Source: a bacterium
GTDB lineage: Bacteria > Zhuqueibacterota > Zhuqueibacteria > Residuimicrobiales > Krinioviventaceae
Direction: 5' to 3'
Assembly (NCBI GenBank): GCA_963693055.1
Contig: OY843751.1
Coordinates: forward strand, 2,016,001 to 2,080,000
Length of the DNA stretch: 64,000 nt
In this document: positions 1 through 64,000 of the stretch, in pieces
Layout of the letters: every line of letters begins with the position of its first letter
Position numbering within the stretch: the stretch's first letter is position 1
Notes under the pieces: generated by a model
Databases searched by the model: none
What the model saw: only the letters and a program-made list of their open reading frames with translations
What the model was told of the DNA's origin: nothing
Translations under genes and position numbers: made by a program

Positions 1-98
1 CTGAATCTCCCTTTTTCTTCGGGTAAAGTTTTTTCAAAATGATTTTGAACATCTTTAAAAGTATTAAAAAACTGTGTACTTAATTTGATGATTCGCAT
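1..98 (-). CDS. Hypothetical protein, 5' portion (runs off window start)
   Basis: Minus-strand ATG at 98 preceded by AAAGGGTGG; frame open to position 1 (MRIIKLSTQFFNTFKDVQNHFEKTLPEEKGRF...). Confidence 0.5.
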   Translation of the reverse strand, partial: MRIIKLSTQFFNTFKDVQNHFEKTLPEEKGRF

Positions 99-277
99 AA
101 TCCACCCTTTATTTTTTTGTAATTGTCCCACATTGCAATATAAAAATTTATAATTAAATATCTATAAAAAAATCAAGATTTTCTCGCGTGTAAAAAATTG
201 TAGCTCCTGGAATGAGCACATAAACCCGTTTGTCTAATGGCCAGAGAGGGTAAGAAATGTGTTGAAAGGAGAGCACA

Positions 278-736
278 ATGAAAAAGATGTTTAAATTTAT
301 TATTCCGTTGACATTGATTGGCGCCGCGCTGGGATTCACCCTCATGAAACCTTTTTTATTGTTTGGAAATGTTTGTTTCTCTCAGCCGGGTGGTAGAACA
401 GGTGGTCCTGGTGGCCCAGGTAAGCCAACTGATGAACAGATTAAAGGACGAGTAAAAGAAATGGCAGAATCTGTTGACTTGTCAAATGAACAGGTTGAAA
501 AAATTGTTGTTATACAAAAAGAACATTTTGAATCCATGTATGAAATAATGCTAAATTCATCATGTGATCGTTCTAAAATGCGTGAAACAATGGACAAGAT
601 GTTTGAAGAAATGAATACGAAAATTAAAGCAGTAATGACAGACCAACAATATAAAAAATATCAGGAATATGAGAAAAGCCATCGTAGAGGTCCGGGAGGA
701 CCTGGTGGTGGAGGTGAGCCTCCATCACAAAGATGA
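278..736 (+). CDS. Secreted helical protein with Gly/Pro-rich termini (DUF4890/Spy-like)
   Basis: SD AAGGAG; signal peptide; 'L.LS.EQ..KI' and 'IKAVMTD.QYKKY' motifs. Confidence 0.6.
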   Translation: MKKMFKFIIPLTLIGAALGFTLMKPFLLFGNVCFSQPGGRTGGPGGPGKPTDEQIKGRVKEMAESVDLSNEQVEKIVVIQKEHFESMYEIMLNSSCDRSKMRETMDKMFEEMNTKIKAVMTDQQYKKYQEYEKSHRRGPGGPGGGGEPPSQR

Positions 737-747
737 TGCCCCACATA

Positions 748-807
748 GTGCTGATACCTCCTGCATCAGTGCAAACCGTGAGGTTGTGATGTCTCCCGGG
801 CTTTTTT
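748..807 (+). ncRNA. Hairpin with ACCUCCU loop plus terminator-like hairpin (copy 1, 3' of ORF 278-736)
   Basis: GTGCTGAT-ACCTCCTGC-ATCAGTGC, then CCGTGAG...CTCCCGG and a T-run. Confidence 0.45.
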
Positions 808-889
808 AAATGTTTACAAAAAATTATTTTGATTTTACATATTTTTGTTGTAATTTATATAGTATAATACTGCTTATTTATATTAAAAA

Positions 890-999
890 ATGGTATCGGT
901 TGGCGAATGTGGACGCTATTAAGACTGGACCATATAAAAAAACGCTAATACCTCCTTCATTAGCGTTAACCGGGAGTTTCTTTTCTCCCGGTTTTTTTT
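890..999 (+). ncRNA. Putative three-hairpin small RNA with ACCUCCU loop and intrinsic terminator (copy 2)
   Basis: Stem 890-933; perfect 9-bp stem AACGCTAAT-ACCTCCTTC-ATTAGCGTT at 941-967; terminator AACCGGGAG/CTCCCGGTT plus T-run at 968-999; -10-like TATAGT/TATAAT at 858-868. Confidence 0.5.
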
Positions 1000-1072
1000 G
1001 TCTTCCTCTAAACTTACTTTATGAATAATAAAAATGTTTATATTGTTAAATATATATATAATAAAAGGGGGT

Positions 1073-3001
1073 ATGATGAAATCCAGTCTTGTAGTATTTT
1101 TATTATTTTCAATTACATTTTCACTTTATGCACAAAAAGATTATCAATTTACCGGCGGGGTATTGTCTGAAAATCAAGCTTCGTACAATATAATATTCTA
1201 CGATCTATCTCTTGAAATAATGCCTGATTCACAATTTATATGTGGTTCAAATAAAATACATCTTTTTATAGAATCACCCATTGATGAAATACAACTAAAT
1301 TTAGATTCTTATCTAACTGTTGATTCTGTATCAATTGAATATGACCTTGAAAAGTCAATCCTTGATTATTGGCACATTGTTTCATCGTTATTTGTTTATT
1401 TGCCAAAAACATTTAATACCGGTGAATCACTCGTTATTAAAGTGTTTTATCATGGAAATCCCAGAATCGCACAAAATCCGCCATGGATTGGGGGATTTTC
1501 ATGGGAACAAACCCATTCAGGTGATCCTTGGGTTGGAGTAACATGCCAGAATGAAGGAGCCGATGTATGGTGGCCATGTAAAGATCACCCATCTGATGAA
1601 CCGGATTCTATGGCAATAAACTTGACTTTTTCCGGAGATTTGGAATGTATTAGTAATGGTATTTTATTGAATCAAACCTTGAATCCAAATGGGACCAAAA
1701 CCAATCATTGGTTTGTTCCTTCACCTATAAATAATTATGTTGTTTCTTTTTATCTCGCTCCTTATTTAAATTTAAATACAGATTATACTAGTGTTAATGG
1801 GGCAACCATTCCATTAACACTGTGGTATCTTGAACAGGAAAGTCAAAATGCCGAAAAACTTTTTCCATATTTATTAGAGCATGTCCAATTTCTTGAGAAT
1901 TTATTGGGTCCGTATCCTTTCTATGATCAAAAGTTGAGTGTTGTTCAATCCAGCTACCTGGGTATGGAGCATCAGACAGTTATTGCTTATGGTGATTTTG
2001 ATGAAACTGATGACCATATAATCCAGTTGCATGAATTGTCTCACGAGTGGTGGGGAAATCTGGTTACCGTATCAGACTGGAAAGATATCTGGTTACATGA
2101 AGGATTTGCAACTTATATGGAATGGTTATATTTGGAGGAAAAATATGGATTGAATAGAGTTAGGCAGGTAATTAATGATTATTCAAGATTTTATGATAAT
2201 GTAGAGCCTATTGTCTTTCAAGAACCCAAATCGTTAACTGTTTTAAATTTATTTGATACATATAAAAAAGGTGCAAATGTTTTACATACATTACGGTATC
2301 TATTGGGAAAGGAAGAACTGCTTTCCATATGTAAAACATTTCTCTATCCTGATTCTGTCATTCACAATGATCATATTGAATGCCGGTTGGTAACTGTTGA
2401 GGAATTTACTGATCTTGTTGAAAAAAGTGTTAACAGGGATCTGGATTGGTTTTTCAATGCATATCTATACAAGGCTGAATTGCCTGTCCTTTATGTGAAT
2501 TATTTTGATTATAACCTGGAATTGTATTGGAATTCAAAAGAACAGCCTAATTTTTTTATGCCTGTAGATATTGTTTTAAATAGAATAGATACTGTTACAG
2601 TAGATTTGTCTTCGGGGTATGCTTTGATTGATATTATGCCATCTGATTTAATATCAATTGATCCATACAAGTGGGTTTTAAAAAATGTAGTTAAAGGTGA
2701 CTATAGAACGGATATTCAATCACAATCCAATGAAATTAATAGTTTTGTATTAAATCAAAATTATCCAAATCCATTCAATCCAAATACCAACATCTCATTT
2801 TCATTACCCAGAAGAACACAAGTTCGTCTCGAGATTTCTAATATAGTGGGGCAATGTATTGCAGTTTTAACAGACCAATACTATGATGCTGGTCATTATT
2901 CTATTCCATGGAATGGTATGTCGTTCCCCAGTGGGATTTATTTTTATACTATTACAACTGACACCCACAAGGTTACACGTAAAATGGTACTGATTGAATA
3001 G
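1073..3001 (+). CDS. M1 family Zn-aminopeptidase with C-terminal FlgD-Ig/T9SS-type sorting domain
   Basis: GMEHQ, HELSHEWWGN...WLHEGFATY; C-terminal NQNYPNPFNP...KMVLIE. Confidence 0.9.
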   Translation: MMKSSLVVFLLFSITFSLYAQKDYQFTGGVLSENQASYNIIFYDLSLEIMPDSQFICGSNKIHLFIESPIDEIQLNLDSYLTVDSVSIEYDLEKSILDYWHIVSSLFVYLPKTFNTGESLVIKVFYHGNPRIAQNPPWIGGFSWEQTHSGDPWVGVTCQNEGADVWWPCKDHPSDEPDSMAINLTFSGDLECISNGILLNQTLNPNGTKTNHWFVPSPINNYVVSFYLAPYLNLNTDYTSVNGATIPLTLWYLEQESQNAEKLFPYLLEHVQFLENLLGPYPFYDQKLSVVQSSYLGMEHQTVIAYGDFDETDDHIIQLHELSHEWWGNLVTVSDWKDIWLHEGFATYMEWLYLEEKYGLNRVRQVINDYSRFYDNVEPIVFQEPKSLTVLNLFDTYKKGANVLHTLRYLLGKEELLSICKTFLYPDSVIHNDHIECRLVTVEEFTDLVEKSVNRDLDWFFNAYLYKAELPVLYVNYFDYNLELYWNSKEQPNFFMPVDIVLNRIDTVTVDLSSGYALIDIMPSDLISIDPYKWVLKNVVKGDYRTDIQSQSNEINSFVLNQNYPNPFNPNTNISFSLPRRTQVRLEISNIVGQCIAVLTDQYYDAGHYSIPWNGMSFPSGIYFYTITTDTHKVTRKMVLIE

Positions 3002-3088
3002 CAGTTGAATTGCATTTAACCATCCGATTTTTGAAATATTTGGTTCATATTTTCAATTATATATACATGTATGTATTTAGGAGGAAAT

Positions 3089-4150
3089 ATGGCTAATCAA
3101 AATATTGATCGTCGAACTTTTATTGGTGCAAGCATTGCTTCTACAGCGGGAATTGCAATGAATACTGCGATTGCTGCCCAAGATAAAAAAGTAAAACCCG
3201 GACAAAAACGTGTAACTGAACATCCTTATAATCCCAGAACACACAAGGCAATGCCAACTCGTAATTTAGGAAAAACCGGATATCAAGTAGGTATTTATAG
3301 CCTTGGTGGACAGGCAACTTTGGAAAAACCGGGAACAGAGCATGAATCCGAGCAGATTGTAAACCGAGCTATAGATTTGGGTATTAACTATATAGATACA
3401 GCAGCCGCTTATGGAAAGGGTATTAGCGAAACGAATATAGGTCGTGTTTTAAAGTACAGGCGGGATGAAGTATTTCTTGCTTCTAAAACTCATGACCGAA
3501 GTTACGATGGTTCTATGAAATTATTGGAAAAGAGTTTAAAGTAGCTCCAGACAGATCATCTCGATGTTTGGCAGTTACATAATGTAAAACGACAAGATGA
3601 ACTGGACCAGATATTTGCCAAAGATGGTGCAATTAAGGCCCTTGAAAAAGCAATTGATGAAGGAATGGTTCGTTTTCCCGGTATAACCGGACATTATGAA
3701 CCGCTTGTATTAGGAAGGGCGTTAGAGTCTTATGATTTTGCAACCATACTCATGGCAATTAATGCTGCGGATGTACATTATCTCAGTTTCAAGAATTATT
3801 TACTTCCCCTTGCACAGGAAAAGGGAATAGGTATTATTGGGATGAAATTGGCTACACGAGGCAGACTGTTATCAACCTGGACACCTCCACCGCTTGAAGA
3901 ACAGCCCGAGCGCATGCGTACGTCCAAACCCGGTGCTGTAACAATGAAAGAATCCCTTTATTACAATTTTTCACTACCACTCAGTACTAATATTGTTGGT
4001 GTGGATAATGTAAAACAATTGGAAGAAAATGTGAAATGGGCATCTGAATTTTCTCCTTTAAATGAAAAACAGCTGGCTGAATTAGAGGTAAAAACATTAC
4101 CGGTTGTAAGACAGGGGCTATATTTTAGACGTTGGGATATAGGAGCATGA
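3089..4150 (+). pseudogene. Tat-exported aldo/keto reductase interrupted by in-frame TAG at 3542-3544 (nonsense allele or read-through)
   Basis: RRTFIG Tat motif; GINYIDTAAAYG; reading continues in frame as ...EKSLK*LQTDHLDVWQLHN...EGMVRFPGITGH into ORF 3665-4150. Confidence 0.85.
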
Positions 4151-4161
4151 CTTTTTTATGG

Positions 4162-4190
4162 GCCCGGTGTTAAATTACCGGGCTTTTTTT
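4162..4190 (+). terminator. Intrinsic terminator
   Basis: GCCCGGT...ACCGGGC followed by T7. Confidence 0.75.
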
Positions 4191-4881
4191 AATACTCTAT
4201 AGGTTGAGGATCATATTCATATTTTTCTCTCCATCTCATTGGTACATCCGCACGGTTATCATAAAATCCACTTTCCCAGTATCCTTTGACGGATTCGCTG
4301 GTTAATTCCAGTTGATTTACCCATTTTGCCCATTTGTATCCGATCTTGCCAAAGTTAATTAATCTTAATGGATATTCATCATTGGGTGCTAACGGATTAC
4401 CGTTAACTTTGAACGCTAACATTGCATTGTATTTTAAAAGATAAGCAAGCGGCAACGATGTTGTATAATCATCAACACAATGGAAAAGTACATGTGCCGC
4501 ATCTTGTTTGATTCCTGCCATATCTAATAAGGATTTGATAGATACCCCTTCCCATTGTCCCCAAACTTCCCAACCTTCCACGCAATACATGATTATAGTA
4601 TCTGATTTAACAGATTTCATATTCTGTATCTGCTGCCAATTTAATGAAATTGTTGAATCAACAAGTCCTGTAATGGTGAGGGTAAATGTGTTCATGTCTA
4701 TTACCGGTACGCCAAAAACACTGCGTTCAGGACCGTTTTCTGCTTTTACTATATATTCTTTAAAAGGATTTTTATTTCCAGTACCTTCAGGAGCGGTTGT
4801 ATTGTTGTCAGATAATGGCTTTTCATCCTCACAGTATATGAGAAAGACAATAAATAAAAGAAATATATGTTTAATTTGCAT
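4189..4881 (-). CDS. Molybdopterin-dependent oxidoreductase (sulfite oxidase/MsrP-YuiH family), probable lipoprotein
   Basis: CVEGW, YTTSLPL, YPLRLI..GKIGYKWAKWV, GYWE motifs. Confidence 0.85.
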   Translation of the reverse strand: MQIKHIFLLFIVFLIYCEDEKPLSDNNTTAPEGTGNKNPFKEYIVKAENGPERSVFGVPVIDMNTFTLTITGLVDSTISLNWQQIQNMKSVKSDTIIMYCVEGWEVWGQWEGVSIKSLLDMAGIKQDAAHVLFHCVDDYTTSLPLAYLLKYNAMLAFKVNGNPLAPNDEYPLRLINFGKIGYKWAKWVNQLELTSESVKGYWESGFYDNRADVPMRWREKYEYDPQPIEY

Positions 4882-5028
4882 TTTTCTTACTCCATCGAAC
4901 AAAGCTTATATAACAATTCAACAGTGCTTTTTAGTCCTGTATTGAACTTTTGCTTGTTTAAAACAAAAAATCCCCTATATTGAATTTATTGCGTAATGTT
5001 ACAGTTAACAGGAGAAAAGGGAGGAGTA

Positions 5029-6396
5029 ATGAACAAGGGTTTTAAGATATCTGTATTGGTTATAATTATTATCATGTTTTTGTCGATTTTGGGTTGTCAA
5101 AAAGCACAACCGCCTAAAGATTATCTCCAGGAAAGCAAAGCGGATTTTGATGCACGTATGCAGTGGTGGAAAGAAGCCCGTTTTGGTATGTTCATCCATT
5201 GGGGCTTGTATGCAATTCCTGCCGGTACATACAATGGCGAACAAATTGGTGGCCTTGGTGAGTGGATCCAGAATAGTGCAAGTATCCCTGCACAAGAGTA
5301 TGAAAAATATGCCCCCCAGTTTAATCCCATCAAATATGATGCGAATGAATGGGTCCGTATGGCCAAAGAAGCTGGCATGAAATACATTGTTATAACATCT
5401 AAGCATCATGATGGATTTTGTTTATGGGATTCTAAATTGACAGAATGGGACGTAATGGATGCAACTCCCTTTAAACGGGATATATTAAAAGAATTGAAAC
5501 AGGCATGTGATGCCCAGGATATCAAATTATGTTTTTATCATTCCATCATGGATTGGCACCATCCTGATGCACAGGCACCCTTTTATCCGGAATTCAATAA
5601 TACCAAAAAGACCAATCCCAATTTCCCCAAATATGTTGAAAATTACATGAAACCTCAATTAAAAGAGTTGGTAGATAATTACGGAAAACTGGGAATTATG
5701 TGGTTTGATGGTGAGTGGATTGGTGATTATACCTCTCCAATGGGTAAAGATGTTTATAATTATGTTAGAAATTTACAGCCAGATATTATTGTGAATAACC
5801 GTGTTGACAAAGGCCGTCAGGGTATGAAAGGTCAAAATAAAGAAGGTGATTTTGCAGGTGATTATGGTACACCGGAGCAAGAAATTCCGGACACCGGTTT
5901 GCCAGGTGTAGAATGGGAAAGCTGTATGACCATGAATGATACCTGGGGATTTAAATCTTTTGACCATAATTGGAAATCAACTGAAATTTTGGTCAGAAAT
6001 TTAATTGATATAGCTTCCAAAGGTGGAAATTATTTGTTAAACATTGGTCCCAAAGCCGATGGTACTTTTCCTGAAGCTAGTATTCAAAGACTTGCAGAAA
6101 TTGGTGAGTGGATGAATGTATATGGAGAATCCATTTATGGCACCATGGCGAGTCCTGTAGAAAAACCTGAATGGGGCAGATATACCCAAAAGGAAGGTAA
6201 ACTGTACGCACATGTTTTTGAATGGCCTAAATCAAGGAAACTGGTTGTTCCTGTAAAAAGTAATGTTTCCAAAGTATATGAACTCTCTACTCCTGAAACT
6301 GCATTGAATTTCAAAGTTTCAGGTGACGAGTGTGTAATTAATTTACCCCGTAAAGCGTTTAATAAAATAGCATCAGTAATTGTAGTTGAATATTAA
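5029..6396 (+). CDS. Alpha-L-fucosidase (GH29), lipoprotein
   Basis: WWKEARFGMFIHWG, KHHDGF, WFDGEW, NNRV, ESCMTMNDTWGF; lipobox LGC. Confidence 0.93.
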   Translation: MNKGFKISVLVIIIIMFLSILGCQKAQPPKDYLQESKADFDARMQWWKEARFGMFIHWGLYAIPAGTYNGEQIGGLGEWIQNSASIPAQEYEKYAPQFNPIKYDANEWVRMAKEAGMKYIVITSKHHDGFCLWDSKLTEWDVMDATPFKRDILKELKQACDAQDIKLCFYHSIMDWHHPDAQAPFYPEFNNTKKTNPNFPKYVENYMKPQLKELVDNYGKLGIMWFDGEWIGDYTSPMGKDVYNYVRNLQPDIIVNNRVDKGRQGMKGQNKEGDFAGDYGTPEQEIPDTGLPGVEWESCMTMNDTWGFKSFDHNWKSTEILVRNLIDIASKGGNYLLNIGPKADGTFPEASIQRLAEIGEWMNVYGESIYGTMASPVEKPEWGRYTQKEGKLYAHVFEWPKSRKLVVPVKSNVSKVYELSTPETALNFKVSGDECVINLPRKAFNKIASVIVVEY

Positions 6397-6402
6397 TTTA
6401 TG

Positions 6403-6425
6403 ATGCGGTATTCTTGCCGCATTTT
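6403..6425 (+). terminator. Hairpin/weak terminator between fucosidase and cupin
   Basis: ATGCGGTA-TTCT-TGCCGCAT followed by TTT. Confidence 0.5.
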
Positions 6426-6493
6426 AATTTTTGAGAAGTCTTATGAGAAAAGTTTACTTTTTAATAGTTATTGCATTTATTGAAGGTGTTGTT

Positions 6494-6886
6494 ATGAGTA
6501 ATAGTATAAAGCCCAAGGCAGCTGTTGCAAAATATAAATCCGTATTACCTGAATATACAATTGAAAATTGTGTTTCACAATTTACCCGAGATAAAGCCGT
6601 TACCACAGATAAAGGATTTTATTACTGGTTTGTTGAAAAAAAGTTTACTAGTAATCTGAATGTAAAAATGTCAGAGGTGGGTGGCAATTCAGCTAATCAT
6701 CCCCCTCATGTGCATAATGAAGCCGAAGTGTTTTATATTCTTGAAGGTACAGCAAAATTCTATTTGAATGGTGAGTCAACAACTGCTGGTCCAAACAGTA
6801 CTTTTTATTGTCCACCAGATATACCACATGGAATAAGCAATGCAGGTGACGGACCCTTGAGATATTTGGTTATAAAAAATAACTGA
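6494..6886 (+). CDS. Cupin domain protein
   Basis: HPPHVHNEAEVFYILEG...PPDIPHGISN. Confidence 0.85.
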   Translation: MSNSIKPKAAVAKYKSVLPEYTIENCVSQFTRDKAVTTDKGFYYWFVEKKFTSNLNVKMSEVGGNSANHPPHVHNEAEVFYILEGTAKFYLNGESTTAGPNSTFYCPPDIPHGISNAGDGPLRYLVIKNN

Positions 6887-6897
6887 TCAAGAGGGAA

Positions 6898-7899
6898 TTG
6901 TTGAACGCATTTGAAAGGTTTCATAACCGCATTCAAGGACTGGCTGTAGATCGTGTGCCTAATTTTAATATAATGATGGCGTTTGCTGCTCATTATATCA
7001 ACAAAAACTTGTCCAGCTATTATCTTGATTATCGGGTGCTTTGTGAAGCAAATTTAGCTGTTGCTAAGGACTTTGGTATTGATATCTTGCAGGCTATATC
7101 AGATCCCTATCGGGAAGCCCATGATCTGGGGGCAAAGATAGAATTCCCGGAGGATGGTCTGCCTGTTTCGCGCGTGCCGTTGCTTTTAGAAAAATCTGAT
7201 TTGAAAAAGTTGAAAATTGTCAGGCCTGAAGACGGTAAACGTATGCATGATCGTTTGCTGGCAATTCGCAAGTTTCGTGAAAAAGCTGGAGGAGAAATTC
7301 CAATATTGGGATGGGTTGAAGGAGCACTCGCTGAGGCTGCGGACTTGAGGGGTGTAAACCAGCTTATGATAGATTTGTATGAAGATCCTGCATGGGTATT
7401 AGAACTGCTAGGATTTTGTGTAGAACAGGCCAAAGTTTTTGCCAAGGCACAGGTTGAGGCAGGTGCAGATATTGTTGGCTTGGGTGATGCAGTTGCATCA
7501 CAAATTTCACCGGATATGTATTGTCAGTTTGCACTGCCATATGAGCAACAGATATTTGCTACAATAAAAAATTATGGAGCAATACCTAGATTACATATCT
7601 GCGGAAATACCACGCAAATTTTAACCGCCATGAAAGATAGTGGAGCAGATATTATTGATTTAGACTGGATGGTTAGTTTAAAAGACGCGATAAATATTTA
7701 TGGTAAGCATCCTATAGTTTGTGGTAATATTGATCCGGTAGCCGTATTGTTAAATGGATCTGTCGATCTGGTCAAAAAGAAAACGAGAAATAGTTTGCAA
7801 ATGGGTGGAGATTTTTGTATACACATGGCAGGTTGTGAAATACCAGATCATACTCCTGTTAAAAATTTATATGCTCAGGCAGAAATGTTAAGAGTTTAA
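6898..7899 (+). CDS. URO-D fold, MtaA/CmuA-like corrinoid methyltransferase
   Basis: DRVP; GWVEGALAEAADLRG; Zn motif LHICGN...AGCEIP; GNIDPV. Confidence 0.85.
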   Translation: MLNAFERFHNRIQGLAVDRVPNFNIMMAFAAHYINKNLSSYYLDYRVLCEANLAVAKDFGIDILQAISDPYREAHDLGAKIEFPEDGLPVSRVPLLLEKSDLKKLKIVRPEDGKRMHDRLLAIRKFREKAGGEIPILGWVEGALAEAADLRGVNQLMIDLYEDPAWVLELLGFCVEQAKVFAKAQVEAGADIVGLGDAVASQISPDMYCQFALPYEQQIFATIKNYGAIPRLHICGNTTQILTAMKDSGADIIDLDWMVSLKDAINIYGKHPIVCGNIDPVAVLLNGSVDLVKKKTRNSLQMGGDFCIHMAGCEIPDHTPVKNLYAQAEMLRV

Positions 7900-7930
7900 T
7901 GGAAAATGATAATTAAAATTGGAATCGTTT

Positions 7931-8821
7931 ATGAGTGCAATTAAAGATTTATTACAAAAAAAGAAAATTCTTGTTTCTGATGGTGCCTGGGGCACCTTTT
8001 TGATAGCAAAAGGCCTTAAACCAGGAGAATGCCCCGAAGTCTGGAACCTTGAGCGTCCTGACGATGTGCAGACAATTCCTGCTGCTTATTTTGATGCGGG
8101 TGCTGACATGGTATTAACCAACAGTTTTGGTGCCAGTCCCTTCAAGCTTGATCATTTTGGTTTAGCAGACAAAACATTCGAAATTAATAAAGCTGCTGCC
8201 GAGATATCCAAACGAGCGGCGGGTACAGGTCAATTGGTTTTAGGTTCCGTAGGCCCTACCGGTGTGATTTTGATGATGGGACAGGTTAGTCCGGATGAAC
8301 TCTATGATGGTTTTGCAAAACAGGTTACCGGTCTTGCCGCAGGCGGTGTGGATGCGATCTGTATTGAAACCATGTCCGCACTGGATGAAGCAGAGCAAGC
8401 ATTAAAAGCAGTTAGAGAAAACACCGATCTTGAAGTTGTTACTACCTTTACTTTTGAAGAGACGGTTGATGGTGATTTTAGGACGATGATGGGTGTTTCA
8501 CCGGAAGATATGATTAATGCTTTATCTGCTTATAATATTGATGTAATTGGTACAAATTGCGGAAATGGTATGAAGCAGATGTTGGGTATAGTTGAACGAA
8601 TTAAAAAAGCTGCACCTGATACTCCAATACTTGTTCATGCAAATGCCGGCAAACCCGTAATTGACGATGCAGGTAAAACGGTTTTTCCTGAATCTCCTCA
8701 GGAGATGGCTGAACTGGTTACACCCATATTAAAAGCTGGTGCATCGATTGTAGGTGGATGCTGTGGTACTACTCCCGAGCATATTAATCAAATACGTAAA
8801 GTTGTGGAACAATATAAATGA
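7931..8821 (+). CDS. Homocysteine S-methyltransferase domain protein (stand-alone MetH N-terminal domain)
   Basis: DGAWGT, TNSFG, ETMS, GTNCG, ANAGKP, GGCCGTTPEHI. Confidence 0.9.
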   Translation: MSAIKDLLQKKKILVSDGAWGTFLIAKGLKPGECPEVWNLERPDDVQTIPAAYFDAGADMVLTNSFGASPFKLDHFGLADKTFEINKAAAEISKRAAGTGQLVLGSVGPTGVILMMGQVSPDELYDGFAKQVTGLAAGGVDAICIETMSALDEAEQALKAVRENTDLEVVTTFTFEETVDGDFRTMMGVSPEDMINALSAYNIDVIGTNCGNGMKQMLGIVERIKKAAPDTPILVHANAGKPVIDDAGKTVFPESPQEMAELVTPILKAGASIVGGCCGTTPEHINQIRKVVEQYK

Positions 8822-9525
8822 CCGATTCTATTTTTAATAATGATATTTTGTCAGTATCCATTTCAACTGACGAGATCAAAGTTGATCCTGAAAAAATTGA
8901 AACCTTTTTGGGGTATCCCAAAGACCAGGCACCTGATTTTATCAAGGAAAGCATTACAGATATCATTAAATCATCTCGCGAGTATATTCAAATAACAGCA
9001 GGGTATACAATTCGTCCGGTTGTGAGGGGAGAAGACAAGTCCTTTCTCACAATTGGAAACAAAGCGTTTAATACAGGTAAAATTATTTCAGCTCAAATGA
9101 ACAGAGCAGAGTATGCTGCATTTTTTTTGTGTACCATAGGGCCTGATCTCGAAAACTGGGTGAAAAAACTCAGTGAAGAAGGAGAAATTATGTCCAGCTT
9201 TATAGCTGATCATGTTGCTTCCGAATCTGTAGAAAAGGTTGTTGATGTTTTGAATGATAAATTGAAAATTGATTTGGAATCAAAAGGATATGGCGCAACC
9301 TATCCCTTTAGTCCAGGGTATTGTGGATGGCATGTTTCTGAACAACCCATGTTGTTTTCATTTTTCCCGGAAAATCCATTTGGTATCAAATTGAGTGATT
9401 CACATTTAATGATCCCTATGAAATCCGTTAGTGGTATTATTGGCATTGGGCGTGAAGCCAAACAACGTGTTTATCCTTGCAAAATTTGTACATTCAAAGA
9501 GTGTTATAAAAACCAACAAAAGTGA
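8818..9525 (+). CDS. B12-dependent methionine synthase reactivation domain protein
   Basis: FLCTIG, FSPGYCGW, MIPMKSVSGIIGIG, C-terminal CxxCxxxxC. Confidence 0.85.
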   Translation: MTDSIFNNDILSVSISTDEIKVDPEKIETFLGYPKDQAPDFIKESITDIIKSSREYIQITAGYTIRPVVRGEDKSFLTIGNKAFNTGKIISAQMNRAEYAAFFLCTIGPDLENWVKKLSEEGEIMSSFIADHVASESVEKVVDVLNDKLKIDLESKGYGATYPFSPGYCGWHVSEQPMLFSFFPENPFGIKLSDSHLMIPMKSVSGIIGIGREAKQRVYPCKICTFKECYKNQQK

Positions 9526-9541
9526 TAAAATATTTTTTTAC

Positions 9542-9589
9542 TTGCAATTCATTATTTTTTTTCTTTAATTAAATCGAACGTTCGTTCGA
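9542..9589 (+). promoter_or_regulatory. sigma70-like promoter with palindromic TetR operator
   Basis: TTGCAA (9542) and TTTAAT (9564); palindrome TCGAACG-TT-CGTTCGA at 9574-9589 just upstream of tetR. Confidence 0.65.
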
Positions 9590-9606
9590 AATAATTCAGG
9601 GCTTTC

Positions 9607-10248
9607 ATGTACAATAATGATCTACGAGAAAAAATTCTAAACACGGCTATCCGTTTGTTTGCTAAACAGGGTTATAATGCTACAGGAGTGCGTCAGATTA
9701 CCAAAGAGGCTGATACTACTGTTTCTATGGTCAGTTATTATTTTGGTTCAAAAGAAGGAATTCTTCAGGAAATTATTGATGATTATTTTAGAAAAATTCA
9801 ACCCTTTGTTGATACTGCATTCAAAGATACAACTAGTCATGAAATGATGATAAGGAATTTTGTTAATAATTATTTAACAATAATCAAAGATTATCCTGAT
9901 CAGGTGCGCATTGTCAACCACGAGTTGGCTTTTGGTAATAGTAAAGTTGAAGATCTGCGTACTGAACATGTTAAAAGACATCAGAATAAAATTCAAGATT
10001 TTATACAAACTGATACTCAAGTCAATAAAGATATAGAATATGAAATGACCATCCTTTGGAGTGCACTTATGGGGATGGTTGTTTATCCGGTTATGCTGAA
10101 ACCTATCTATAGCAAAATATTTTTAGATACTGATCAGGAATTCATGGATCGTTTTGTAGATATAATCACCACAATGGCATTGAATGGAATGCAGCCGTTA
10201 TTAGAAAAAATGATGTCAATGCATGATGTAATGCATTCAAATTCTTAA
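9607..10248 (+). CDS. TetR/AcrR family regulator
   Basis: REKILNTAIRLFAKQGYNATGVRQI...YYFGSKEG. Confidence 0.92.
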   Translation: MYNNDLREKILNTAIRLFAKQGYNATGVRQITKEADTTVSMVSYYFGSKEGILQEIIDDYFRKIQPFVDTAFKDTTSHEMMIRNFVNNYLTIIKDYPDQVRIVNHELAFGNSKVEDLRTEHVKRHQNKIQDFIQTDTQVNKDIEYEMTILWSALMGMVVYPVMLKPIYSKIFLDTDQEFMDRFVDIITTMALNGMQPLLEKMMSMHDVMHSNS

Positions 10249-10309
10249 AAACACCACGTCCCATGGTGTCTTACAGGCCGGTTAAAAAAAATATTTTTTT
10301 AGCCGGCTC

Positions 10310-11092
10310 TTATTTTTGGGGATGTAATGTTAGCCAGAACCTCAGGTTTTTATCGCCGGGAGTGGCAATATCTTTAAACATGGAGAACCACCCATTTTTT
10401 TCTCCACCCCAACCAAAATTCAGATGTACCATGAATTTATCATTTTCAAATCGATACCCATCAATAACAACTGCGTGCCCGCTTCCTTTAACATCCATGT
10501 TTCTATAGTAGAAAAAAACAGGGTTACCCAACTCAATCTCATGTATAACCAGATTTCTGATTTTTCTTTTACCTTGTAGTAATCCTTTATACTGCAAATA
10601 GAGCTGTGCTTTAACAGGTAAATGTTTTTCTATAATTTTTTTGGAGGGCATCATGGTCATGTATCTTCCTCTTCCAAAATCTTTTTGAACAACTAGAGCA
10701 GACGCATAACAATATTCGGCAATTTGTTGTGAAATACTGTCCGGAGTATCCTTTTTAATCTGATCGGCAAAGTTATCCCAAATGATTGTAAAATCCGATA
10801 AATTTTCATCTATTTCATATCCTTTAGAACACGTGTATTTTACTTTGCCGTGAGGTATCAATTTATGATGATACATTATCTGTGCAAGAGCGGTTGACCA
10901 GCAACCCATTGTATTGCTTTCTGGCTCTGGTGTAAATGCAGCATAGGGACCGCTTCCCGTCCAGTTTGTAGATAGTAAAACGGTATTTTCTCTGTGATTA
11001 GGAGAGGGAGAGTAAAAAGGAAGGTTTGAATACAGGGTGTAAATTAAAACAATTGCAACAAGAATGATAATTGAATATTTGATGGTTTTCAT
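10310..11092 (-). CDS. Peptidase C10 (streptopain-like), without pro-domain
   Basis: GCWSTALAQIM, GHAVVIDGY, HLNFGWGG. Confidence 0.85.
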   Translation of the reverse strand: MKTIKYSIIILVAIVLIYTLYSNLPFYSPSPNHRENTVLLSTNWTGSGPYAAFTPEPESNTMGCWSTALAQIMYHHKLIPHGKVKYTCSKGYEIDENLSDFTIIWDNFADQIKKDTPDSISQQIAEYCYASALVVQKDFGRGRYMTMMPSKKIIEKHLPVKAQLYLQYKGLLQGKRKIRNLVIHEIELGNPVFFYYRNMDVKGSGHAVVIDGYRFENDKFMVHLNFGWGGEKNGWFSMFKDIATPGDKNLRFWLTLHPQK

Positions 11093-11127
11093 AGCAGTTC
11101 CGTATTTAAAGTGGTTTGTTGTAATAC

Positions 11128-11154
11128 ATACGGAACATCATTGTTTCTGTTACA
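11128..11154 (-). promoter_or_regulatory. Candidate ECF-sigma promoter for the C10 peptidase
   Basis: Minus strand TGTAAC-N16-CGTAT. Confidence 0.4.
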
Positions 11155-11188
11155 AAAAAATACCCGCTTTTAATAAATAAAAGCGGGT
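11154..11188 (-). terminator. Intrinsic terminator after GH172
   Basis: ACCCGCTTTT/AAAAGCGGGT stem with an A-run on the + strand to its left. Confidence 0.7.
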
Positions 11189-11206
11189 TGATTGATTATA
11201 TGTCGA

Positions 11207-12364
11207 TTATTGAATTTCTAAATAATCCTTGTCTGGCAGCTCTGGGAATTTCGCATGTGGCTCTTGTTGATACCAGAAAGCGACAGAAGAGATATCATCC
11301 TGAAGAGGTAAATATCTGCCACCGCTTCTCCAACCAAGAGCCTGCATGGTAACTTTGAGGTTTTTATCAAAACGAACCGGATCTGTTATATGCCAACGAT
11401 ACAAACCGAAACGGGTTTGTGATTTGCGCAAAGGTTCTGTATCCGCTTTTACGACATAAAATCCAGCATAAGGAGTTGTGTATTCCCGATATTCTTTGAC
11501 ACCATCTTCACGAAGCGCTGAAAATCCATACGAACCACAGAAATAGTCTTCAGTACCGGTACCGCAGATGGTTGGAAATTGTTTATCACCATCCATGAAA
11601 AATTTAATTTCACCTTCACCCCACCAGCTGTTATTATTAGAACCCCAGGCCATATATGTACCTACAAAATGACCTTTACCTTTAACACCATCCAGAATAG
11701 TAAAATCTTCTTTATATGGCAAGGGATTGGTTCTGCGGAATTGCGCGTGAAAATATGCTGCATCATCAGATATTTCTGTGAGTGTGTAATTGATTTGAAA
11801 ATACAATTTCATTCTTTTGTCATCAAGATTAGTCATTGTGATTTTGCATTTTTTACGAAAAGGCATGATCCAATAAGAATTAAAGGCACTGCCAGGATTT
11901 ACACATACCGGTATTGAAGATATATGTTTATATGTCTTCCACCCCTGGCAAAAGAAATCACCAACAGGGACTTCAACAGAGGGTTCTGTTTCATCATCAT
12001 AATAGATTCGAATAATTGAGAATCTCCAATCACCAGTTGGTGTCATCCAAATTTGTTGAATAGCACCGGGACCTTCTATGTCAGCCAGTGTAAAGGTTTG
12101 TTTAGATTCAATATGAATATAGGGATTTACTTTCCATCCTTGTCCCAAATCTCTAGCAGCTTTTGCGGCTGTACCTTCTTCAAGGGTTGCCATGCCGCCT
12201 TTACCTTTCTCGCCGGTTAAATTTTCAGGACTAATGGAACGGGTTTTGGCATTAGACAATAATGTCAGATCACCCAAATTAGATGACAATCCATTAAATG
12301 ATTGGGCCTGTACAAACCCAATTGTAAATACCAACAATAACAATACTGTGATTCTAACTCTCAT
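11207..12364 (-). CDS. Glycoside hydrolase family 172 (DUF2961)
   Basis: RSISPENLTGEKGKGG, VPVGDFF, WWGEGE, CGTGTEDYF, DDISSVAFWYQ. Confidence 0.92.
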   Translation of the reverse strand: MRVRITVLLLLVFTIGFVQAQSFNGLSSNLGDLTLLSNAKTRSISPENLTGEKGKGGMATLEEGTAAKAARDLGQGWKVNPYIHIESKQTFTLADIEGPGAIQQIWMTPTGDWRFSIIRIYYDDETEPSVEVPVGDFFCQGWKTYKHISSIPVCVNPGSAFNSYWIMPFRKKCKITMTNLDDKRMKLYFQINYTLTEISDDAAYFHAQFRRTNPLPYKEDFTILDGVKGKGHFVGTYMAWGSNNNSWWGEGEIKFFMDGDKQFPTICGTGTEDYFCGSYGFSALREDGVKEYREYTTPYAGFYVVKADTEPLRKSQTRFGLYRWHITDPVRFDKNLKVTMQALGWRSGGRYLPLQDDISSVAFWYQQEPHAKFPELPDKDYLEIQ

Positions 12365-12396
12365 AACTTCCTCCGTTATTTTTTTATTATGATTGC

Positions 12397-13128
12397 TTAA
12401 GACCAGATTGTTTTTGCTCTGCACAATTCGCTATTGTCACTTTTACGTTTCAGACTGTGCAGTATTTCTCCATTTCCATTGTAACTGTACATCGTGTTTA
12501 TGGTATCGTTTTGTAATGCTTCATTAATAAAGTTAATTTCCAACTCTAAAAGTTGATGCTTTTTACAAAAGTCAGGATCCAGTGCATTTACTATATATTC
12601 AATATATTTTACATTGTTAACATGTCCGTTCACATCCAAATCAGTAAAGGTTACAGGTTGTGAAAAAGTATGTTCAAGATTGTCCATAGGTGAGATTTTA
12701 GCCGCATAGTCATCTAAAGCTTTTTCAGGATGAAGCGGCCTCTCTGCAAGATAAGTATCAATTCTTTGAGGACGTCTCGAGTCGAGGTTGATAACCAACC
12801 AGGTAGTTGTTGCTCTGCCAATGGTCTCGTTATCACTGTTTTCTATTTTAAAATCACGATAAAAGAACATTCTATCCATTCCGGAAGGCCATGTATGTAC
12901 GGTTATGCTATCTCCCCATTTGGGATATTTTTGTAAAGAAATTCTTTGTCTTGCCAGCACCCAGGCGAGATTTTGCTTAACCAGGTGACTGAAACCCAAC
13001 TCCAGATGTTCGGCATGGTTCCATGCTGTCTCTTGTAAATAATTACTAATTGCTGGAATTGTAGCATTGCTGTTTATATCAGCTTCATAAGAATGTATTT
13101 TAAATTCATTTTGCCATATCAACTTCAT
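12397..13128 (-). CDS. Acyl-ACP thioesterase
   Basis: YLQETAWNHA, WVLAR..YPKWGD, DLDVNGHVNNVKY. Confidence 0.9.
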   Translation of the reverse strand: MKLIWQNEFKIHSYEADINSNATIPAISNYLQETAWNHAEHLELGFSHLVKQNLAWVLARQRISLQKYPKWGDSITVHTWPSGMDRMFFYRDFKIENSDNETIGRATTTWLVINLDSRRPQRIDTYLAERPLHPEKALDDYAAKISPMDNLEHTFSQPVTFTDLDVNGHVNNVKYIEYIVNALDPDFCKKHQLLELEINFINEALQNDTINTMYSYNGNGEILHSLKRKSDNSELCRAKTIWS

Positions 13129-13145
13129 ATGATTATCCTGTATTC

Positions 13146-15065
13146 TTAGTTTTCGTAGGGAATCCAAACTGTCATTTCACCAGCTCCGCGATGCGCCCAT
13201 GAATAATAGGGGATTGCTGTTAATAGTTGGTCTTTACCATCTTTGGTTTTCGCAGGACCTGATATTGTGTGAATACCTCTCAAAAGTTCAGGTCTTTCAT
13301 TCGAGATAAAATGGGTATCCTTTGGAATAACGAGCTTTCTTGCCAGATTATTATTGTCTGCCCATTCTATACAATAGACCAGGGGACCGCGTTGCAGTGC
13401 TATTTTATTTTCATTTTCTTTAACTTTGATGTTGCTCTTGATTTTTCTCACCGGCATTTGTAGATAAAGGCTTATATTATCACCTTTTTGCCAGGTTCTT
13501 GTAATAATTGCATATCCGTTTTCAACTGTATAATTGATAAAGCAATTATTAACCTTGATTTCTGGTGCAAGAATTCTCTTTTCTTTGAAATTGTACAAGT
13601 CTCCTGGTACGGGACTGTTCATAGACCATCCGGGGATTCGAAATGCAATTGTAAACAGTTTGTTTTCATTCGGTTCAATTGTGTAATTAATAAATCCATT
13701 CCATGGATAATCTGATTCTTGTTTTACAGTAATTGAATTGTCTGGCAATTCCAGCTTTGCCGTGCTCGCAATAAATAGATTGCTGTAAATAGTGTCATTT
13801 CTAACGGCATACATATAACCTGGCAGCGATGGCAAAAATCTTGCTACATTTACCGGACAGCAAGCACAATCAAACCATGGACTTCTTTTATGATATCCAT
13901 CAGATTCCAAAGGGTTGGGGTAAAAGAATTCATTTCCATCTAATGAAACACCAGACAAAAATCCGTTATATAAAGTGCGTTCAAACACATCTATATATTT
14001 TGCATCGCCATGCAGTAAAAACATGCGATAGTTCCATAGCATATTGGCAATTGCTGCACATGTTTCGTTATATGCTGAAAGATTTGGGAGTTCATAATCT
14101 TCACCAAAGGATTCTCCACTATAACGTGAACCAATTCCGCCGGTGATATAAAGTTTGGTATATACAGTGTTTTGCCAGATTTTGTTCAATGCTTGAATAT
14201 ATTCAGGATCTCCGGTCAGTGCAGCTGCATCGGCCATGCCGGAATACATATATGCTGCTCGTACCGCGTGGCCTGTTGGACGGTCCTGTTCAATAACAGG
14301 GATATGGTCCTGGCAATATTCTCCATAAAGTTCATGGTTTTCGCTTTGCCCACGTTGATCAAGAAAGAATTTTGCAAGTTCCAGGTAATCATTATTGCCG
14401 GTTATTCTGTAAAGTTTAAACAGGCCTATTTCTATTTCCTGGTGACCCGGAACATCGTATCGTTTACCGGGGCCAAATACTGAATATATCAAATCTGCGT
14501 TTTTAATAGCAACATCAAGTAAAGTCTTTTTACCCGTTGCCTGATAATGAGCAACAGCGGCTTCGTACATATGGCCCACATTATAGAGCTCGTGACTATG
14601 AACAAGATATGACCATCTAACGTCTCCGGCTTCTTTTGCAGGTTTATTCGGATTTATTGTTCGTGTGGTATAAAGATATCCATCATCTTCCTGGGCTGCT
14701 GCAATTTTGACAATTAGATCATCAAGGTACTTGGCGAGTTCAGGATCAGGATGTAAAGCCAGCGAGTATGACGCACCTTCAATAACTTTGAAAACATCAG
14801 AATCATTAAATCGAATGCCTTCAAATTCACCGTCTAAAAGTTTACCTGCTTTGCTGAAATTATCAATTCTGCCGGTTTCCTCACATTTTTTAAAATCATA
14901 AGGGATAGTAACCGTACGATTGGTTTCCAGACGGGGATTCCAAAAGTTATCAGTCAATTGGACTCGGTAAAATTCCACAGGTTGAATTGGGTAATCAGAT
15001 TTCAGAGAATGTGAACAGTTTAAGGATATTAGAAGCACTATTCCAAACCTGAATAATTTTAACAT
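13146..15065 (-). CDS. Glycoside hydrolase family 127 (beta-L-arabinofuranosidase-like), lipoprotein
   Basis: FNDSDVFK, HELYNVGH, GHAVRA, YNETCAAI, CACCPVN. Confidence 0.93.
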   Translation of the reverse strand: MLKLFRFGIVLLISLNCSHSLKSDYPIQPVEFYRVQLTDNFWNPRLETNRTVTIPYDFKKCEETGRIDNFSKAGKLLDGEFEGIRFNDSDVFKVIEGASYSLALHPDPELAKYLDDLIVKIAAAQEDDGYLYTTRTINPNKPAKEAGDVRWSYLVHSHELYNVGHMYEAAVAHYQATGKKTLLDVAIKNADLIYSVFGPGKRYDVPGHQEIEIGLFKLYRITGNNDYLELAKFFLDQRGQSENHELYGEYCQDHIPVIEQDRPTGHAVRAAYMYSGMADAAALTGDPEYIQALNKIWQNTVYTKLYITGGIGSRYSGESFGEDYELPNLSAYNETCAAIANMLWNYRMFLLHGDAKYIDVFERTLYNGFLSGVSLDGNEFFYPNPLESDGYHKRSPWFDCACCPVNVARFLPSLPGYMYAVRNDTIYSNLFIASTAKLELPDNSITVKQESDYPWNGFINYTIEPNENKLFTIAFRIPGWSMNSPVPGDLYNFKEKRILAPEIKVNNCFINYTVENGYAIITRTWQKGDNISLYLQMPVRKIKSNIKVKENENKIALQRGPLVYCIEWADNNNLARKLVIPKDTHFISNERPELLRGIHTISGPAKTKDGKDQLLTAIPYYSWAHRGAGEMTVWIPYEN

Positions 15066-15187
15066 AAGTTCTCCTGTCAATCTGTGGTTAAATATACAAT
15101 ATTGTGTGTCATTGCGCAAGATTTTATATTTGAATATAAAAACGAATGGCCCAATTGCTTTAGGGCCATTCATATTTATTATTGTTA

Positions 15188-15679
15188 TTATTTTTTTATG
15201 CCTGGTTCAGAGGCACCATAATTAACGATTTTGTTTTCACCATGAGCATTGTAAAACGTATTGCCTTCACTTACCCAGGCTTTAAAGCCGCCGTCAATAT
15301 CTTTAATATTTTTATATCCCAATTTTTCCAATGATTGCACTGAAAGACTGCTTCTGCCACCTGAACGACAATACAGAATCATTTCAGCATCCGGATCATC
15401 AGTCAAAGATGTAACTCCCCACTCAATTTTTCCACGAGGTATCCATTTTGCACCTGCTAAATGACCGGCATCGTATTCAGCTTTGGTTCTGACATCAATC
15501 AGGTAAAATTTTTCATCACTTTTCATTTTTTTGCTCAGATCAGATGGAGAAATATGCGAAATTGATGATTTTGTTTCTTTTACCAGTTCGTCAAGTTCCT
15601 CTTTTGGTGATGCAAAAACAAAGTTACTCAGATAAAGAAAGAAAAATATTGTTATTGTCAATGTGGATAGCTTTTTCAT
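15188..15679 (-). CDS. Secreted rhodanese-like sulfurtransferase
   Basis: IDVRT..EY..GHL; YCRSGGRS; GGFKAW. Confidence 0.88.
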   Translation of the reverse strand: MKKLSTLTITIFFFLYLSNFVFASPKEELDELVKETKSSISHISPSDLSKKMKSDEKFYLIDVRTKAEYDAGHLAGAKWIPRGKIEWGVTSLTDDPDAEMILYCRSGGRSSLSVQSLEKLGYKNIKDIDGGFKAWVSEGNTFYNAHGENKIVNYGASEPGIKK

Positions 15680-15704
15680 TATAAAAACTCCATTTGTGAA
15701 TTAT

Positions 15705-16229
15705 TTACTGATTTATCATTTTCCACATCCATTGTGCTGCAACAAGTGCAGGTGATAAAAGCAGGCATCCTGTTGCTGCAACTATACTGATATGGGTAAT
15801 ACTGTATATGTTTGAATGTAATAGTTCATAATAATAATATAAACTTGTCAAGAGCACTAAAAGATTGACTAAAACAATACGAATTGATTGTTTATTTAAA
15901 TTTATTAGTTGAATTAGATGAGCAATGGTGTGAAATGTAAAAACACCTGTCATGGCAATAAACAAGTTTAATAATATTGTATTGTTCGGATTTCGGATGG
16001 AAAAAAAAGAAATCGAAGAGAAAATAATAAACTCTGTAATAATTGCAAACTTGAATTCACCAAGGGATATATCAAAAGATTGCAAAAGTATTTGTTTTAG
16101 CTGGTTATTATTTGCAATTTCAGGGATTTTGTGCTTGTTGTTATCCAGCCATAAGCGTATTTCAAGCATCTCTTCTACATCATGTAATATGAAAAGAAAG
16201 GGGAGTATACTGGTAATAATTTTAAGCAT
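15705..16229 (-). CDS. HXXEE domain membrane protein
   Basis: LHDVEE motif; several TM segments. Confidence 0.8.
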   Translation of the reverse strand: MLKIITSILPFLFILHDVEEMLEIRLWLDNNKHKIPEIANNNQLKQILLQSFDISLGEFKFAIITEFIIFSSISFFSIRNPNNTILLNLFIAMTGVFTFHTIAHLIQLINLNKQSIRIVLVNLLVLLTSLYYYYELLHSNIYSITHISIVAATGCLLLSPALVAAQWMWKMINQ

Positions 16230-16234
16230 AATGA

Positions 16235-16972
16235 TTATTTTATTAAATTGAATAATTGAGTTAAAATTTCTGTTGCTTTGCCTTTTAAAAATATATCTGT
16301 TATTGTATTTGTAAATGCAGAAGGTTCTGCGTTTATTTCAATTATTGTGCTTCCTTTATCTTTCGCTTGGTAAGGAATATAACAAGCCGGCATTACTTCT
16401 CCTGTTGTTCCAATTACCAATACCACATCTGCAAGTTCTGCCTGAATAAAGGATTCATCATTAACGTGCGAAGGAATCATTTCACCAAAGAAAATAAAGT
16501 CTGGCTTTAATAGACCACCGCAGACAGGGCAAGCGGGGGGGAGTAGATCCAGACTAACATCAGGCTGTCTTGATTTTTTCAGGCAGTTTTGACATTCAAA
16601 GCGTTTTGTTGTTCCGTGAAATTCAAGAACGTTTTTACTGCCGGCATCCTGATGAAGGTTGTCAATATTTTGAGTGATTATGGATTTTATAATTCCTTTT
16701 TTTTCAAGTTCAGCTAGTTTGATATGAGCTGCATTGGGCTTTGCGTTGCCCATAAATTCGTAAAATATAGTATATATTTTTTCCCATGATTCTTTGGGGT
16801 GCGTATTAAAAAAGTCGAGTTCCAGGCAAGTAGGGTCATACTTTGACCATAATCCATCCGGACCTCTAAAAGGAGGTATCCCACTTTCTACTGAAATTCC
16901 TGCTCCTGTAAAAACAATGCAATGTTTGGATGCTGTAATGAACTTTGCTGCTTTTTGAATATCGTTCTGCAT
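16235..16972 (-). CDS. cobB: NAD-dependent protein deacylase (sirtuin)
   Basis: TGAGISVESGIPPFRG, TQNIDNLH, HG, CxxC/CxxC, GTTGEV. Confidence 0.92.
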   Translation of the reverse strand: MQNDIQKAAKFITASKHCIVFTGAGISVESGIPPFRGPDGLWSKYDPTCLELDFFNTHPKESWEKIYTIFYEFMGNAKPNAAHIKLAELEKKGIIKSIITQNIDNLHQDAGSKNVLEFHGTTKRFECQNCLKKSRQPDVSLDLLPPACPVCGGLLKPDFIFFGEMIPSHVNDESFIQAELADVVLVIGTTGEVMPACYIPYQAKDKGSTIIEINAEPSAFTNTITDIFLKGKATEILTQLFNLIK

Positions 16973-17231
16973 TATTGATCTTTCATTTGTATCAAAGAAT
17001 TTACAAATAATCTGCCAACAATACAAAAAGTATATTTCTAATAAAAATAGCTCCCAAATGATGGATTGGGAGCTATAGGAGGAGGATTGCAAGGAAAATA
17101 AACATCAATTGTTTTACATTAATTGCTGTTTTGAATTAGTAACAGTATAATAGACTCATATCTTCCCGGTTTTTTTAGGATTTTTCCTGGAATAAATTTT
17201 CTTGAATACGTATTGTTAATTAATAAAGTAG

Positions 17232-18092
17232 ATGTGTTTTATGATTATAATAAAGTTCCCACTATGGGGAGTATTGGGTTTTGTTTTAATGATTACCGGT
17301 TGGGCTTTTAACTGGTTTTTACCTGGAATGCGCTCACATCTCTTTTTTTTCCCCCTTTGGCTTGGATATTGTTTGGTAATTGATGCCTGGGTTTTTGTTC
17401 GCAAGGGTACATCGCTTTATTTTAGATCTGTACCACATTATATATGTTTATTTCTTATTTCTGCTCCGGTATGGTGGCTCTTTGAGTTGATCAACTGGAG
17501 AATGCAAAACTGGTTTTACCTGGGGCGTGAATCATTTACGGATTTACAATATTTTATTTTTGCCAGTATCAATTTTTCAACAGTAATTCCAGCGGTCTTT
17601 GGAACTGCTGAACTTGTAGGCTCGTTTCGATGGGTGAAAACTTTAAAACAAGGGCCTGCGATTCAATCCACGTTACGTTTAACTGTTTCATTATTATTGG
17701 CTGGTATGTCTGGCTTTCTTTTGTTAATGCTTTGGCCGCGTTATTTCTATCCCTTTGCCTGGGTTTCTTTGTATTTGGTTTTTGAATCTTTAAATGTATG
17801 GATGGGAAGACGTTCCTTATTGTATTATTTAAAAACGGGAGACTGGAGACCGGTCATCTCTTTAGCTCTTGGATGTTTGATTACCGGTTTCTTTTGGGAG
17901 TTTTGGAATTATTATTCTTATCCCAAATGGATTTATCATGTGCCCTTTGTTGATTTTTTGCATGTTTTTGAGATGCCAATTCTTGGATTTTTGGGATACA
18001 TTCCTTTTTCATTCGAATTGTTTGTAATCTATCATTTTATTGAAAGCATTTTTAACCGTTTTACAAACAAATCTTTTATAAATATTGTTTAA
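17232..18092 (+). CDS. Conserved polytopic membrane protein of unknown function
   Basis: Multiple TM segments; WWLFE..N..NW.Y and GFFWEFWNY...KW.Y...FEMP..G..GY.PF motifs. Confidence 0.65.
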   Translation: MCFMIIIKFPLWGVLGFVLMITGWAFNWFLPGMRSHLFFFPLWLGYCLVIDAWVFVRKGTSLYFRSVPHYICLFLISAPVWWLFELINWRMQNWFYLGRESFTDLQYFIFASINFSTVIPAVFGTAELVGSFRWVKTLKQGPAIQSTLRLTVSLLLAGMSGFLLLMLWPRYFYPFAWVSLYLVFESLNVWMGRRSLLYYLKTGDWRPVISLALGCLITGFFWEFWNYYSYPKWIYHVPFVDFLHVFEMPILGFLGYIPFSFELFVIYHFIESIFNRFTNKSFINIV

Positions 18093-18185
18093 GAAGAATA
18101 ATCTTTTTAAATTTGTTTCTAGTTGAACTTTTTTTTTGCAATCTTCCCAGTATCCTGAAACTAGATTCTATTATTAAGAGGTTTT

Positions 18186-18845
18186 ATGAGCATCATCAAT
18201 GATATGACAAATGATCCAATTAAGCAGGAGATTATGGAACAGCGTGTATATGAAATGTTAATTAATATGCAGCAACGTCGTTCTGTAAGAAAATTTTCCT
18301 CAACGCCAGTACCTGTGAATATTATAAAAAATTGCATTAGGGTTGCTGCATCTGCTCCCAGTGGGGCCAATCAACAACCCTGGCATTTTGTAGTTGTTAC
18401 GGATCCTTTAATAAAGAAACAGATACGAACAGAAGCAGAAAAAATTGAATATGATTTTTATACCCGGACTGCTCCGCAATCATGGTTAGATGCCCTGAAA
18501 CCCTTTGGAACCAATTTTGAAAAGCCCTTTCTTGAGGAAGCCCCTTTTTTAATTATATTATTTATGAAAAAATATGACTTGAAATCTGATGGAACCATTG
18601 TTAGACATTATTACCCTTTAGAATCTGCAAGTATATCTTTGGGTATGCTTTTAACAGCCATTCATACCGCCGGCCTTTCATCACTCGTTTATACACCCGC
18701 CAAAATGGGATTCCTGAAATCCCTTCTTAATCGTCCTGAAAACGAAAAAGCATTATCTATTGTTGTTGCAGGATTTCCGAATCCTGATTTTGATCAACCA
18801 TTAATATCAAAAAAACCATTGAATGAATTTGTAACTTTAATTTAA
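18186..18845 (+). CDS. Nitroreductase-family flavoprotein, iodotyrosine deiodinase-like
   Basis: RRSVRKFS, APSGANQQPW, lid ExxFY...KPFLEEAP, YY..ES. Confidence 0.8.
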   Translation: MSIINDMTNDPIKQEIMEQRVYEMLINMQQRRSVRKFSSTPVPVNIIKNCIRVAASAPSGANQQPWHFVVVTDPLIKKQIRTEAEKIEYDFYTRTAPQSWLDALKPFGTNFEKPFLEEAPFLIILFMKKYDLKSDGTIVRHYYPLESASISLGMLLTAIHTAGLSSLVYTPAKMGFLKSLLNRPENEKALSIVVAGFPNPDFDQPLISKKPLNEFVTLI

Positions 18846-19000
18846 AGTGTTATTTAATATTTTGGAATGGTTTATGCTTATGTTTTTTTACTTGTTTAGG
18901 AGATTTTATAATTCTGCTAGAAAACAAAATAAATAATAATCTTGATCTGCCAATTGTCCATACTAGTGCAGAAAATAGACGTAAAATTATACACAGTAAT

Positions 19001-21289
19001 TTGATGATGGGCAAGTTACTTGGTCTTGAAGTCATTCCATTAAACCTGTATTATCAGGACTGGATATTTAAGGACGATGTACATAAAATTTCCAGTTGTA
19101 TCAATAACCTTACTTTAGATCACAATGAATTTGAGATTGATTATCGTATTATAGCTCATGATGGGAAAATTATACATGTTGTTGAAAAGGGTAATTGTAT
19201 TTTTACTGATGACAATAAACCCGATCATATACAATCTGTTATTCTAGATATCTCTTTTGTTAATAATGATAATTCAGATTTTTATAGCCCCCTTGAATTA
19301 AATAGAAAATTATTATCTCAGGTACTTGAAAGTACTACAATTCCAAAATTTATTATAGATACCAATCACCGGGTATTTTATTGGAATCAACCGTGTGAAA
19401 GACTTACAGGTGTTTCTGCAAATGATATGCTGGGTACCAAAGGCCATTGGAGTCTTTTTTATGGCAAGCATCGACCAGTTTTAATTGATTTAATGTTAAA
19501 AAAAGATCCCAGTAAAGATATTAAAGAGTGGTATGGGGACAAAATAAAACCTTCTTCATTGATGCAGGACGCTTATGAAGGTGAAGATTTTTTCCCAAGA
19601 TTAGGCGAAAATGGGTTATGGCTTCATTTTGTTGCAATGCCTATCAAAGATGAACAAGGTAATATTGTTGGTGCTTTTGAAACTATTCAAGATATGACCG
19701 AACACTATAATAATTTGAACCAGATCAAATTGAGTGAAGAACGTTTTAGATATCTCTTTGAAAATGCAAATGATATAATATATACACATGATTTGTCAGG
19801 TCTACTAACATCGGTTAACCCGCTGGGCGTTGAACTGTTTGGATATAGTTATGATGAGATAATTGGCATGCCTATATCTCAACTAGTAGATGCCTCTTAT
19901 TTAACTGAAGCGAGACAAATGCTGCAGCGAAAAGTAGACGGAGAAATGACAACAGGGCCATATGAATTATTGACTGTTAGTAAAAGTGGTGAAGCAATTT
20001 GGTTGGAAGTTAACTCTCGTTTGCTTAAACAGGATGGACTGCCAAAGGAAATTCAAGGTATTGCAAGAAATATTACAGATAGAAAAAAAAGCGAAATGCT
20101 TTTGCATGTATTAAACCGCGCTTCACATGCAATGATGAAGCAATTAAGCAAAAAAGATATTTTTGATCATCTTACAACATTGTTGTTAGAGATGGGTTAT
20201 AATACAATGTTGTTTAAATGTGATGATGAAGGGAAAAATGCATTTCTTGATTATTATGGTTTTGAAGATAATCGCTTAGTAATGGTTGAATCATTATTAA
20301 AAATTGACGCAAAAAAGTTTCGTCTGTCAATTAATGATGTTTCCATGCTTAACAAAGTTTATTATAATCGAAAAAGTTTATTTTGTGACAATGTATCGGC
20401 CATGTTGAAACAAATGTTACCCAAGAAAATGCATTTATTTATTCCTCAGCTAATAAAATTGATGAAAGTTAACCAGTTTATTGCTGCCCCTGTTATTGTA
20501 AATAATGCTGTTGTAGGTGTTTTTTGTGTGTTAAGTAACGAGTTGTTTAAACAAGATGTGCCGGCAATTTCTGCTTTTGCAAATCAAATGGCCACTGCAC
20601 TGAATAATGCAAGTTTGTATGAAAAAATTCAACAAGAGTTAAATGACAGAATAAAAGCTGAAAAGATTATAGAAGAATCATTAACAGAAAAAGAAGTATT
20701 ATTAAAAGAAATCCATCATCGGGTTAAAAATAATTTACAAATTATACTCAGTCTTTTAAATCTGCAATCCCGAAAATTAACGGACAAGCAATCTCTTGAA
20801 TCATTTCAGGTTGCAAAAAACAGAGTACATTCTCTTGCACTGGTGCATGAACGTTTATATCAAAGCCAGGATTTTGTTAATATTGATTTCCGGGAGTATA
20901 TTATTTCTGTTGTTCAGCATTTGTTTTATTCCTATGAAATTACAGGCAAGATAGAACTTGATGTGAATGTAACGGATATACAGTTAGATATTGATAATGC
21001 CATCCCCTGCGGATTATTAATCAATGAACTGGTTACCAATTCGTTAAAACATGCTTTTCCTGCAGGCAGGAAAGGAAAGATTCAAATCAGTTTAAAGGCG
21101 GATTCATTTGGAACAAAAGAACTTGTTGTATCAGATGATGGTGTTGGCTTTTCTTTAGATCTCGATCATGAAAAATCTGATACATTGGGTATGAATTTAA
21201 TACGCGTATTAACCCGACAGTTAAATGGTAGCTTTGACATTGAAAATGTTGAAGGAACAAGGTTTGTTTGTAACTTTACCGGGGTTTAA
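19001..21289 (+). CDS. PAS/PAS/GAF sensor histidine kinase (HisKA_2 type); true start may lie upstream (~18908-18914)
   Basis: EIHHRVKNNLQ, NELVTNSLKHAF, DDGVG, LGMNL. Confidence 0.9.
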   Translation: MMMGKLLGLEVIPLNLYYQDWIFKDDVHKISSCINNLTLDHNEFEIDYRIIAHDGKIIHVVEKGNCIFTDDNKPDHIQSVILDISFVNNDNSDFYSPLELNRKLLSQVLESTTIPKFIIDTNHRVFYWNQPCERLTGVSANDMLGTKGHWSLFYGKHRPVLIDLMLKKDPSKDIKEWYGDKIKPSSLMQDAYEGEDFFPRLGENGLWLHFVAMPIKDEQGNIVGAFETIQDMTEHYNNLNQIKLSEERFRYLFENANDIIYTHDLSGLLTSVNPLGVELFGYSYDEIIGMPISQLVDASYLTEARQMLQRKVDGEMTTGPYELLTVSKSGEAIWLEVNSRLLKQDGLPKEIQGIARNITDRKKSEMLLHVLNRASHAMMKQLSKKDIFDHLTTLLLEMGYNTMLFKCDDEGKNAFLDYYGFEDNRLVMVESLLKIDAKKFRLSINDVSMLNKVYYNRKSLFCDNVSAMLKQMLPKKMHLFIPQLIKLMKVNQFIAAPVIVNNAVVGVFCVLSNELFKQDVPAISAFANQMATALNNASLYEKIQQELNDRIKAEKIIEESLTEKEVLLKEIHHRVKNNLQIILSLLNLQSRKLTDKQSLESFQVAKNRVHSLALVHERLYQSQDFVNIDFREYIISVVQHLFYSYEITGKIELDVNVTDIQLDIDNAIPCGLLINELVTNSLKHAFPAGRKGKIQISLKADSFGTKELVVSDDGVGFSLDLDHEKSDTLGMNLIRVLTRQLNGSFDIENVEGTRFVCNFTGV

Positions 21290-21363
21290 GGTTTTTTAAT
21301 TTATGGAACTTTTTGCGTTTTTTATTTGTTATTATATATAATTACCAAATTAAGGGGATTAAT

Positions 21364-21888
21364 ATGAAACGCATTCTTGCCGTATTGTTTTTAATTATAG
21401 CAGCATGTTCTACAAGTAAATCACCGACTGAACCCGTTGATTCTGATACTTTTGCAATTTACTTGACAAAAGACTCCCTGACTATATCTCAGGCCCTTGA
21501 ACGTGGAATTGAAAACATTCAATTAGCAGAACAGCCTTTATTAACAATCAATGATATTCAACACTATGATTTTGATAATCATTATATTGTTCTAAAAGAA
21601 AACAGAAAACCCGATTTTTTTGATCTTTCAATGAAATCAGAGGCCCAATTTTATAACAAGGCATTTGTAGTTGTTGCCTTTGATGAACCGGTATATATTG
21701 GCGGGTTCTATGCTTATGTCATGTCATATTTCCCTTCTTGTCCTACCATTACTATTGGAATTGGAACTGATAATGATATTGCTAAAAACGCCTTTCGCAT
21801 ACAAAAACAAAGTTTTGATAATGGCCCGGATGAAAGAAATGACGAACGTATTCGCAAGGCCTTGTTGGTTTCTGGTCTTTTTGAATAG
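21364..21888 (+). CDS. Hypothetical lipoprotein
   Basis: Lipobox IAAC; C-terminal D.RND.RI..AL. Confidence 0.7.
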   Translation: MKRILAVLFLIIAACSTSKSPTEPVDSDTFAIYLTKDSLTISQALERGIENIQLAEQPLLTINDIQHYDFDNHYIVLKENRKPDFFDLSMKSEAQFYNKAFVVVAFDEPVYIGGFYAYVMSYFPSCPTITIGIGTDNDIAKNAFRIQKQSFDNGPDERNDERIRKALLVSGLFE

Positions 21889-21926
21889 TTTTTCAGTATA
21901 TCGCATAACCATAAAGGGGATTAACC

Positions 21927-22577
21927 GTGTTTAAAAAGATAATGTTATTTGTATTGTTGTTGATTTCTGGTTTCCAGTGTACAACCAATAAGGATCCGTT
22001 CAGCTCTAATATTGCAGAACCGGACACAGTCATTGACCGTAAACCCAATATTTATATCTATCCTCCAAGTGCTTGTGATATGACGTTGGCATTGTCCTTT
22101 CCCAAAGGGGGGCGTGTTACTGTTTCTGATCCTCCATACATAAATGGATGGTCATTTCATGTTGAGCCTTCGGGTTTGATTGATAACCAATATCGCTATC
22201 TGTATTATGAATCTGCTATTCCTGCAATAACTCAACCTGATGGATGGATTGTCAAGCGTTCATCTTTGAACGATTTTTTTGTGCAAAACATGCAGGCCTA
22301 TGGTTTTAATTCAACAGAGATAAAAGATTTTTTAGATTATTGGATTCCTCTGCTCAATGATCATTCTTATTATAAAATATGTCCGGTCTATACTGATCTG
22401 ATCGAACAGTATGTCAAATTTGAATTGTCAGTCATCCCCAACAGTGTGCTTCGTGTTGTTTACTTGATAGAAGGATTAAACGAAAACGAGCTGGTTAAGA
22501 TTCAAGAACCCGTAATTCCACTGTTTACGAGAAGCGGCTTTACTATAGTGGAATGGGGTGTGATTTATTCCGATTAA
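21927..22577 (+). CDS. Hypothetical lipoprotein, KPxIYxYP...EWG family (paralog 1)
   Basis: KPNIYIYP, YLYYE, EIKDFLDYW, P.SVLRV, F..VEWG. Confidence 0.75.
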   Translation: MFKKIMLFVLLLISGFQCTTNKDPFSSNIAEPDTVIDRKPNIYIYPPSACDMTLALSFPKGGRVTVSDPPYINGWSFHVEPSGLIDNQYRYLYYESAIPAITQPDGWIVKRSSLNDFFVQNMQAYGFNSTEIKDFLDYWIPLLNDHSYYKICPVYTDLIEQYVKFELSVIPNSVLRVVYLIEGLNENELVKIQEPVIPLFTRSGFTIVEWGVIYSD

Positions 22578-22592
22578 CCATTAGGGGGATTT

Positions 22593-23237
22593 ATGATGAA
22601 AAAGAACATGTTGTTGATCTTGATTCTATTTTCAGGATTTCAATGTACAACCAACAAAGATCCGGTTAGCACAAATACAACAGATACCGATACGCTCAAG
22701 GTTTATAAACCCAATATTTATCTGTATCCTCAAACTATTACAGATGTTTCCGTAAAACTGAATTTTCCCATGGGTGGCAGGGTTACTGTCTCAGTGCCTG
22801 AATATAATCAAGGTTGGGACGTAACTATATCATCTGATGGTATGATTGATGGTACATATGGGTATCTATTTTACGAATGTAATTTACCGTATTTTTCTGT
22901 TGAACAAAAATGGATTGTCTCTCATGATAGTTTAGAATCCTTTTTTGTTGATAATATGACAGCTTTTGGATTCAATGATTCTGAGATTCATGATTTTACT
23001 GTCTATTGGATGACTCGACTGCCTGAATATGATTACTATAAAATTTCCCCTCTTATGTCTCCCGAATTAGATTCTTATGTAGAGTTACAAATAGTGCCCG
23101 AACCGGATTCTGTATTACGACTGTTTTATGTAATTGCCCCAGCTTTAGAATTCTCAGAATCTGATCAAATTCAGATTCCACAATTTACAAGGGCAGGATT
23201 CTCAGTAGCCGAGTGGGGTGTAATTTTAATGCAGTAA
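22593..23237 (+). CDS. Hypothetical lipoprotein, KPxIYxYP...EWG family (paralog 2)
   Basis: Same motifs as 21927-22577; shared SGFQCTTNKDP. Confidence 0.75.
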   Translation: MMKKNMLLILILFSGFQCTTNKDPVSTNTTDTDTLKVYKPNIYLYPQTITDVSVKLNFPMGGRVTVSVPEYNQGWDVTISSDGMIDGTYGYLFYECNLPYFSVEQKWIVSHDSLESFFVDNMTAFGFNDSEIHDFTVYWMTRLPEYDYYKISPLMSPELDSYVELQIVPEPDSVLRLFYVIAPALEFSESDQIQIPQFTRAGFSVAEWGVILMQ

Positions 23238-23346
23238 TATTCTGACAATTTTTTTAATGCTTCGAAATAATCCCCGAATATGAAATATTTAATTGTCATT
23301 TCACTGTTAATATTTGTAAATCACCTTAATTTTAGAGGAGGAAGAT

Positions 23347-23709
23347 ATGCGCCCACATATCGATCAAACTTCTTTTGGGTGGATTACTATCGAAGGGGAA
23401 GCTTTTAATCATGATATTAATATCAACTTACATGGACATGTGCTGAAAAGGAAAAAGCGTCTTTCAAAAGAAATTTATGGTACTTCTCATAATATATCCA
23501 AACCCGAAGCAGAAGCAATGTATGAATATGGTGCCGAGTCAGTAATTATTGGCTGCGGACAATATGGACTTGCAAAATTATCTGATGAAGCAGATCAGTT
23601 TTTTAAAGAACAACATTGTAACGTTAGTATTCTCCCTACACCTCAGGCCGTCAAAGTTTGGAATGATATACACGGAAGAGTAATTGGTATGTTTCACGTT
23701 ACATGTTGA
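23347..23709 (+). CDS. Mth938-like (DUF498) protein
   Basis: FG.ITI.G, YGTSH, IIG.GQYG, LPTP.A, FHVTC C-terminus. Confidence 0.85.
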   Translation: MRPHIDQTSFGWITIEGEAFNHDININLHGHVLKRKKRLSKEIYGTSHNISKPEAEAMYEYGAESVIIGCGQYGLAKLSDEADQFFKEQHCNVSILPTPQAVKVWNDIHGRVIGMFHVTC

Positions 23710-23795
23710 AAGGGTGTAACGAATAGATGGATTTTAAAATATCTTGTACCTTTAAAACGTTTTGTGCTATACAATATGTTAAATAAAGGTGCGTG

Positions 23796-24170
23796 ATGAA
23801 TTATTATTTTCGTCTTTTCTTGTTCTTGCCTGCTTTGAATAATCTACAACTTGCTTTTCCTGATACCATTCAGGATTCTACACCCCATATTTTTTGATTT
23901 ACAATCGCTATAATTCATGATGGTACGGCTTTGTGGATGACAGATGACAAAGCCAATGTATTGGCATGTATTGATCTTACAAATGGTGAGGTAGTATGTG
24001 CCATTTAAGGTTACGGATACTTTCCTGTCGGAACCGAGTGAGCATTATGTATTTGTAGTCTGTTGATTCGTTACAGATAAAGTATTTCTATTTGATCTCT
24101 CACAAAATCCATTTAGAAAGAGTTTTGGTGTGGGAACAGGTAGAATCATAGCGATGCATTGGGATACTTG
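23796..24170 (+). pseudogene. Decayed gene for a secreted beta-propeller protein
   Basis: ATG 23796 with SD AAAGGTG; reads signal peptide...*...HDGTALWMTDDKANVLACIDLTNGEVVCAI*GYGYFPVGTE* with multiple stops; 3' limit approximate. Confidence 0.55.
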
Positions 24171-24322
24171 AAATTTAAAACAAATTAAGATTAAAAAAAA
24201 GTATGGCTTTTTGTCATTAAACTCGTTATTTTTTAGCTGGTAACTGGTTAATATCCGGATGCTTGTTCCTTGGGTTCATATTACAACCATTATCCAATCC
24301 AATAAATCCTTTAGGAGGGAAA

Positions 24323-26053
24323 ATGTTAGAGTATACAGAGAGAATCGATCCGTTTACCGGAGAGATGTATGTGCAGGTACCATTCAAGGGCTTATTTTTA
24401 ACTGAACATCCTATCTATAACAAAGGTACTGCATTTCCGGAAAATGAGCGCTATTCTCTGGGACTGTGTGGCTTGCTGCCGGATGGTGTGTCTTCATTAG
24501 AATTGCAAAAGCAGCGTACCTATGCTAATTTTTGCACAAAACCGGACGCCCTGGAAAAATATATTTATATGATATCGCTTCAGGACAGAAACGAAACTTT
24601 ATTTTACAGTCTGCTATTAGACCATCTCGAAGAAATGCTGCCTATTGTATACACGCCGACTGTTGGTCAGGCTTGTCAAAGATTCAGCCATTTGTACAGA
24701 AGACGTAGAGGCATTTATGTGTCTGTGCATAACATTCACCATGTAGACGAGATCTTGAAAAATGCTTCATTTAGCAATATTTCTCTGATTGTTGCAACTG
24801 ACGGAGAACGCATTCTTGGTTTGGGTGATCAGGGAGCCGGCGGTATGGGAATTCCTATAGGCAAGATCAGTCTTTATATTGCCGCGGCGGGTTTACACCC
24901 GGCGTATACACTGCCGGTAATGCTGGATGTGGGCACCAATAACGAAACATTACTGGAAGATCCGCTTTATATCGGTGTGAGACAAAAACGTTTGACCGGT
25001 GATGCCTATGACGCATTTATAGAACAATTTGTCGCCGCTGTGCGCAGACGTTTTCCGCGTGCCCTTTTGCAATGGGAAGATATTGGTAAAAATAATGCGT
25101 TCCGCGTACTGGACCGCTACCAGGAGCGTATTACATCTTTTAATGATGATATTCAGGGAACCGGATCTGTCGCATTGAGTGTTTTTCTGTCAGCAATGAA
25201 AATTAAAAAGCAAAAACTAGGTGATCAAAAAATTGTTATTTTTGGACAGGGACAAGCAGGGCTGGGCATAGCCCGACAACTTGTTGCCGGAATGATAGCT
25301 GAAGGCTTGAGTGAGCAGGAAGCCAGAGACAGGATATTTGGTATAGATAAAGACGGTCTTTTGGTTGAGGGGATGGAAGTTACAGCAGAACAGGAATTCC
25401 TGTTAAAATCCCGAGCAATGGTTGGAGAATGGAAACTTTTAAATCCCAATAAAATTACCTTGTTAGACACAATCAAGAATACAGGTGCCACTGCATTAAT
25501 TGGTGTTACCGGACAAACCGGTGCGTTTGATGAAACGATTTTAAAACAATTGTCTGAAAATTCTGATCTGCCTTTGATCATGCCCTTGTCTAATCCCACT
25601 GCCAAAACTGAATGCGTGCCCGAGACTGCCATTAAAGCCACGTATGGTAATTGTTTGATCGCTACCGGCAGTCCGTTTGCTCCCGTAGAGTATAATGGTA
25701 AATCGCATATAGTTTCGCAGTGTAATAATCTGTATATCTTTCCGGGAGTAGGACTCGGTGCGCTGGTTTCAGGTACTCCCAAAGTCACAAACGAGATGTT
25801 TATTGCAGCATCCCGTGCGTTGAGCGATATGCTTACCCAAGCTGAACTGGATTCCGGCAGACTGCTGCCGCAAATCGACCAGATACGTCAGGTATCAGAA
25901 AATGTGGCAGTCGCAGTTGCGGTTGAAGCGCGGGACAGTGAACTCGGTCTGCGCAAAGATGAAGACGAACTCCGTAAAATGGTTAAACAGGCCATGTGGC
26001 AGCCGCAGTATTTGCCATACCGTTATAAAAGACAAGATGGTGAATTGTACTAG
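24323..26053 (+). CDS. maeA: NAD-dependent malic enzyme
   Basis: NKGTAF, YTPTVG, TDGERILGLGDQG, FNDDIQGT, LSNPT, QCNN.YIFPG. Confidence 0.93.
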   Translation: MLEYTERIDPFTGEMYVQVPFKGLFLTEHPIYNKGTAFPENERYSLGLCGLLPDGVSSLELQKQRTYANFCTKPDALEKYIYMISLQDRNETLFYSLLLDHLEEMLPIVYTPTVGQACQRFSHLYRRRRGIYVSVHNIHHVDEILKNASFSNISLIVATDGERILGLGDQGAGGMGIPIGKISLYIAAAGLHPAYTLPVMLDVGTNNETLLEDPLYIGVRQKRLTGDAYDAFIEQFVAAVRRRFPRALLQWEDIGKNNAFRVLDRYQERITSFNDDIQGTGSVALSVFLSAMKIKKQKLGDQKIVIFGQGQAGLGIARQLVAGMIAEGLSEQEARDRIFGIDKDGLLVEGMEVTAEQEFLLKSRAMVGEWKLLNPNKITLLDTIKNTGATALIGVTGQTGAFDETILKQLSENSDLPLIMPLSNPTAKTECVPETAIKATYGNCLIATGSPFAPVEYNGKSHIVSQCNNLYIFPGVGLGALVSGTPKVTNEMFIAASRALSDMLTQAELDSGRLLPQIDQIRQVSENVAVAVAVEARDSELGLRKDEDELRKMVKQAMWQPQYLPYRYKRQDGELY

Positions 26054-26088
26054 AGATTAAAATCCATACAAAATGTAATAGGAATAGA

Positions 26089-26120
26089 TATTAGCCTGGC
26101 ATAAAAGTGCCAGGCTAATA
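26089..26120. terminator. Perfect hairpin after maeA
   Basis: TATTAGCCTGGCA-TAAAAG-TGCCAGGCTAATA. Confidence 0.55.
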
Positions 26121-26254
26121 CTGAGCCAATTGAGGGATTTTTTATCATTAACAAGAATGTTAAAATCAGAGTCTGGGTTTTCATTGCGTTCATTTGTATT
26201 GGCCCATATTTATCCAGACGCAGTCTTTATCTTGCCAATGTATCAAATTATCAT

Positions 26255-26572
26255 GTGTCTGAATATTCTAAATCTAAAATAAAAAGTGCAGCTTTCAGGC
26301 CCAATCGATTTGTGAATGTTTCAGAATTAGATATTCAACAGAGATTTAAACTTTGTGATTCTATTGATATTATTGATAATATTCAATATGATAAAATTGG
26401 GTTTTATACTCCTTATTTTCAAACTGAAATTATTCAAATTGGAATGTATGCAAAATTGGAAAATATAACAATTGCCGGCGAAGAAAGTGTGAGTTGGGAA
26501 GAACATTATATATGGACCCCCTGGAAATGGTATAATTTACGTTTCTTTTCAAGAATGACAGGGTGTGCATAG
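26255..26572 (+). CDS. Hypothetical protein; frame is open upstream to 26105 and includes a hydrophobic segment
   Basis: ORF track plus manual upstream translation. Confidence 0.4.
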   Translation: MSEYSKSKIKSAAFRPNRFVNVSELDIQQRFKLCDSIDIIDNIQYDKIGFYTPYFQTEIIQIGMYAKLENITIAGEESVSWEEHYIWTPWKWYNLRFFSRMTGCA

Positions 26573-26622
26573 AGCTAATTCATAGTTGGCAATATTCATA
26601 AATTACTAACCAGGAAAACAAG

Positions 26623-28044
26623 ATGGAACGCAGAGAATTCTTTTCATCTGGATTGTTAATGGGAATAGGAACCTTGCCGGCAAGTTACGGGATCGCAGGA
26701 GAGGTTAAGTCCTCTACAAATGAGCTGTTGGATGTAATACTTACCATGCCTAATTTTTGTAGTCACGAGCATTGGGGCAGTGTTGCATCCATCGGTAATA
26801 ACAAAAATGGATATCTTGCCGATTTCAAACCCGGTGCGTTACCTTCAAAAAAGACAAACCTGGTTGATCTGATTATCGATCCCTATATGACTGGGAATTT
26901 GCACAACAATGGTATTTCTCCGGATAAAATTGTACTGGATAATGGGACCAAAGCTGATATCTTTCCACTGGCGCAAAAGAATAGTGCCGGGTGTGTACCC
27001 TTGCTCCGAAAAATCCTTGCTCCACAACAGTTCACCGGTATTTATATGTGCTTGCGGGAGGGAGTACGGTTTGCTTATGATATGGATATCCATGAAATGG
27101 ATGCTGACCTGTTTCGTCAAACCAGTCAAACTGTTGCCGCAAATTATGCCGATTTGTTCGGTTGGTACAAGAGACTTATGGAAAAAGCACATTTTACCCG
27201 GCTGATACGTCCTGTTCATCCCGAGTTTTATTTTTCAACCAATACTATGCAGGCTGCCGCAGAAATGGCCTTTACCGATACGGTTTTGCGTATTGATCCG
27301 TTATTAGACATGTATAAAGATTCTGAAAGAAGGCAAAATCTAACCCGGTTAACCGGAGTAGAGCCTGTGGATGCGGCATCATGGCGGTTGTTTCTTGAAA
27401 AGATATTTCAAGCGGCAAGCGATAGAGAGGCTGTAGGCATCAAACAGCTGCAGGCTTATCGTCGCGATCTGGATTTTGCAGTACATGAGGACTCTGATAT
27501 AAAGTTTGATGGTGCCTCAACAAAAGAAGAAAAAATCTTTTTTAAAGACTGGGTTGTAAATGAATGTTGCAAACTGGCAGATGATTTGAACTGGCCGCAT
27601 CAGGTGCATGTGGGTACCGACAATATGCCCCATTCAAACCCGTTACCATTGGCTGCATTGGCCCGCAGATATAGAAATCAAAAGATTGTCATGCTCCATT
27701 GCTGGCCGTTTTTACAGGAATCCGCGTATCTTGCCAAGAAGCACCCCAATATCTATATCGACATTTGTTGGCAGCCCATTCTGAATCCCGAGTTTCTGGT
27801 ACAGTCACTCGGACTCTGGTTGAACTATGTTCCCCTGAACAAGATCACCATGGGCAATGACGCCACATCCATCGAAATGGCGGTAGGATCGTCAATACTT
27901 GCAAAGCATATACTCGCTTCTGTGCTGGACCGTTTTGGCGCAAATAGCAATATTGAGAAAAATCAACTATTACAAACAGCGCTTGATTTTCTACACAACA
28001 ATGCGGTACATATTTATAAAGTCGGTAATGTTAAATTTATTTAG
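26623..28044 (+). CDS. Tat-exported amidohydrolase-superfamily protein
   Basis: RREFF Tat motif; SHEH, HQVHVG, LHCWP, GND. Confidence 0.8.
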   Translation: MERREFFSSGLLMGIGTLPASYGIAGEVKSSTNELLDVILTMPNFCSHEHWGSVASIGNNKNGYLADFKPGALPSKKTNLVDLIIDPYMTGNLHNNGISPDKIVLDNGTKADIFPLAQKNSAGCVPLLRKILAPQQFTGIYMCLREGVRFAYDMDIHEMDADLFRQTSQTVAANYADLFGWYKRLMEKAHFTRLIRPVHPEFYFSTNTMQAAAEMAFTDTVLRIDPLLDMYKDSERRQNLTRLTGVEPVDAASWRLFLEKIFQAASDREAVGIKQLQAYRRDLDFAVHEDSDIKFDGASTKEEKIFFKDWVVNECCKLADDLNWPHQVHVGTDNMPHSNPLPLAALARRYRNQKIVMLHCWPFLQESAYLAKKHPNIYIDICWQPILNPEFLVQSLGLWLNYVPLNKITMGNDATSIEMAVGSSILAKHILASVLDRFGANSNIEKNQLLQTALDFLHNNAVHIYKVGNVKFI

Positions 28045-28060
28045 ATTTCTGGTTCTCAAC

Positions 28061-28091
28061 TAACCACGAAATACGCGAAACAACACGGAAA
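28061..28091 (+). repeat. Left arm of imperfect inverted repeat flanking GxxExxY gene
   Basis: TAACCACGAAATACGCGAAACAACACGGAAA, internal ~9-10 nt period. Confidence 0.75.
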
Positions 28092-28210
28092 CAAATTTTA
28101 AATATCCTTTTTGATTTTTTAATGTAAGTAGTAAAAATGTGATCATTTAATTTTATTTAATAACCAATATTCATTCTGAACAACTGGAAAATGAATAAAA
28201 AGGGGGAGAA

Positions 28211-28588
28211 ATGTCGTTAATATACGGGGCTGAGAGTTATAAAGTTCTTGGTGCATGTTTTGAAGTGTATACTGAATTGGGATGTGGTTTCTTGGAAGCA
28301 GTGTATCAGGAGAGTCTGGAATTAGAATTGAAAATGCAAGGGATTCCTTTTTTGTCACAGCAAGGGATCGATATCCATTATAAAAACCAAAAACTTTTTC
28401 AAAAATATATACCTGATTTTATTTGTTTTTCCAAGATAATTCTTGAAATCAAGGCAGTAAAAGAGTTGTCCGATATTCATCGAGCTCAGTTGATAAATTC
28501 CTTAAAAATAACAGGATATAAAGTTGGTTATCTTGTAAACTTTAGTCATTATCCTAAATTAGAGTATGAAAGAATGGTGTACACTTGA
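28211..28588 (+). CDS. GxxExxY protein (PD-(D/E)XK nuclease-like)
   Basis: LGCGFLEAVYQESL, PDFIC, LEIKAV, AQLINSLK.T, LVNF. Confidence 0.92.
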   Translation: MSLIYGAESYKVLGACFEVYTELGCGFLEAVYQESLELELKMQGIPFLSQQGIDIHYKNQKLFQKYIPDFICFSKIILEIKAVKELSDIHRAQLINSLKITGYKVGYLVNFSHYPKLEYERMVYT

Positions 28589-28732
28589 TTATGGACAAGA
28601 AGAAAATGATTGATCATATAACCACAATAATTAGGTCTAGCATTGGAAAAATATTAATAATAAGTGTAAGATTTAATTTTAGGATAATCCAGTCTTAAAT
28701 TTGAGATTTAAATTTACAAAAAATTAGTAAAT

Positions 28733-28763
28733 TTTCCCGTGTGTTTAGTGTATTCCGTTGTTA
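28733..28763 (-). repeat. Right arm of imperfect inverted repeat flanking GxxExxY gene
   Basis: Reverse complement is TAACAACGGAATACACTAAACACACGGGAAA, about 25/31 identical to the left arm. Confidence 0.75.
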
Positions 28764-28933
28764 AACTTTTTTTATGTTTTCTTTGCGTTTAGTAGAAAAT
28801 TGATAGATTATATAATGTCTAACTGTTTGTTTTTGATTGTTTTCGTAGCATAATTTATTCTCTTGCATTTTTTGATGAAATCTTGTTATTTAATTTAAAT
28901 TAATACTACACTTGTTTAGTAAAGGGATTTTCT

Positions 28934-30253
28934 ATGAAGCGTAAGTTAATATTTGTTGTGTTGATTTTGGGTATATTTTGTTTTGATTTATTCGCCGGGG
29001 AATACTTTACGCCCATGTTCAACGGACAAGATCTCTCCGGATGGGTGAATGTCAACTGTGCACCAGAAACCTGGACTGTTGAAGACGGTATGATCAAATG
29101 TACCGGGTTGCCAATAGGAGTATTGCGAACTGAACAAATGTATGAAAATTTTATCATGGAACTGGACTATAAGCATATGCAGGAAAAAGGCAATGCCGGT
29201 GTGTTTATCCATTCTGCTCCATTGCCGGTAACGGGCAAGCCCTTTACCAAATCTCACGAAATTCAGATTCTCGACGGTCGCTATACGGAAAATTATACCA
29301 GCGACGGAGATATCTTTTCAATCCAGGGCGCGTTTATGGTGCCGAATCCCATCCATCCTAACGGTTGGATGCGCTCATTGCCGCAGGAGCGACGTGCGAA
29401 TCCGGTAGGCGAGTGGAACCATTATCGCATTGAGAGCAGAGACGGTACAGTAACCCTGGCTGTTAATGGCAAGGTTGTAACCCGTGCATATGATTTGAAT
29501 CCTCGCAAAGGTTATATTTGTCTGGAAGCTGAGGGAGCTTTGATCTATTTTCGTGATGTCAAGATCATGGAACTGCCGGGTACGAATCCCCCTCAGGATG
29601 TTATTGCAGAATCTGACAATGGATTTGTTTCTCTGTTTACAGGACTTGATCTGCGCGGTTGGAAACAGGTCCCCGGCAATAAAGACCACTGGCTTGTCAA
29701 AGACGGAGTGATTGTCTATGATGGTAAAAGTGAGGCAGAGGGAGAAGACAAACATCTGTGGACAGAAAAATCTTATGGTAATTTTATATTCATGGTAGAC
29801 TGGCGTCAGCCCATGGAGCCTTTTGTTGATAATGTACCGGTTATTTTACCTGATGGATCTACCCTTAAGGATGAAAAGGGCAAAGAAATCACGATACCGG
29901 TCAAAGATGCTGGCGACAGTGGCATATACATTCGTGGACATTCAAAGAATCAAATCAATATCTGGAACTGGCCGGTAGGTTCGGGTGAGATTTGGGGATA
30001 TCGTACTGATCAGTCCATGCCGCCACATATAAGACGAGATGCTACTCCGATAGTAAATGCTGATAATCCCATTGGCAAATGGAACCGGTTTGTAATAACC
30101 GTAATAGATGAAACAGTATCCGTTGAGCTTAATGGCGTTACGGTTATCCGAAATGCACATCTTCCGGGTATGGCGAAAACAGGGCCAATTGCATTACAGC
30201 ATCATGGAGACCCGATCGAGTTTACCAATATTTATATCAAGGAATTAAAATAA
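28934..30253 (+). CDS. Tandem DUF1080 (3-keto-disaccharide hydrolase) domain protein, secreted
   Basis: Two repeats: FNGQDLSGW...GEWNHY...GYICLEAEG and FTGLDLRGW...GKWNRF...GPIALQHHG. Confidence 0.9.
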   Translation: MKRKLIFVVLILGIFCFDLFAGEYFTPMFNGQDLSGWVNVNCAPETWTVEDGMIKCTGLPIGVLRTEQMYENFIMELDYKHMQEKGNAGVFIHSAPLPVTGKPFTKSHEIQILDGRYTENYTSDGDIFSIQGAFMVPNPIHPNGWMRSLPQERRANPVGEWNHYRIESRDGTVTLAVNGKVVTRAYDLNPRKGYICLEAEGALIYFRDVKIMELPGTNPPQDVIAESDNGFVSLFTGLDLRGWKQVPGNKDHWLVKDGVIVYDGKSEAEGEDKHLWTEKSYGNFIFMVDWRQPMEPFVDNVPVILPDGSTLKDEKGKEITIPVKDAGDSGIYIRGHSKNQINIWNWPVGSGEIWGYRTDQSMPPHIRRDATPIVNADNPIGKWNRFVITVIDETVSVELNGVTVIRNAHLPGMAKTGPIALQHHGDPIEFTNIYIKELK

Positions 30254-30275
30254 TACAAATATACAGGAGGTTGTG

Positions 30276-31541
30276 ATGGAGTCCAAAATCACACGCAGAG
30301 AATTTATAGGAACAACCGCTGCGGCGGGTGCCGGACTGACAATGGCGTGCAGTTCCAGCAGTGTAAGCAGTTATAAAAGGATTATTGGTGCAAATGACCG
30401 TATATCAATTGGAATTATTGGATGCGGCAGCAGAGGGACTGAAGCGCACATGCCGGGAATACAAAAACATGTTGAAGAAATGAATTTTGAAGTCACAGCT
30501 GTTTGTGATCCTTATCGTGTTGCAAGGGAAAAAGCCAATTCACTTGCAAAAGAATGGTATGGCAGAGATACCCGTCAGTTTGTTTCTCATCTCGATTTGT
30601 TGGCATTAAAAGATGTTGACGCGGTTATGATTGCTTCCTGTGACCACCAGCATGCTACACATTTATTAAATGCCGCCAAAGCCGGCAAGGACATGTATAC
30701 AGAAAAACCGCTTGGCATGGATTTTAAAACCGTTAAAAAGGCTGTCAAGGCAGTAAAAGACGCAGGTTCCATTTGCCAGGTAGGAACGCAATTACGAAGC
30801 ATGGCATCATTTACCGGGTGTAAAGAGTTGTACAAATCCGGCAAATTGGGTAAAGTGAGTCGTGTAGAACAAAACCGCAATACCGGTCGGCCCTATTGGT
30901 ATTCTTATATCAAGGATGTAAAAAAACAAGATCTCGATTGGAAAGAGTTTTTGTTCAATCGTCCCTTTCGTCCATTTGATCCTGTTCAGCACTCTGCCTG
31001 GTATGGATATCGTGATTTTTCTGATGGCCCGGTCCCACAATGGGGTGTTCACTATTTGGATTTGGTGCATTATATAACCGGAACCAGTTTCCCGGAAAGC
31101 TGTGTGTGTTTGGGTACCACATCTACCTGGAAAGATGAACATCATTTTGATGTTCCGGATAATATAGAAGCAACATGGATTTACCCTGAAGGTTTTATGG
31201 TACATTATTCTACCAACTGTGGCAACAGCTTTGGAAATACTTTTAAAATTTATGGTGACCAGGGTGTATTAAAGATGGACCATTGGAGCGAACCCGTACT
31301 TACCGCAGAAGGAGGTACCCAAAATAAAGGTGTTATCAGGGGAGAGCAACCAGTAGAAGGTATTGAACGGCCCGATCATTTTTTAAACTGGTTACAGTGT
31401 TTACGGTCAAAGGAAACACCGCATGCATCTATTGATACAGGACTACAGCATATGGTAGCAGTGGAAATGGCAAGAATGTCATTAGATGAAGGTAAAAAGA
31501 CTGTATTTGATAAGGATAAATTAAAAGTAAAAACTGCCTAA
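30276..31541 (+). CDS. Tat-exported Gfo/Idh/MocA oxidoreductase
   Basis: TRREFI; IIGCGSRG; EKP; WGVHYLD. Confidence 0.92.
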   Translation: MESKITRREFIGTTAAAGAGLTMACSSSSVSSYKRIIGANDRISIGIIGCGSRGTEAHMPGIQKHVEEMNFEVTAVCDPYRVAREKANSLAKEWYGRDTRQFVSHLDLLALKDVDAVMIASCDHQHATHLLNAAKAGKDMYTEKPLGMDFKTVKKAVKAVKDAGSICQVGTQLRSMASFTGCKELYKSGKLGKVSRVEQNRNTGRPYWYSYIKDVKKQDLDWKEFLFNRPFRPFDPVQHSAWYGYRDFSDGPVPQWGVHYLDLVHYITGTSFPESCVCLGTTSTWKDEHHFDVPDNIEATWIYPEGFMVHYSTNCGNSFGNTFKIYGDQGVLKMDHWSEPVLTAEGGTQNKGVIRGEQPVEGIERPDHFLNWLQCLRSKETPHASIDTGLQHMVAVEMARMSLDEGKKTVFDKDKLKVKTA

Positions 31542-31560
31542 ATACTATCCTATATATAAT

Positions 31561-31597
31561 AAAAAACCCGGTTGTCAAATGAGAACCGGGTTTTTTT
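31561..31597. terminator. Bidirectional intrinsic terminator
   Basis: A-run, CCCGGTT...AACCGGG, T-run between convergent genes. Confidence 0.85.
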
Positions 31598-31613
31598 ATA
31601 ATCAATATATAAT

Positions 31614-32648
31614 CTAGATCGAATCAAAATGTTCCTGGAAATTGGCTGCTGATTTTAAATCTTCGATCATGGTTTCATAAGTTTCCTGGCGTTTGGTTTG
31701 TTTCAAACGAGCTTCAAGTTCGGTTTTAACTTCGTCAAGAGGTTTGGTCTCATTTTTACGGTCCATAACTTTGATGATATGATAACCATATTGGGTTTCA
31801 ACCAGATCACTGATAGAGCCAATTGGCAGATCAAAAGATGCATCTTCAAAAGGTTTAACCATGCGACCTCTACCAAAGTCTTCATATAAACCGCCATTGT
31901 CTTTTGAACCTGGATCTTCAGAATATTCTTTTGCAAGTGCGGCAAAATCTTCACCATCTTTTGCGCGTTTCAGAATTTCTTCAGCTTTACCTTTTACTTC
32001 TTGTTTTTCTTCATCGGTTTTGCCCTGGGTCATAAAAAGGATATGACGAACAGATGCGGTTTTGGGCTCATTGTATGCTTTTTCAAGTTCTTCATCAGAA
32101 ATTGCGAGGTCGGTTTCAACTTTGTTCTTGATGAATTCCTGAATGTGCATTGACATACGAACATCATTTTCTACATAAGGTAAATCAAAACCCTGTTGTT
32201 CTATAAACTCTACAAATTTTTCTTTGCCGCCTCTGCTCTGGAAAAATTTTTCCATTTGTGTGTTAACCGTACTATCTGAAACACTAATGCCTTCTTTGAT
32301 GGCTTTGGCGTAAAGTAATTTTTTTTCTGCTTCGCCATTTGCACCTTGTTCCAGATAAGATTTTAAACGATCTACCGGAATGCTGGAAATATTATCTTTG
32401 AATCTGCCAAAAGCTGAAAAAATACCAGGCATAATATCATACGACCAAATTGTAAAATCATTTGAAGTAACAAGTTTTACAGCTTTATCAGGATCCAGGG
32501 CTTTGATACCCAAGGAATCACTAACGGTTTTAAAGAAACTGTACTGTTCAGATTCTTTGGCAAATGGGAGTTTGGGACCTTTTTGCCCACAGCCGGCCAG
32601 TATGGCAATCAACAATATTATTCCAGTAAGAGTAAAAAGTTTTTTCAT
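31614..32648 (-). CDS. PpiC-type peptidyl-prolyl isomerase (PrsA/SurA-like lipoprotein)
   Basis: Lipobox LAGC; VRHIL, YSEDPGS..NGG, MVKPFE, GYHII. Confidence 0.9.
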   Translation of the reverse strand: MKKLFTLTGIILLIAILAGCGQKGPKLPFAKESEQYSFFKTVSDSLGIKALDPDKAVKLVTSNDFTIWSYDIMPGIFSAFGRFKDNISSIPVDRLKSYLEQGANGEAEKKLLYAKAIKEGISVSDSTVNTQMEKFFQSRGGKEKFVEFIEQQGFDLPYVENDVRMSMHIQEFIKNKVETDLAISDEELEKAYNEPKTASVRHILFMTQGKTDEEKQEVKGKAEEILKRAKDGEDFAALAKEYSEDPGSKDNGGLYEDFGRGRMVKPFEDASFDLPIGSISDLVETQYGYHIIKVMDRKNETKPLDEVKTELEARLKQTKRQETYETMIEDLKSAANFQEHFDSI

Positions 32649-32839
32649 TACAATCTCCGGTTTATAATTATTAAAATTATCAACTATGAATATATAAAAA
32701 TAAAGGGGGAATCCCTATAGTTTTTTATTAATATATCAAATATTCAATAAAAACCAAACCGATTTTGTTTGGAATCGACTATTATACGAATGATGAAATA
32801 AAAAGTTCAATTATTTATCGTATTTGAATGAAAATATTA

Positions 32840-32913
32840 CTTATATTTCTAGAATTATCGAAATACTGTTTGGTAACCTTTCGTAATCTTATATTTCTAG
32901 AATTATGGAAATA
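32840..32913. promoter_or_regulatory. Two direct copies (48-bp period) of a palindromic ArsR-type operator
   Basis: CTTATATTTCTAGAATTAT(C/G)GAAATA at 32840-32865 and 32888-32913. Confidence 0.7.
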
Positions 32914-32928
32914 ATGTGACAAAAAAAA

Positions 32929-33228
32929 CTAGTAATCTATTCCTTTACAGCAATTTTCCTGTAAATACAACAAGACATCGTTAAGCGCACGATACTGAGC
33001 TATGCAATAGAGTGTACGACTTTTGCGGGTTTGTTTAACAAGCCCAACATTTACCATGCGGGAGATATGGTGAGAGAGTGTAGAGTTGGGGATTTGTAAC
33101 GCCTTTTGAACTTCTCCAACAGGCAATCCCTGATCACCGGCTTGTATTAACGTTCTGTAAATTGCAAGACGATGAACATGCCCCAATTCCGCCAAACGAT
33201 TTGCGATTGTTTCATCATAATTAAACAT
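32929..33228 (-). CDS. arsR: ArsR/SmtB family regulator with C-terminal CC
   Basis: LAELGH..RL.IY..L..AG..G..VG, PNSTLSHH, ENCC. Confidence 0.85.
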   Translation of the reverse strand: MFNYDETIANRLAELGHVHRLAIYRTLIQAGDQGLPVGEVQKALQIPNSTLSHHISRMVNVGLVKQTRKSRTLYCIAQYRALNDVLLYLQENCCKGIDY

Positions 33229-33233
33229 ATTAA

Positions 33234-33287
33234 AAGATAGTGAATTGATTTATATTTGTCAACTATATTTTTAGAATTATCGAAATA
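33234..33287 (-). promoter_or_regulatory. arsR promoter (probably leaderless transcript) and third operator copy
   Basis: Minus strand TTGACA (33262-33257)-N17-TATCTT (33239-33234), placing +1 at or near the ATG at 33228; TATTTTTAGAATTATCGAAATA at 33266-33287. Confidence 0.65.
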
Positions 33288-33356
33288 ATATTTGTTCTTT
33301 TAAATAAATTTATAAAATTAATCTTTTTTATTGTACTAATAATATCGAAATATTGA

Positions 33357-33764
33357 TTATTCGTTTTCCTGAGGTTCCGGATCCATATACAACAATTCCC
33401 AGGTATGCCCGTCAAGATCCTGAAATCCGTGTCCATACATGAATCCATAGTCTTGCGGATCGTTGTAAACTGTACCGCCTGCTCTGATGGCATCCCGCAC
33501 CAGCTCATCTACTTTGGCCCGTTCGTTTAGTGTGAGACTTATCAGGACCTCTGTATTTTCAGTAGCATCTGAAATGGGTTTGGGTGAAAATGTTTTAAAT
33601 TTTTCTTCTGTGAGAAGCATAACAAATATATTTTCAGAAACCGTCATGCAGGTACCGGTTTCATCTGTAAATTGCGGATCAAAAGTAAACCCCATTTTGC
33701 TGAAAAATGCTATGGATGCATCGAGGTCTTTGACTGGCAGATTGATATATATCTGATTTACCAT
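33357..33764 (-). CDS. VOC/glyoxalase family protein
   Basis: IYINLPVKDL..S..FF, FMYG..FQDLDGH.WE. Confidence 0.9.
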   Translation of the reverse strand: MVNQIYINLPVKDLDASIAFFSKMGFTFDPQFTDETGTCMTVSENIFVMLLTEEKFKTFSPKPISDATENTEVLISLTLNERAKVDELVRDAIRAGGTVYNDPQDYGFMYGHGFQDLDGHTWELLYMDPEPQENE

Positions 33765-33917
33765 GATTTACCTCCATTAATAGTAAATAGCGTGTATTAT
33801 TGTTTTAATTTATTATTGATTAGAAGTTTTAAACAATAATATAGAGGTAAATCATCCAATAGCATAATCTATTTAGATTGATGCTTTATTCTGCTTATGA
33901 TGTCGATAATTTGGTGC

Positions 33918-34466
33918 TTATTCAAAGTACCCAAGTGCAATACAAAAATCGATAACAATGTAAGATGCATTGGGATTATAATTCCCGGTTATCTCAAATC
34001 CTATTCCCAATATATATGGCATATGAAACAAAGTTTGAATATTGACTATAACTCCTGGTTTATAATCCACGGTTTTGGACGTACTATAACCTGTGAATTC
34101 TGAAACCCTACGCCAATTGGTCATTGAAAGGCCCCCATTTATTGATAGATCTACTTGGGGACGATATATATTATACCCTGCCATGGCCCAAATGCAGTTA
34201 ATGGTTAATCCTTCTTCTCCCATTGTAGTTGCTCCGACAGCGAATTTGTATTGGTTGGGTATGAAATGTAATCCGCCATTCAAATAATATAAATGATCTC
34301 TTTTAAATTTATTGTCAACCTGAGCTTGTGAAAATCCCACTCCTGCTTGCAGCCAGATGGAATTGCGATTTTTTATCTGTTCATCCCAGTTATTTTCCTG
34401 CGTTTCCTGTGCTGTTAACAATACAGGAGAGAAAAATAAAAGTATCAGTAGAATCTTTTTTATCAT
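33918..34466 (-). CDS. Hypothetical secreted/outer-membrane beta-strand protein
   Basis: Signal peptide; alternating beta-strand pattern. Confidence 0.55.
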   Translation of the reverse strand: MIKKILLILLFFSPVLLTAQETQENNWDEQIKNRNSIWLQAGVGFSQAQVDNKFKRDHLYYLNGGLHFIPNQYKFAVGATTMGEEGLTINCIWAMAGYNIYRPQVDLSINGGLSMTNWRRVSEFTGYSTSKTVDYKPGVIVNIQTLFHMPYILGIGFEITGNYNPNASYIVIDFCIALGYFE

Positions 34467-34484
34467 AATACAATACCCCCAAAG

Positions 34485-35381
34485 TTAAAAGAAATCATGC
34501 AGTTTGAATTCAATAACAAGTCCGAATTTGATATATAAAAAGGTCTTGAATACATCATTGTCAAAGTCGTGAAACGTATCCGCGTCCCAGAATATGAGTC
34601 CGGGGGAAATATACCCGCCAAGATTTACATCATAAAATTGTGCAATGTTAACCCCGATCCCGATATATAGTTCATTGCCACTGAGAATGTCCCATGTGAT
34701 TCTGTCCCGGTCAATATATCCGCCATTAATGGTTTCTTCAATGATTATTGGGTTTTTGTATTTCCAGTACATGAAATTTTTAAACGAGACGCCTAAAAAC
34801 ATATTCAGGCCCATAAATGTATGTGGCGGCGTGGTATATGCTTTTACTTCAATACCCGCACTGATAATCCTGACACTGTTTTTGATTGAATACGCGTACT
34901 GGTTTGTGTGGGAAACCGGCGACCAGGCATATTCGAGATAAATTTTCAGTAATGTCTTTTTATTGATATGCCCCGCAATATACAAATTAACATTTTGTAT
35001 ACCTGTATAATCCCCGCTGTTTAACAGCCCCGAGCCTATTTTTAAACCCAGATACCCGGTATTGTATTCTTTATCTTCCTCGGGATCAAAATGTTGAGGT
35101 GGAGAAGGAGGGTTGGGTGTATGCTTTATCTCATTTTTTCTTTCTTCATTGTTTGCAAAATTTCTGGTTTCCTGAAAGTCATTATACTCGTCTTCAAGGT
35201 ATTGATCATAAACATCTGCCTCGGTTTCAATGGCTCTGTCGCCCTCGTGCTCGTCCGATGCTTTTTCCATTGCTTCAGAAAGAGAACCCCGGCTTGTATG
35301 GCTTGCTGTACTACAGTGTATAAATGTTATGGACGAAATTAACATTATCAAGAGTTGTAGATAATTTAGACGAGTTTTCAT
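34485..35381 (-). CDS. Hypothetical lipoprotein/outer-membrane beta-barrel protein
   Basis: Signal with Cys; acidic/Pro-rich N-region; aromatic beta strands; C-terminal F. Confidence 0.55.
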   Translation of the reverse strand: MKTRLNYLQLLIMLISSITFIHCSTASHTSRGSLSEAMEKASDEHEGDRAIETEADVYDQYLEDEYNDFQETRNFANNEERKNEIKHTPNPPSPPQHFDPEEDKEYNTGYLGLKIGSGLLNSGDYTGIQNVNLYIAGHINKKTLLKIYLEYAWSPVSHTNQYAYSIKNSVRIISAGIEVKAYTTPPHTFMGLNMFLGVSFKNFMYWKYKNPIIIEETINGGYIDRDRITWDILSGNELYIGIGVNIAQFYDVNLGGYISPGLIFWDADTFHDFDNDVFKTFLYIKFGLVIEFKLHDFF

Positions 35382-35398
35382 TTGCCCCTCAATGGTAT

Positions 35399-36121
35399 CT
35401 ATTCTATTCTTTTAGTCCCTTGAATTATATTGCCTGTGTACAGGCGCATAACGTACTCGAGTCCGGTTTGTTGTTTAATCATTTGGTCCAAGTCTTTGAA
35501 TGAATTGAGGGCTTTTTGATCTTTGAATGTTTCTCCGGGAACATATATGTTCAGAAACAGGGTGTCAGATTCTATGGTCAACTCAACATGCTTTTGATGG
35601 CTTTTATTGAAAAAGCCGGATTTTATAAATGTTTCACCCAAATCCATTACTGTTTGATCGTTTACCTGTTTTTGGGGATAAAGGATCTCATGTTGTATGG
35701 TGCCGAATGTCATGGTTTCCGTATTGGGATTGGGTATCAATACAAACAAAATAAAAAATACAACAAAAAGAGCTATCCCAATCAGGCTCCATAAAAATCC
35801 ATCTTTAAAAGTAGAAGGGAGAATGCCTTGTTCAATACTGGCATCAATTGCTTCTCCCTGTAGCTTTTTAGCCAGTGCTCCGGTTAAAAATGCAATAATG
35901 AGTGGAATGATAACAGAAGGTATATTGGAAACCCAATTTTCCGGTAGCAAAATCGCAATTCCCATCAGTGCAATTGTAAATAGAAAACCTATAACAAGAG
36001 ATAGTTTGGCTTTTAAGGGTTCATTAAATATTTTAAAATTTTTGTAAAACAGGATACCCCCTGCCCAGGGACCTCCGATCAATGTTACTGCTCTGATTGT
36101 GTTGATTGTATTGATTTTCAT
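35399..36121 (-). CDS. Hypothetical membrane protein
   Basis: T..GGP.AG..L...NF motif; four TM segments plus soluble C-domain. Confidence 0.6.
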   Translation of the reverse strand: MKINTINTIRAVTLIGGPWAGGILFYKNFKIFNEPLKAKLSLVIGFLFTIALMGIAILLPENWVSNIPSVIIPLIIAFLTGALAKKLQGEAIDASIEQGILPSTFKDGFLWSLIGIALFVVFFILFVLIPNPNTETMTFGTIQHEILYPQKQVNDQTVMDLGETFIKSGFFNKSHQKHVELTIESDTLFLNIYVPGETFKDQKALNSFKDLDQMIKQQTGLEYVMRLYTGNIIQGTKRIE

Positions 36122-36291
36122 TAAAATATCCCCATGCGAAGCTAAAGTAGTAAAAAAACTCCCCATCCCGGTTGTTAATTTTTTAAAATAGAAGAATTAT
36201 TCAAAAGATGCAAGAAAATCTATTCTATTAAAAAGGTCGATTTACCTGTCATGTGACTGAAAATCCCCTTTTGTGATGAAAACTACATAAT

Positions 36292-36966
36292 TTACTTGGC
36301 CGTTTCTTCCGAAATTACTGCCGATGGGCACAATTCTTTGATAGGACAAATATCGCATTGGGGTTTGCGAGCGTAACAGACGTTACGTCCCAAATGGAGA
36401 AAGTTCATATGCAGAGAGTAGGATTTACCTTCAGGGACCAATGGCTGCATCATGTGATGTGTTTTTTCGGCGGTGGCGTTTTCCGGCACAAGTCCCAGGC
36501 GTTTACATATACGATGGACATGTGTATCCACCGGGAAAATATCCACACCGCATGTGAACATGAGCACAACACTGACGGTTTTAATACCTACGCCTTTAAG
36601 CTGGATGAATGTATCTATCACTTCCTGCGGGTTCATATCGCATAAAAAATCCAGGTCAAAGGTCCCATAGGTGTCATATACCCATTTTAATACATCTTTG
36701 ATACGAACACTTTTTTGATTGCCTAGTCCGGCTGGACGAATAGCATCTGCAATTTCTGTTGCAGGTGCGTTCATGACCGCTTCCCAATCGTCAAAACGAT
36801 TTTTTAAGCGTTCATATGCCGTATCACGGTTTTTATCGTTGGTACTTTGCGATAAAATGGTTAATATTAGGCTGCCCAACGGTTTACCCCGGCCTTCAAA
36901 TTCAGGTGTACCAAAGGCTTTTTCTAGTCGTTCTGTTATCTGTTGTGTTTTTGTATTGGAGTCCAT
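36292..36966 (-). CDS. nth: Endonuclease III-like HhH-GPD DNA glycosylase
   Basis: TILSQST, LKGVGIKT, FPVDTHV.RI, C-x6-C-x2-C-x5-C Fe-S motif. Confidence 0.85.
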   Translation of the reverse strand: MDSNTKTQQITERLEKAFGTPEFEGRGKPLGSLILTILSQSTNDKNRDTAYERLKNRFDDWEAVMNAPATEIADAIRPAGLGNQKSVRIKDVLKWVYDTYGTFDLDFLCDMNPQEVIDTFIQLKGVGIKTVSVVLMFTCGVDIFPVDTHVHRICKRLGLVPENATAEKTHHMMQPLVPEGKSYSLHMNFLHLGRNVCYARKPQCDICPIKELCPSAVISEETAK

Positions 36967-36969
36967 TTT

Positions 36970-37440
36970 ATGAAGTTCCCTACAAGGTATATTACTACTG
37001 CTGCAATTATTGGGGCGCTTTACGCGGCCCTGACTATAGTCCTTTTACCCATCAGTTATGGACCTATTCAGGTCCGAATATCAGAAGCGTTAACTGTGTT
37101 GCCGTTCCTGTTTCCACAGGCTATACCCGGATTATTTTTGGGCTGCATGGTAGCCAATATCTTTGGTGGTTTTGGCCCAATCGATATTTTTGCGGGCAGT
37201 TTTTTAACGCTGGTAGCTGCCATAGTAACCTGGTGGCTGCGACGCACCAACAAGCCCTGGTTGGCACCCTTGCCGCCGGTGCTGGTTAATGCTTTTGGTG
37301 TTAGTGTCTATGTTTCAATTTTGGCAGGTATCCCATATTGGGTATTGGTATTTCAGATCGGATTGGGACAACTTGCAGCCTGTTATGGGCTGGGTCTGCC
37401 GTTGTTATACGCGCTTAAAAAACGATTTAAACAAAATTGA
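36970..37440 (+). CDS. queT: QueT family queuosine-precursor transporter
   Basis: AAIIGALY, PISYGPIQVRISEAL..LP, GC..AN, LPPVLVNA. Confidence 0.88.
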   Translation: MKFPTRYITTAAIIGALYAALTIVLLPISYGPIQVRISEALTVLPFLFPQAIPGLFLGCMVANIFGGFGPIDIFAGSFLTLVAAIVTWWLRRTNKPWLAPLPPVLVNAFGVSVYVSILAGIPYWVLVFQIGLGQLAACYGLGLPLLYALKKRFKQN

Positions 37441-37738
37441 TTCTAGCTTCCGGGGGAAGCAGTTTCTTTATAGATGACGCAAATTGCTGATCTGTTATTC
37501 CTATCACAGCAACCTCTCTGTCAAATAATACTCTAAATTGTTGTTTATCTGCATATTGGAATGCAGAGACCTTGACTGGTTTTCCGAACAGTTTGCTGAT
37601 TTTGTCTGATGCATCTGTTGCAATCAATAATAGATAAACCTGGTTGCGATCCAGCGCTTTTTGTACCGCTGATCTTCCAATGACAATTCTGCCTGCTTTT
37701 TTTGCAAAACCTACTAATGTAAAAACTTGATCATTCAT
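37427..37738 (-). CDS. Ribosomal protein L7Ae-family protein (YlxQ-like)
   Basis: LVGFAKKAGRIVIG, IATDAS, AVIGITD..FA. Confidence 0.85.
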   Translation of the reverse strand: MNDQVFTLVGFAKKAGRIVIGRSAVQKALDRNQVYLLLIATDASDKISKLFGKPVKVSAFQYADKQQFRVLFDREVAVIGITDQQFASSIKKLLPPEARINFV

Positions 37739-38006
37739 TTTTTAATCCATTCAAAAGTTGAGGGCCTGCATCCGTATTCAAATGTCTGCGCAGAGACCTC
37801 TCGAATGCCCTGGTTTTTATGGCTTTTTCCAGGCATGCCATATTATTACATATATATGCACCGCGTCCGTTCATATTTTGTGCAGAATCAGCGGTTAAAT
37901 TTCCTGTGTTGTCGCATACAATTCTTAAAAGATTGTGCTTTTCTGTTTTTCGTCGGCACGCAATACATGTACGTTGTGCGATATGTTTCGTTTCAATTGA
38001 CATCAT
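37731..38006 (-). CDS. ylxR: YlxR (DUF448) RNA-binding protein
   Basis: QRTCIACR, LLRIV, GRGAYIC...C. Confidence 0.9.
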   Translation of the reverse strand: MMSIETKHIAQRTCIACRRKTEKHNLLRIVCDNTGNLTADSAQNMNGRGAYICNNMACLEKAIKTRAFERSLRRHLNTDAGPQLLNGLKNE

Positions 38007-38008
38007 TT

Positions 38009-38560
38009 TCACCAGGGTTTTGCCAGTATTTCGCGCACCCGAATGTCAAAAAAACGGTTGGAAGATTCTGCTGCTACAATCATCGCAGTATCCGCACCTT
38101 TGGCGGTACCTGCTACGGTAATAATATCGGTAGGGGGTAAAAGTCCCGCATCACAAACCATAGCAGCCATCTCAATACCCACCTTGACGCCCTGACCCAC
38201 CATTCGCAGCGATTTGTTAATGAGCTCCTCCTGAGAATAGCCAAATGATTTACGAATTGCAGAACCCTGATTGCGTAGCACCATCGTGCCGGTATGAACG
38301 GTGATCCCGTTATTTATTAGCATTTTTCGTATTTCAGTATCAAATTGTTGCTCACCGCTTTTGGCAAAACCGGTGTTATGTGTTACAATGATAATATTAG
38401 CACTTAAGGAGGGATGTAGTTCCAATACTGCTTTGGCAGTTTCACCTGTTGTAGATGCTATAATAATATGTTCAATACCTCTTGATTTTGCTTCTTTAAA
38501 AGCAATTTCAAGGGTTTGAATTGTGTTTTCTGGTCCGTTTTTTTGAAAAGAAATGCTCAT
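38009..38560 (-). CDS. Pyruvate kinase alpha/beta-domain-like protein (MTH1675/DUF1867 type)
   Basis: GPENT..TL, IASTTGETA, VTH..GF, QGVKV.IE..AM..DAG, GT..GADTA, VREIL.KP. Confidence 0.85.
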   Translation of the reverse strand: MSISFQKNGPENTIQTLEIAFKEAKSRGIEHIIIASTTGETAKAVLELHPSLSANIIIVTHNTGFAKSGEQQFDTEIRKMLINNGITVHTGTMVLRNQGSAIRKSFGYSQEELINKSLRMVGQGVKVGIEMAAMVCDAGLLPPTDIITVAGTAKGADTAMIVAAESSNRFFDIRVREILAKPW

Positions 38561-38780
38561 TATTCATTCTTGAAAATTATTAAACTTTAATGTAGTGTTT
38601 GTTGTTAATATTATCAAGTAAAATACTGTTTTGTAGCCACAATGGGACACGTTTTCATTAAAGTGGGGAGCTGAAAAGAGAATCCTAAAAAAAGTGTTGC
38701 TTTTAATGGACATTGTTTTTACATTCATAAAATTCAATAGGTTATATGCTATAATACGGTGTATATGACAGGATGGAAAC

Positions 38781-39914
38781 ATGTCCGAAAACAAAATGCC
38801 AGAGAATGGCCCTGTTTCAGAACAGCAATTGCAAAATTCAGAATTACAGGCCCTTTTAAATTTCCAAACTGAGATTTTCAATTCATTGCCTGCCCACCTT
38901 GTTGTTATTGATGACGAGTATAATATTTTAAATTACAATCAATCTGTTGCTAATATGGCACAAGGCAAGAGTGTTGTTGGCAAGAATCTTTTTGTTTCAT
39001 TAGATTTTTACCAATCCGAAGCTTTGAACAAAGTTTTGACTGATTTTATTAATAGCAATAGAACAGTCATTCATGTAACTTTGGATCATCCACACAAAAT
39101 GGGTGAAAAATATATCCATTCCATATCCCGATTAAAGGATATTGCGGGTCTTAAAGCTTTTTTGCTGCACTCGACATTGTATGATGGCAAAGAAGGCGAT
39201 CAGCTAAATGATTTTATTCAGGATAAATTTACCAGTTTGGGAGCTTTTGCCGGTAAAATAGCGCATGATATAAATAATCCGCTATCAGTGATTCTTACAC
39301 GAATCGACTTTTTACAATCTATGGATCTGGAAAATGCCATAGAAGAAGGTGATGTTGAGATTGTTGAAGAAATTGGCATTATTCAACGTCAGGCGCAGAG
39401 AATTTATGATATTCTGGATAAAATTGGTGCATTACAGATGCATGCAAAAGAAACACCGGTAGAATGTGATGTAACTGAAATTGTAACTCGAGCTGTTACC
39501 ATTGCTGAATTTCAGCGTCCCTTTAAAACCGTGCATGCTGTAAAAGAGCTGACAGAAGGTTTACCCCGAATGGTTTGTAATGAAATAAAACTTGAGCGGG
39601 CCATCAATGAAATGTTGAGAAATGCATTTGAAGCAGTTGGCGAACAAGGGGATGTATCCATTAAATTGACCTTTGAAGAACCTGAATATCGTCTTGAAAT
39701 TAAAGACAGTGGCCTTGGAATACCACCCGAAAATATCGGCAAGGTTTTTGATCCGTTTTTTACTACCAAACAAGGTGTAAAAGGCGCGGGTTTGGGATTA
39801 ACAATAGCATATGCTGCCGCACTTGCACATAATGGTCGTATTGAAATAAATAGTGTTCCCAAATCAGGTACAACCATGACCCTGATTTTAAGACGGAACT
39901 CAGTTAATGAATAA
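38781..39914 (+). CDS. Cytoplasmic PAS sensor histidine kinase
   Basis: IAHDINNPL, NAFEA, DSGLGI, FDPFFTTK, GLGL. Confidence 0.9.
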   Translation: MSENKMPENGPVSEQQLQNSELQALLNFQTEIFNSLPAHLVVIDDEYNILNYNQSVANMAQGKSVVGKNLFVSLDFYQSEALNKVLTDFINSNRTVIHVTLDHPHKMGEKYIHSISRLKDIAGLKAFLLHSTLYDGKEGDQLNDFIQDKFTSLGAFAGKIAHDINNPLSVILTRIDFLQSMDLENAIEEGDVEIVEEIGIIQRQAQRIYDILDKIGALQMHAKETPVECDVTEIVTRAVTIAEFQRPFKTVHAVKELTEGLPRMVCNEIKLERAINEMLRNAFEAVGEQGDVSIKLTFEEPEYRLEIKDSGLGIPPENIGKVFDPFFTTKQGVKGAGLGLTIAYAAALAHNGRIEINSVPKSGTTMTLILRRNSVNE

Positions 39915-39950
39915 CCATCAGGTTTCTATAAATATAAAGGTTAATTGTAG

Positions 39951-41006
39951 ATGCCAACAGTAATAACCGATGATAAGCGAATTTCGGGTTTATTTTTAGA
40001 GCTGGATCCGCAGCAAGCCGTTGAATCATGCTCTGGCTCACTTGAAAATTGTGATTCACTATTGAGCGATATAAAACCCGGTATGTCTTTATCTGAAGCG
40101 TTAAGACGTCTTTGGAATGTTGATATAGAAGACATGTGCAATGATGCTTATCAGCATGGTCGTACTGCCAGTTATGAGATTCCAGTTCAGTGCAATACCG
40201 TTCTACATTGGTATTTAATAACTGTATCTCCACGTGTTAGCAATCAAAAAATAAATGGCGTATCTCTGAATGTTAGAGATAATACACTTGTAAAGCGAAA
40301 TGAACGTCAGTTATTGCTACACGATAAAATGGGAAATATTGCGCTGCTTGCTTCTCAGGTTGCACACAAACTCAATAATCCTTTGGCAGCGGTATTGAAT
40401 CATGTTGGAAGTTTACTGGTCACTGATTTGAGTGATGAGAATCTGTTCAAAGTCAAGAGTAAACTTGAGTTGATGCAGGAGCAGATTTACTCCATGTCTG
40501 TAATTACCAATGCACTGGTAGCATTCAGTAAAGAATCCGGAGTAAATTTTAGACCTTTGGATGTGAATGAGATTGTGCAAAAATCAGTTGAACTGTCTCA
40601 TTTACTTCAATTAAAAAGTAATATTACATATCATGTAACTTTGTTACCCGATTTACCCCAGGTGTTGGGAAATGAAATTACGCTTGAACAAAGTTTTATT
40701 AATATTATACGAAATGCCCTTGAAGCAATGCCGGATGGGGGAGAGTTTACAATTACCACCAATTTGGATCCGCTTTCGAATGATTATATTTGTATCTCTT
40801 TTCATGATACAGGGTTTGGTATTGAAAAACAAGATCTGGATCAGGTTTTTGATCCGTTTTTCAAAACCAAGGATGAAAATCATTCTGGTTTGGGTTTATC
40901 AATAAGCTATGGTATTATTGCAAATCACAACGGAAGTATTGAAATTAACAGTGAACCGGAAAATGGTACAAAGGTAACTGTACTTTTGCCGGTGAACCGT
41001 AAATAA
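39951..41006 (+). CDS. Second cytoplasmic histidine kinase
   Basis: VAHKLNNPL, NALEA, DTGFGI, FDPFFKTK, GLGL. Confidence 0.9.
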   Translation: MPTVITDDKRISGLFLELDPQQAVESCSGSLENCDSLLSDIKPGMSLSEALRRLWNVDIEDMCNDAYQHGRTASYEIPVQCNTVLHWYLITVSPRVSNQKINGVSLNVRDNTLVKRNERQLLLHDKMGNIALLASQVAHKLNNPLAAVLNHVGSLLVTDLSDENLFKVKSKLELMQEQIYSMSVITNALVAFSKESGVNFRPLDVNEIVQKSVELSHLLQLKSNITYHVTLLPDLPQVLGNEITLEQSFINIIRNALEAMPDGGEFTITTNLDPLSNDYICISFHDTGFGIEKQDLDQVFDPFFKTKDENHSGLGLSISYGIIANHNGSIEINSEPENGTKVTVLLPVNRK

Positions 41007-41026
41007 AATGTAAGAGGAATAAACAT

Positions 41027-42457
41027 ATGAGTGATATCAACAACTCGGATTCTAACAAGTTGTTAATAATTGATGATGATAAAAGCGTATTAGATTCCAT
41101 TGTATCTTTACTTAAAAATTCAAACTATCAATGTTTAACTGCACCTTCAACCGCTACCGGTGTGAATCTTATTAAATCGGAACAGCCTTTGGTTGTTTTG
41201 ACTGATCTGAAAATGGAAAGAGATTCTTCGGGTATTGAAGTGCTAGAGGAAGCAAAAAAAATTGATCCTGAACTGGTGGTTATTCTTTATACAGCGTATG
41301 GTAATGTACCTGCAGCTGTTGATGCATTTAAAAAAGGTGCTTTTGATTTTATACAAAAAGTTCAAACTCACCATGATATTCTGGTACCCATTGATCGTGC
41401 TTTTAAATTTGCACGTATTCAGCGTGAAAATGCGTTTTTACGCAGTAGAGTAGATCTAACGGATGACGGCAGTTTTTATGGTGCAGTGGGTACAAGCCCC
41501 ACTATTCGTGAGGTTTTTGAAACAGTTAAACGCGTTGCTCGTACCAACGCAACAGTTATGATTACCGGTGAAACCGGTACTGGTAAAGAGGTAATTGCTC
41601 GAGGGTTGCATTATCACAGTCCACGTCAAAGCGAATCATTTGTTCCTGTAGCTGTTGGAACATTGCCGGATAATCTGTTAGAAGGCGAATTGTTTGGCCA
41701 TGTTAAAGGCGCTTATACTGGTGCAACTACAGACAAGCCCGGACTGTTTGAAGCTGCAGATAAGGGCACAATCATGCTTGATGAGATTGGCGAAGTCAGT
41801 ATAGAAATGCAGCACAAGTTGCTGCGGGTTATTCAGGAACGAACTGTAAGAAGATTGGGTAGTGTTAAAGAACGTGATATTGATGTAAGAATTATCAGCG
41901 CAACCAACCGTGATCCTGAAGAATTGGTAAAAGCAGGCAAGTTACGTGAAGATCTTTTTTATCGATTAAATGTGATCCATATCCATATACCACCATTGCG
42001 CGAGCGCAAAGAAGATATACCTATTCTTGCTTATCATTTCCTTAAAAAATATCGGGATATTGGTGTAGTAGAAGTTGAAAAGATTTCAAATGAAACATTA
42101 CTTTTGTTACAGGAATATGAATGGCCAGGAAATGTAAGACAGTTACAGGGAACTATGGAGAGAATGGTAGCGCTTGCCGGCAGACCAGAACTCCGCCCTG
42201 AAGATTTACCAGATAAAATCCGCCCTACAACCAAACGTGTTTATGTGGATACAAATGAAGAGTTGGATTTTAAAACTGCCAAAGCTCGCATTACCGAAGC
42301 ATTTGAAAAACAATATATTGAAAATTTATTGGACAAGTATAATAACAATATTACAAAGGTAGCGGATGCGGCGGGTTTGAATAGAAAAACTATATATCGT
42401 TTAATTGACTCCCGGAATATTAAATTCAGAGGAGTACGTGATGAGGATGACGACTAG
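41027..42457 (+). CDS. NtrC-family sigma54-dependent response regulator
   Basis: Receiver (IIDDD, TDLKM); GETGTGKE; ELFGHVKGAYTGA; LDEIGE; WPGNVRQL; Fis-type HTH. Confidence 0.95.
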   Translation: MSDINNSDSNKLLIIDDDKSVLDSIVSLLKNSNYQCLTAPSTATGVNLIKSEQPLVVLTDLKMERDSSGIEVLEEAKKIDPELVVILYTAYGNVPAAVDAFKKGAFDFIQKVQTHHDILVPIDRAFKFARIQRENAFLRSRVDLTDDGSFYGAVGTSPTIREVFETVKRVARTNATVMITGETGTGKEVIARGLHYHSPRQSESFVPVAVGTLPDNLLEGELFGHVKGAYTGATTDKPGLFEAADKGTIMLDEIGEVSIEMQHKLLRVIQERTVRRLGSVKERDIDVRIISATNRDPEELVKAGKLREDLFYRLNVIHIHIPPLRERKEDIPILAYHFLKKYRDIGVVEVEKISNETLLLLQEYEWPGNVRQLQGTMERMVALAGRPELRPEDLPDKIRPTTKRVYVDTNEELDFKTAKARITEAFEKQYIENLLDKYNNNITKVADAAGLNRKTIYRLIDSRNIKFRGVRDEDDD

Positions 42458-42655
42458 TTGATATAACAACGGGGGATTATACCGCATTAGATACCCAAGG
42501 GATATGTACTTTACACCACAGTTTCTTTTCAAGAGTGGCCTGAGGGCAACACATCTCGTCTTTAAAAAATGACTTTTTTGTACATATAAAATATTATTTA
42601 CTTGTAAGTTTTTGTTTTTATTGTGTTTAATATTATGGTCTTTTAGTGCCATTTA

Positions 42656-42672
42656 CTGGCATGAAACTTGTA
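42656..42672 (+). promoter_or_regulatory. Candidate sigma54 promoter (variant -12)
   Basis: CTGGCATGAAACTTGTA = GG-N10-GT, about 55 nt upstream of ATG 42726. Confidence 0.5.
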
Positions 42673-42725
42673 CTGGCAGTAATAGAAAAATTAAAGACCA
42701 TTCACTAAACAGGGTGTATGACGGG

Positions 42726-43148
42726 ATGATGAAAGAAAATATTAAACTAAAAAAAGCCAAATTGATCCTCGTTGGAACGATCGATTTTGGTGTTGTTGAA
42801 GGTCTTAAAGAACGTATGAAAGGTGCCAATTACGAGGTACATTTCGTTCAAAAAGGTATCAGCGTATTATCAGAAATTTTGGATAATGATGTTGATTTAC
42901 TTATACTTGATCTTGAACTTGCAGGAATTATGGGTGTTGAAATTCTTCCTGTAATACGACGTTTGCGTCCACGTTTACCTGTAATATTGATTACAGATGA
43001 TTTTACAAATCGAGTACGCAAAGTAGCCGCTGAACTTGGCATTACTTATCAGGCAAGTAAGCCTATGTCACCAAATGAAACTGAAGCTATTATATCTGCA
43101 ACTGAAAGTATTGTTGAAAAAAGCGCGCTCAACACATTAGCTATATAA
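42726..43148 (+). CDS. Stand-alone, atypical response-regulator receiver
   Basis: DLLILDLEL...G..IL, PVILIT, SKP; N-terminal acidic pair degenerate. Confidence 0.8.
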   Translation: MMKENIKLKKAKLILVGTIDFGVVEGLKERMKGANYEVHFVQKGISVLSEILDNDVDLLILDLELAGIMGVEILPVIRRLRPRLPVILITDDFTNRVRKVAAELGITYQASKPMSPNETEAIISATESIVEKSALNTLAI

Positions 43149-43162
43149 TTATTTAGAATTAA

Positions 43163-43214
43163 TAAGCCACCGGAAAAATTTTGTATTCCAGATTTTGCCG
43201 GTGGCTTTTTTTTT
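43163..43214 (+). terminator. Intrinsic terminator
   Basis: AAGCCACCGG...CCGGTGGCTT followed by a T-run. Confidence 0.8.
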
Positions 43215-43396
43215 GTTTCCCCCATAAATTATTTCATCCCCCAGGTTTAAATTCAAGTGTTGTGACATACAGTCAACAGTATTTCATATATGTCCATTGT
43301 AATAACCAATTAGTAAACGAATATGTAGTTTATTTGATACCATTATTTAAGATTGAAAGTAACAATGACATTTTCGCACTATATTAAGTCTATAAA

Positions 43397-43474
43397 AAAC
43401 AAGTATTTGAAATTTTTATTTTTGCGGCTTTTTGAATTGGCAATCATTTTAGATTTTTTGGCATAAACTCTGCT
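43397..43474 (+). promoter_or_regulatory. sigma54 promoter with upstream IHF-like site
   Basis: TTGGCATAAACTCTGCT (GG 43460-61, GC 43472-73, N10 spacing); AAACAAGTATTTG at 43397-43409 resembles WATCAANNNNTTR. Confidence 0.7.
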
Positions 43475-43533
43475 TTAGCAAGGGTAGAAAATAAATAAGA
43501 TACAAGAAATGAAGATTTTTGAGGAGAGAAGTA

Positions 43534-44823
43534 ATGAAATATAATCAACGCAAATTTAACCGAATGAAACAGAATAGACGCGTTTTCAGTCTGTTTGTTC
43601 AGGCTCATTCTACGGTTCTCTCTTTTTTATTTGTGTTATTCTTTTTTACTCAGGTATATGCAGCCGGTTCTCTTGTAGCAAGCTGGAGCCCCAATGCTGA
43701 ATCAGATCTCGCAGGATACAAAATTTATTATGGCACTACATCCGGTGATCAGACAAACTGGCAAATGGTAGATGTTGGTGATGTCAATCGTCATGTATTT
43801 CATGATCTGGTTGCAGGAGATACTTATTATATGGTTGTTACTGCATATGACTGGGCAGGAAATGAGAGTGAACCTTCAACTGAAGCAACCGCTGTTGCAA
43901 CTAATCGAGATGTAACAATTGCATATACTGAAGATAACGGTTTGGTTATTACTTGGGATGCTGTAAGTGGTGCAACTGCATATGAGATTTATAAAAGCTC
44001 AAGCGCATATTTTACACCAACTACGCCTTTAACTACTGTAACAGGTACACAGTATACAGATAGTAATTTTTCACGAGAAGCTGATACTGGATCATATTAT
44101 ATAATTACAGCTAAAGCTAATGAAACAGAATTGTTTACTTTTTCTACAATTGGTGCTTTAAATATAAAGTTGAACGGTGCCAAAAATCTGGTATCTGTTC
44201 CTTTTATTACATCTGATTCAACTTTATCAACAGTTTTAGGTACCCAACTTACTGGTAGCAGTTTTTCAAGTCAAGCTGACCGTGTTAGAGTTTGGAACGG
44301 AAGTGAATATGAAATGGCATGGTTGGTTGATGGAACCGGTACAGATTATGATGGTAAATGGTTTCGAAAAGCTGGCGATATGGAATCACCTATCAGACTT
44401 GTACCTCAACAGGCTTTTTGGATTGAACTGGTAAATCCGGTTCCAACCGATTCTGTAGTAACAGTTGCTGGCAGAGTTGCTGAAGATGCTAGTTATACAT
44501 ATCAATTAAATAGTGGTCCTAACTTTGTTGGTTCGTATTATCCATCAGATATAACTTTGGCTAACACCAATTTAGGACTCAGTGGAGCAGTAACCGGTGG
44601 TTTGAATGGTGCTGTCTCTGATAAAATTATGCATTGGCGTAATGTTAATGACTTTGACGTGGCCTGGCTTGTAGCTGGTTCAGGAACGAGCTGGGACGGG
44701 GAGTGGGTGAATGAGCGAGGTGATGCTCTTTCTAATATGACTTTCAAGGCAGGCCACGGTTATATTATTATGATTAAAAATGACAATACAACCCGTAACT
44801 GGCAGTTACCGAAACCCAATTGA
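43534..44823 (+). CDS. Secreted FN3-domain protein with duplicated C-terminal beta domain
   Basis: W.PN.ESDLAGYKIYYG...VTAYD..GNES FN3; internal repeat L..G.N.V...AD.V..W....AWLV.G.G...DG.W. Confidence 0.8.
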   Translation: MKYNQRKFNRMKQNRRVFSLFVQAHSTVLSFLFVLFFFTQVYAAGSLVASWSPNAESDLAGYKIYYGTTSGDQTNWQMVDVGDVNRHVFHDLVAGDTYYMVVTAYDWAGNESEPSTEATAVATNRDVTIAYTEDNGLVITWDAVSGATAYEIYKSSSAYFTPTTPLTTVTGTQYTDSNFSREADTGSYYIITAKANETELFTFSTIGALNIKLNGAKNLVSVPFITSDSTLSTVLGTQLTGSSFSSQADRVRVWNGSEYEMAWLVDGTGTDYDGKWFRKAGDMESPIRLVPQQAFWIELVNPVPTDSVVTVAGRVAEDASYTYQLNSGPNFVGSYYPSDITLANTNLGLSGAVTGGLNGAVSDKIMHWRNVNDFDVAWLVAGSGTSWDGEWVNERGDALSNMTFKAGHGYIIMIKNDNTTRNWQLPKPN

Positions 44824-44856
44824 TCTTGGGACGAGATGTTAAAAGGAGTAATTGTG

Positions 44857-45918
44857 ATGAACAAAGCTTATACGATTATATTAGTAATATTTTTAACCAT
44901 GCTGGTTGTAACGGTACAGGCCGGAACATTGGAAGCTTTTTCCGATGAAGGTTGTGTTGATGTTAACGGTTCTACCTATCTTGTTGGAAGCAACAGTAGT
45001 GGTGACCTTGTACAATTGATCTGGACCGGTCCTGATGGTAAAATTAACGAAGCTGATGATATGGGCAATGCAACCGGTGATGATGTAGTTATCGATTCAA
45101 CTTATATCGGTTATGGAACTTTACCAGGCGTGTCTGCAAACGGTCGTTTTGGAAAAACATTTACCCATGATCTTTTAGCAGCATCCTATACGGTTTATAT
45201 CCGTACATGGAACGCTCCAACAATTACCGGCTTGACAGATGCTTATGGTAATTCTCCAATACGGACTATGCAAAGCGATATTGACCATTTCAATTGCGGC
45301 GCAGTTCGATGTATTGAACGTACAAGTACACCTGTAGAATTGACCAGTTTCACCGTTAATTCTGAACCCGGAAAAATGGTTTTGAATTGGGTAACCCAGT
45401 CTGAAACTGAAAACCTTGGATTTTACATCTACCGTAGTGAAACTATAGATGGTGAACGTGTAAATGTGACTGAATCCATGATTAGTGGTGCAATTAACGC
45501 ACAATCCCGAAATGATTACAGTTGGATTGATAATGGCGTTGAAGATGGTGTTGTATACTATTACTGGCTGGTGGATGTGGCTACAACTGGTGAAACTAAT
45601 TTTTCAGATTCTCAAAAAGCAATTGGTATTGCCAAACCCGATCACTATGAATTGAGCCAGAATTATCCGAATCCATTTAATCCCAGAACCACGATTAAGT
45701 ATACACTCAAAGATGACGGTCATGTAGAGCTCGCTATCTTTAATATACGTGGTCAACTGGTACGCAGTCTGGTAAGCAGTGAACAATCAGCTGGCGTTTA
45801 TTCAATGATGTGGGATGCCAAAGATGACAATGGTGTTTCATTACCAAGCGGAATCTATTTTTACAGAATACGTTCTAACGAGTTTGAATCTATTAAAAAG
45901 ATGTCCTTGACCAAGTAA
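44857..45918 (+). CDS. Secreted protein with PVELTSF linker, FN3-like domain and FlgD-Ig/T9SS-type C-terminal domain
   Basis: Signal peptide; TPVELTSF; W.TQSETENLGF; QNYPNPFNP...KKMSLTK. Confidence 0.85.
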   Translation: MNKAYTIILVIFLTMLVVTVQAGTLEAFSDEGCVDVNGSTYLVGSNSSGDLVQLIWTGPDGKINEADDMGNATGDDVVIDSTYIGYGTLPGVSANGRFGKTFTHDLLAASYTVYIRTWNAPTITGLTDAYGNSPIRTMQSDIDHFNCGAVRCIERTSTPVELTSFTVNSEPGKMVLNWVTQSETENLGFYIYRSETIDGERVNVTESMISGAINAQSRNDYSWIDNGVEDGVVYYYWLVDVATTGETNFSDSQKAIGIAKPDHYELSQNYPNPFNPRTTIKYTLKDDGHVELAIFNIRGQLVRSLVSSEQSAGVYSMMWDAKDDNGVSLPSGIYFYRIRSNEFESIKKMSLTK

Positions 45919-45931
45919 CAGGTCTTGGGCA

Positions 45932-45968
45932 TTTTTACTAAAAATTTTTACTAAATTTTTTTACTAAA
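45932..45968 (+). repeat. Three direct repeats TTTTTACTAAA at 13-bp period
   Basis: Copies at 45932, 45945 and 45958, upstream of wza. Confidence 0.7.
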
Positions 45969-45994
45969 TAATTTATTATTAAGCGGAATCGAAA

Positions 45995-46753
45995 ATGAAA
46001 ACAGTACGAAATACAATCTCTCTTACCTTGACCCTGATGCTTTTGAGCGTATTGACAGCGTGTTCTGTAAATCCTCCGGCAAATCCTCAACAGGAAAAGG
46101 TACAGGGAAAACATCGTACAGTTTTTAAAATGAAGGCTCCGCAGAATAATATTACAGAGTCCACATCCTACCGTTTAGGATATGGAGACAGCATTGAAAT
46201 AAAGTTTTTTAACAATCCGGAATACAACGAAACAATTACAGTGCGCCCTGATGGCCGAATCAGCTTGCAGCGGGTTGGTGATATATTTGTTATCCAGATG
46301 ACTCCAGCAGAATTGGATGACATTATTACACAAACTTATAGCGAAATTCTGATTAATCCCGATGTTACCGTTTTTGTACGGGAGTTTGGCGGCCAGGATG
46401 TATACGTAATGGGTGAAGTTGAAAATCCGGGAGTATTCAAAGTAACAAAAGGTATGACCATGTTAAGGGCTATCGCCGCGGCAGGCGGGCCCAAGGGTGG
46501 TGCGGAGTTGGGTAGTGTCTTACTTATCCGCAATGACGGACATAGTCGTGGTGAGGCTGTACGGGTGGATTTAGCATTGTCAACATTGCGTAAAAATCTC
46601 AATTATGATTTACCTGTTCAATCCTATGATGTCGTTTTTGTACCACGAACGTTTATTGCGGATGTCAATTCTTTTGTAACACAGTTATATGATATTGCAC
46701 TACCGCCATTCGACATTTGGTCCAGATATAATTACTGGTATGGCTCAAAGTAA
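45995..46753 (+). CDS. wza: Polysaccharide export outer-membrane lipoprotein (Wza-like)
   Basis: Lipobox LTAC; YRLG.GD, VRPDGRISL, V.GEV..PG, AIAAAGG. Confidence 0.9.
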   Translation: MKTVRNTISLTLTLMLLSVLTACSVNPPANPQQEKVQGKHRTVFKMKAPQNNITESTSYRLGYGDSIEIKFFNNPEYNETITVRPDGRISLQRVGDIFVIQMTPAELDDIITQTYSEILINPDVTVFVREFGGQDVYVMGEVENPGVFKVTKGMTMLRAIAAAGGPKGGAELGSVLLIRNDGHSRGEAVRVDLALSTLRKNLNYDLPVQSYDVVFVPRTFIADVNSFVTQLYDIALPPFDIWSRYNYWYGSK

Positions 46754-46785
46754 CAGTTATTTGATCACTAAATAGGATTGACAAC

Positions 46786-48312
46786 ATGATTGAGTACAGT
46801 CGATATGACAGTCCAATATCTCCAACAAGTTTTATGAGTATATTGAACAAGCGGAAAAAATTGATTATAACATTATTTGTTCTGGTTTTCGCAAGTATTA
46901 TTGCAGCATCATTTGTATTACCACCGGTTTATCGGTCAACTGCAAAACTGATGGTTAATTACCAGGGTGAAGATGAAAAGAGTTATATGTTGGGTATGGT
47001 TTCTTCAGGCAATCGGGCCCAATATGATCGCATCGGTTCCGAGCTTGCAATTGTAAAAATGCACAGTATTCTTGAACCGGTTGTTAAGGAATTGGAAATG
47101 GACAAACCTGAAGAAAAAGAGTTTTCAATATTAAAATCTCTGGGACTTGGCAACGAAGCAATTGCAGAAGAAAACCCGGAAATGCTCCATAATCAGGCCG
47201 TAGTTAAACTTTCCAAAGATTTAAATGTAGAACGTGAAAAAGATACCAATGTGCTGGTATTAACCTATGATGCGGATGATCCACAATATGCTGCAAATGT
47301 AGTAAAGCAGGTTGTGAGTGAATATATTGGTCAACGTCCATTACTTGACAGAGACGACAGAGATTATGAATTTTATGACAAACAGATAACAGATATTGAA
47401 GAACGTATAGCTCAGCTTGAACAGCAGGGAATGAAGTACCGCAGCTATGAACGGTTATTGCAACCCGATGAACAAACCAAGATTTTGGTAACATCTGCAG
47501 CTGATTTTGATAAAGAACTGACTAAAACCAGATCTGAACGAATTTCCAAAGAAGCAAGACTTGAAGTTATTCGTGAACAATTATCAAGTGGTAAGCAGGC
47601 TATAACATTTCCCAATATGGAATCGAGTGAAAAAGTTGGACGTATGGATTATCTGAATGAATTAAAGAAAACCAAACTTGAACTTGAACTTGAAAAAAGC
47701 GCCATGGCAAAGAAATATACAGATAAACATCCTGAAATGGTGCGAGTAACACAGGCAATAGAATCAACAAATATAAAAATACAGGCAGAGATCAATGAGT
47801 TTATTAGAGCTGAAGAAACCAGTGTACGCGCTTTGCGGGCAACGGAACAAGCTTTGGCTGGAAAAATGAATCAGGTTGTCAATTCTGTAGTGGATCTTTC
47901 CCGTCAGGAATATGAACTTGGTAAATTGACCATTGGTATTGAAGATTTACGCGAAGTGCATTCTATGCTTATTCGTAAACGTGAAGAAGCAAGAATTGCT
48001 GCCAGTAAGCAAGAATATAATATCAAAGTACGCGTGCTGGAACCTGCAATGACTGCTCCTCATCCTGTAAAACCGAACAAGGCTTTGTTTGCCGGACTGG
48101 CGGTGGTGTTAGGGATTATGATTTCCTTTGGCGGTGCGTTTTTTATCGAGATGTTTGATCACTCGGTAAATACTGTGGAAGATGCCCAACATTGTTTGGG
48201 GTTGCCTATTTTGGCTGCAATACCGGATTTTGAATCAAGACGTCTTGGAAACGCTATGCAGCGTCTGCAAGCTCCCCGGTATTCAATGAATGAAATGGCA
48301 ACGGTGGATTAA
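46786..48312 (+). CDS. Polysaccharide co-polymerase (GumC/Wzc N-terminal part)
   Basis: TM-PPVYRSTAKL, coiled coil, YTDKHPE, P..PVKP-TM. Confidence 0.88.
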   Translation: MIEYSRYDSPISPTSFMSILNKRKKLIITLFVLVFASIIAASFVLPPVYRSTAKLMVNYQGEDEKSYMLGMVSSGNRAQYDRIGSELAIVKMHSILEPVVKELEMDKPEEKEFSILKSLGLGNEAIAEENPEMLHNQAVVKLSKDLNVEREKDTNVLVLTYDADDPQYAANVVKQVVSEYIGQRPLLDRDDRDYEFYDKQITDIEERIAQLEQQGMKYRSYERLLQPDEQTKILVTSAADFDKELTKTRSERISKEARLEVIREQLSSGKQAITFPNMESSEKVGRMDYLNELKKTKLELELEKSAMAKKYTDKHPEMVRVTQAIESTNIKIQAEINEFIRAEETSVRALRATEQALAGKMNQVVNSVVDLSRQEYELGKLTIGIEDLREVHSMLIRKREEARIAASKQEYNIKVRVLEPAMTAPHPVKPNKALFAGLAVVLGIMISFGGAFFIEMFDHSVNTVEDAQHCLGLPILAAIPDFESRRLGNAMQRLQAPRYSMNEMATVD

Positions 48313-48335
48313 TTAAAACCTTTTTGGAGGAAAAA

Positions 48336-48548
48336 ATGAGAAATCAATTGAAAATTAAAAGATGGGAAGCCGGATTAAAACAATATGAACTGGCATTTCT
48401 GCTGGGTTGCAGCTCTACATATCTTTCAATGGTAGAGAATAACCGAATTGAAGCAACTGTAGAATTTAAACGCAAAGTTTCAGAGATTTTTAATGTCAGT
48501 ATTGGCGAGATTTTCCATGAAAATATCAATACAACGGCAATGGCTTAA
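48336..48548 (+). CDS. XRE/Cro HTH protein
   Basis: R...GLKQ.ELA..LG.S..YLS.VEN. Confidence 0.85.
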   Translation: MRNQLKIKRWEAGLKQYELAFLLGCSSTYLSMVENNRIEATVEFKRKVSEIFNVSIGEIFHENINTTAMA

Positions 48549-48579
48549 TTGGATATTATAATTGAATAATGGAATGGCC

Positions 48580-49566
48580 ATGTATACTAAATATTTTAAA
48601 TTAAAAGAAGAACCTTTTACAACTACTCCGGATCCCCGCTTTTTATATGAAAGCGAAATGCATCAGGAAGCACTTGATCGCCTGATGATGGGTATAACCA
48701 GCAGACGCGGTATTAATGCTATTGTTGCTGAACCCGGTTTAGGTAAAAGCACAATCATCAGAACACTTTTGAACGGTTTAAATAAAAAAGTCCATTTTGC
48801 CTGGGTATTCAATACCACGATGGATATAAAAAATCTGATCAAATACATTTGTCAGGATTTTGGTTTTAAACCCAAGAGTGATGATTTGAGTGAAATTCTT
48901 TTAGAGTTTTATACCTTTTTGGTTAACGACTATCAAAAAGGGAATATACCCCTGTTAATAATTGATGAAGCACAAAACTTAAAGGCAGATGTGCTTGAAG
49001 AGATCCGTCAGCTTTCGAATCTGGAAACCATGCAGAATAAATTATTACAAATCATTCTGTCTGGCCAACCTCAACTCGATGTTATATTAGATTCTCCGGA
49101 ATTGCAGCAATTAAAACAGCGGATATCCTTAAAAGCCATTCTTCGTCGTTTGGATTATAATGATACCGTTCAATATATACAGCATCGTTTAAAGGTTGCC
49201 GGCGCAAAACGTGATGATATTTTTACCGAAGCGTCTATGAAAATGATCAAAAAGATTTCCGATGGTGTACCCAGACTGATAAACCAGGTGTGTGATAACG
49301 CACTCATGCTTGCGGCCCGTCGTGAAATGAAAAAAGTAGATTCCATTTTAATTGCAGAATTGTTTGAAAAAGGCATGGTTATGGCCGCTGGTCCTGAACC
49401 CGTAAGCTCTCGTTCAAATTATACTGCACTCAAGCAACGTAAACAAGTAGAGACTGAAAATTTACACCCACATCCCCAAACGACAGTTAAACCGCTTCCC
49501 AATATTATGGAATCGATTTCAGATGAATTTGGTGGATTGGACCTGAACCGATTAACAATAAACTGA
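48580..49566 (+). CDS. ExeA/GspA-family AAA+ ATPase
   Basis: F.L.E.PF..TPDPRFLY, PGLGKST, IIDEAQNL, GQPQL, GVPRLIN..CDNAL. Confidence 0.9.
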   Translation: MYTKYFKLKEEPFTTTPDPRFLYESEMHQEALDRLMMGITSRRGINAIVAEPGLGKSTIIRTLLNGLNKKVHFAWVFNTTMDIKNLIKYICQDFGFKPKSDDLSEILLEFYTFLVNDYQKGNIPLLIIDEAQNLKADVLEEIRQLSNLETMQNKLLQIILSGQPQLDVILDSPELQQLKQRISLKAILRRLDYNDTVQYIQHRLKVAGAKRDDIFTEASMKMIKKISDGVPRLINQVCDNALMLAARREMKKVDSILIAELFEKGMVMAAGPEPVSSRSNYTALKQRKQVETENLHPHPQTTVKPLPNIMESISDEFGGLDLNRLTIN

Positions 49567-49583
49567 TTTTTTGAGGTGCTAGA

Positions 49584-50477
49584 ATGAGCGTTGTCCATGA
49601 ATTGTTGTGTCAGATCGAAGAAAAGGAAAATTTACAATATTTCCGTCAGCCTGCCCCTGTAGAGACCACTACAGATAATGGTTTATTTGTATTTGATCTG
49701 CCAAAAGAGATCATAAATGATTTTTACGGTCTCAAAGAATATGTCCGTATCGCCAATCGTGGTGGCAACGTTCGGGTTTTGTCTATTACAAGTTCTACTT
49801 ATGGTGAAGGTGCTTCTACCATAGCTACTTATCTAAGTTTTTTAATGGCCGGTGGTCTTGTAAAGCAACCGGCGGTTCCTGCTGCACAACAGGAAAACAA
49901 TTCACTGTTTAATGACAGTTTGCGAGCACTAGTAAATCACAATCGTAAATCTAATGTTGTTCCCATGGATAACGAATCCTCAAACTCGAGATTTTCAAAC
50001 AGAGATGATATATTACTCATCGATGCAAATCTTGAACAGCCCGGTCTGCACCGGTATTTCGGATTACCCGATGAGATGGGCCTGGGCGAAATTATTGAAC
50101 AAAATCAAGACTGGAAAGAATATGTCCGGTCTGTTGATAATAGTAATTTAAAGATCATCACTGCGGGCAGTGCTGAATCTAAATCCATCGAATTGTTAAG
50201 CTCTGACAGGTTTCGCGCTCTGGTACGTCAGTGGCGTAACACTTTTAAATATGTAATTATTGATACACCCCCGGTATTGAACTCTATTGAATCTCTTAGT
50301 ATTGCGTCAGTATCTGATGGTGTAATTCTTATAGTTTGTGCCGGACAAACCCGCTGGGAAAACGCACAAACCGCAAAAATGAAATTAATGTCTGCTAAAG
50401 CCAATGTGCTGGGAGTTGCCCTTAATCGCCGCAAGATGGATATTCCTGATGGACTATATAAACGACTGGTTTCTTAG
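49584..50477 (+). CDS. CpsD/CapB-like BY-kinase homolog with degenerate Walker A
   Basis: SSTYGEGAST (Lys replaced by Ala), LLIDAN, VIIDTPP, DGVILIV. Confidence 0.85.
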   Translation: MSVVHELLCQIEEKENLQYFRQPAPVETTTDNGLFVFDLPKEIINDFYGLKEYVRIANRGGNVRVLSITSSTYGEGASTIATYLSFLMAGGLVKQPAVPAAQQENNSLFNDSLRALVNHNRKSNVVPMDNESSNSRFSNRDDILLIDANLEQPGLHRYFGLPDEMGLGEIIEQNQDWKEYVRSVDNSNLKIITAGSAESKSIELLSSDRFRALVRQWRNTFKYVIIDTPPVLNSIESLSIASVSDGVILIVCAGQTRWENAQTAKMKLMSAKANVLGVALNRRKMDIPDGLYKRLVS

Positions 50478-50482
50478 GGGGA

Positions 50483-51973
50483 ATGGTGGCATCGGCTTCT
50501 CAAAATGTCTATTCTTCCCGGAATAATCCGGTTCCAATACTCATTGCAGTTGCATTACTTGGAGCAATTCTTTCCGTATGGGCTGTTTGGGCCCTTGATT
50601 TTAAATGGGCAGTTTTTACGGTAATGGGTGTTTTGTTTCCGTTTGCTATGGCAATAGTAGGCAAAGCAAGACGTTTTGTGCTGGCTTTATTGGTTTTTAC
50701 AATTCCCCTGAATATCGATTATAATATTTTGTTTCACCCCAGTCCCGGTGGTGCGAATGCGTTTACCATTGGTTTGACTGATATTTTTCTGTTTGTATTG
50801 ATTTGTATTACCCTTGTAAATCTGTTAAAATATAAGCATGAAATTCATTTTTCTTTTTTTCCTGTAATATCATTACCCGTTTTAGGATTATTCGTATTTT
50901 ACCTGATATCCATGATCAACGCCCGCGACTTGTTGTGGAGCGCTTTTGATATGTTCAGTTTGTTCAAAGTCTGGTTGTTTTTTCTTTTTGTTGCCAATAA
51001 TCTGGAAAATAAAAGCGATGTGAAACTGGTTATTGCGGCATTGTCTTTCGGTTTATTATTACAGGCCTTTTTTGTAACCCTCCAGTTTTTTAATGGACAA
51101 AGTATGCTCAATATGCTGGGTCTTGGAGCGTCATCTAAAATGCTGGCTTTTGAGATGCAGTCTTCCATGGTGAACCGACCGGGTGGTACCGTTGGGCATT
51201 GTAATCACCTTGCCCGATATATTGGCTTGTTATTGCCTTTGACACTGGTGCTTGCCCTGGTAAGTTATCGCCGGTCATGGCGTTGGTTCATGTCTATTGT
51301 TACACTAGCGGGTGTGATTGCCATGATCTTTACACTGACACGTAGTTCATGGATCGGTTTGTTGGGATCTGTGATGGTTATGGTGCCGGTTATGTTTGTT
51401 TGGCGACTTGTTAATTTTAGAACCATAACAGCCATGTTTGCTGTTTCTATTTTGTTCCTGTTGGTCATTTTTGCATTCAAAGATGTGATATGGGGACGAA
51501 TAACTTCTGATGACCTGGGTTCAGCAAAAACCCGTTTAACCACTGCCAAAGTTGCGTTTAATATAATCAAAGATCATCCTTTTATTGGCGTTGGAATCAA
51601 TAATTATGGTTCTGTTCTTGAACAATATTGGGATGCTGAAGATACATTTACCCGCAGAGCGGCTGTACATAATACCTATTTATTGTATATGGCTGAAATT
51701 GGACTGCTTGGATTTGCAGTTTATCTGTGGCTGCTTGTTGCTTTTTTTGCAAGAATAAAAACTGCAATTAAAAGTAGAATTAAATATTTTTCTGCTGTTG
51801 CAATTGGAATTTTGGGAAGCTTTATTGGATTTTTAATTATGGCATTTCCTGACAAGAGTTACAAGGAAAACATAACACTTTTGCTTGTGTTTTTTACTCT
51901 GGCCGCTATAATTGAAGGTATGAATCGAATTTCATCGCAAAATGAAATGACTCATGTTTTAGCAGAGAGATAA
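50483..51973 (+). CDS. O-antigen ligase/Wzy polymerase family membrane protein
   Basis: R..GT.GH.N.LA, T.TRS.W, HPFIGVG.NNY, VHNTYL...AE.G..G. Confidence 0.88.
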   Translation: MVASASQNVYSSRNNPVPILIAVALLGAILSVWAVWALDFKWAVFTVMGVLFPFAMAIVGKARRFVLALLVFTIPLNIDYNILFHPSPGGANAFTIGLTDIFLFVLICITLVNLLKYKHEIHFSFFPVISLPVLGLFVFYLISMINARDLLWSAFDMFSLFKVWLFFLFVANNLENKSDVKLVIAALSFGLLLQAFFVTLQFFNGQSMLNMLGLGASSKMLAFEMQSSMVNRPGGTVGHCNHLARYIGLLLPLTLVLALVSYRRSWRWFMSIVTLAGVIAMIFTLTRSSWIGLLGSVMVMVPVMFVWRLVNFRTITAMFAVSILFLLVIFAFKDVIWGRITSDDLGSAKTRLTTAKVAFNIIKDHPFIGVGINNYGSVLEQYWDAEDTFTRRAAVHNTYLLYMAEIGLLGFAVYLWLLVAFFARIKTAIKSRIKYFSAVAIGILGSFIGFLIMAFPDKSYKENITLLLVFFTLAAIIEGMNRISSQNEMTHVLAER

Positions 51974-51977
51974 TTGA

Positions 51978-52778
51978 ATGACTTCTCAAGACATTGCAGG
52001 CTTTATTGGTAATAGCAGTCTTTTAAGACGTTTGGCTTTTATTGCAGTTCATTTGACAACTTTGCGTGAATGGTATTTACGTAAAGTATTGAAACAAACT
52101 TTGAAAAAATCTTTTGCCTTTCTTGATGCCGGAAGTGGAATGGGGCAACATGCAGTTTGGATTGCTGAAAATTATCCACAATCTCAGGTTTTGGGAATTG
52201 ATACAGATAGCAGACAAATTGAGGATTGCCGACGTTTTGCCAAAAGAAACCATATCCCCAATCTGGCTTTTGAATCCGGTAGTCTTGATGAGGTAAAACT
52301 GGATACGGAATTTGACCATGTTCTTTGTGCAAGTGTTTTAGAACATATTGAGAACGATGATAAAGTTTTAAAATCTTTTCACAAAATTTTAAAACCCAAT
52401 GGTACTTTGATTGTTTATGTACCTGTCTCAGAAAAACGGGTTTTAAAAAGTTTGGAAAGAAAAATAAACAAAATGACAGAGCATGCAAATGCAAAATACC
52501 CGCATGAGCATGTGCGTTACTATAAACAAATAGAGTTGTTGGATAAATTAATGAAAAACGGCTTTAAAATTAAAACCAGTAAACAAACTTATGGCACATT
52601 TGGCAGATGGTCTTATGATATTGTTACTACTGTACAGTACAGTCGTTTTTTTAAATTGATTTTCCCTTTTTATTTTTTACTGGTGCATCCTTTTGTGATG
52701 TTCCTCATGTGGCTGGATATGCGTTCCGAAAACCTTGATGGGAATGGGTTATTGGTAGTGGCGGAAAAGGTGATATGA
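51978..52778 (+). CDS. Class I SAM-dependent methyltransferase
   Basis: LDAGSG.G, VLEHIE.D, LKPNG. Confidence 0.88.
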   Translation: MTSQDIAGFIGNSSLLRRLAFIAVHLTTLREWYLRKVLKQTLKKSFAFLDAGSGMGQHAVWIAENYPQSQVLGIDTDSRQIEDCRRFAKRNHIPNLAFESGSLDEVKLDTEFDHVLCASVLEHIENDDKVLKSFHKILKPNGTLIVYVPVSEKRVLKSLERKINKMTEHANAKYPHEHVRYYKQIELLDKLMKNGFKIKTSKQTYGTFGRWSYDIVTTVQYSRFFKLIFPFYFLLVHPFVMFLMWLDMRSENLDGNGLLVVAEKVI

Positions 52779-54202
52779 ATTATTTAAAATCGATAATTTC
52801 AAATACTGTTGCGCGAGGGTTAACCGAATTGGTGAACCGTGCAGGCGGTGCTGTGTTTTGGGTGATGGTGGCACGCTATCTCGGTATTTCAGGTTTAGGA
52901 ACGCTGGCCTATGCTTTATCCTTATTTTCTTTATTCTCTACCTTGTCATCTATGGGACTTGGTAGTGTAGCTGTTCGTGACATCGCCAAAGATAAAACCA
53001 AAGCGGGTGTTTACTTTGGGCAAGGCCTTTTGCTGGGTTTAGGGCTATCTATGCTTTTTGCCGGATTGATGATTACTACCAGTCTTGTATTGAAACCCGG
53101 AGAACACTCCATTTTTGCTTCTATTGCCATGGCTGTTGCAATTTTTCCGGCTTCCGGATTCTACTGGAGCAAAACCATGCTCAGTGCCGCAGAAAAGATG
53201 GGTTATATTGCCATTGCACGCGCACTTGAAAATAGTTTCAAAGTTATTGTTGGTTTGATCATGATTCTTTCAGGCGCCGGAATCAAAGAATTGGTGCTGG
53301 TTATTGTTTTCAGCAAAGTTGTTTCTTTTGCGGTTTGTTTTGCATTTGCTAGTGACAAAGTTGTTCGTCCAGTCTGGCGTTCAGACAAAGAGGTCTTGGG
53401 CCATTTGATCAAGCATGCCCCGTCATTTTCTCTTATTAATTTATTTAACAGTTTATTTTGGTCAATCTCTGTTTTATTACTAACGTCACTTCGTGGTGAA
53501 GCGGAAGCTGGTATTTTTAGTGCAGCTTTTAAATTGGTAGAGATATGTATAGCATTGGCGCTAGCATATGGGCAGGCATTTTTTCCGGTTATTTCCAGAA
53601 TTTCCCGAACTGAAAGAGAATTATTTCAACAGTTGTTCCAAAAGTCTATCAAATTTATTACCATTGCCACTCTGGCAGTTGCAGGAATTATGCAGGTCAT
53701 TGCACCCCAGTTGATTGTGCTTTTCTATGGCCCGGGTATGGACAGGGCAGTACCTGTATTGCAGGTTTTGATCTGGTTGATTGTACCTTTTGGTATTATA
53801 CCGGTAATGGCTTTTACGCTCATTAGTATTAATCAACAGAAATTTGACCTGGTTGCCAATATTTCCGGTACTATGATTCTATTTGTTATGAGCATGCTTA
53901 TTGTTCCGGTTTCGGGTGCTTTGGGTGCTGCAATTTCTATAGTCATTGCAGGATTTGTATTTTTGGCTGCCGAGTTGTTTGGCCTTTCCAGTAAATTCTT
54001 TCGCTTACAGAATGCTATAGAATGGCTTAAACCTCTGCCCGGTTTATTGTTGATGTGGAGTATTGCTTTTATATTAAAAGATTATCAGGTTTGGTTGTCT
54101 ATGTTCAGTGGTGCGGTTATGTATGTAATTTATTTGTGGTTGAGTAAAACAGTTACACAACCTGAAATTTTATACTTAAAAAAATGGGTTTCTGTCCGAT
54201 AA
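52775..54202 (+). CDS. wzx: Wzx flippase
   Basis: ARYLG, D/S.GL, G.FSAA, P..GALGAA; about 12-14 TM segments. Confidence 0.85.
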   Translation: MNYLKSIISNTVARGLTELVNRAGGAVFWVMVARYLGISGLGTLAYALSLFSLFSTLSSMGLGSVAVRDIAKDKTKAGVYFGQGLLLGLGLSMLFAGLMITTSLVLKPGEHSIFASIAMAVAIFPASGFYWSKTMLSAAEKMGYIAIARALENSFKVIVGLIMILSGAGIKELVLVIVFSKVVSFAVCFAFASDKVVRPVWRSDKEVLGHLIKHAPSFSLINLFNSLFWSISVLLLTSLRGEAEAGIFSAAFKLVEICIALALAYGQAFFPVISRISRTERELFQQLFQKSIKFITIATLAVAGIMQVIAPQLIVLFYGPGMDRAVPVLQVLIWLIVPFGIIPVMAFTLISINQQKFDLVANISGTMILFVMSMLIVPVSGALGAAISIVIAGFVFLAAELFGLSSKFFRLQNAIEWLKPLPGLLLMWSIAFILKDYQVWLSMFSGAVMYVIYLWLSKTVTQPEILYLKKWVSVR

Positions 54203-54212
54203 TAATAATGAG

Positions 54213-55205
54213 ATGATGAACGATAATGCTAAAATATTGCCCAGGATCTCTGTTATCATTCCGGTACGCAACCGGGATGATGTCATTCTAAGGACCCTGA
54301 ATGCACTTGAAAATCAGGATTATAACCAATCGCTGTATCAGGTGATTGTTGTGGATGATGCTTCGACAGATGAAACACTGGACCAGTTGATTGCTTTTTC
54401 GGCAGATACCCGAATAGATTTTATAATCATTCAGGGACCCGGTAAAGGTGCGGGATACGCTCGCAATCTTGCAATGGAACATGCCCAGGGCGAAATATTA
54501 TTATTTCTGGATGGTGATACAATCCCCGAACTGGATCTGGTGAGAAAACATGTTGAACTGCATGAACAGCATTATCATCCGGTGTGCATTATGGGACGAG
54601 TTGATATGTCACTCGAACTTGATATTCATCGTCAATACCGATTGTTTGATACAGAAATGCCTTTTCATTTTGATGAAATGCAGCGCGTAGATTGGCAAAT
54701 GTACCGGGCTGCAAATACTTCAATAACATGGTCTGCTATTCACAGTATTGGTGGTTTTGATCTGGAATTAAAAGCTGCTGAAGATACTGAATTGGCCTGG
54801 CGTTTGAATGATAAAGGGATTCCAATATATTATTATAATTCACTGGTTTGTATGCACCACCATCCCATTGATGTTGAAGGATATATGGAAAAAGGTGCCA
54901 TGTATGGACTTGCGGTAGGTGTCTGGTATCAAAAAGCGCCTGAAATTCGTCGTGAATTGGTATCCCGATATGGCGTTACCGCTCCGGAATTGACAGTATT
55001 TAGAAAGTTGAAACATACATTTAGAAGTGTTTTTATTAATCGATATACATTCCCTTTGATTGTTAAATCTGGCAAGCTGTTAAGAAAAATCTGGTTAAAG
55101 GGATCAGAAATTTTATTAAAGAGTGCTTTTCGGTTCAATACCCGAAAAGCTTTTGCAAATTATGTTTTTTCGAATACGGGTAATATAGCGGCGGGGAGGT
55201 CGTGA
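54213..55205 (+). CDS. Glycosyltransferase family 2
   Basis: SVIIP.RN, VVDDASTD, ARN, FLDGD, EDTEL. Confidence 0.92.
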   Translation: MMNDNAKILPRISVIIPVRNRDDVILRTLNALENQDYNQSLYQVIVVDDASTDETLDQLIAFSADTRIDFIIIQGPGKGAGYARNLAMEHAQGEILLFLDGDTIPELDLVRKHVELHEQHYHPVCIMGRVDMSLELDIHRQYRLFDTEMPFHFDEMQRVDWQMYRAANTSITWSAIHSIGGFDLELKAAEDTELAWRLNDKGIPIYYYNSLVCMHHHPIDVEGYMEKGAMYGLAVGVWYQKAPEIRRELVSRYGVTAPELTVFRKLKHTFRSVFINRYTFPLIVKSGKLLRKIWLKGSEILLKSAFRFNTRKAFANYVFSNTGNIAAGRS

Positions 55206-56461
55206 TGAGAGTATTAATGACCCATTGGAACTATGCACCGGAATTTTCAGGAGCTGCATTACAAGGACATCGGTTGTCTCTTGAGCTTATGAAACTTGGT
55301 ATAAAAGTAAATGTTTTGACCGGAACAGATAATCCGGATATGGTAGGAACTGACTATGTTGATGGTATCAAAGTCGTCAGGGTGTTGCGTGATAAATCAT
55401 CACGTTTGAAACATTTAAACTATGGCTGGGAAATGTTCAAACATGTATTACGCTTTCGCCATGAAGTGGATGTTGTTCATTCACATGGTTTTATTGCACC
55501 GGTAAATATTGCAGCCAAGCTTGCCAAATTGCCGGTTATTCAAAAAATTACCAACCTAAATGTTGATGATCCCATTACTGTGAGAAGACGTAAACTGGGA
55601 CATATACTGATCAAAATATTCAACTATTCACGTATTCTTGTTCCTACATCTCGTTTGCTGGAAAGAACCTGCAGACGTACTGATAATTCTCAACCCTTTT
55701 TCGCCAAAGTGTCTAATGGTGTTGATCCCAATCTGTTCAGGCCGGTTTCTGCTGATGAGAAAAAACAAATTAAACACCAGTTGGGTTTGCCTCGCAACCG
55801 TACAATTTTCCTTACGGTTGGTTCTGTTACCCATACAAAAGGATTGGATCTTTTGATCAATGCACTATATGAATTAAAACTTACGACATACGATGATTTT
55901 CTTTTATTGGTTATTGGGCCTAATCATTTGAGTAAAAGTTTTGGTTTGGGTGACGAACCTACCGATCCCTTTACCCGCAATCTCTTGCGTTCTATTAATG
56001 ATAAAGGTTTGTTTAAACATATAAAGTTTTTGGGAGTGCAGGCCAATATTCATGAATATATGCAGGCAGCCGATGTTTATATTCACTCAAGTCGTCAGGA
56101 AGGTCAGCCCAACGCTATATTGGAAGCCATGGCAAGTGCTATTCCGGTTGTTGCAAACCGTTTACCCGGTATAACCGATGAATTGCTGCAAAATGGACGT
56201 TATGGTTTTGTTGTAGATAGTGAAAATGATGTCGAGTTTGCTTCTGCCATCCGTGTATTGATGAAACATGAAAAAATACGTGGACGCATGGGAGCCTATT
56301 CACGTATAGAGATTTTGCAAAATTACAACCTTTGGAAGATCGCTGAAAAATATCGCTCATTATATTATAGCGTAGTTGATGAAGAAACGGTAGCAGAAGC
56401 GGGTATGCCGCAAGAAAATCAGTCTTTATTGTCAATATTGAACCATATTAAACACAAGTAA
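55202..56461 (+). CDS. Glycosyltransferase family 4
   Basis: NGVD, KGLD, EGQPNAILEAMA. Confidence 0.92.
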   Translation: MMRVLMTHWNYAPEFSGAALQGHRLSLELMKLGIKVNVLTGTDNPDMVGTDYVDGIKVVRVLRDKSSRLKHLNYGWEMFKHVLRFRHEVDVVHSHGFIAPVNIAAKLAKLPVIQKITNLNVDDPITVRRRKLGHILIKIFNYSRILVPTSRLLERTCRRTDNSQPFFAKVSNGVDPNLFRPVSADEKKQIKHQLGLPRNRTIFLTVGSVTHTKGLDLLINALYELKLTTYDDFLLLVIGPNHLSKSFGLGDEPTDPFTRNLLRSINDKGLFKHIKFLGVQANIHEYMQAADVYIHSSRQEGQPNAILEAMASAIPVVANRLPGITDELLQNGRYGFVVDSENDVEFASAIRVLMKHEKIRGRMGAYSRIEILQNYNLWKIAEKYRSLYYSVVDEETVAEAGMPQENQSLLSILNHIKHK

Positions 56462-56462
56462 T

Positions 56463-57143
56463 ATGGATCTGCAAGATCGTTTAGATAAACGTTTTTCACC
56501 GCAGGCTGTTGCATTCAAAAGAATCATCAGTAAAGTTGTACAGCCCATCAAGATTGAAAAAATTCTTGTTGTTGGTTGCGGCCGTGGATACGAAGCAATC
56601 AAATTACAAGAACTGTTTGGTGCAAAAGTTCATGGTGTTGATGTTGAACAGGAATTTGATGTCAGGGCTGAGCAATATGCACATTTGATCAACTATGATG
56701 GTGCAAACCTGCCTTTTACCGATAATCATTTTGACATTGTTTATTCATTCCATGTGCTTGAACATGTTAAAGTTGTGGATAATATGTTGTTTGAAATGAA
56801 ACGGGTGATAAATCCGGGAGGATGGGTTTATATAGGGGTTCCAAACCGTTCACGATTGTTTGGATATTTTGGGATGAAAGATAAATCATTTTCTCAAAAA
56901 TTAAAACAAAATTTGCATGACTGGCAGGCCCGTATTCAGGGCCGTTTTGAAAACCGTTATGGAGCTCATGCCGGGTTTTCAGATTCAGAATTAAAAAAGC
57001 TATTATTAAATCATTTTACCCATGTCGAAAATGTTACCGGATTGTATTATCAGAACAAACATAGTTATTTCAAGCTGTTGTTGCATTTACCCGGTTTCTC
57101 GAAATTTATTCTACCCTCTGTTTATTTTATTGCCTCAAAGTAA
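56463..57143 (+). CDS. Class I SAM-dependent methyltransferase
   Basis: VVGCGRG, LPF.D..FD.V, VLEHV, RVI.PGG. Confidence 0.88.
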   Translation: MDLQDRLDKRFSPQAVAFKRIISKVVQPIKIEKILVVGCGRGYEAIKLQELFGAKVHGVDVEQEFDVRAEQYAHLINYDGANLPFTDNHFDIVYSFHVLEHVKVVDNMLFEMKRVINPGGWVYIGVPNRSRLFGYFGMKDKSFSQKLKQNLHDWQARIQGRFENRYGAHAGFSDSELKKLLLNHFTHVENVTGLYYQNKHSYFKLLLHLPGFSKFILPSVYFIASK

Positions 57144-57252
57144 AGAGTATTACCTGTTTATACTGCAAATTTCCCCAAATTTGTTTTTAAATCTTGATTT
57201 ATTGACGGTAGTATGTTAATTTTATTTCGAATTGAAAATTAAAAGGTGAAAT

Positions 57253-57666
57253 ATGAAACCGAAAATAATCATTGGCTTTGTTGTTATTCTGTTCGCTTTG
57301 GGATTTGTAATTATTGGTGGTCTCCAGGAAACAGCTGTGTATTATATGACCGTACCGGAATTGCATGCTAAATCTTTACCCGAAGGTGAAGGTGTTCGCA
57401 TAAGTGGATATGTAGATCCAGAATCCGTGCAATGGAACGCTAAAGATATTGAATTACGTTTCAGTATGTATGAAGAAAGTGATACATTGAGTGTTTATTA
57501 CAAGGGAGTCATACCTGATCAGATTTATGACGCGCAAATTGTTGTAGCAGAGGGAACTCTTGCAAATGACGGTTCTTTGGTTGCCAGCAAAATTTTACTC
57601 AAATGCCCTTCAAAGTATGAAACCGGGGACCCAGGAGAACATCTGGAAGCAAAAACACAGATATAA
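57253..57666 (+). CDS. ccmE: Heme chaperone CcmE, Cys variant
   Basis: YY.T..E, RISG.V, V.Y.G..PD, VVAEG, KCPSKY. Confidence 0.88.
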   Translation: MKPKIIIGFVVILFALGFVIIGGLQETAVYYMTVPELHAKSLPEGEGVRISGYVDPESVQWNAKDIELRFSMYEESDTLSVYYKGVIPDQIYDAQIVVAEGTLANDGSLVASKILLKCPSKYETGDPGEHLEAKTQI

Positions 57667-57687
57667 AGAATAATAAATATAATTTTC

Positions 57688-57723
57688 AAGCCCTGGTCAT
57701 TATTGTGGTCAGGGCTTTTTTTT
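57688..57723 (+). terminator. Intrinsic terminator
   Basis: AAGCCCTGGTCA...TGGTCAGGGCTT followed by a T-run. Confidence 0.75.
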
Positions 57724-57821
57724 GTCTATTATATTTCATACTTTATATTTTTATACTCAAAATGGAACATTGATAGGTATGGATTGTTTATTAATAAACA
57801 AACGAATATAGGCGGGCAGGT

Positions 57822-58994
57822 TTGAGATATATTATCCCCATTATCAGTAGTCTTTTAATCATAATCGGTGTGTCGTTTATCGCTGCAATGATGTTGAGGT
57901 TTTTTAATAAACGTATATGGCAATCACGTTATTTACAAAAATTTGCCATATGGCTGCCGCGTGCAACTGCATTTTCCCAATTAATCTGGCTGGTGGGTAT
58001 TCTTTTAGGTGCTGGTATTTTCTATTTGATAGGAGGGTCTCTCACCACGGTACTGATATTTTTTATTCTGGCGCTGGTTATAGCTCTTCCAATTTCATGG
58101 TTGTTTTATCAAATTGGATCAAAAGTAACTAATGCTAAACATAAAGAGCAAAGACGCAAATTTTTGAAAAGCATGGCAGGCGTATTCCCGGTTGCAGCGC
58201 TTTCATTTGCCGCGACCGGAGTCGTTAAATCATATAGCAAAGTCAAAGTTCCTATCATAGAGGTGCCTGTTCCTGATTTACCTCTGGCCTTGGATGGATT
58301 ACGGATTGCGCATCTTTCTGATCTGCATTTAGGCTATTACTTTCAGCTGGATGAGTTGCAGCTCGCGTTATATGATATTAAAGCCCAGAATCCCGATATC
58401 TTTTTTGTAACTGGTGATGTAGCAGATGAACTGCATCAGCTTGATAAAGCTTTGAATATGATCAATGAATTGGATACACCCCACAAAGGATTTGCAAGTG
58501 TGGGAAATCACGAGTATTATCGTGGTATTGATAAAGTTATTTCAGTTTATGGTAATAATCCTGTTCCATTGTTACTTGACCATGGTGTTACCATACAAAT
58601 AAATGGACAGCCGGTTTATATTGGCGGCGCAGATGATCCTGTTTCGCATCGGCTTGATATGCAGTCATTTTTGCGCAAGACTGTGGAGAAAAGTATGCAA
58701 GATGCACCGGAGAATGCCTTTAAAATCTTGCTCAGTCATCGCCCTGCAGCTTTTGATATAGCTCAAAATATGGGTGTTCATTTAACCCTGGCTGGCCATA
58801 CACATGGTGCACAATTTGGTTTCAATGGGCGCAGTGTTTTTGAAGGTAATCCCATAGAGCGCTATTTGTGGGGATTGTATCGCAATAATGGTAAAGCGCT
58901 TTATACGTCCTGTGGAATGGGACACTGGTTTCCTTTCAGGTTTGGTTGTCCTGCTGAAGCACCAATATTGGTATTAAAGCAGGCAAAAGCATAG
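57822..58994 (+). CDS. Membrane-anchored metallophosphoesterase (YkuE-like)
   Basis: SDLHLG, TGD, GNHEYY, SHRP, GHTHG. Confidence 0.9.
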   Translation: MRYIIPIISSLLIIIGVSFIAAMMLRFFNKRIWQSRYLQKFAIWLPRATAFSQLIWLVGILLGAGIFYLIGGSLTTVLIFFILALVIALPISWLFYQIGSKVTNAKHKEQRRKFLKSMAGVFPVAALSFAATGVVKSYSKVKVPIIEVPVPDLPLALDGLRIAHLSDLHLGYYFQLDELQLALYDIKAQNPDIFFVTGDVADELHQLDKALNMINELDTPHKGFASVGNHEYYRGIDKVISVYGNNPVPLLLDHGVTIQINGQPVYIGGADDPVSHRLDMQSFLRKTVEKSMQDAPENAFKILLSHRPAAFDIAQNMGVHLTLAGHTHGAQFGFNGRSVFEGNPIERYLWGLYRNNGKALYTSCGMGHWFPFRFGCPAEAPILVLKQAKA

Positions 58995-59001
58995 TTGTGG
59001 A

Positions 59002-59811
59002 ATGATTATGAATCTAGTTGAAAAATACGGGCAATACGCATTGGTAACCGGAGCCTCTTCCGGTTTGGGTCTTGCATTTGCAGAATATCTGGCAGCATGC
59101 AAAATGGATTTGATTCTTGTTGCACGCAGGAAAGTTGAATTGAAGCAAATTGCCAATCGTTTACAACAAGAGCATTCCGTTACTGTAATACCGATAGTTC
59201 AGGATTTATCTGACCCTGATTTTTGGGATATTATTGAATCTCAAATCAAAGATTTGGAAATCGGGCTGTTGGTCAATAATGCGGGTATGGGTGCGTCTGG
59301 TGAATTTACATCAATTGATTTAAAACGCCATATGGAGCTGGTCCGTTTAAATTGTCAGGCCCCAGTTCAATTGAGTCATTATATACTCTCTGGTATGAAA
59401 AAAAGAAAACGGGGCGCTGTAATTTTTATAGGCTCAATTGTAGGGCATGGAGGTACCCCTTTTTATTCTACCTATGCAGCATCAAAGGCATTTAATATTT
59501 CACTGGCTAAATCCATTTGGTTTGATGTTAGAGGGTATAATATTGATGTACTTGTTGTTTCTCCTGGTACTATCAAAACCGACTTTCATCATAATGCTGG
59601 TATGAGTCAACCGCAGAGGGCAGCAATTGCTGATAAAGTTGTAACAGGCGCAATGCAAAAGCTTGGTAAAAATATTGAACATGTTCCCGGATTTTTGAAC
59701 CGTTTGGTGTCATTATTTAATGATTTGATTAATGGTGCTTGGTACTATCAAAAAAAATATAATTATATAAAAAAGAACATGTTTGCAAAAAATAGGGAAC
59801 CTGAGGAGTAA
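59002..59811 (+). CDS. SDR family oxidoreductase
   Basis: TGASSGLG, NNAG, YAASK. Confidence 0.92.
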   Translation: MIMNLVEKYGQYALVTGASSGLGLAFAEYLAACKMDLILVARRKVELKQIANRLQQEHSVTVIPIVQDLSDPDFWDIIESQIKDLEIGLLVNNAGMGASGEFTSIDLKRHMELVRLNCQAPVQLSHYILSGMKKRKRGAVIFIGSIVGHGGTPFYSTYAASKAFNISLAKSIWFDVRGYNIDVLVVSPGTIKTDFHHNAGMSQPQRAAIADKVVTGAMQKLGKNIEHVPGFLNRLVSLFNDLINGAWYYQKKYNYIKKNMFAKNREPEE

Positions 59812-59905
59812 CTTGTTCGTTACAAATCTAAACAACTAATAAAGGGAGACGCATTAGCGTAATTTGATACAAAACTGACTTTTCACAATTACAGGATTTA
59901 GGTTT

Positions 59906-62254
59906 ATGTATCGTTATGTGTTAATGCTTTTGCTTTTCATATCTGTACCATTGTATTCACAATCACATAACAGTAAGATTGAATATTCAGGCATTATTCA
60001 TGATGCAAAAAATAAAAGTCCGCTTGCAGGTGCAAATGTACTTTTGCCTGAATTGGATACCGGAACTACATCCAACAAGCTGGGTGTATTTACTTTTATG
60101 CTACCAGCTGGTACTTTCCAAATCAATGTTTCTTTTATGGGCTATAAATCGCAATCTTTTACCATTCATCCTGCTACCGGGAAGCATGAAAAACATGTCT
60201 TTGAACTTGAGCCCATTGTGTTATCTGCAAAAGAATTGTCCGTATCTGCTCAGGCAGATGATCCGGTGATCAACCGATTCGAAATCAAAGCCCGTGAAAT
60301 ATTAAAGGCGCCGGCACCGCTTCCCGATGCATTATTGACATTAAAGACACTTCCCGGAGTTTCTTCCAGGAACGATTTTAGCGCCTTGTATAGTGTAAGA
60401 GGGGGGAATTTTGATGAAAATCTTATATACATTAATGGTTTCGAGATCCATCAACCCCAGGTTGTTCGTAAAGGTATTATGGAGAACCCCTCTCTGGTTA
60501 ACTCGGAAATGCTGCAAGATATAAATCTACGAACAGGTGCTTTTTCTGTTAAATATGGAGACAAGCTCAGTTCAGTTCTGGACGTGACTTATAAAACGCC
60601 CAAAGAAAAAACATTTGCCGGAACAGTAGACCTCAGTACAATTGGTGCAACCTCGGCAATGCAAATACGATTATCTCCTGAATGGTCTATGTCTTTGGGC
60701 TTCCGTAAATTAGATTACAGTTATCTTGTGGGGAATATCCAAAACCAGGAAACCCATTTTACACCGGATTATCAGGATGTTCAATCGGTTTTAACCTGGC
60801 AGCCGGATTCTACATCACGGTTACAGATTTTGGGCTTGAATGCAGAGAGCCGGTTTCACTCAGCTCCTGAATCCTTTGCGTATTGGCGGGAAGATGAAGG
60901 CTATTACAAATACATATATGATGGATATGAAAACTTTGATTATAATACTGCTATGATGGCAGCAAAACTGCAAAAAGATTTTCGATCGATCCATTGGAAT
61001 GTTGGTGGTGCCTGGTATAGACAGCGTGAAACAGAGAATACGCAGCTGGATGAGAACATGTTGTACAATTATTCATTCCGTGATGAGCCCACCATGCAAG
61101 CCTATGATGATTATCGATATCGTTATCACTTTGTTAAAAATCAATTTAAAAGTTATTTCTATACTTTGAATACGGATATTGAATGGTTTGTCTCACCCCT
61201 TTGGACCATCAAATCGGGGCTTGATGTTAAAAGATTCAGAATTAATGATAATATGCTTGAAGAACTAAAGGAGTTTAATAATGCTGGCACAAGTTTTCTA
61301 ATACCTATGCATAATTACAATACTCGTGAATCTCATAAAGGATACCTGCTTTCCCAATTTGCGCAAGCCGTTTGGAGGCCCGCACCAGAATGGCGAATAA
61401 TTCCAGGAGTACGCTGGACTGTTAGCACATTGAATCACGAACAACTATTCCTGCCACGAATCCAGGGCATATGGCAAATGAATGCTACCTATGAGTATTT
61501 TGCTTCTGTTGGCAGATATGCTCAACCACCTTTGAACCGTGAATTCCAATTCCGTCAAGGTCCAGATGAAGAACTGCTTTCTCAGAAATCCTGGAATTTA
61601 ACTGCCGGATTCAGTCGTACCCCACAGCAAGGGCTTTCATTGCGACTGGAAGCGTATTACAAATCACTTAAAGATATAATATCTTATGAGATAGAAGATG
61701 TTCAGCTACGTTATTCAGGAATCAATGATGCCAAGGGTTATGTATATGGACTAGATGCATTCTTGCATGGCGAAATTGTAGAGGGTACAGAAAATTGGTT
61801 TAGTTATAGTTATATGGTTGCAAATGAAGATATAATGGGTGATGATGCCGGGTATGTACCACGCCCATCAGATAGAAGGCACCAGTTGTCATATTATATG
61901 GAAGATAGAATGGAAAAATTTCCCAATTCCAAAATGCATATTCGCCTTGTTTATGGTACGGGTTTTCCCTTTACATGGAAACGATATGTTCTCAATTATG
62001 CTACAGGAGAGTATGAATATTCGGAAGCGAAACGAAATAGTGACCGGTTATCCGCTTATCGTCGTTTCGATGCGGGATTCACTCAGGAATTCCGCATCGG
62101 TAAACGATATTCTATAATTTTACGTGAAGAAGTGTTGAACGTATTTAATAATATTAATATTCTGGGTTATGATATTTCTTTTAATCGTAAAGTTGACCGC
62201 TATTTAAGCGGTCGTATTTACAATGTCGGGTGTCGGTTGGTATTACATGAATGA
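59906..62254 (+). CDS. TonB-dependent receptor with N-terminal carboxypeptidase-like domain
   Basis: PL.GANV, SF.GY, LPGV, YSVRGGNFDEN, GDKLSSVLD. Confidence 0.88.
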   Translation: MYRYVLMLLLFISVPLYSQSHNSKIEYSGIIHDAKNKSPLAGANVLLPELDTGTTSNKLGVFTFMLPAGTFQINVSFMGYKSQSFTIHPATGKHEKHVFELEPIVLSAKELSVSAQADDPVINRFEIKAREILKAPAPLPDALLTLKTLPGVSSRNDFSALYSVRGGNFDENLIYINGFEIHQPQVVRKGIMENPSLVNSEMLQDINLRTGAFSVKYGDKLSSVLDVTYKTPKEKTFAGTVDLSTIGATSAMQIRLSPEWSMSLGFRKLDYSYLVGNIQNQETHFTPDYQDVQSVLTWQPDSTSRLQILGLNAESRFHSAPESFAYWREDEGYYKYIYDGYENFDYNTAMMAAKLQKDFRSIHWNVGGAWYRQRETENTQLDENMLYNYSFRDEPTMQAYDDYRYRYHFVKNQFKSYFYTLNTDIEWFVSPLWTIKSGLDVKRFRINDNMLEELKEFNNAGTSFLIPMHNYNTRESHKGYLLSQFAQAVWRPAPEWRIIPGVRWTVSTLNHEQLFLPRIQGIWQMNATYEYFASVGRYAQPPLNREFQFRQGPDEELLSQKSWNLTAGFSRTPQQGLSLRLEAYYKSLKDIISYEIEDVQLRYSGINDAKGYVYGLDAFLHGEIVEGTENWFSYSYMVANEDIMGDDAGYVPRPSDRRHQLSYYMEDRMEKFPNSKMHIRLVYGTGFPFTWKRYVLNYATGEYEYSEAKRNSDRLSAYRRFDAGFTQEFRIGKRYSIILREEVLNVFNNINILGYDISFNRKVDRYLSGRIYNVGCRLVLHE

Positions 62255-62275
62255 AACAGACCGAGGGAGCTGTTT

Positions 62276-62875
62276 TTAAAATGTAGCCCAAAATGCTTGT
62301 TTTAATTCTTGATACGTCGTTGTCACCGGGAACTGGGGGAACTCGTCAATGACATTTTGAGGGGGACGGAACAGGATGCCGGCATCCGCTTCTTTTAACA
62401 TGGTTGTATCGTTATAAGAATCCCCGGCAGCAACAACTTTGAAATAAAGTTGTTTCAATGCCAATACAGATTGTCTTTTTTGGTCTTTTTGACGCAATTG
62501 GTAATCGACAACCATACCCTTGTCGTTAATAACAAGGCTGTTACAAAAAAGTGTAGGATAGTCCAGTTGTTTCATCAAAGGAGATGCAAATTCATAAAAA
62601 GTATCAGAAAGGATAATTACCTGAAACTTTTCTTTCAACTCGTACAAAAAGTCTTTGGCACCTTCAAGCGGTTCAAGTTGCGAAATGACATTTTGAATGT
62701 CAGATAAACCCAGGTTATGTGCTTTTAAAATATCCAGTCTTTGCTTCATAAGTACATCATAATCAGGTATATCACGTGTAGTAGCGCGTAATTCATCAAT
62801 GCCGGTATGTTCAGCAAAATTTATCCAAATTTCCGGAACGAGTACACCTTCCAGGTCAAGACATGCTATGCTCAA
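62276..62875 (-). CDS. thrH: Phosphoserine phosphatase/homoserine phosphotransferase
   Basis: CLDLEGVLVPEIW, ATTRD.PDYD.LM, ILSDTFYEF, GDSYNDT.ML. Confidence 0.93.
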   Translation of the reverse strand: MSIACLDLEGVLVPEIWINFAEHTGIDELRATTRDIPDYDVLMKQRLDILKAHNLGLSDIQNVISQLEPLEGAKDFLYELKEKFQVIILSDTFYEFASPLMKQLDYPTLFCNSLVINDKGMVVDYQLRQKDQKRQSVLALKQLYFKVVAAGDSYNDTTMLKEADAGILFRPPQNVIDEFPQFPVTTTYQELKQAFWATF

Positions 62876-63127
62876 AATTTTGTTCTCCTGTTATTGGTAT
62901 TGTTTAAATAAAATAGTGAAAATTTAAAAAAAATAAAAGTATGAAATTGTTGAATCTATTGAGAAATCTCTATATCTTTAATGTGTTATACTCTATATAA
63001 AAAATAATGTTAAAAATTTTTCTGCAATTGTATATTATTTTTATTAAATTAATATGATCAGATTTATATCTGGGGAAACACGTTGTTTTATAAATTTCAC
63101 AAATATGATATTATCGAGGGAGATATC

Positions 63128-64000
63128 ATGTTAAAAGCATTCATGATTTGGATGCTCATATTACTACCGGTATTCACTTTGATGGCTGGTTCTGGCATTG
63201 GTGAATCCGGATCTGTATTTATGACATCACTACCGCCCAATGCGCCTGAATTAAGCGCTCCAACCAATGGGCTGGCGTCTGTTCCTGATTCCGTTTTTTT
63301 GACCTGGAGGTCACTCATCCATACCTCTGGTTTTAACGTTCAGGTTTCTAACGAGGATGATTTTAATACGCTTCTTTTAGATGAAACAGGTATTGCGGAT
63401 ACCTTGTATTTAATGAAAAATCTGGATTACAGTACGATGCACTATTGGCGTGTGAATGCTGTAAATGCTGCTGGTACCAGTCCTTTTTCATCTGTTTGGT
63501 CTTTTTCTACGTTACAGCCTTTGTCAGGACCAGAATTAATACGTCCTGAAAATGGAGCGATTGTAGCAAGTGAGGGTTTGGTATTAGAATGGATTCCTAT
63601 TGATGGTGCTATTGAATACCATTTACAAGTCTCAGATAATCCTGATTTTTCTTATTTAGTGATTGATAAAAGTGACATTCAGGAATCAAATTATGCATTA
63701 AACCTGGAGATGGGTAATGTCTGGTATTGGAGAATAAGTGCAATAAATAAAGCCGGAGAAGGTGATTTCTCAAGTATCTGGTCTTTTTCTAATTTAGCAA
63801 CTGATATTGATAAAGAATCCATACCCAAAAATTTTGACTTGTTGCCAGCCTATCCTAATCCATTTAATCCTACTACATTTATAACATACCATTTACCAAA
63901 AACTGCGGATGTATCATTGGTCATTTACAATAGTATGGGGCAAATGATCCGCAACCTTGAAAATGGTCAGCGCCAGGCTGGTCGTTATACAAAACAATGG
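63128..64000 (+). CDS. Secreted protein with two FN3-like repeats and FlgD-Ig/T9SS-type C-terminal domain (runs off window end)
   Basis: ATG 63128 with SD GAGGGAG; P.L..P.NG...W...QVS...F...YWR..A.N.AG...FS..WSF twice; AYPNPFNP; absent from the ORF track because it is truncated. Confidence 0.85.
   Translation, partial: MLKAFMIWMLILLPVFTLMAGSGIGESGSVFMTSLPPNAPELSAPTNGLASVPDSVFLTWRSLIHTSGFNVQVSNEDDFNTLLLDETGIADTLYLMKNLDYSTMHYWRVNAVNAAGTSPFSSVWSFSTLQPLSGPELIRPENGAIVASEGLVLEWIPIDGAIEYHLQVSDNPDFSYLVIDKSDIQESNYALNLEMGNVWYWRISAINKAGEGDFSSIWSFSNLATDIDKESIPKNFDLLPAYPNPFNPTTFITYHLPKTADVSLVIYNSMGQMIRNLENGQRQAGRYTKQW

What the first reader, a model, noticed from the sequence alone, without database searches (positions are those of the whole stretch)
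28061..28763. GxxExxY nuclease gene enclosed by periodic inverted repeats: candidate minimal selfish or excisable element
Seen: a lone GxxExxY gene (28211-28588) with AT-rich spacers of 120-145 nt is bracketed by ~31-bp imperfect inverted repeats (left TAACCACGAAATACGCGAAACAACACGGAAA; right, reverse-complemented, TAACAACGGAATACACTAAACACACGGGAAA). Each arm consists of three ~9-10 nt units (CACGAAATA-like), and at least one mismatch is a G-U wobble. The cassette looks more AT-rich than the co-oriented catabolic genes on either side and starts 17 nt after the amidohydrolase stop. Known: GxxExxY proteins have a PD-(D/E)XK nuclease-like fold and no established function. Inference: a transposase-free mobile cassette whose arms are recognised by the nuclease, or that pair in mRNA to loop the gene out, as intervening sequences do.
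Basis: partly seen in the sequence, partly recalled or inferred. Interest (0 to 1): 0.72.

Follow-up and report, generated by a model that had tools for sequence, protein, structure and literature searches.

The report
Nuclease gene between self-matched repeat arms
A tiny gene with the fold of a DNA-cutting enzyme sits between mirror-image runs of a 7-letter DNA word that changes in step with the protein across many bacterial phyla and marks spots where genes come and go, which suggests a likely selfish gene-and-repeat system that I could not find in print, seen here in a probably decaying copy.

Summary
The GxxExxY gene (28211-28588) lies between inverted arms of three phased 7-base words, matching at 25 of 31 columns. 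All 5 copies in this genome have such arms, as do 58 of 73 nearest relatives from 11 named phyla; 51 of those 58 use the same A-ending word type. Word letters track the protein tree and two residues of helix 1. A same-genus genome has an unrelated gene and no arms at this site. Only 2 of 10 GxxExxY sites hold the same gene in both genomes, and arm-bearing junctions border gene-content changes about 8 times more often (odds). The mRNA-pairing/IVS idea is unsupported: G-U bias 32 vs 43 and 28 vs 28. I found no target duplication or fixed breakpoint, so this is not a classical transposon. The protein has a Cas4/RecB-like nuclease fold; this copy carries Y97S and a worn right arm. Best reading: a selfish nuclease that likely binds its own words and provokes recombinational exchange. 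No activity is shown. The scan has reported this association before in other genomes; my literature searches found no description.

The parts
28061..28091 (+). Left arm: three phased 7-base words (motif C-R-C-N-R-A, here ending in A), periods 9 and 10 nt, first word at 28065
28202..28208 (+). G-rich Shine-Dalgarno-like stretch before the ATG. No convincing promoter or terminator in the cassette, so expression is likely by read-through from the amidohydrolase gene (inferred)
   Evidence: sequence; (3 promoter-like sites vs 6.0 expected, 0 terminators)
28211..28588 (+). GxxExxY gene, 125 aa, PD-(D/E)XK fold closest to Cas4 SSO0001. D69, E79 and K81 are intact; the QxxxY motif is changed to QxxxS (Y97S)
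28733..28763 (-). Right arm: inverted, degenerate copy of the three-word array
26623..28044 (+). Upstream host gene (Amidohydro_2), shared with the same-genus genome G001; context only
28934..30253 (+). Downstream host gene (PF06439, 3-keto-disaccharide hydrolase), shared with G001; context only

Best explanation
The gene at 28211-28588 encodes a stand-alone small nuclease-fold protein (Cas4/RecB-like) and sits between two inverted arrays of a 7-base word; it is one, probably decaying, copy of a likely selfish gene-plus-arm family in which the protein likely binds its own word on DNA and would nick or resect next to the arms. Shown: the arm-gene-arm layout, its recurrence across phyla, matching of word type to protein clade and to helix-1 residues, dispersed gene-less arms, rapid turnover of the gene between two same-genus genomes, and enrichment of arms at junctions where gene content differs. 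Inferred: helix 1 reads the word; the 8-10 nt period lets several protomers load on roughly one face of the helix; the cut is repaired by host recombination between arms or by imprecise repair. That would copy, swap or delete whatever lies between arms (another GxxExxY gene, an unrelated gene, or nothing) without a target duplication. This copy has Y97S and a worn right arm, so it is likely weakened or inactive.
For: All 5 G000 copies have inward arms. A motif learned de novo on 37 loci finds both arms in 28 of 49 held-out loci vs 0 of 500 control ORFs at score 16. Among the 80 nearest relatives of this protein, 73 had full flanks; 58 of those have both arms and 51 of the 58 use A-ending words like the window. 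Left and right arms agree in the last letter in 58 of 59 loci (shuffle mean 29.6) and are more alike within a locus than type-preserving shuffles (18.4 vs 17.0 of 21; 0 of 3000). G-ending vs other words split on a 99% SH-aLRT branch of the protein tree. Thr9 goes with G at word position 5 in 116 of 123 units, replicated in 92 of 96 units in the second set. Asn21 goes with T at position 7 in 10 of 10 loci and 12 of 14 loci. Contrasts on all branches: 13 up, 1 down, 2 ties, and 10 up, 0 down, 1 tie. The model has pLDDT 93.9; its top match is Cas4 SSO0001 (Foldseek E 5.8e-4; Z 9.6, rmsd 3.5, 99 aligned). D69, E79, K81, Q93 and Y97 are conserved in 93-95 of 97 proteins. Only 2 of 10 sites hold the same gene in G000 and G001; others keep an arm and swap the interior. 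Five of 13 copies have a lesion at D69/E79/K81/Q93/Y97. Arm-bearing junctions border gene-content change in 31 of 41 cases vs 114 of 403. Excess arms per Mb: median 17.1 in 83 genomes with a strong-scoring gene vs 2.6 (22 genomes, weak hits only) and 2.7 (8 genomes, none).
Against: No binding, cleavage or movement is shown. Breakpoints near arms are diffuse (offsets -113 to +163 and -210 to +146), with no target duplication or clean empty site. On starred branches only, the residue-base tests are underpowered (4-5 pairs, p 0.25-1), and each column was picked after an MI scan of one set. Among carriers, arm density does not follow gene number (rho 0.12, p 0.27), and some genomes without the gene still have up to 11.9 excess arms per Mb. 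Arm-bearing junctions also hold other repeat families, so arms may gather at hot spots rather than cause them. None of 59 accessory gene runs in G001 had inward arms on both sides; 14 had an arm on at least one side, 11 inward vs 4 outward. Both arms were missed in 21 of 49 held-out loci; some clades use a different word (listing).
Confidence: 0.58

Rival explanations
1. The arms are operator-like binding sites and the protein is mainly a DNA-binding regulator or protector of its own cassette; movement is passive, by host recombination at hot spots.
For: Phased direct words and residue-base covariation fit binding. There is no fixed breakpoint. Hot spots also carry other repeats.
Against: Catalytic D, E, K and QxxxY are conserved in 93-95 of 97 proteins. 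Copies are lesioned often (5 of 13), turn over fast and are scattered across phyla, which fits a selfish element better than a host regulator.
Confidence: 0.15
2. A precise REP/RAYT- or MITE-like transposition system in which the nuclease, alone or with another enzyme, excises and reinserts arm-bounded units at defined junctions, the traces having been blurred by age.
For: The layout parallels REPtrons and TIRtrons (PMC3733652, passages). There are 57 and 101 exact pattern matches in G000 and G001 vs 7 and 12 for the reversed control. G000 and G001 are about 87-93% identical, so junctions may have decayed.
Against: The protein has no HUH or DDE transposase signature. No target duplication or constant boundary was found. 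Copies within the genome are only 29-56% identical to the window protein.
Confidence: 0.15
3. The arms act as RNA: they pair in the mRNA to loop out or excise the gene, as intervening sequences do, or act as RNA processing or stability elements.
For: In the predicted minimum-energy fold, parts of the left arm pair with sequence at and just beyond the right arm. Arms of one locus are more alike than type-matched shuffles.
Against: There is no G-U bias on the mRNA strand (32 vs 43, p 0.25; 28 vs 28). Fold z-score is -0.62 and Rfam has no match. Solo arms occur in both orientations at co-oriented junctions (6 and 6). The site is an intergenic junction, not an interrupted gene.
Confidence: 0.08
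4. A chance inverted repeat in AT-rich DNA.
For: The local score is reached by 9 of 1000 shuffles.
Against: Recurrence at 5 of 5 copies here, 58 of 73 relatives and 0 of 500 control ORFs.
Confidence: 0.01

Closest known systems
REP/REPIN repeats with RAYT genes (REPtrons) and TIRtrons (PMC3733652, passages read; PMC5581495, abstract and outline read)
   Same: An enzyme gene is flanked by its cognate inverted repeats, gene-less copies lie in intergenic DNA, and repeat types match enzyme types.
   Different: The enzyme is a 125-aa PD-(D/E)XK nuclease, not a tyrosine (HUH) transposase. Arms are phased direct words, not tagged palindromes. The gene is multicopy, turns over fast and is scattered across phyla, whereas RAYTs are mostly single-copy and vertically inherited (PMC5581495 abstract).
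Cas4/RecB-family nucleases (SSO0001, PDB 4ic1; lambda exonuclease, 3slp)
   Same: Best structural match; RecB motifs II and III and QxxxY are present in the family (motif definitions from PMC8610317, passages read).
   Different: There is no conserved four-cysteine iron-sulfur staple, the protein is much smaller, and no cas gene is among the neighbours scanned.
ORF-bearing 23S rRNA intervening sequences (PMC4990558, search listing and abstract start only)
   Same: A small ORF between inverted repeats.
   Different: Not in rRNA, no RNA-pairing signature, and the ORF is a nuclease-fold protein rather than the S23-like protein.
Insertion sequences with MITEs (general knowledge)
   Same: Inward terminal repeats and non-autonomous copies.
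   Different: No transposase, no near-identical copies, no target duplication found.
Intergenic heptamer direct repeats of Beggiatoaceae, Cyanobacteria and Bacteroidetes (PMC4679880, abstract and passages read)
   Same: Horizontally spread intergenic short-word arrays with no known mechanism.
   Different: Period 7 and a different word. The main text has no occurrence of 'endonuclease' or 'helix bundle'. Those repeats look more like the 7-nt arrays round the four-helix-bundle gene of this genome.

Membership tests
GxxExxY family (TIGR04256 / PF13366) | Profile score above the curated cut-off | tested here: met
   134.6 bits vs 35; 134.1 vs 22
PD-(D/E)XK, RecB-like nucleases | Fold and catalytic D...E-x-K | tested here: met
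   D69, E79, K81; Cas4 4ic1 Z 9.6, rmsd 3.5, 99 aligned
PD-(D/E)XK, RecB-like nucleases | QxxxY motif | tested here: not met
   This copy has Ser97; Tyr in 80 of 80 nearest relatives and 94 of 97 phylum proteins. Met by the family, not by this copy.
PD-(D/E)XK, RecB-like nucleases | Nuclease activity | not testable with these tools
   Needs an assay
Cas4 family | Four conserved cysteines binding an Fe-S cluster | tested here: not met
   No cysteine among the conserved columns
REP/RAYT (REPtron, TIRtron) | Tyrosine (HUH Y1) transposase | tested here: not met
REP/RAYT (REPtron, TIRtron) | Gene flanked by repeats that are abundant elsewhere in intergenic DNA | tested here: met
   82 arms at up to 1 mismatch; 9 inward pairs vs 0.25 expected; 57 exact matches vs 7 control
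REP/RAYT (REPtron, TIRtron) | Typically single copy and vertically inherited | tested here: not met
   5 and 8 copies; 2 of 10 sites shared; nearest relatives spread over many phyla
Insertion sequence / MITE | Target-site duplication and fixed ends | tested here: inconclusive
   None found and breakpoints diffuse, but the comparison genome is only about 87-93% identical
Insertion sequence / MITE | Transposase gene and near-identical copies | tested here: not met
   The three G000 paralogues in the alignment are 29-56% identical to the window protein; no transposase profile
rRNA intervening sequence | Inserted in an rRNA gene | tested here: not met
   Lies between two protein genes; no Rfam match at 27900-29000
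rRNA intervening sequence | Arms selected to pair as RNA | tested here: not met
   G-U-compatible mismatches 32 vs 43 and 28 vs 28
rRNA intervening sequence | Excised from the transcript | not testable with these tools
   No RNA holder listed
Free-standing homing endonuclease | Cleavage site in a conserved empty allele | tested here: inconclusive
   G001 holds another gene at the site, not an empty allele; the metagenome scan gave only homologues of the neighbouring gene at 53% identity or less
Integron cassette array | Integron integrase and attC sites | not tested
   An array of genes separated by back-to-back arms was seen in G001; no integrase search was run

The most novel reading that the evidence does not exclude
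GxxExxY proteins are the engines of a previously undescribed class of mobile DNA. A 125-residue Cas4-like nuclease reads phased 7-base words through a simple helix-1 code, cuts beside them and drives recombinational exchange of whatever lies between arms. The dispersed arms then act as an integrase-free system of gene-swap sites, and the residue-base code makes the specificity predictable.
Probability: 0.35. Interest if true: 0.9.

Novelty: new variant of a known kind. Interest (0 to 1): 0.72.

Why it matters
GxxExxY/PF13366 is listed as 'Unknown' in the PD-(D/E)XK survey (PMC3424549, passage), yet it occurs in 105 of 113 genomes of this phylum. The arms give the family a specific candidate substrate, and the helix-1 covariation gives a direct specificity test. 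If the nuclease drives exchange at arms, it would account for a dispersed repeat family of tens to hundreds of copies per genome. It would also add a route of accessory-gene turnover that needs neither a transposase nor an integrase.

Tried and rejected
Search for a clean empty site: G001 has an unrelated open frame of 174 codons at this junction and homology breaks inside both flanking genes. The metagenome scan with the amidohydrolase returned 43 loci at 53% identity or less, too distant to use. Target duplications and a fixed cut position: not found. A large inversion between G000 and G001 was suspected to end at arms; the one junction resolved had none. A smaller rearrangement near G000 6.08-6.12 Mb has arms at the one junction seen and is unresolved. 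Sequencing runs: no RNA holder listed. Contigs of three runs from one sample, possibly the source, showed no joint and no other letters; this is no evidence either way. Homodimer prediction: no answer. A sequence search of the PDB gave nothing below E 0.47. The wide VIA fold search could not be run because the machine was busy. A genome-collection scan with the alignment found no usable conserved stretch. Independent-pair tests on starred branches were underpowered. No residue rule emerged for word positions 2 or 4. The reversed-flank control (8 of 73) is probably inflated, because reversed periodic arms partly rematch the motif. A fuzzy-regex genome scan timed out.

Full report
1. Observation. 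The ORF 28211-28588 (125 aa) passes TIGR04256 and PF13366. It lies between co-oriented Amidohydro_2 and PF06439 genes. The arms at 28061-28091 and 28733-28763 align at 25 of 31 columns. Alone this is modest: 9 of 1000 shuffles score as high. One of five mismatches is G-U on the mRNA strand and two are G-U only on the other strand. GC is 0.29 in the cassette vs 0.43-0.44 in the neighbours.

2. Own genome (G000, 6.5 Mb, one contig). There are five GxxExxY genes and each has inward three-word arms of its own flavour. A degenerate scan found 82 arms at up to one mismatch, with 9 inward pairs vs 0.25 expected; it also found 4 outward and 9 same-direction pairs, so arms cluster in general. An exact pattern gave 57 matches vs 7 for the reversed control; G001 gave 101 vs 12.

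3. Same-genus genome G001. The flanking genes are 87-93% identical, but the junction holds an unrelated open frame of 174 codons and no arms. G001 has 8 GxxExxY genes. Of 10 sites over both genomes, 2 hold the same gene. At one, the left arm is shared and the GxxExxY gene differs (L004/L028). At one, both outer arms are shared and G000 has an unrelated ORF inside (L034). At two, the other genome has arms without the gene (L029, L001/L037). At L035, G000 keeps only part of the left arm. In 74 blocks of 20 kb of G001, partly chosen for arm density, junctions of 100 bp or more with arms border a gene-content change in 31 of 41 cases vs 114 of 403 without (odds ratio 7.9); junctions are not independent. 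Only 15 of 117 arms in 80 blocks lie inside continuous alignments, and breakpoints are diffuse with no target duplication. None of 59 accessory runs was enclosed by inward arms on both sides, so cargo capture between paired arms rests on single cases.

4. Across genomes. I used 100 GxxExxY loci: G000 and G001 copies plus top-scoring phylum hits (88 of about 600 matches, so biased to canonical genes); L035 was dropped for a frame mis-call. Of these, 86 had full flanks. A motif learned on 37 (C-R-C-N-R-A-G/T/A, period mostly 8-10) found both arms in 28 of 49 held-out loci vs 0 of 500 control ORFs. Of the best 80 of 578 relatives of the window protein, 7 had short flanks; 58 of 73 have both arms and 72 have at least one. 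These 58 span 11 named phyla, and 51 use A-ending words like the window, none G-ending. Across 113 phylum genomes, arm excess is 17.1 per Mb in the 83 with a strong hit vs 2.6 and 2.7 in the 22 with weak hits and the 8 with none. There is no correlation with gene number among carriers; kin are not independent.

5. DNA word or RNA stem? Left and right arms agree in word letters (last letter 58 of 59; second letter 57 of 59) and are more alike within loci than type-matched shuffles. Mismatches show no G-U preference on the mRNA strand (32 vs 43; 28 vs 28). The cassette RNA folds no better than shuffles and Rfam has no hit. This argues for a DNA recognition word and against the IVS reading.

6. 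Protein. The AlphaFold model (pLDDT 93.9) matches Cas4 SSO0001 best (E 5.8e-4; Z 9.6), then lambda exonuclease and other PD-(D/E)XK folds; a shared fold does not show function. D69, E79, K81, Q93 and Y97 are conserved in 93-95 of 97 proteins. QxxxY is reported as critical for activity in Cas4 relatives (PMC8610317, passages). The window copy has Ser97 against Tyr in 80 of 80 nearest relatives, and 5 of 13 copies in G000/G001 have a lesion at one of these positions. On a tree of 97 proteins (L032, L033, L199 left out as orthologues or near-duplicates), G-ending words and the rest split on a 99% branch, and the window protein falls in an A-word group of 11 (support 94). Thr9 predicts G at word position 5 (116 of 123 units; replicated 92 of 96), Asn21 predicts T at position 7 (10 of 10 loci; 12 of 14), and residue 13 refines position 5 in the second set. 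All three lie on helix 1 (residues 2-23); their spacing of 4 and 8 would put them on roughly one face, which I inferred from periodicity and did not measure. Contrasts on all branches give 13:1 (2 ties) and 10:0 (1 tie). On starred branches alone the tests cannot reach significance.

7. Mechanism. Shown: layout, recurrence, covariation, turnover and association with variable junctions. Inferred: binding by helix 1, cooperative loading on phased words, a nick or resection, and host recombination that copies, swaps or deletes the interior. Confidence 0.58. Rivals: binding-only with passive movement 0.15, precise transposition 0.15, RNA action 0.08.

8. Literature. A full-text search for GxxExxY gave 3 papers, 2 listed; I read the passage in PMC8934634, which is incidental, and saw only the listing of PMC12085832. 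PDDEXK_3/PF13366/TIGR04256 gave 2 papers; PMC3424549 lists the function as unknown. Searches on four-helix-bundle and inverted repeats, STRR, REPIN/RAYT, Cas4 and heptamer repeats showed no description of this gene-arm link in listings. I also read passages of PMC3733652, PMC4679880 and bioRxiv 309039 and the abstract of PMC5581495. The library lacks most subscription papers and I opened no supplements; the REPtron/TIRtron supplements of PMC3733652 could bear on novelty. Earlier AI notes of this scan report the same association in other genomes; they were leads, and the tests above are my own.

9. Verdict. This is a real member of a widespread, apparently undescribed nuclease-plus-arm family. 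It resembles REPtrons in layout but fails their enzyme and inheritance tests, and this copy is probably decaying. Interest 0.72.

Noticed in passing
G001:C3:37726-44274 (L041-L044): An array of accessory genes separated by back-to-back arm palindromes, where G000 (4601510-4602433) has a single different ORF and one partial arm. It looks like a cassette array.
   Followed up: partly
G000:C1:4596721-4597044 (L006): A four-helix-bundle (TIGR02436) gene flanked by inward 7-nt-period arrays, a parallel gene-plus-arm layout; the second such gene (L007) shows no such arrays.
   Followed up: no
G000:C1:6492183-6492506 (L005) and G001 L033: The catalytic Lys codon is a stop in the G000 copy while the G001 orthologue is intact; in the other orthologous pair the G001 copy has E79V.
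   Followed up: yes
Phylum genomes G050-G066 (families f18-f23): Many carry one weak-scoring GxxExxY hit (E about 1e-28) and almost no arms, possibly an arm-less, domesticated subfamily.
   Followed up: no
G000:C1:6076778-6122334: A segment rearranged relative to G001, with similar arms in inverted orientation near its ends; only one junction was examined.
   Followed up: partly
L153, L155, L171, L178, L186, L189, L197: GxxExxY clades flanked by a different phased word that the learned motif misses (listing, 'none' groups).
   Followed up: no
G001:C3:1849765-1851040 (L065-L068): Three tandem units of about 410 bp, each ending in an arm, mixed with another repeat family that has several copies in G000.
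   Followed up: no
window 21927-23237: Two adjacent paralogous ORFs (216 and 214 aa) with lipoprotein-like N-termini.
   Followed up: no

Follow-up and report, generated by a model that had tools for sequence, protein, structure and literature searches.

The window, i.e. the whole 64,000-nt stretch of DNA that was analysed, carries at positions 38781-57143 a run of genes that all lie on the + strand and follow the order given by the first-pass annotation: regulators, a promoter, two secreted cargo proteins and polysaccharide genes from wza to a terminal methyltransferase gene. The window covers only the proximal half of a larger cluster. In the source genome (one contig, 100% complete), the distal half lies outside the window at contig positions 4294942-4307401, 2.2 Mb from the proximal half, and encodes an AMP ligase, a UDP-sugar dehydrogenase, a GT4 glycosyltransferase, a BNR lipoprotein, a GT-C enzyme, a PorU-like and a PorV-like protein; the two halves are also separated in its nearest kin. 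Together they represent one conserved, single-copy gene cluster found throughout an order of uncultured KSB1 bacteria. Its core block (SecA-SecB-wza-PCP-XRE) was present in 23/23 genomes read, the genomes compared being kin and not independent cases. A literature search, outside which most subscription journals and supplements lay, returned no paper on this cluster or on type IX secretion (T9SS) in KSB1, and none on PorU2/PorV2.

The proximal half opens with the genes of two soluble proteins, HK1 (38781..39914, +) and HK2 (39951..41006, +), neither of which contains a hydrophobic segment. HK1 is a PAS-HisKA-HATPase histidine kinase with an intact H-box (His followed by Asp or Glu in 14/15 orthologues) and reaches 75.2 bits against the PrsK model TIGR02916 (cut-off 300). 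HK2 is kinase-like with a degenerate H-box: among 17 sequences, one shows His with an acidic residue, ten His with a non-acidic residue and six no His at all, a pattern that makes it likely a phosphatase or pseudokinase partner. Downstream lies the gene of an NtrC-type sigma54 activator with REC-AAA-Fis HTH organisation and conserved motifs (41027..42457, +). It has the same domain architecture as PrsR but scores 368.8 bits against the PrsR model TIGR02915 (cut-off 502.6), and the AtoC and NtrC models score higher. A stand-alone receiver protein follows (42726..43148, +), in which the phospho-Asp and Lys are kept and the N-terminal acidic pair is altered. The regulatory set described earlier, comprising two soluble kinases, the activator, the receiver and a GG-N10-GC box, is thus present, with the correction that the H-box of the second kinase is degenerate. 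Regulators, cargo and exopolysaccharide (EPS) genes are conserved together, the full regulator block adjoining the cargo genes in 17/21 informative loci, and rpoN is present in the genome; the proposal thus withstood both refuting conditions named in the first-pass annotation.

A sigma54-type box of the GG-N10-GT variant lies 5' of the receiver gene (42657..42671, +) and had been missed by the first-pass annotation. It recurs in 13/18 orthologues, always as GT; as other genes of the genome are often preceded by this variant too, we do not regard it as special. The receiver gene is followed by a terminator-like inverted repeat with a T run (43164..43215, +), which was read from the sequence and is absent from the list of the automated scan. 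Next come a conserved upstream block, the candidate activator binding site (UAS; 43261..43321, +), and the sigma54 -24/-12 promoter GG-N10-GC of the cargo/EPS operon (43459..43473, +). A GG-N10-GC match was found 5' of 19/21 orthologous genes scanned, and the box sits inside a conserved block while the rest of the intergenic DNA is divergent. That this promoter ranks first is in part a circular result, because orthologous promoters served to train the sigma54 matrix. The candidate UAS at this locus is the sole intergenic copy among the 16 motif matches in the genome; it accompanies 1/99 non-coding sigma54-like sites, and CTD genes lie downstream of 5/99. A genome-wide sigma54 and UAS regulon over CTD proteins, as envisaged earlier, was therefore rejected, since no second sigma54-like site carries the candidate UAS. 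The sigma54 pattern used gave no box before the distal half, and a Sigma70 scan stayed at chance level (70 vs 66.6).

The operon starts with SecA (43519..44823, +; probable start 43534), which consists of a signal peptide, two fn3 domains and a C-terminal domain of two ~110-aa repeats, here named SAC (44149-44820, +), and has no CTD. SecB (44836..45918, +) combines a signal peptide, a domain named SBN (44923-45324, +), an Ig-like spacer and a T9SS type A/FlgD-Ig CTD; this C-terminal domain, already recognised on one secreted protein, scores above the cut-off of TIGR04183 (39.3 vs 23 bits). SAC and SBN are two uncatalogued domains: no Pfam model fits SAC, and sequence searches returned no solved relative of either. 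SAC is weakly TIGR02597-like (3/32 members, best E 1.1e-5). Fold searches gave a list filled by fn3 matches for SecA and middling matches to prealbumin/CnaB-like folds for SBN, led by SlaB (Z 7.8, rmsd 3.2, 91 aligned).

In 46/47 cases SBN follows SAC in the adjacent gene, and family f6 contains a duplication of the whole pair. SBN profile matches occur in 42/46 genomes, covering families f1-f6. The pair is also found in other lineages, where SBN comes after SAC in 7/10 high-GC metagenome loci. There, SBN proteins from 6/8 scanned loci carry a PEP-CTERM above cut-off in place of the T9SS tail, demonstrating that the SBN tail has been exchanged between lineages; the metagenome scan used an alignment of six SBN-PEP proteins, and the neighbourhoods cover that subfamily only. 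Both domains are fused in one Methanophagales protein, while SAC lies inside only 1 of the best 150 SBN proteins. SAC stands at the C-terminus of varied cargo, including fn3 stalks, PKD, SprB-like repeats and GH15/GH65-family proteins. This placement, together with the TIGR02597 resemblance, is reminiscent of the TIGR02597 family and of cohesin-dockerin-style display, an analogy suggesting that SAC and SBN may form a docking pair.

Polysaccharide genes continue without change of strand. They encode a Wza/OPX lipoprotein (45995..46753, +), a GumC-type polysaccharide co-polymerase (PCP) without a kinase domain or Tyr cluster (46786..48312, +), a small XRE-type HTH protein with 63-98% identity across orthologues (48336..48548, +) and a single-copy ExeA-type AAA ATPase with intact Walker A/B motifs (48562..49566, +), whose sole family match is TIGR03015 (250.2 bits, cut-off 324.5). 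Then follow a BY pseudokinase (49584..50477, +), a Wzy_C membrane protein acting as polymerase or ligase (50483..51973, +), a SAM methyltransferase (51978..52778, +), a Wzx flippase (52775..54202, +), a GT2 (54213..55205, +) and a GT4 glycosyltransferase (55202..56461, +) and, as last gene of the proximal half, a second SAM methyltransferase (56463..57143, +). A Wzx/Wzy-pathway set is thus present with OPX, co-polymerase, Wzx, Wzy-like protein and glycosyltransferases. No priming phosphoglycosyl transferase was found in the window cluster or in the gene lists of 15 downstream stretches; four full-length copies lie elsewhere in the source genome, and the gene is inside the cluster in families f6 and f12.

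The BY-kinase homologue noted earlier is indeed there, but an active tyrosine kinase is unsupported: the Walker A Lys is present in 0/23 aligned sequences, and no Tyr cluster was found on this protein or on the co-polymerase. In having a stand-alone BY homologue without catalytic Lys or Tyr tail, located near a co-polymerase without kinase domain, the cluster resembles the PCP-2/BY pseudokinase pairs EpsV/EcpK of Myxococcus and HfsA/HfsB of Caulobacter (PMC12004946). EcpK is without any Walker motif (PMC12004946), whereas the KSB1 homologue has retained the A' Asp and often that of Walker B too; unlike in those pairs, an intact ExeA-type ATPase gene separates the co-polymerase and pseudokinase genes. 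The lone receiver finds a possible parallel in EpsW, a single-domain response regulator that activates the priming transferase EpsZ (PMC12802240), being likewise tied to a Wzx/Wzy cluster, but here no priming transferase is present in the cluster in the f1-f5 loci read.

In relatives, 13/15 stretches read extend downstream through a GT-C glycosyltransferase gene to a PorU-like and then a PorV-like gene. Across the 46 genomes with both the ExeA and the PorU paralogue, the two are within 26 kb on the same strand in 23, far apart on the same contig in 2 and on different contigs in 21. The PorU paralogue occurs in 42/46 genomes of families f1-f6, a distribution that follows the SBN profile (also 42/46). 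It contains a C25 domain, a propeptide and a CTD, and keeps the catalytic His and Cys in 16/16 sequences. The earlier suggestion to look for T9SS components proved fruitful: SprA (PF14349) is over cut-off as a 2107-aa frame in the source genome and present in 42/43 genomes of the order, and the PorV family has 11 matches in the source genome, the cluster copy scoring 90.2 and 95 against NF033709 (cut-off 90). The PorU-like C25 protein stayed below the cut-off of the PorU model (383.6 and 390 bits vs 420), and the pair is below the PorU, PorU2 and PorV2 cut-offs. Searches for GldM and GldL gave no matches, with the positive control equally silent. With type A CTD cargo, SprA, PorV-family barrels and a C25 sortase-like His/Cys, the system resembles T9SS attachment in Bacteroidota (PorU sortase, PorV shuttle, A-LPS); unlike there, an extra PorU/PorV pair lies within a Wza-dependent polysaccharide cluster.

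The type A CTD has at least 150 matches in the source genome (238 with a locally built model), and a domain shared by more than 150 proteins cannot confer specificity on its own. One could therefore propose that the cluster, being single-copy and order-wide, makes a general anchor polysaccharide and a general sortase for all CTD proteins of the genome. We consider this very improbable: the PorU paralogue was not found at E<=1e-150 in 118/167 genomes of the phylum, the source genome encodes another PorU-like protein near sprA, from which the cluster paralogue is distinct (35-46% vs 24-29% identity), and the candidate UAS is unique to this locus.

Another alternative is an S-layer-like glycoprotein system, in which the GT-C (PMT_2) enzyme or Wzy_C would attach the glycan to Ser/Thr residues of the cargo, whether or not the CTD is cleaved. 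It accords with a PMT_2 protein in 12/13 distal halves, the 18-19% Ser+Thr of the cargo, the SlaB fold match of SBN and the XrtA-associated model for O-glycosylation ligases, which Wzy_C matches weakly (46.1 bits, cut-off 188). However, a Z below 8 is ordinary for such a search, the single Wzy_C gene is required as polymerase and the PorU/PorV pair is left unexplained, so that we judge this version improbable.

The exosortase is thought to carry out protein-to-polymer attachment in other bacteria. In the complete source genome, exosortase (EpsH/Xrt) searches gave no matches at E<=0.1, with the positive control matched, and no PEP-CTERM tails; exosortases over cut-off were likewise lacking in families f1-f6, which bears out the absence of both stated by the first-pass annotation. 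The layout nevertheless resembles XrtA/PEP-CTERM EPS loci with PrsK/PrsR (Haft 2006, PMC1569441; zooglan-type clusters) in the sigma54 activator and the -24/-12 box before cargo, in the OPX, chain-length protein, ExeA-type ATPase, BY-kinase homologue, Wzy_C and glycosyltransferases, and in a sorting signal at the cargo C-terminus whose processing enzyme is encoded within the cluster. It differs from them in that the KSB1 cargo uses a CTD and PorU/PorV-like genes, with no exosortase or PEP-CTERM, that the kinases are soluble whereas PrsK is transmembrane, and that the candidate UAS is single and ~200 bp upstream, whereas the XrtA box lies ~63 nt upstream and is common to many scattered genes. 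No PrsT TPR lipoprotein is annotated among the window locus genes.

A true XrtA/PEP-CTERM system whose exosortase was missed or lost has already failed on its defining features and is hardly credible. In NCBIfam, wza, PCP, ATPase, Wzy_C and GT4 each match an XrtA-system model best, and sporadic PEP-CTERM matches occur in 6/43 genomes of the order, but all these XrtA-model scores are below cut-off, the complete genome is without exosortase or PEP-CTERM and the kinases are soluble. By analogy, the cluster likely works like a PEP-CTERM/EPS system made from T9SS parts without being a member, with the PorU/PorV pair likely filling the role that the exosortase has in XrtA loci. The original idea of an analogous system with T9SS-type sorting is strengthened by the cluster's own PorU/PorV-like pair and by SBN proteins with PEP-CTERM elsewhere.

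We regard it as reasonably probable that this Wzx/Wzy pathway, two secreted proteins and extra PorU/PorV-like pair build an inducible protein-polysaccharide surface coat; the combination of EPS export genes, secreted proteins and a spare sortase in one cluster makes a switchable coat likely. In such a model, HK1 would phosphorylate the activator, which would bind the upstream block and open the sigma54 promoter, with HK2 and the lone receiver tuning the signal. With priming by a transferase from another site of the genome, the glycosyltransferases, Wzx, Wzy, co-polymerase with pseudokinase and Wza would make and export a polymer, probably with support from the ExeA-type ATPase. SecB would exit via the genome's SprA pore through its CTD and be handed over by the cluster's PorV-like barrel to the PorU-like enzyme, which would cut the CTD and link SecB covalently to the polymer of this cluster; the linking sugar may be a product of the AMP ligase or of the GT-C enzyme. 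SecA, having no CTD, would be held by SAC binding SBN. Two published findings speak for this model: PorU is described as cutting the CTD and conjugating cargo to surface polysaccharide (PMC11969387), and an RpoN-dependent PEP-CTERM protein moves EPS from soluble to cell-bound (PMC9850573). An XrtA-like layout with a sortase of known chemistry leads to the prediction of an amide link between the cut cargo C-terminus and the polymer.

Wza/PCP export implies a capsule-type or secreted polymer, and the PorU acceptors known so far are LPS-type, as far as the accessible part of that source goes (PMC11969387); this counts against the covalent model. Co-regulated proteins and polymer might instead come together non-covalently; the polymer would then be a capsule or EPS, and the PorU paralogue would do no more than remove the CTD or attach cargo to LPS. 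Besides the type of polymer and acceptor, the split cluster halves in the source genome and a SAC-SBN pair without visible EPS genes elsewhere (none in 10 short contigs outside KSB1) speak for such an arrangement. It appears unlikely, though, in view of the extra PorU/PorV pair kept beside glycosyltransferases across f1-f6 despite the separate PorU-like gene near sprA, and of a PorU-like gene kept with different cargo in family f12. There, the same EPS-to-PorU layout begins in genome G130 with three different CTD proteins and a priming transferase, and genomes G131 and G132 have the cluster's PorU paralogue plus an exosortase.

Going beyond the coat model, we tentatively suggest, with some doubt, that KSB1 rebuilt a PEP-CTERM/exosortase flocculation-type system from T9SS parts, a private PorU/PorV joining a CTD anchor to a Wza-exported polysaccharide, and that SAC/SBN is a portable, undescribed docking pair displaying enzymes and adhesins in bacteria and archaea with the host's tail (CTD, PEP-CTERM, CFI-box or archaeal-type). 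If true, T9SS sortases would extend from LPS to exported polysaccharide, paralogous PorU/PorV pairs could serve one cargo set and SAC-SBN would represent a new module for protein display whose anchors can be swapped. The cluster further bears on two open questions, the joining of PEP-CTERM proteins to EPS and the role of the ExeA-type ATPase. As the KSB1 phylum is reported to make up 3-10% of biofilm communities (PMC11683472), the cluster may be the phylum's matrix system.

Based on ORF lists and family scans of the window, the locus starts with two kinases (HK1 and HK2), an NtrC-type activator and a lone receiver, followed by the genes of two secreted proteins, SecA (43519..44823) and SecB (44836..45918). 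These are followed by wza, a GumC-type polysaccharide co-polymerase, a 70-aa XRE protein, an ExeA-type ATPase, a BY-kinase homologue and a Wzy_C protein, and then by a methyltransferase, wzx, GT2, GT4 and another methyltransferase, which bears out the order proposed in the first-pass annotation. After the last methyltransferase, we observed a ccmE-like gene on its own and a strong terminator (57253-57717), not seen at the same place in relatives, possibly except the nearest one.

Downstream reading in 15 relatives revealed that the cluster continues in 13 of them, with some variation; in the two exceptions (G081 and G082), the C25 paralogue was found on other contigs. This distal half encodes, in order, an AMP-ligase, a UDP-sugar dehydrogenase, a GT4, a BNR-repeat lipoprotein and a PMT_2 glycosyltransferase, and ends with a 1600-aa C25 protein and a 340-aa PorV-family protein. 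In the source genome (G000, contig C1), its genes lie together at C1:4294942-4307401, with a 92-aa HisKA-only protein encoded between the genes for GT-C and the PorU paralogue (L081:9825-10103; C1:4300825-4301103). The C25 protein comprises a propeptide, CARDB and a T9SS-type C-terminal domain (CTD), scores 383.6 on the PorU model (below the cut-off of 420), retains the catalytic His and Cys in 16/16 aligned copies and is clearly distinct from the PorU-like protein encoded near sprA. It was detected in 49/167 phylum genomes, including 42/46 of families f1-f6; among the 46 genomes with both this paralogue and the ATPase, the two are linked in 23, far apart in two and on different contigs in 21. 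A genome of family f12 (G130) shows the same layout, headed by three other CTD proteins plus a priming transferase; thus, the cargo slot varies yet retains a CTD, and the association of the sortase with the polysaccharide genes is preserved.

SecA shows the architecture fn3-fn3-SAC, where SAC consists of two repeats of ~110 residues (31% identical) and occupies the C-terminus in each of the 24 KSB1 copies that were scored. In SecB, SBN is followed by an Ig-like spacer and the CTD; this is the protein for which a T9SS-type C-terminal domain had been proposed. SBN has a confidently predicted fold (pLDDT 96) that matches prealbumin/CnaB-like domains only moderately. In 46/47 genes, it comes directly after SAC (the one exception sits at the edge of a contig), and in f6 the two are duplicated together.

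A profile search yielded 623 SBN-bearing representatives. Rough sorting of the tails of the best 150 gave 19 CTDs, 15 membrane tails, three CFI-boxes, 64 with another recurring tail and 49 other or partial ones; a subset of 60 served to confirm the assignments of CTD, CFI-box and PEP-CTERM. Only one of these 150 contains SAC. For one subfamily that carries PEP-CTERM, 10 high-GC metagenome loci were retrieved, in which 6/8 scanned SBN proteins exceed the PEP-CTERM cut-off. A SAC-ending gene lies directly upstream in seven of these loci; in the remaining three, the upstream DNA is shorter than 300 bp. The records carry no taxonomy; atlas leads suggest Verrucomicrobiota and Kiritimatiellota. No match to the EPS genes of the window was found on these 10 short contigs. 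SAC is C-terminal in 13/13 non-KSB1 proteins examined, including GH15/GH65-family and repeat proteins, and SAC and SBN are fused in a Methanophagales protein. In four loci (L057:2611-2615, L061:773-777, L060 and L064), one in-frame stop separates SBN-PEP-CTERM from a second SBN protein, and in L056 and L058 both form one chain with an internal PEP-CTERM, possibly a mid-cut or read-through arrangement.

The locus most likely encodes an inducible coat. Once expressed and secreted, SecB would be cleaved and joined to the cluster's own polysaccharide by its PorU/PorV-like pair, and would retain SecA by docking of SAC to SBN. PorU is described as cutting the CTD and joining cargo to surface polysaccharide, with linking sugars differing by species (PMC11969387). 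The proposed coat parallels the EPS retention reported for an RpoN-dependent PEP-CTERM protein, which renders EPS cell-bound (PMC9850573), as well as the model presented in the epsSMASH preprint (10.64898/2025.12.21.693542). What the sequences document is gene content, synteny, motifs and the exchange of tails; expression, secretion, cleavage, linkage and docking are inferred. Compared to the XrtA/PEP-CTERM family, the locus fails on the defining features, yet would work like the family; compared to T9SS, its cargo signals are bona fide and its attachment pair is paralogous. Our literature search found no published description of this KSB1 locus.

G000 is a single contig with 100% completeness. 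It encodes rpoN, as sigma54 control demands, and gave zero matches to exosortase or PEP-CTERM, in agreement with their proposed absence. We further detected SprA, 11 PorV-family matches, six full C25 domains and at least 150 CTD matches, yet no match to GldL or GldM, for which the control was silent too; this could be a motor-less T9SS. T9SS has been considered possible in several FCB phyla, KSB1 not being among those named in the accessible part of that study (PMC11285876). Elsewhere, G000 harbors a tandem of two almost identical C25 genes (1362 and 1360 aa; C1:6251525-6259890) and an identical 48-base stretch at eight places inside ORFs (one at C1:1733452), probably a repeated mobile element.

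The proposed GG-N10-GC box (43459) is kept amid divergent intergenic DNA and was found upstream of orthologous secA in 19/21 scanned loci (three were omitted). In 13/18 orthologues, a further box, reading GT at -12, lies upstream of the receiver gene. A conserved block ~200 bp upstream represents a candidate activator site. Since none of the other 16 matches to its motif in G000 is intergenic, it marks no scattered regulon, in contrast to the PEP-CTERM box as described by Haft (PMC1569441).

The acidic residue following the H-box His is required for autokinase activity. The H-box is normal in 14/15 HK1 and 1/17 HK2 sequences, the His being absent in six of the latter. Both Walker motifs are intact in the ExeA-type ATPase. 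The BY-kinase homologue lacks the Walker A Lys in 23/23 sequences, and a Tyr cluster is absent from both this protein and the co-polymerase; it fits the available description of BY pseudokinases (PMC12004946). No priming transferase was found in the G000 cluster, and four full-length ones are encoded elsewhere. In Myxococcus, a stand-alone receiver activates a priming transferase (PMC12802240); by analogy, the KSB1 receiver might do so, which we regard as a lead only. A second polysaccharide cluster (C1:4537927-4550222), preceded by a sigma54-like box, encodes an SLBB protein, a fused Wzc-like protein and a priming transferase.

Across 24 loci from 23 genomes, picked for long contigs, the core secA-secB-wza-co-polymerase-XRE block was always present, with insertions in some. 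The predicted co-conservation of regulators, secreted proteins and EPS genes holds: the full regulator block adjoins in 17/21 informative loci, the receiver alone in two and neither in two. SBN occurs in 43/167 phylum genomes (G000 and 42/46 of f1-f6) and in none of the others. Exosortases above cut-off were detected in 16/167 genomes, none of them in f1-f6. Since the genomes are kin, these counts show inheritance as a unit, not independent events.

Several loci showed individual features. In f4 (L049, L050, L051), a 1200-aa secreted protein without typical CTD lies between secB and wza. G101 carries a membrane glycosyltransferase-like gene between the receiver gene and secA (L046:4125-5468), and no PMT_2 orthologue was found in its distal half. 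In L041 (G089), ATPase and GT2 are each broken into two ORFs, possibly by decay or sequencing error. No other gene of the operon is as conserved as the XRE gene (48336-48548), which lies between those of the co-polymerase and the ATPase; its identity is 63-98% in f1-f6 and about 52% in f12.
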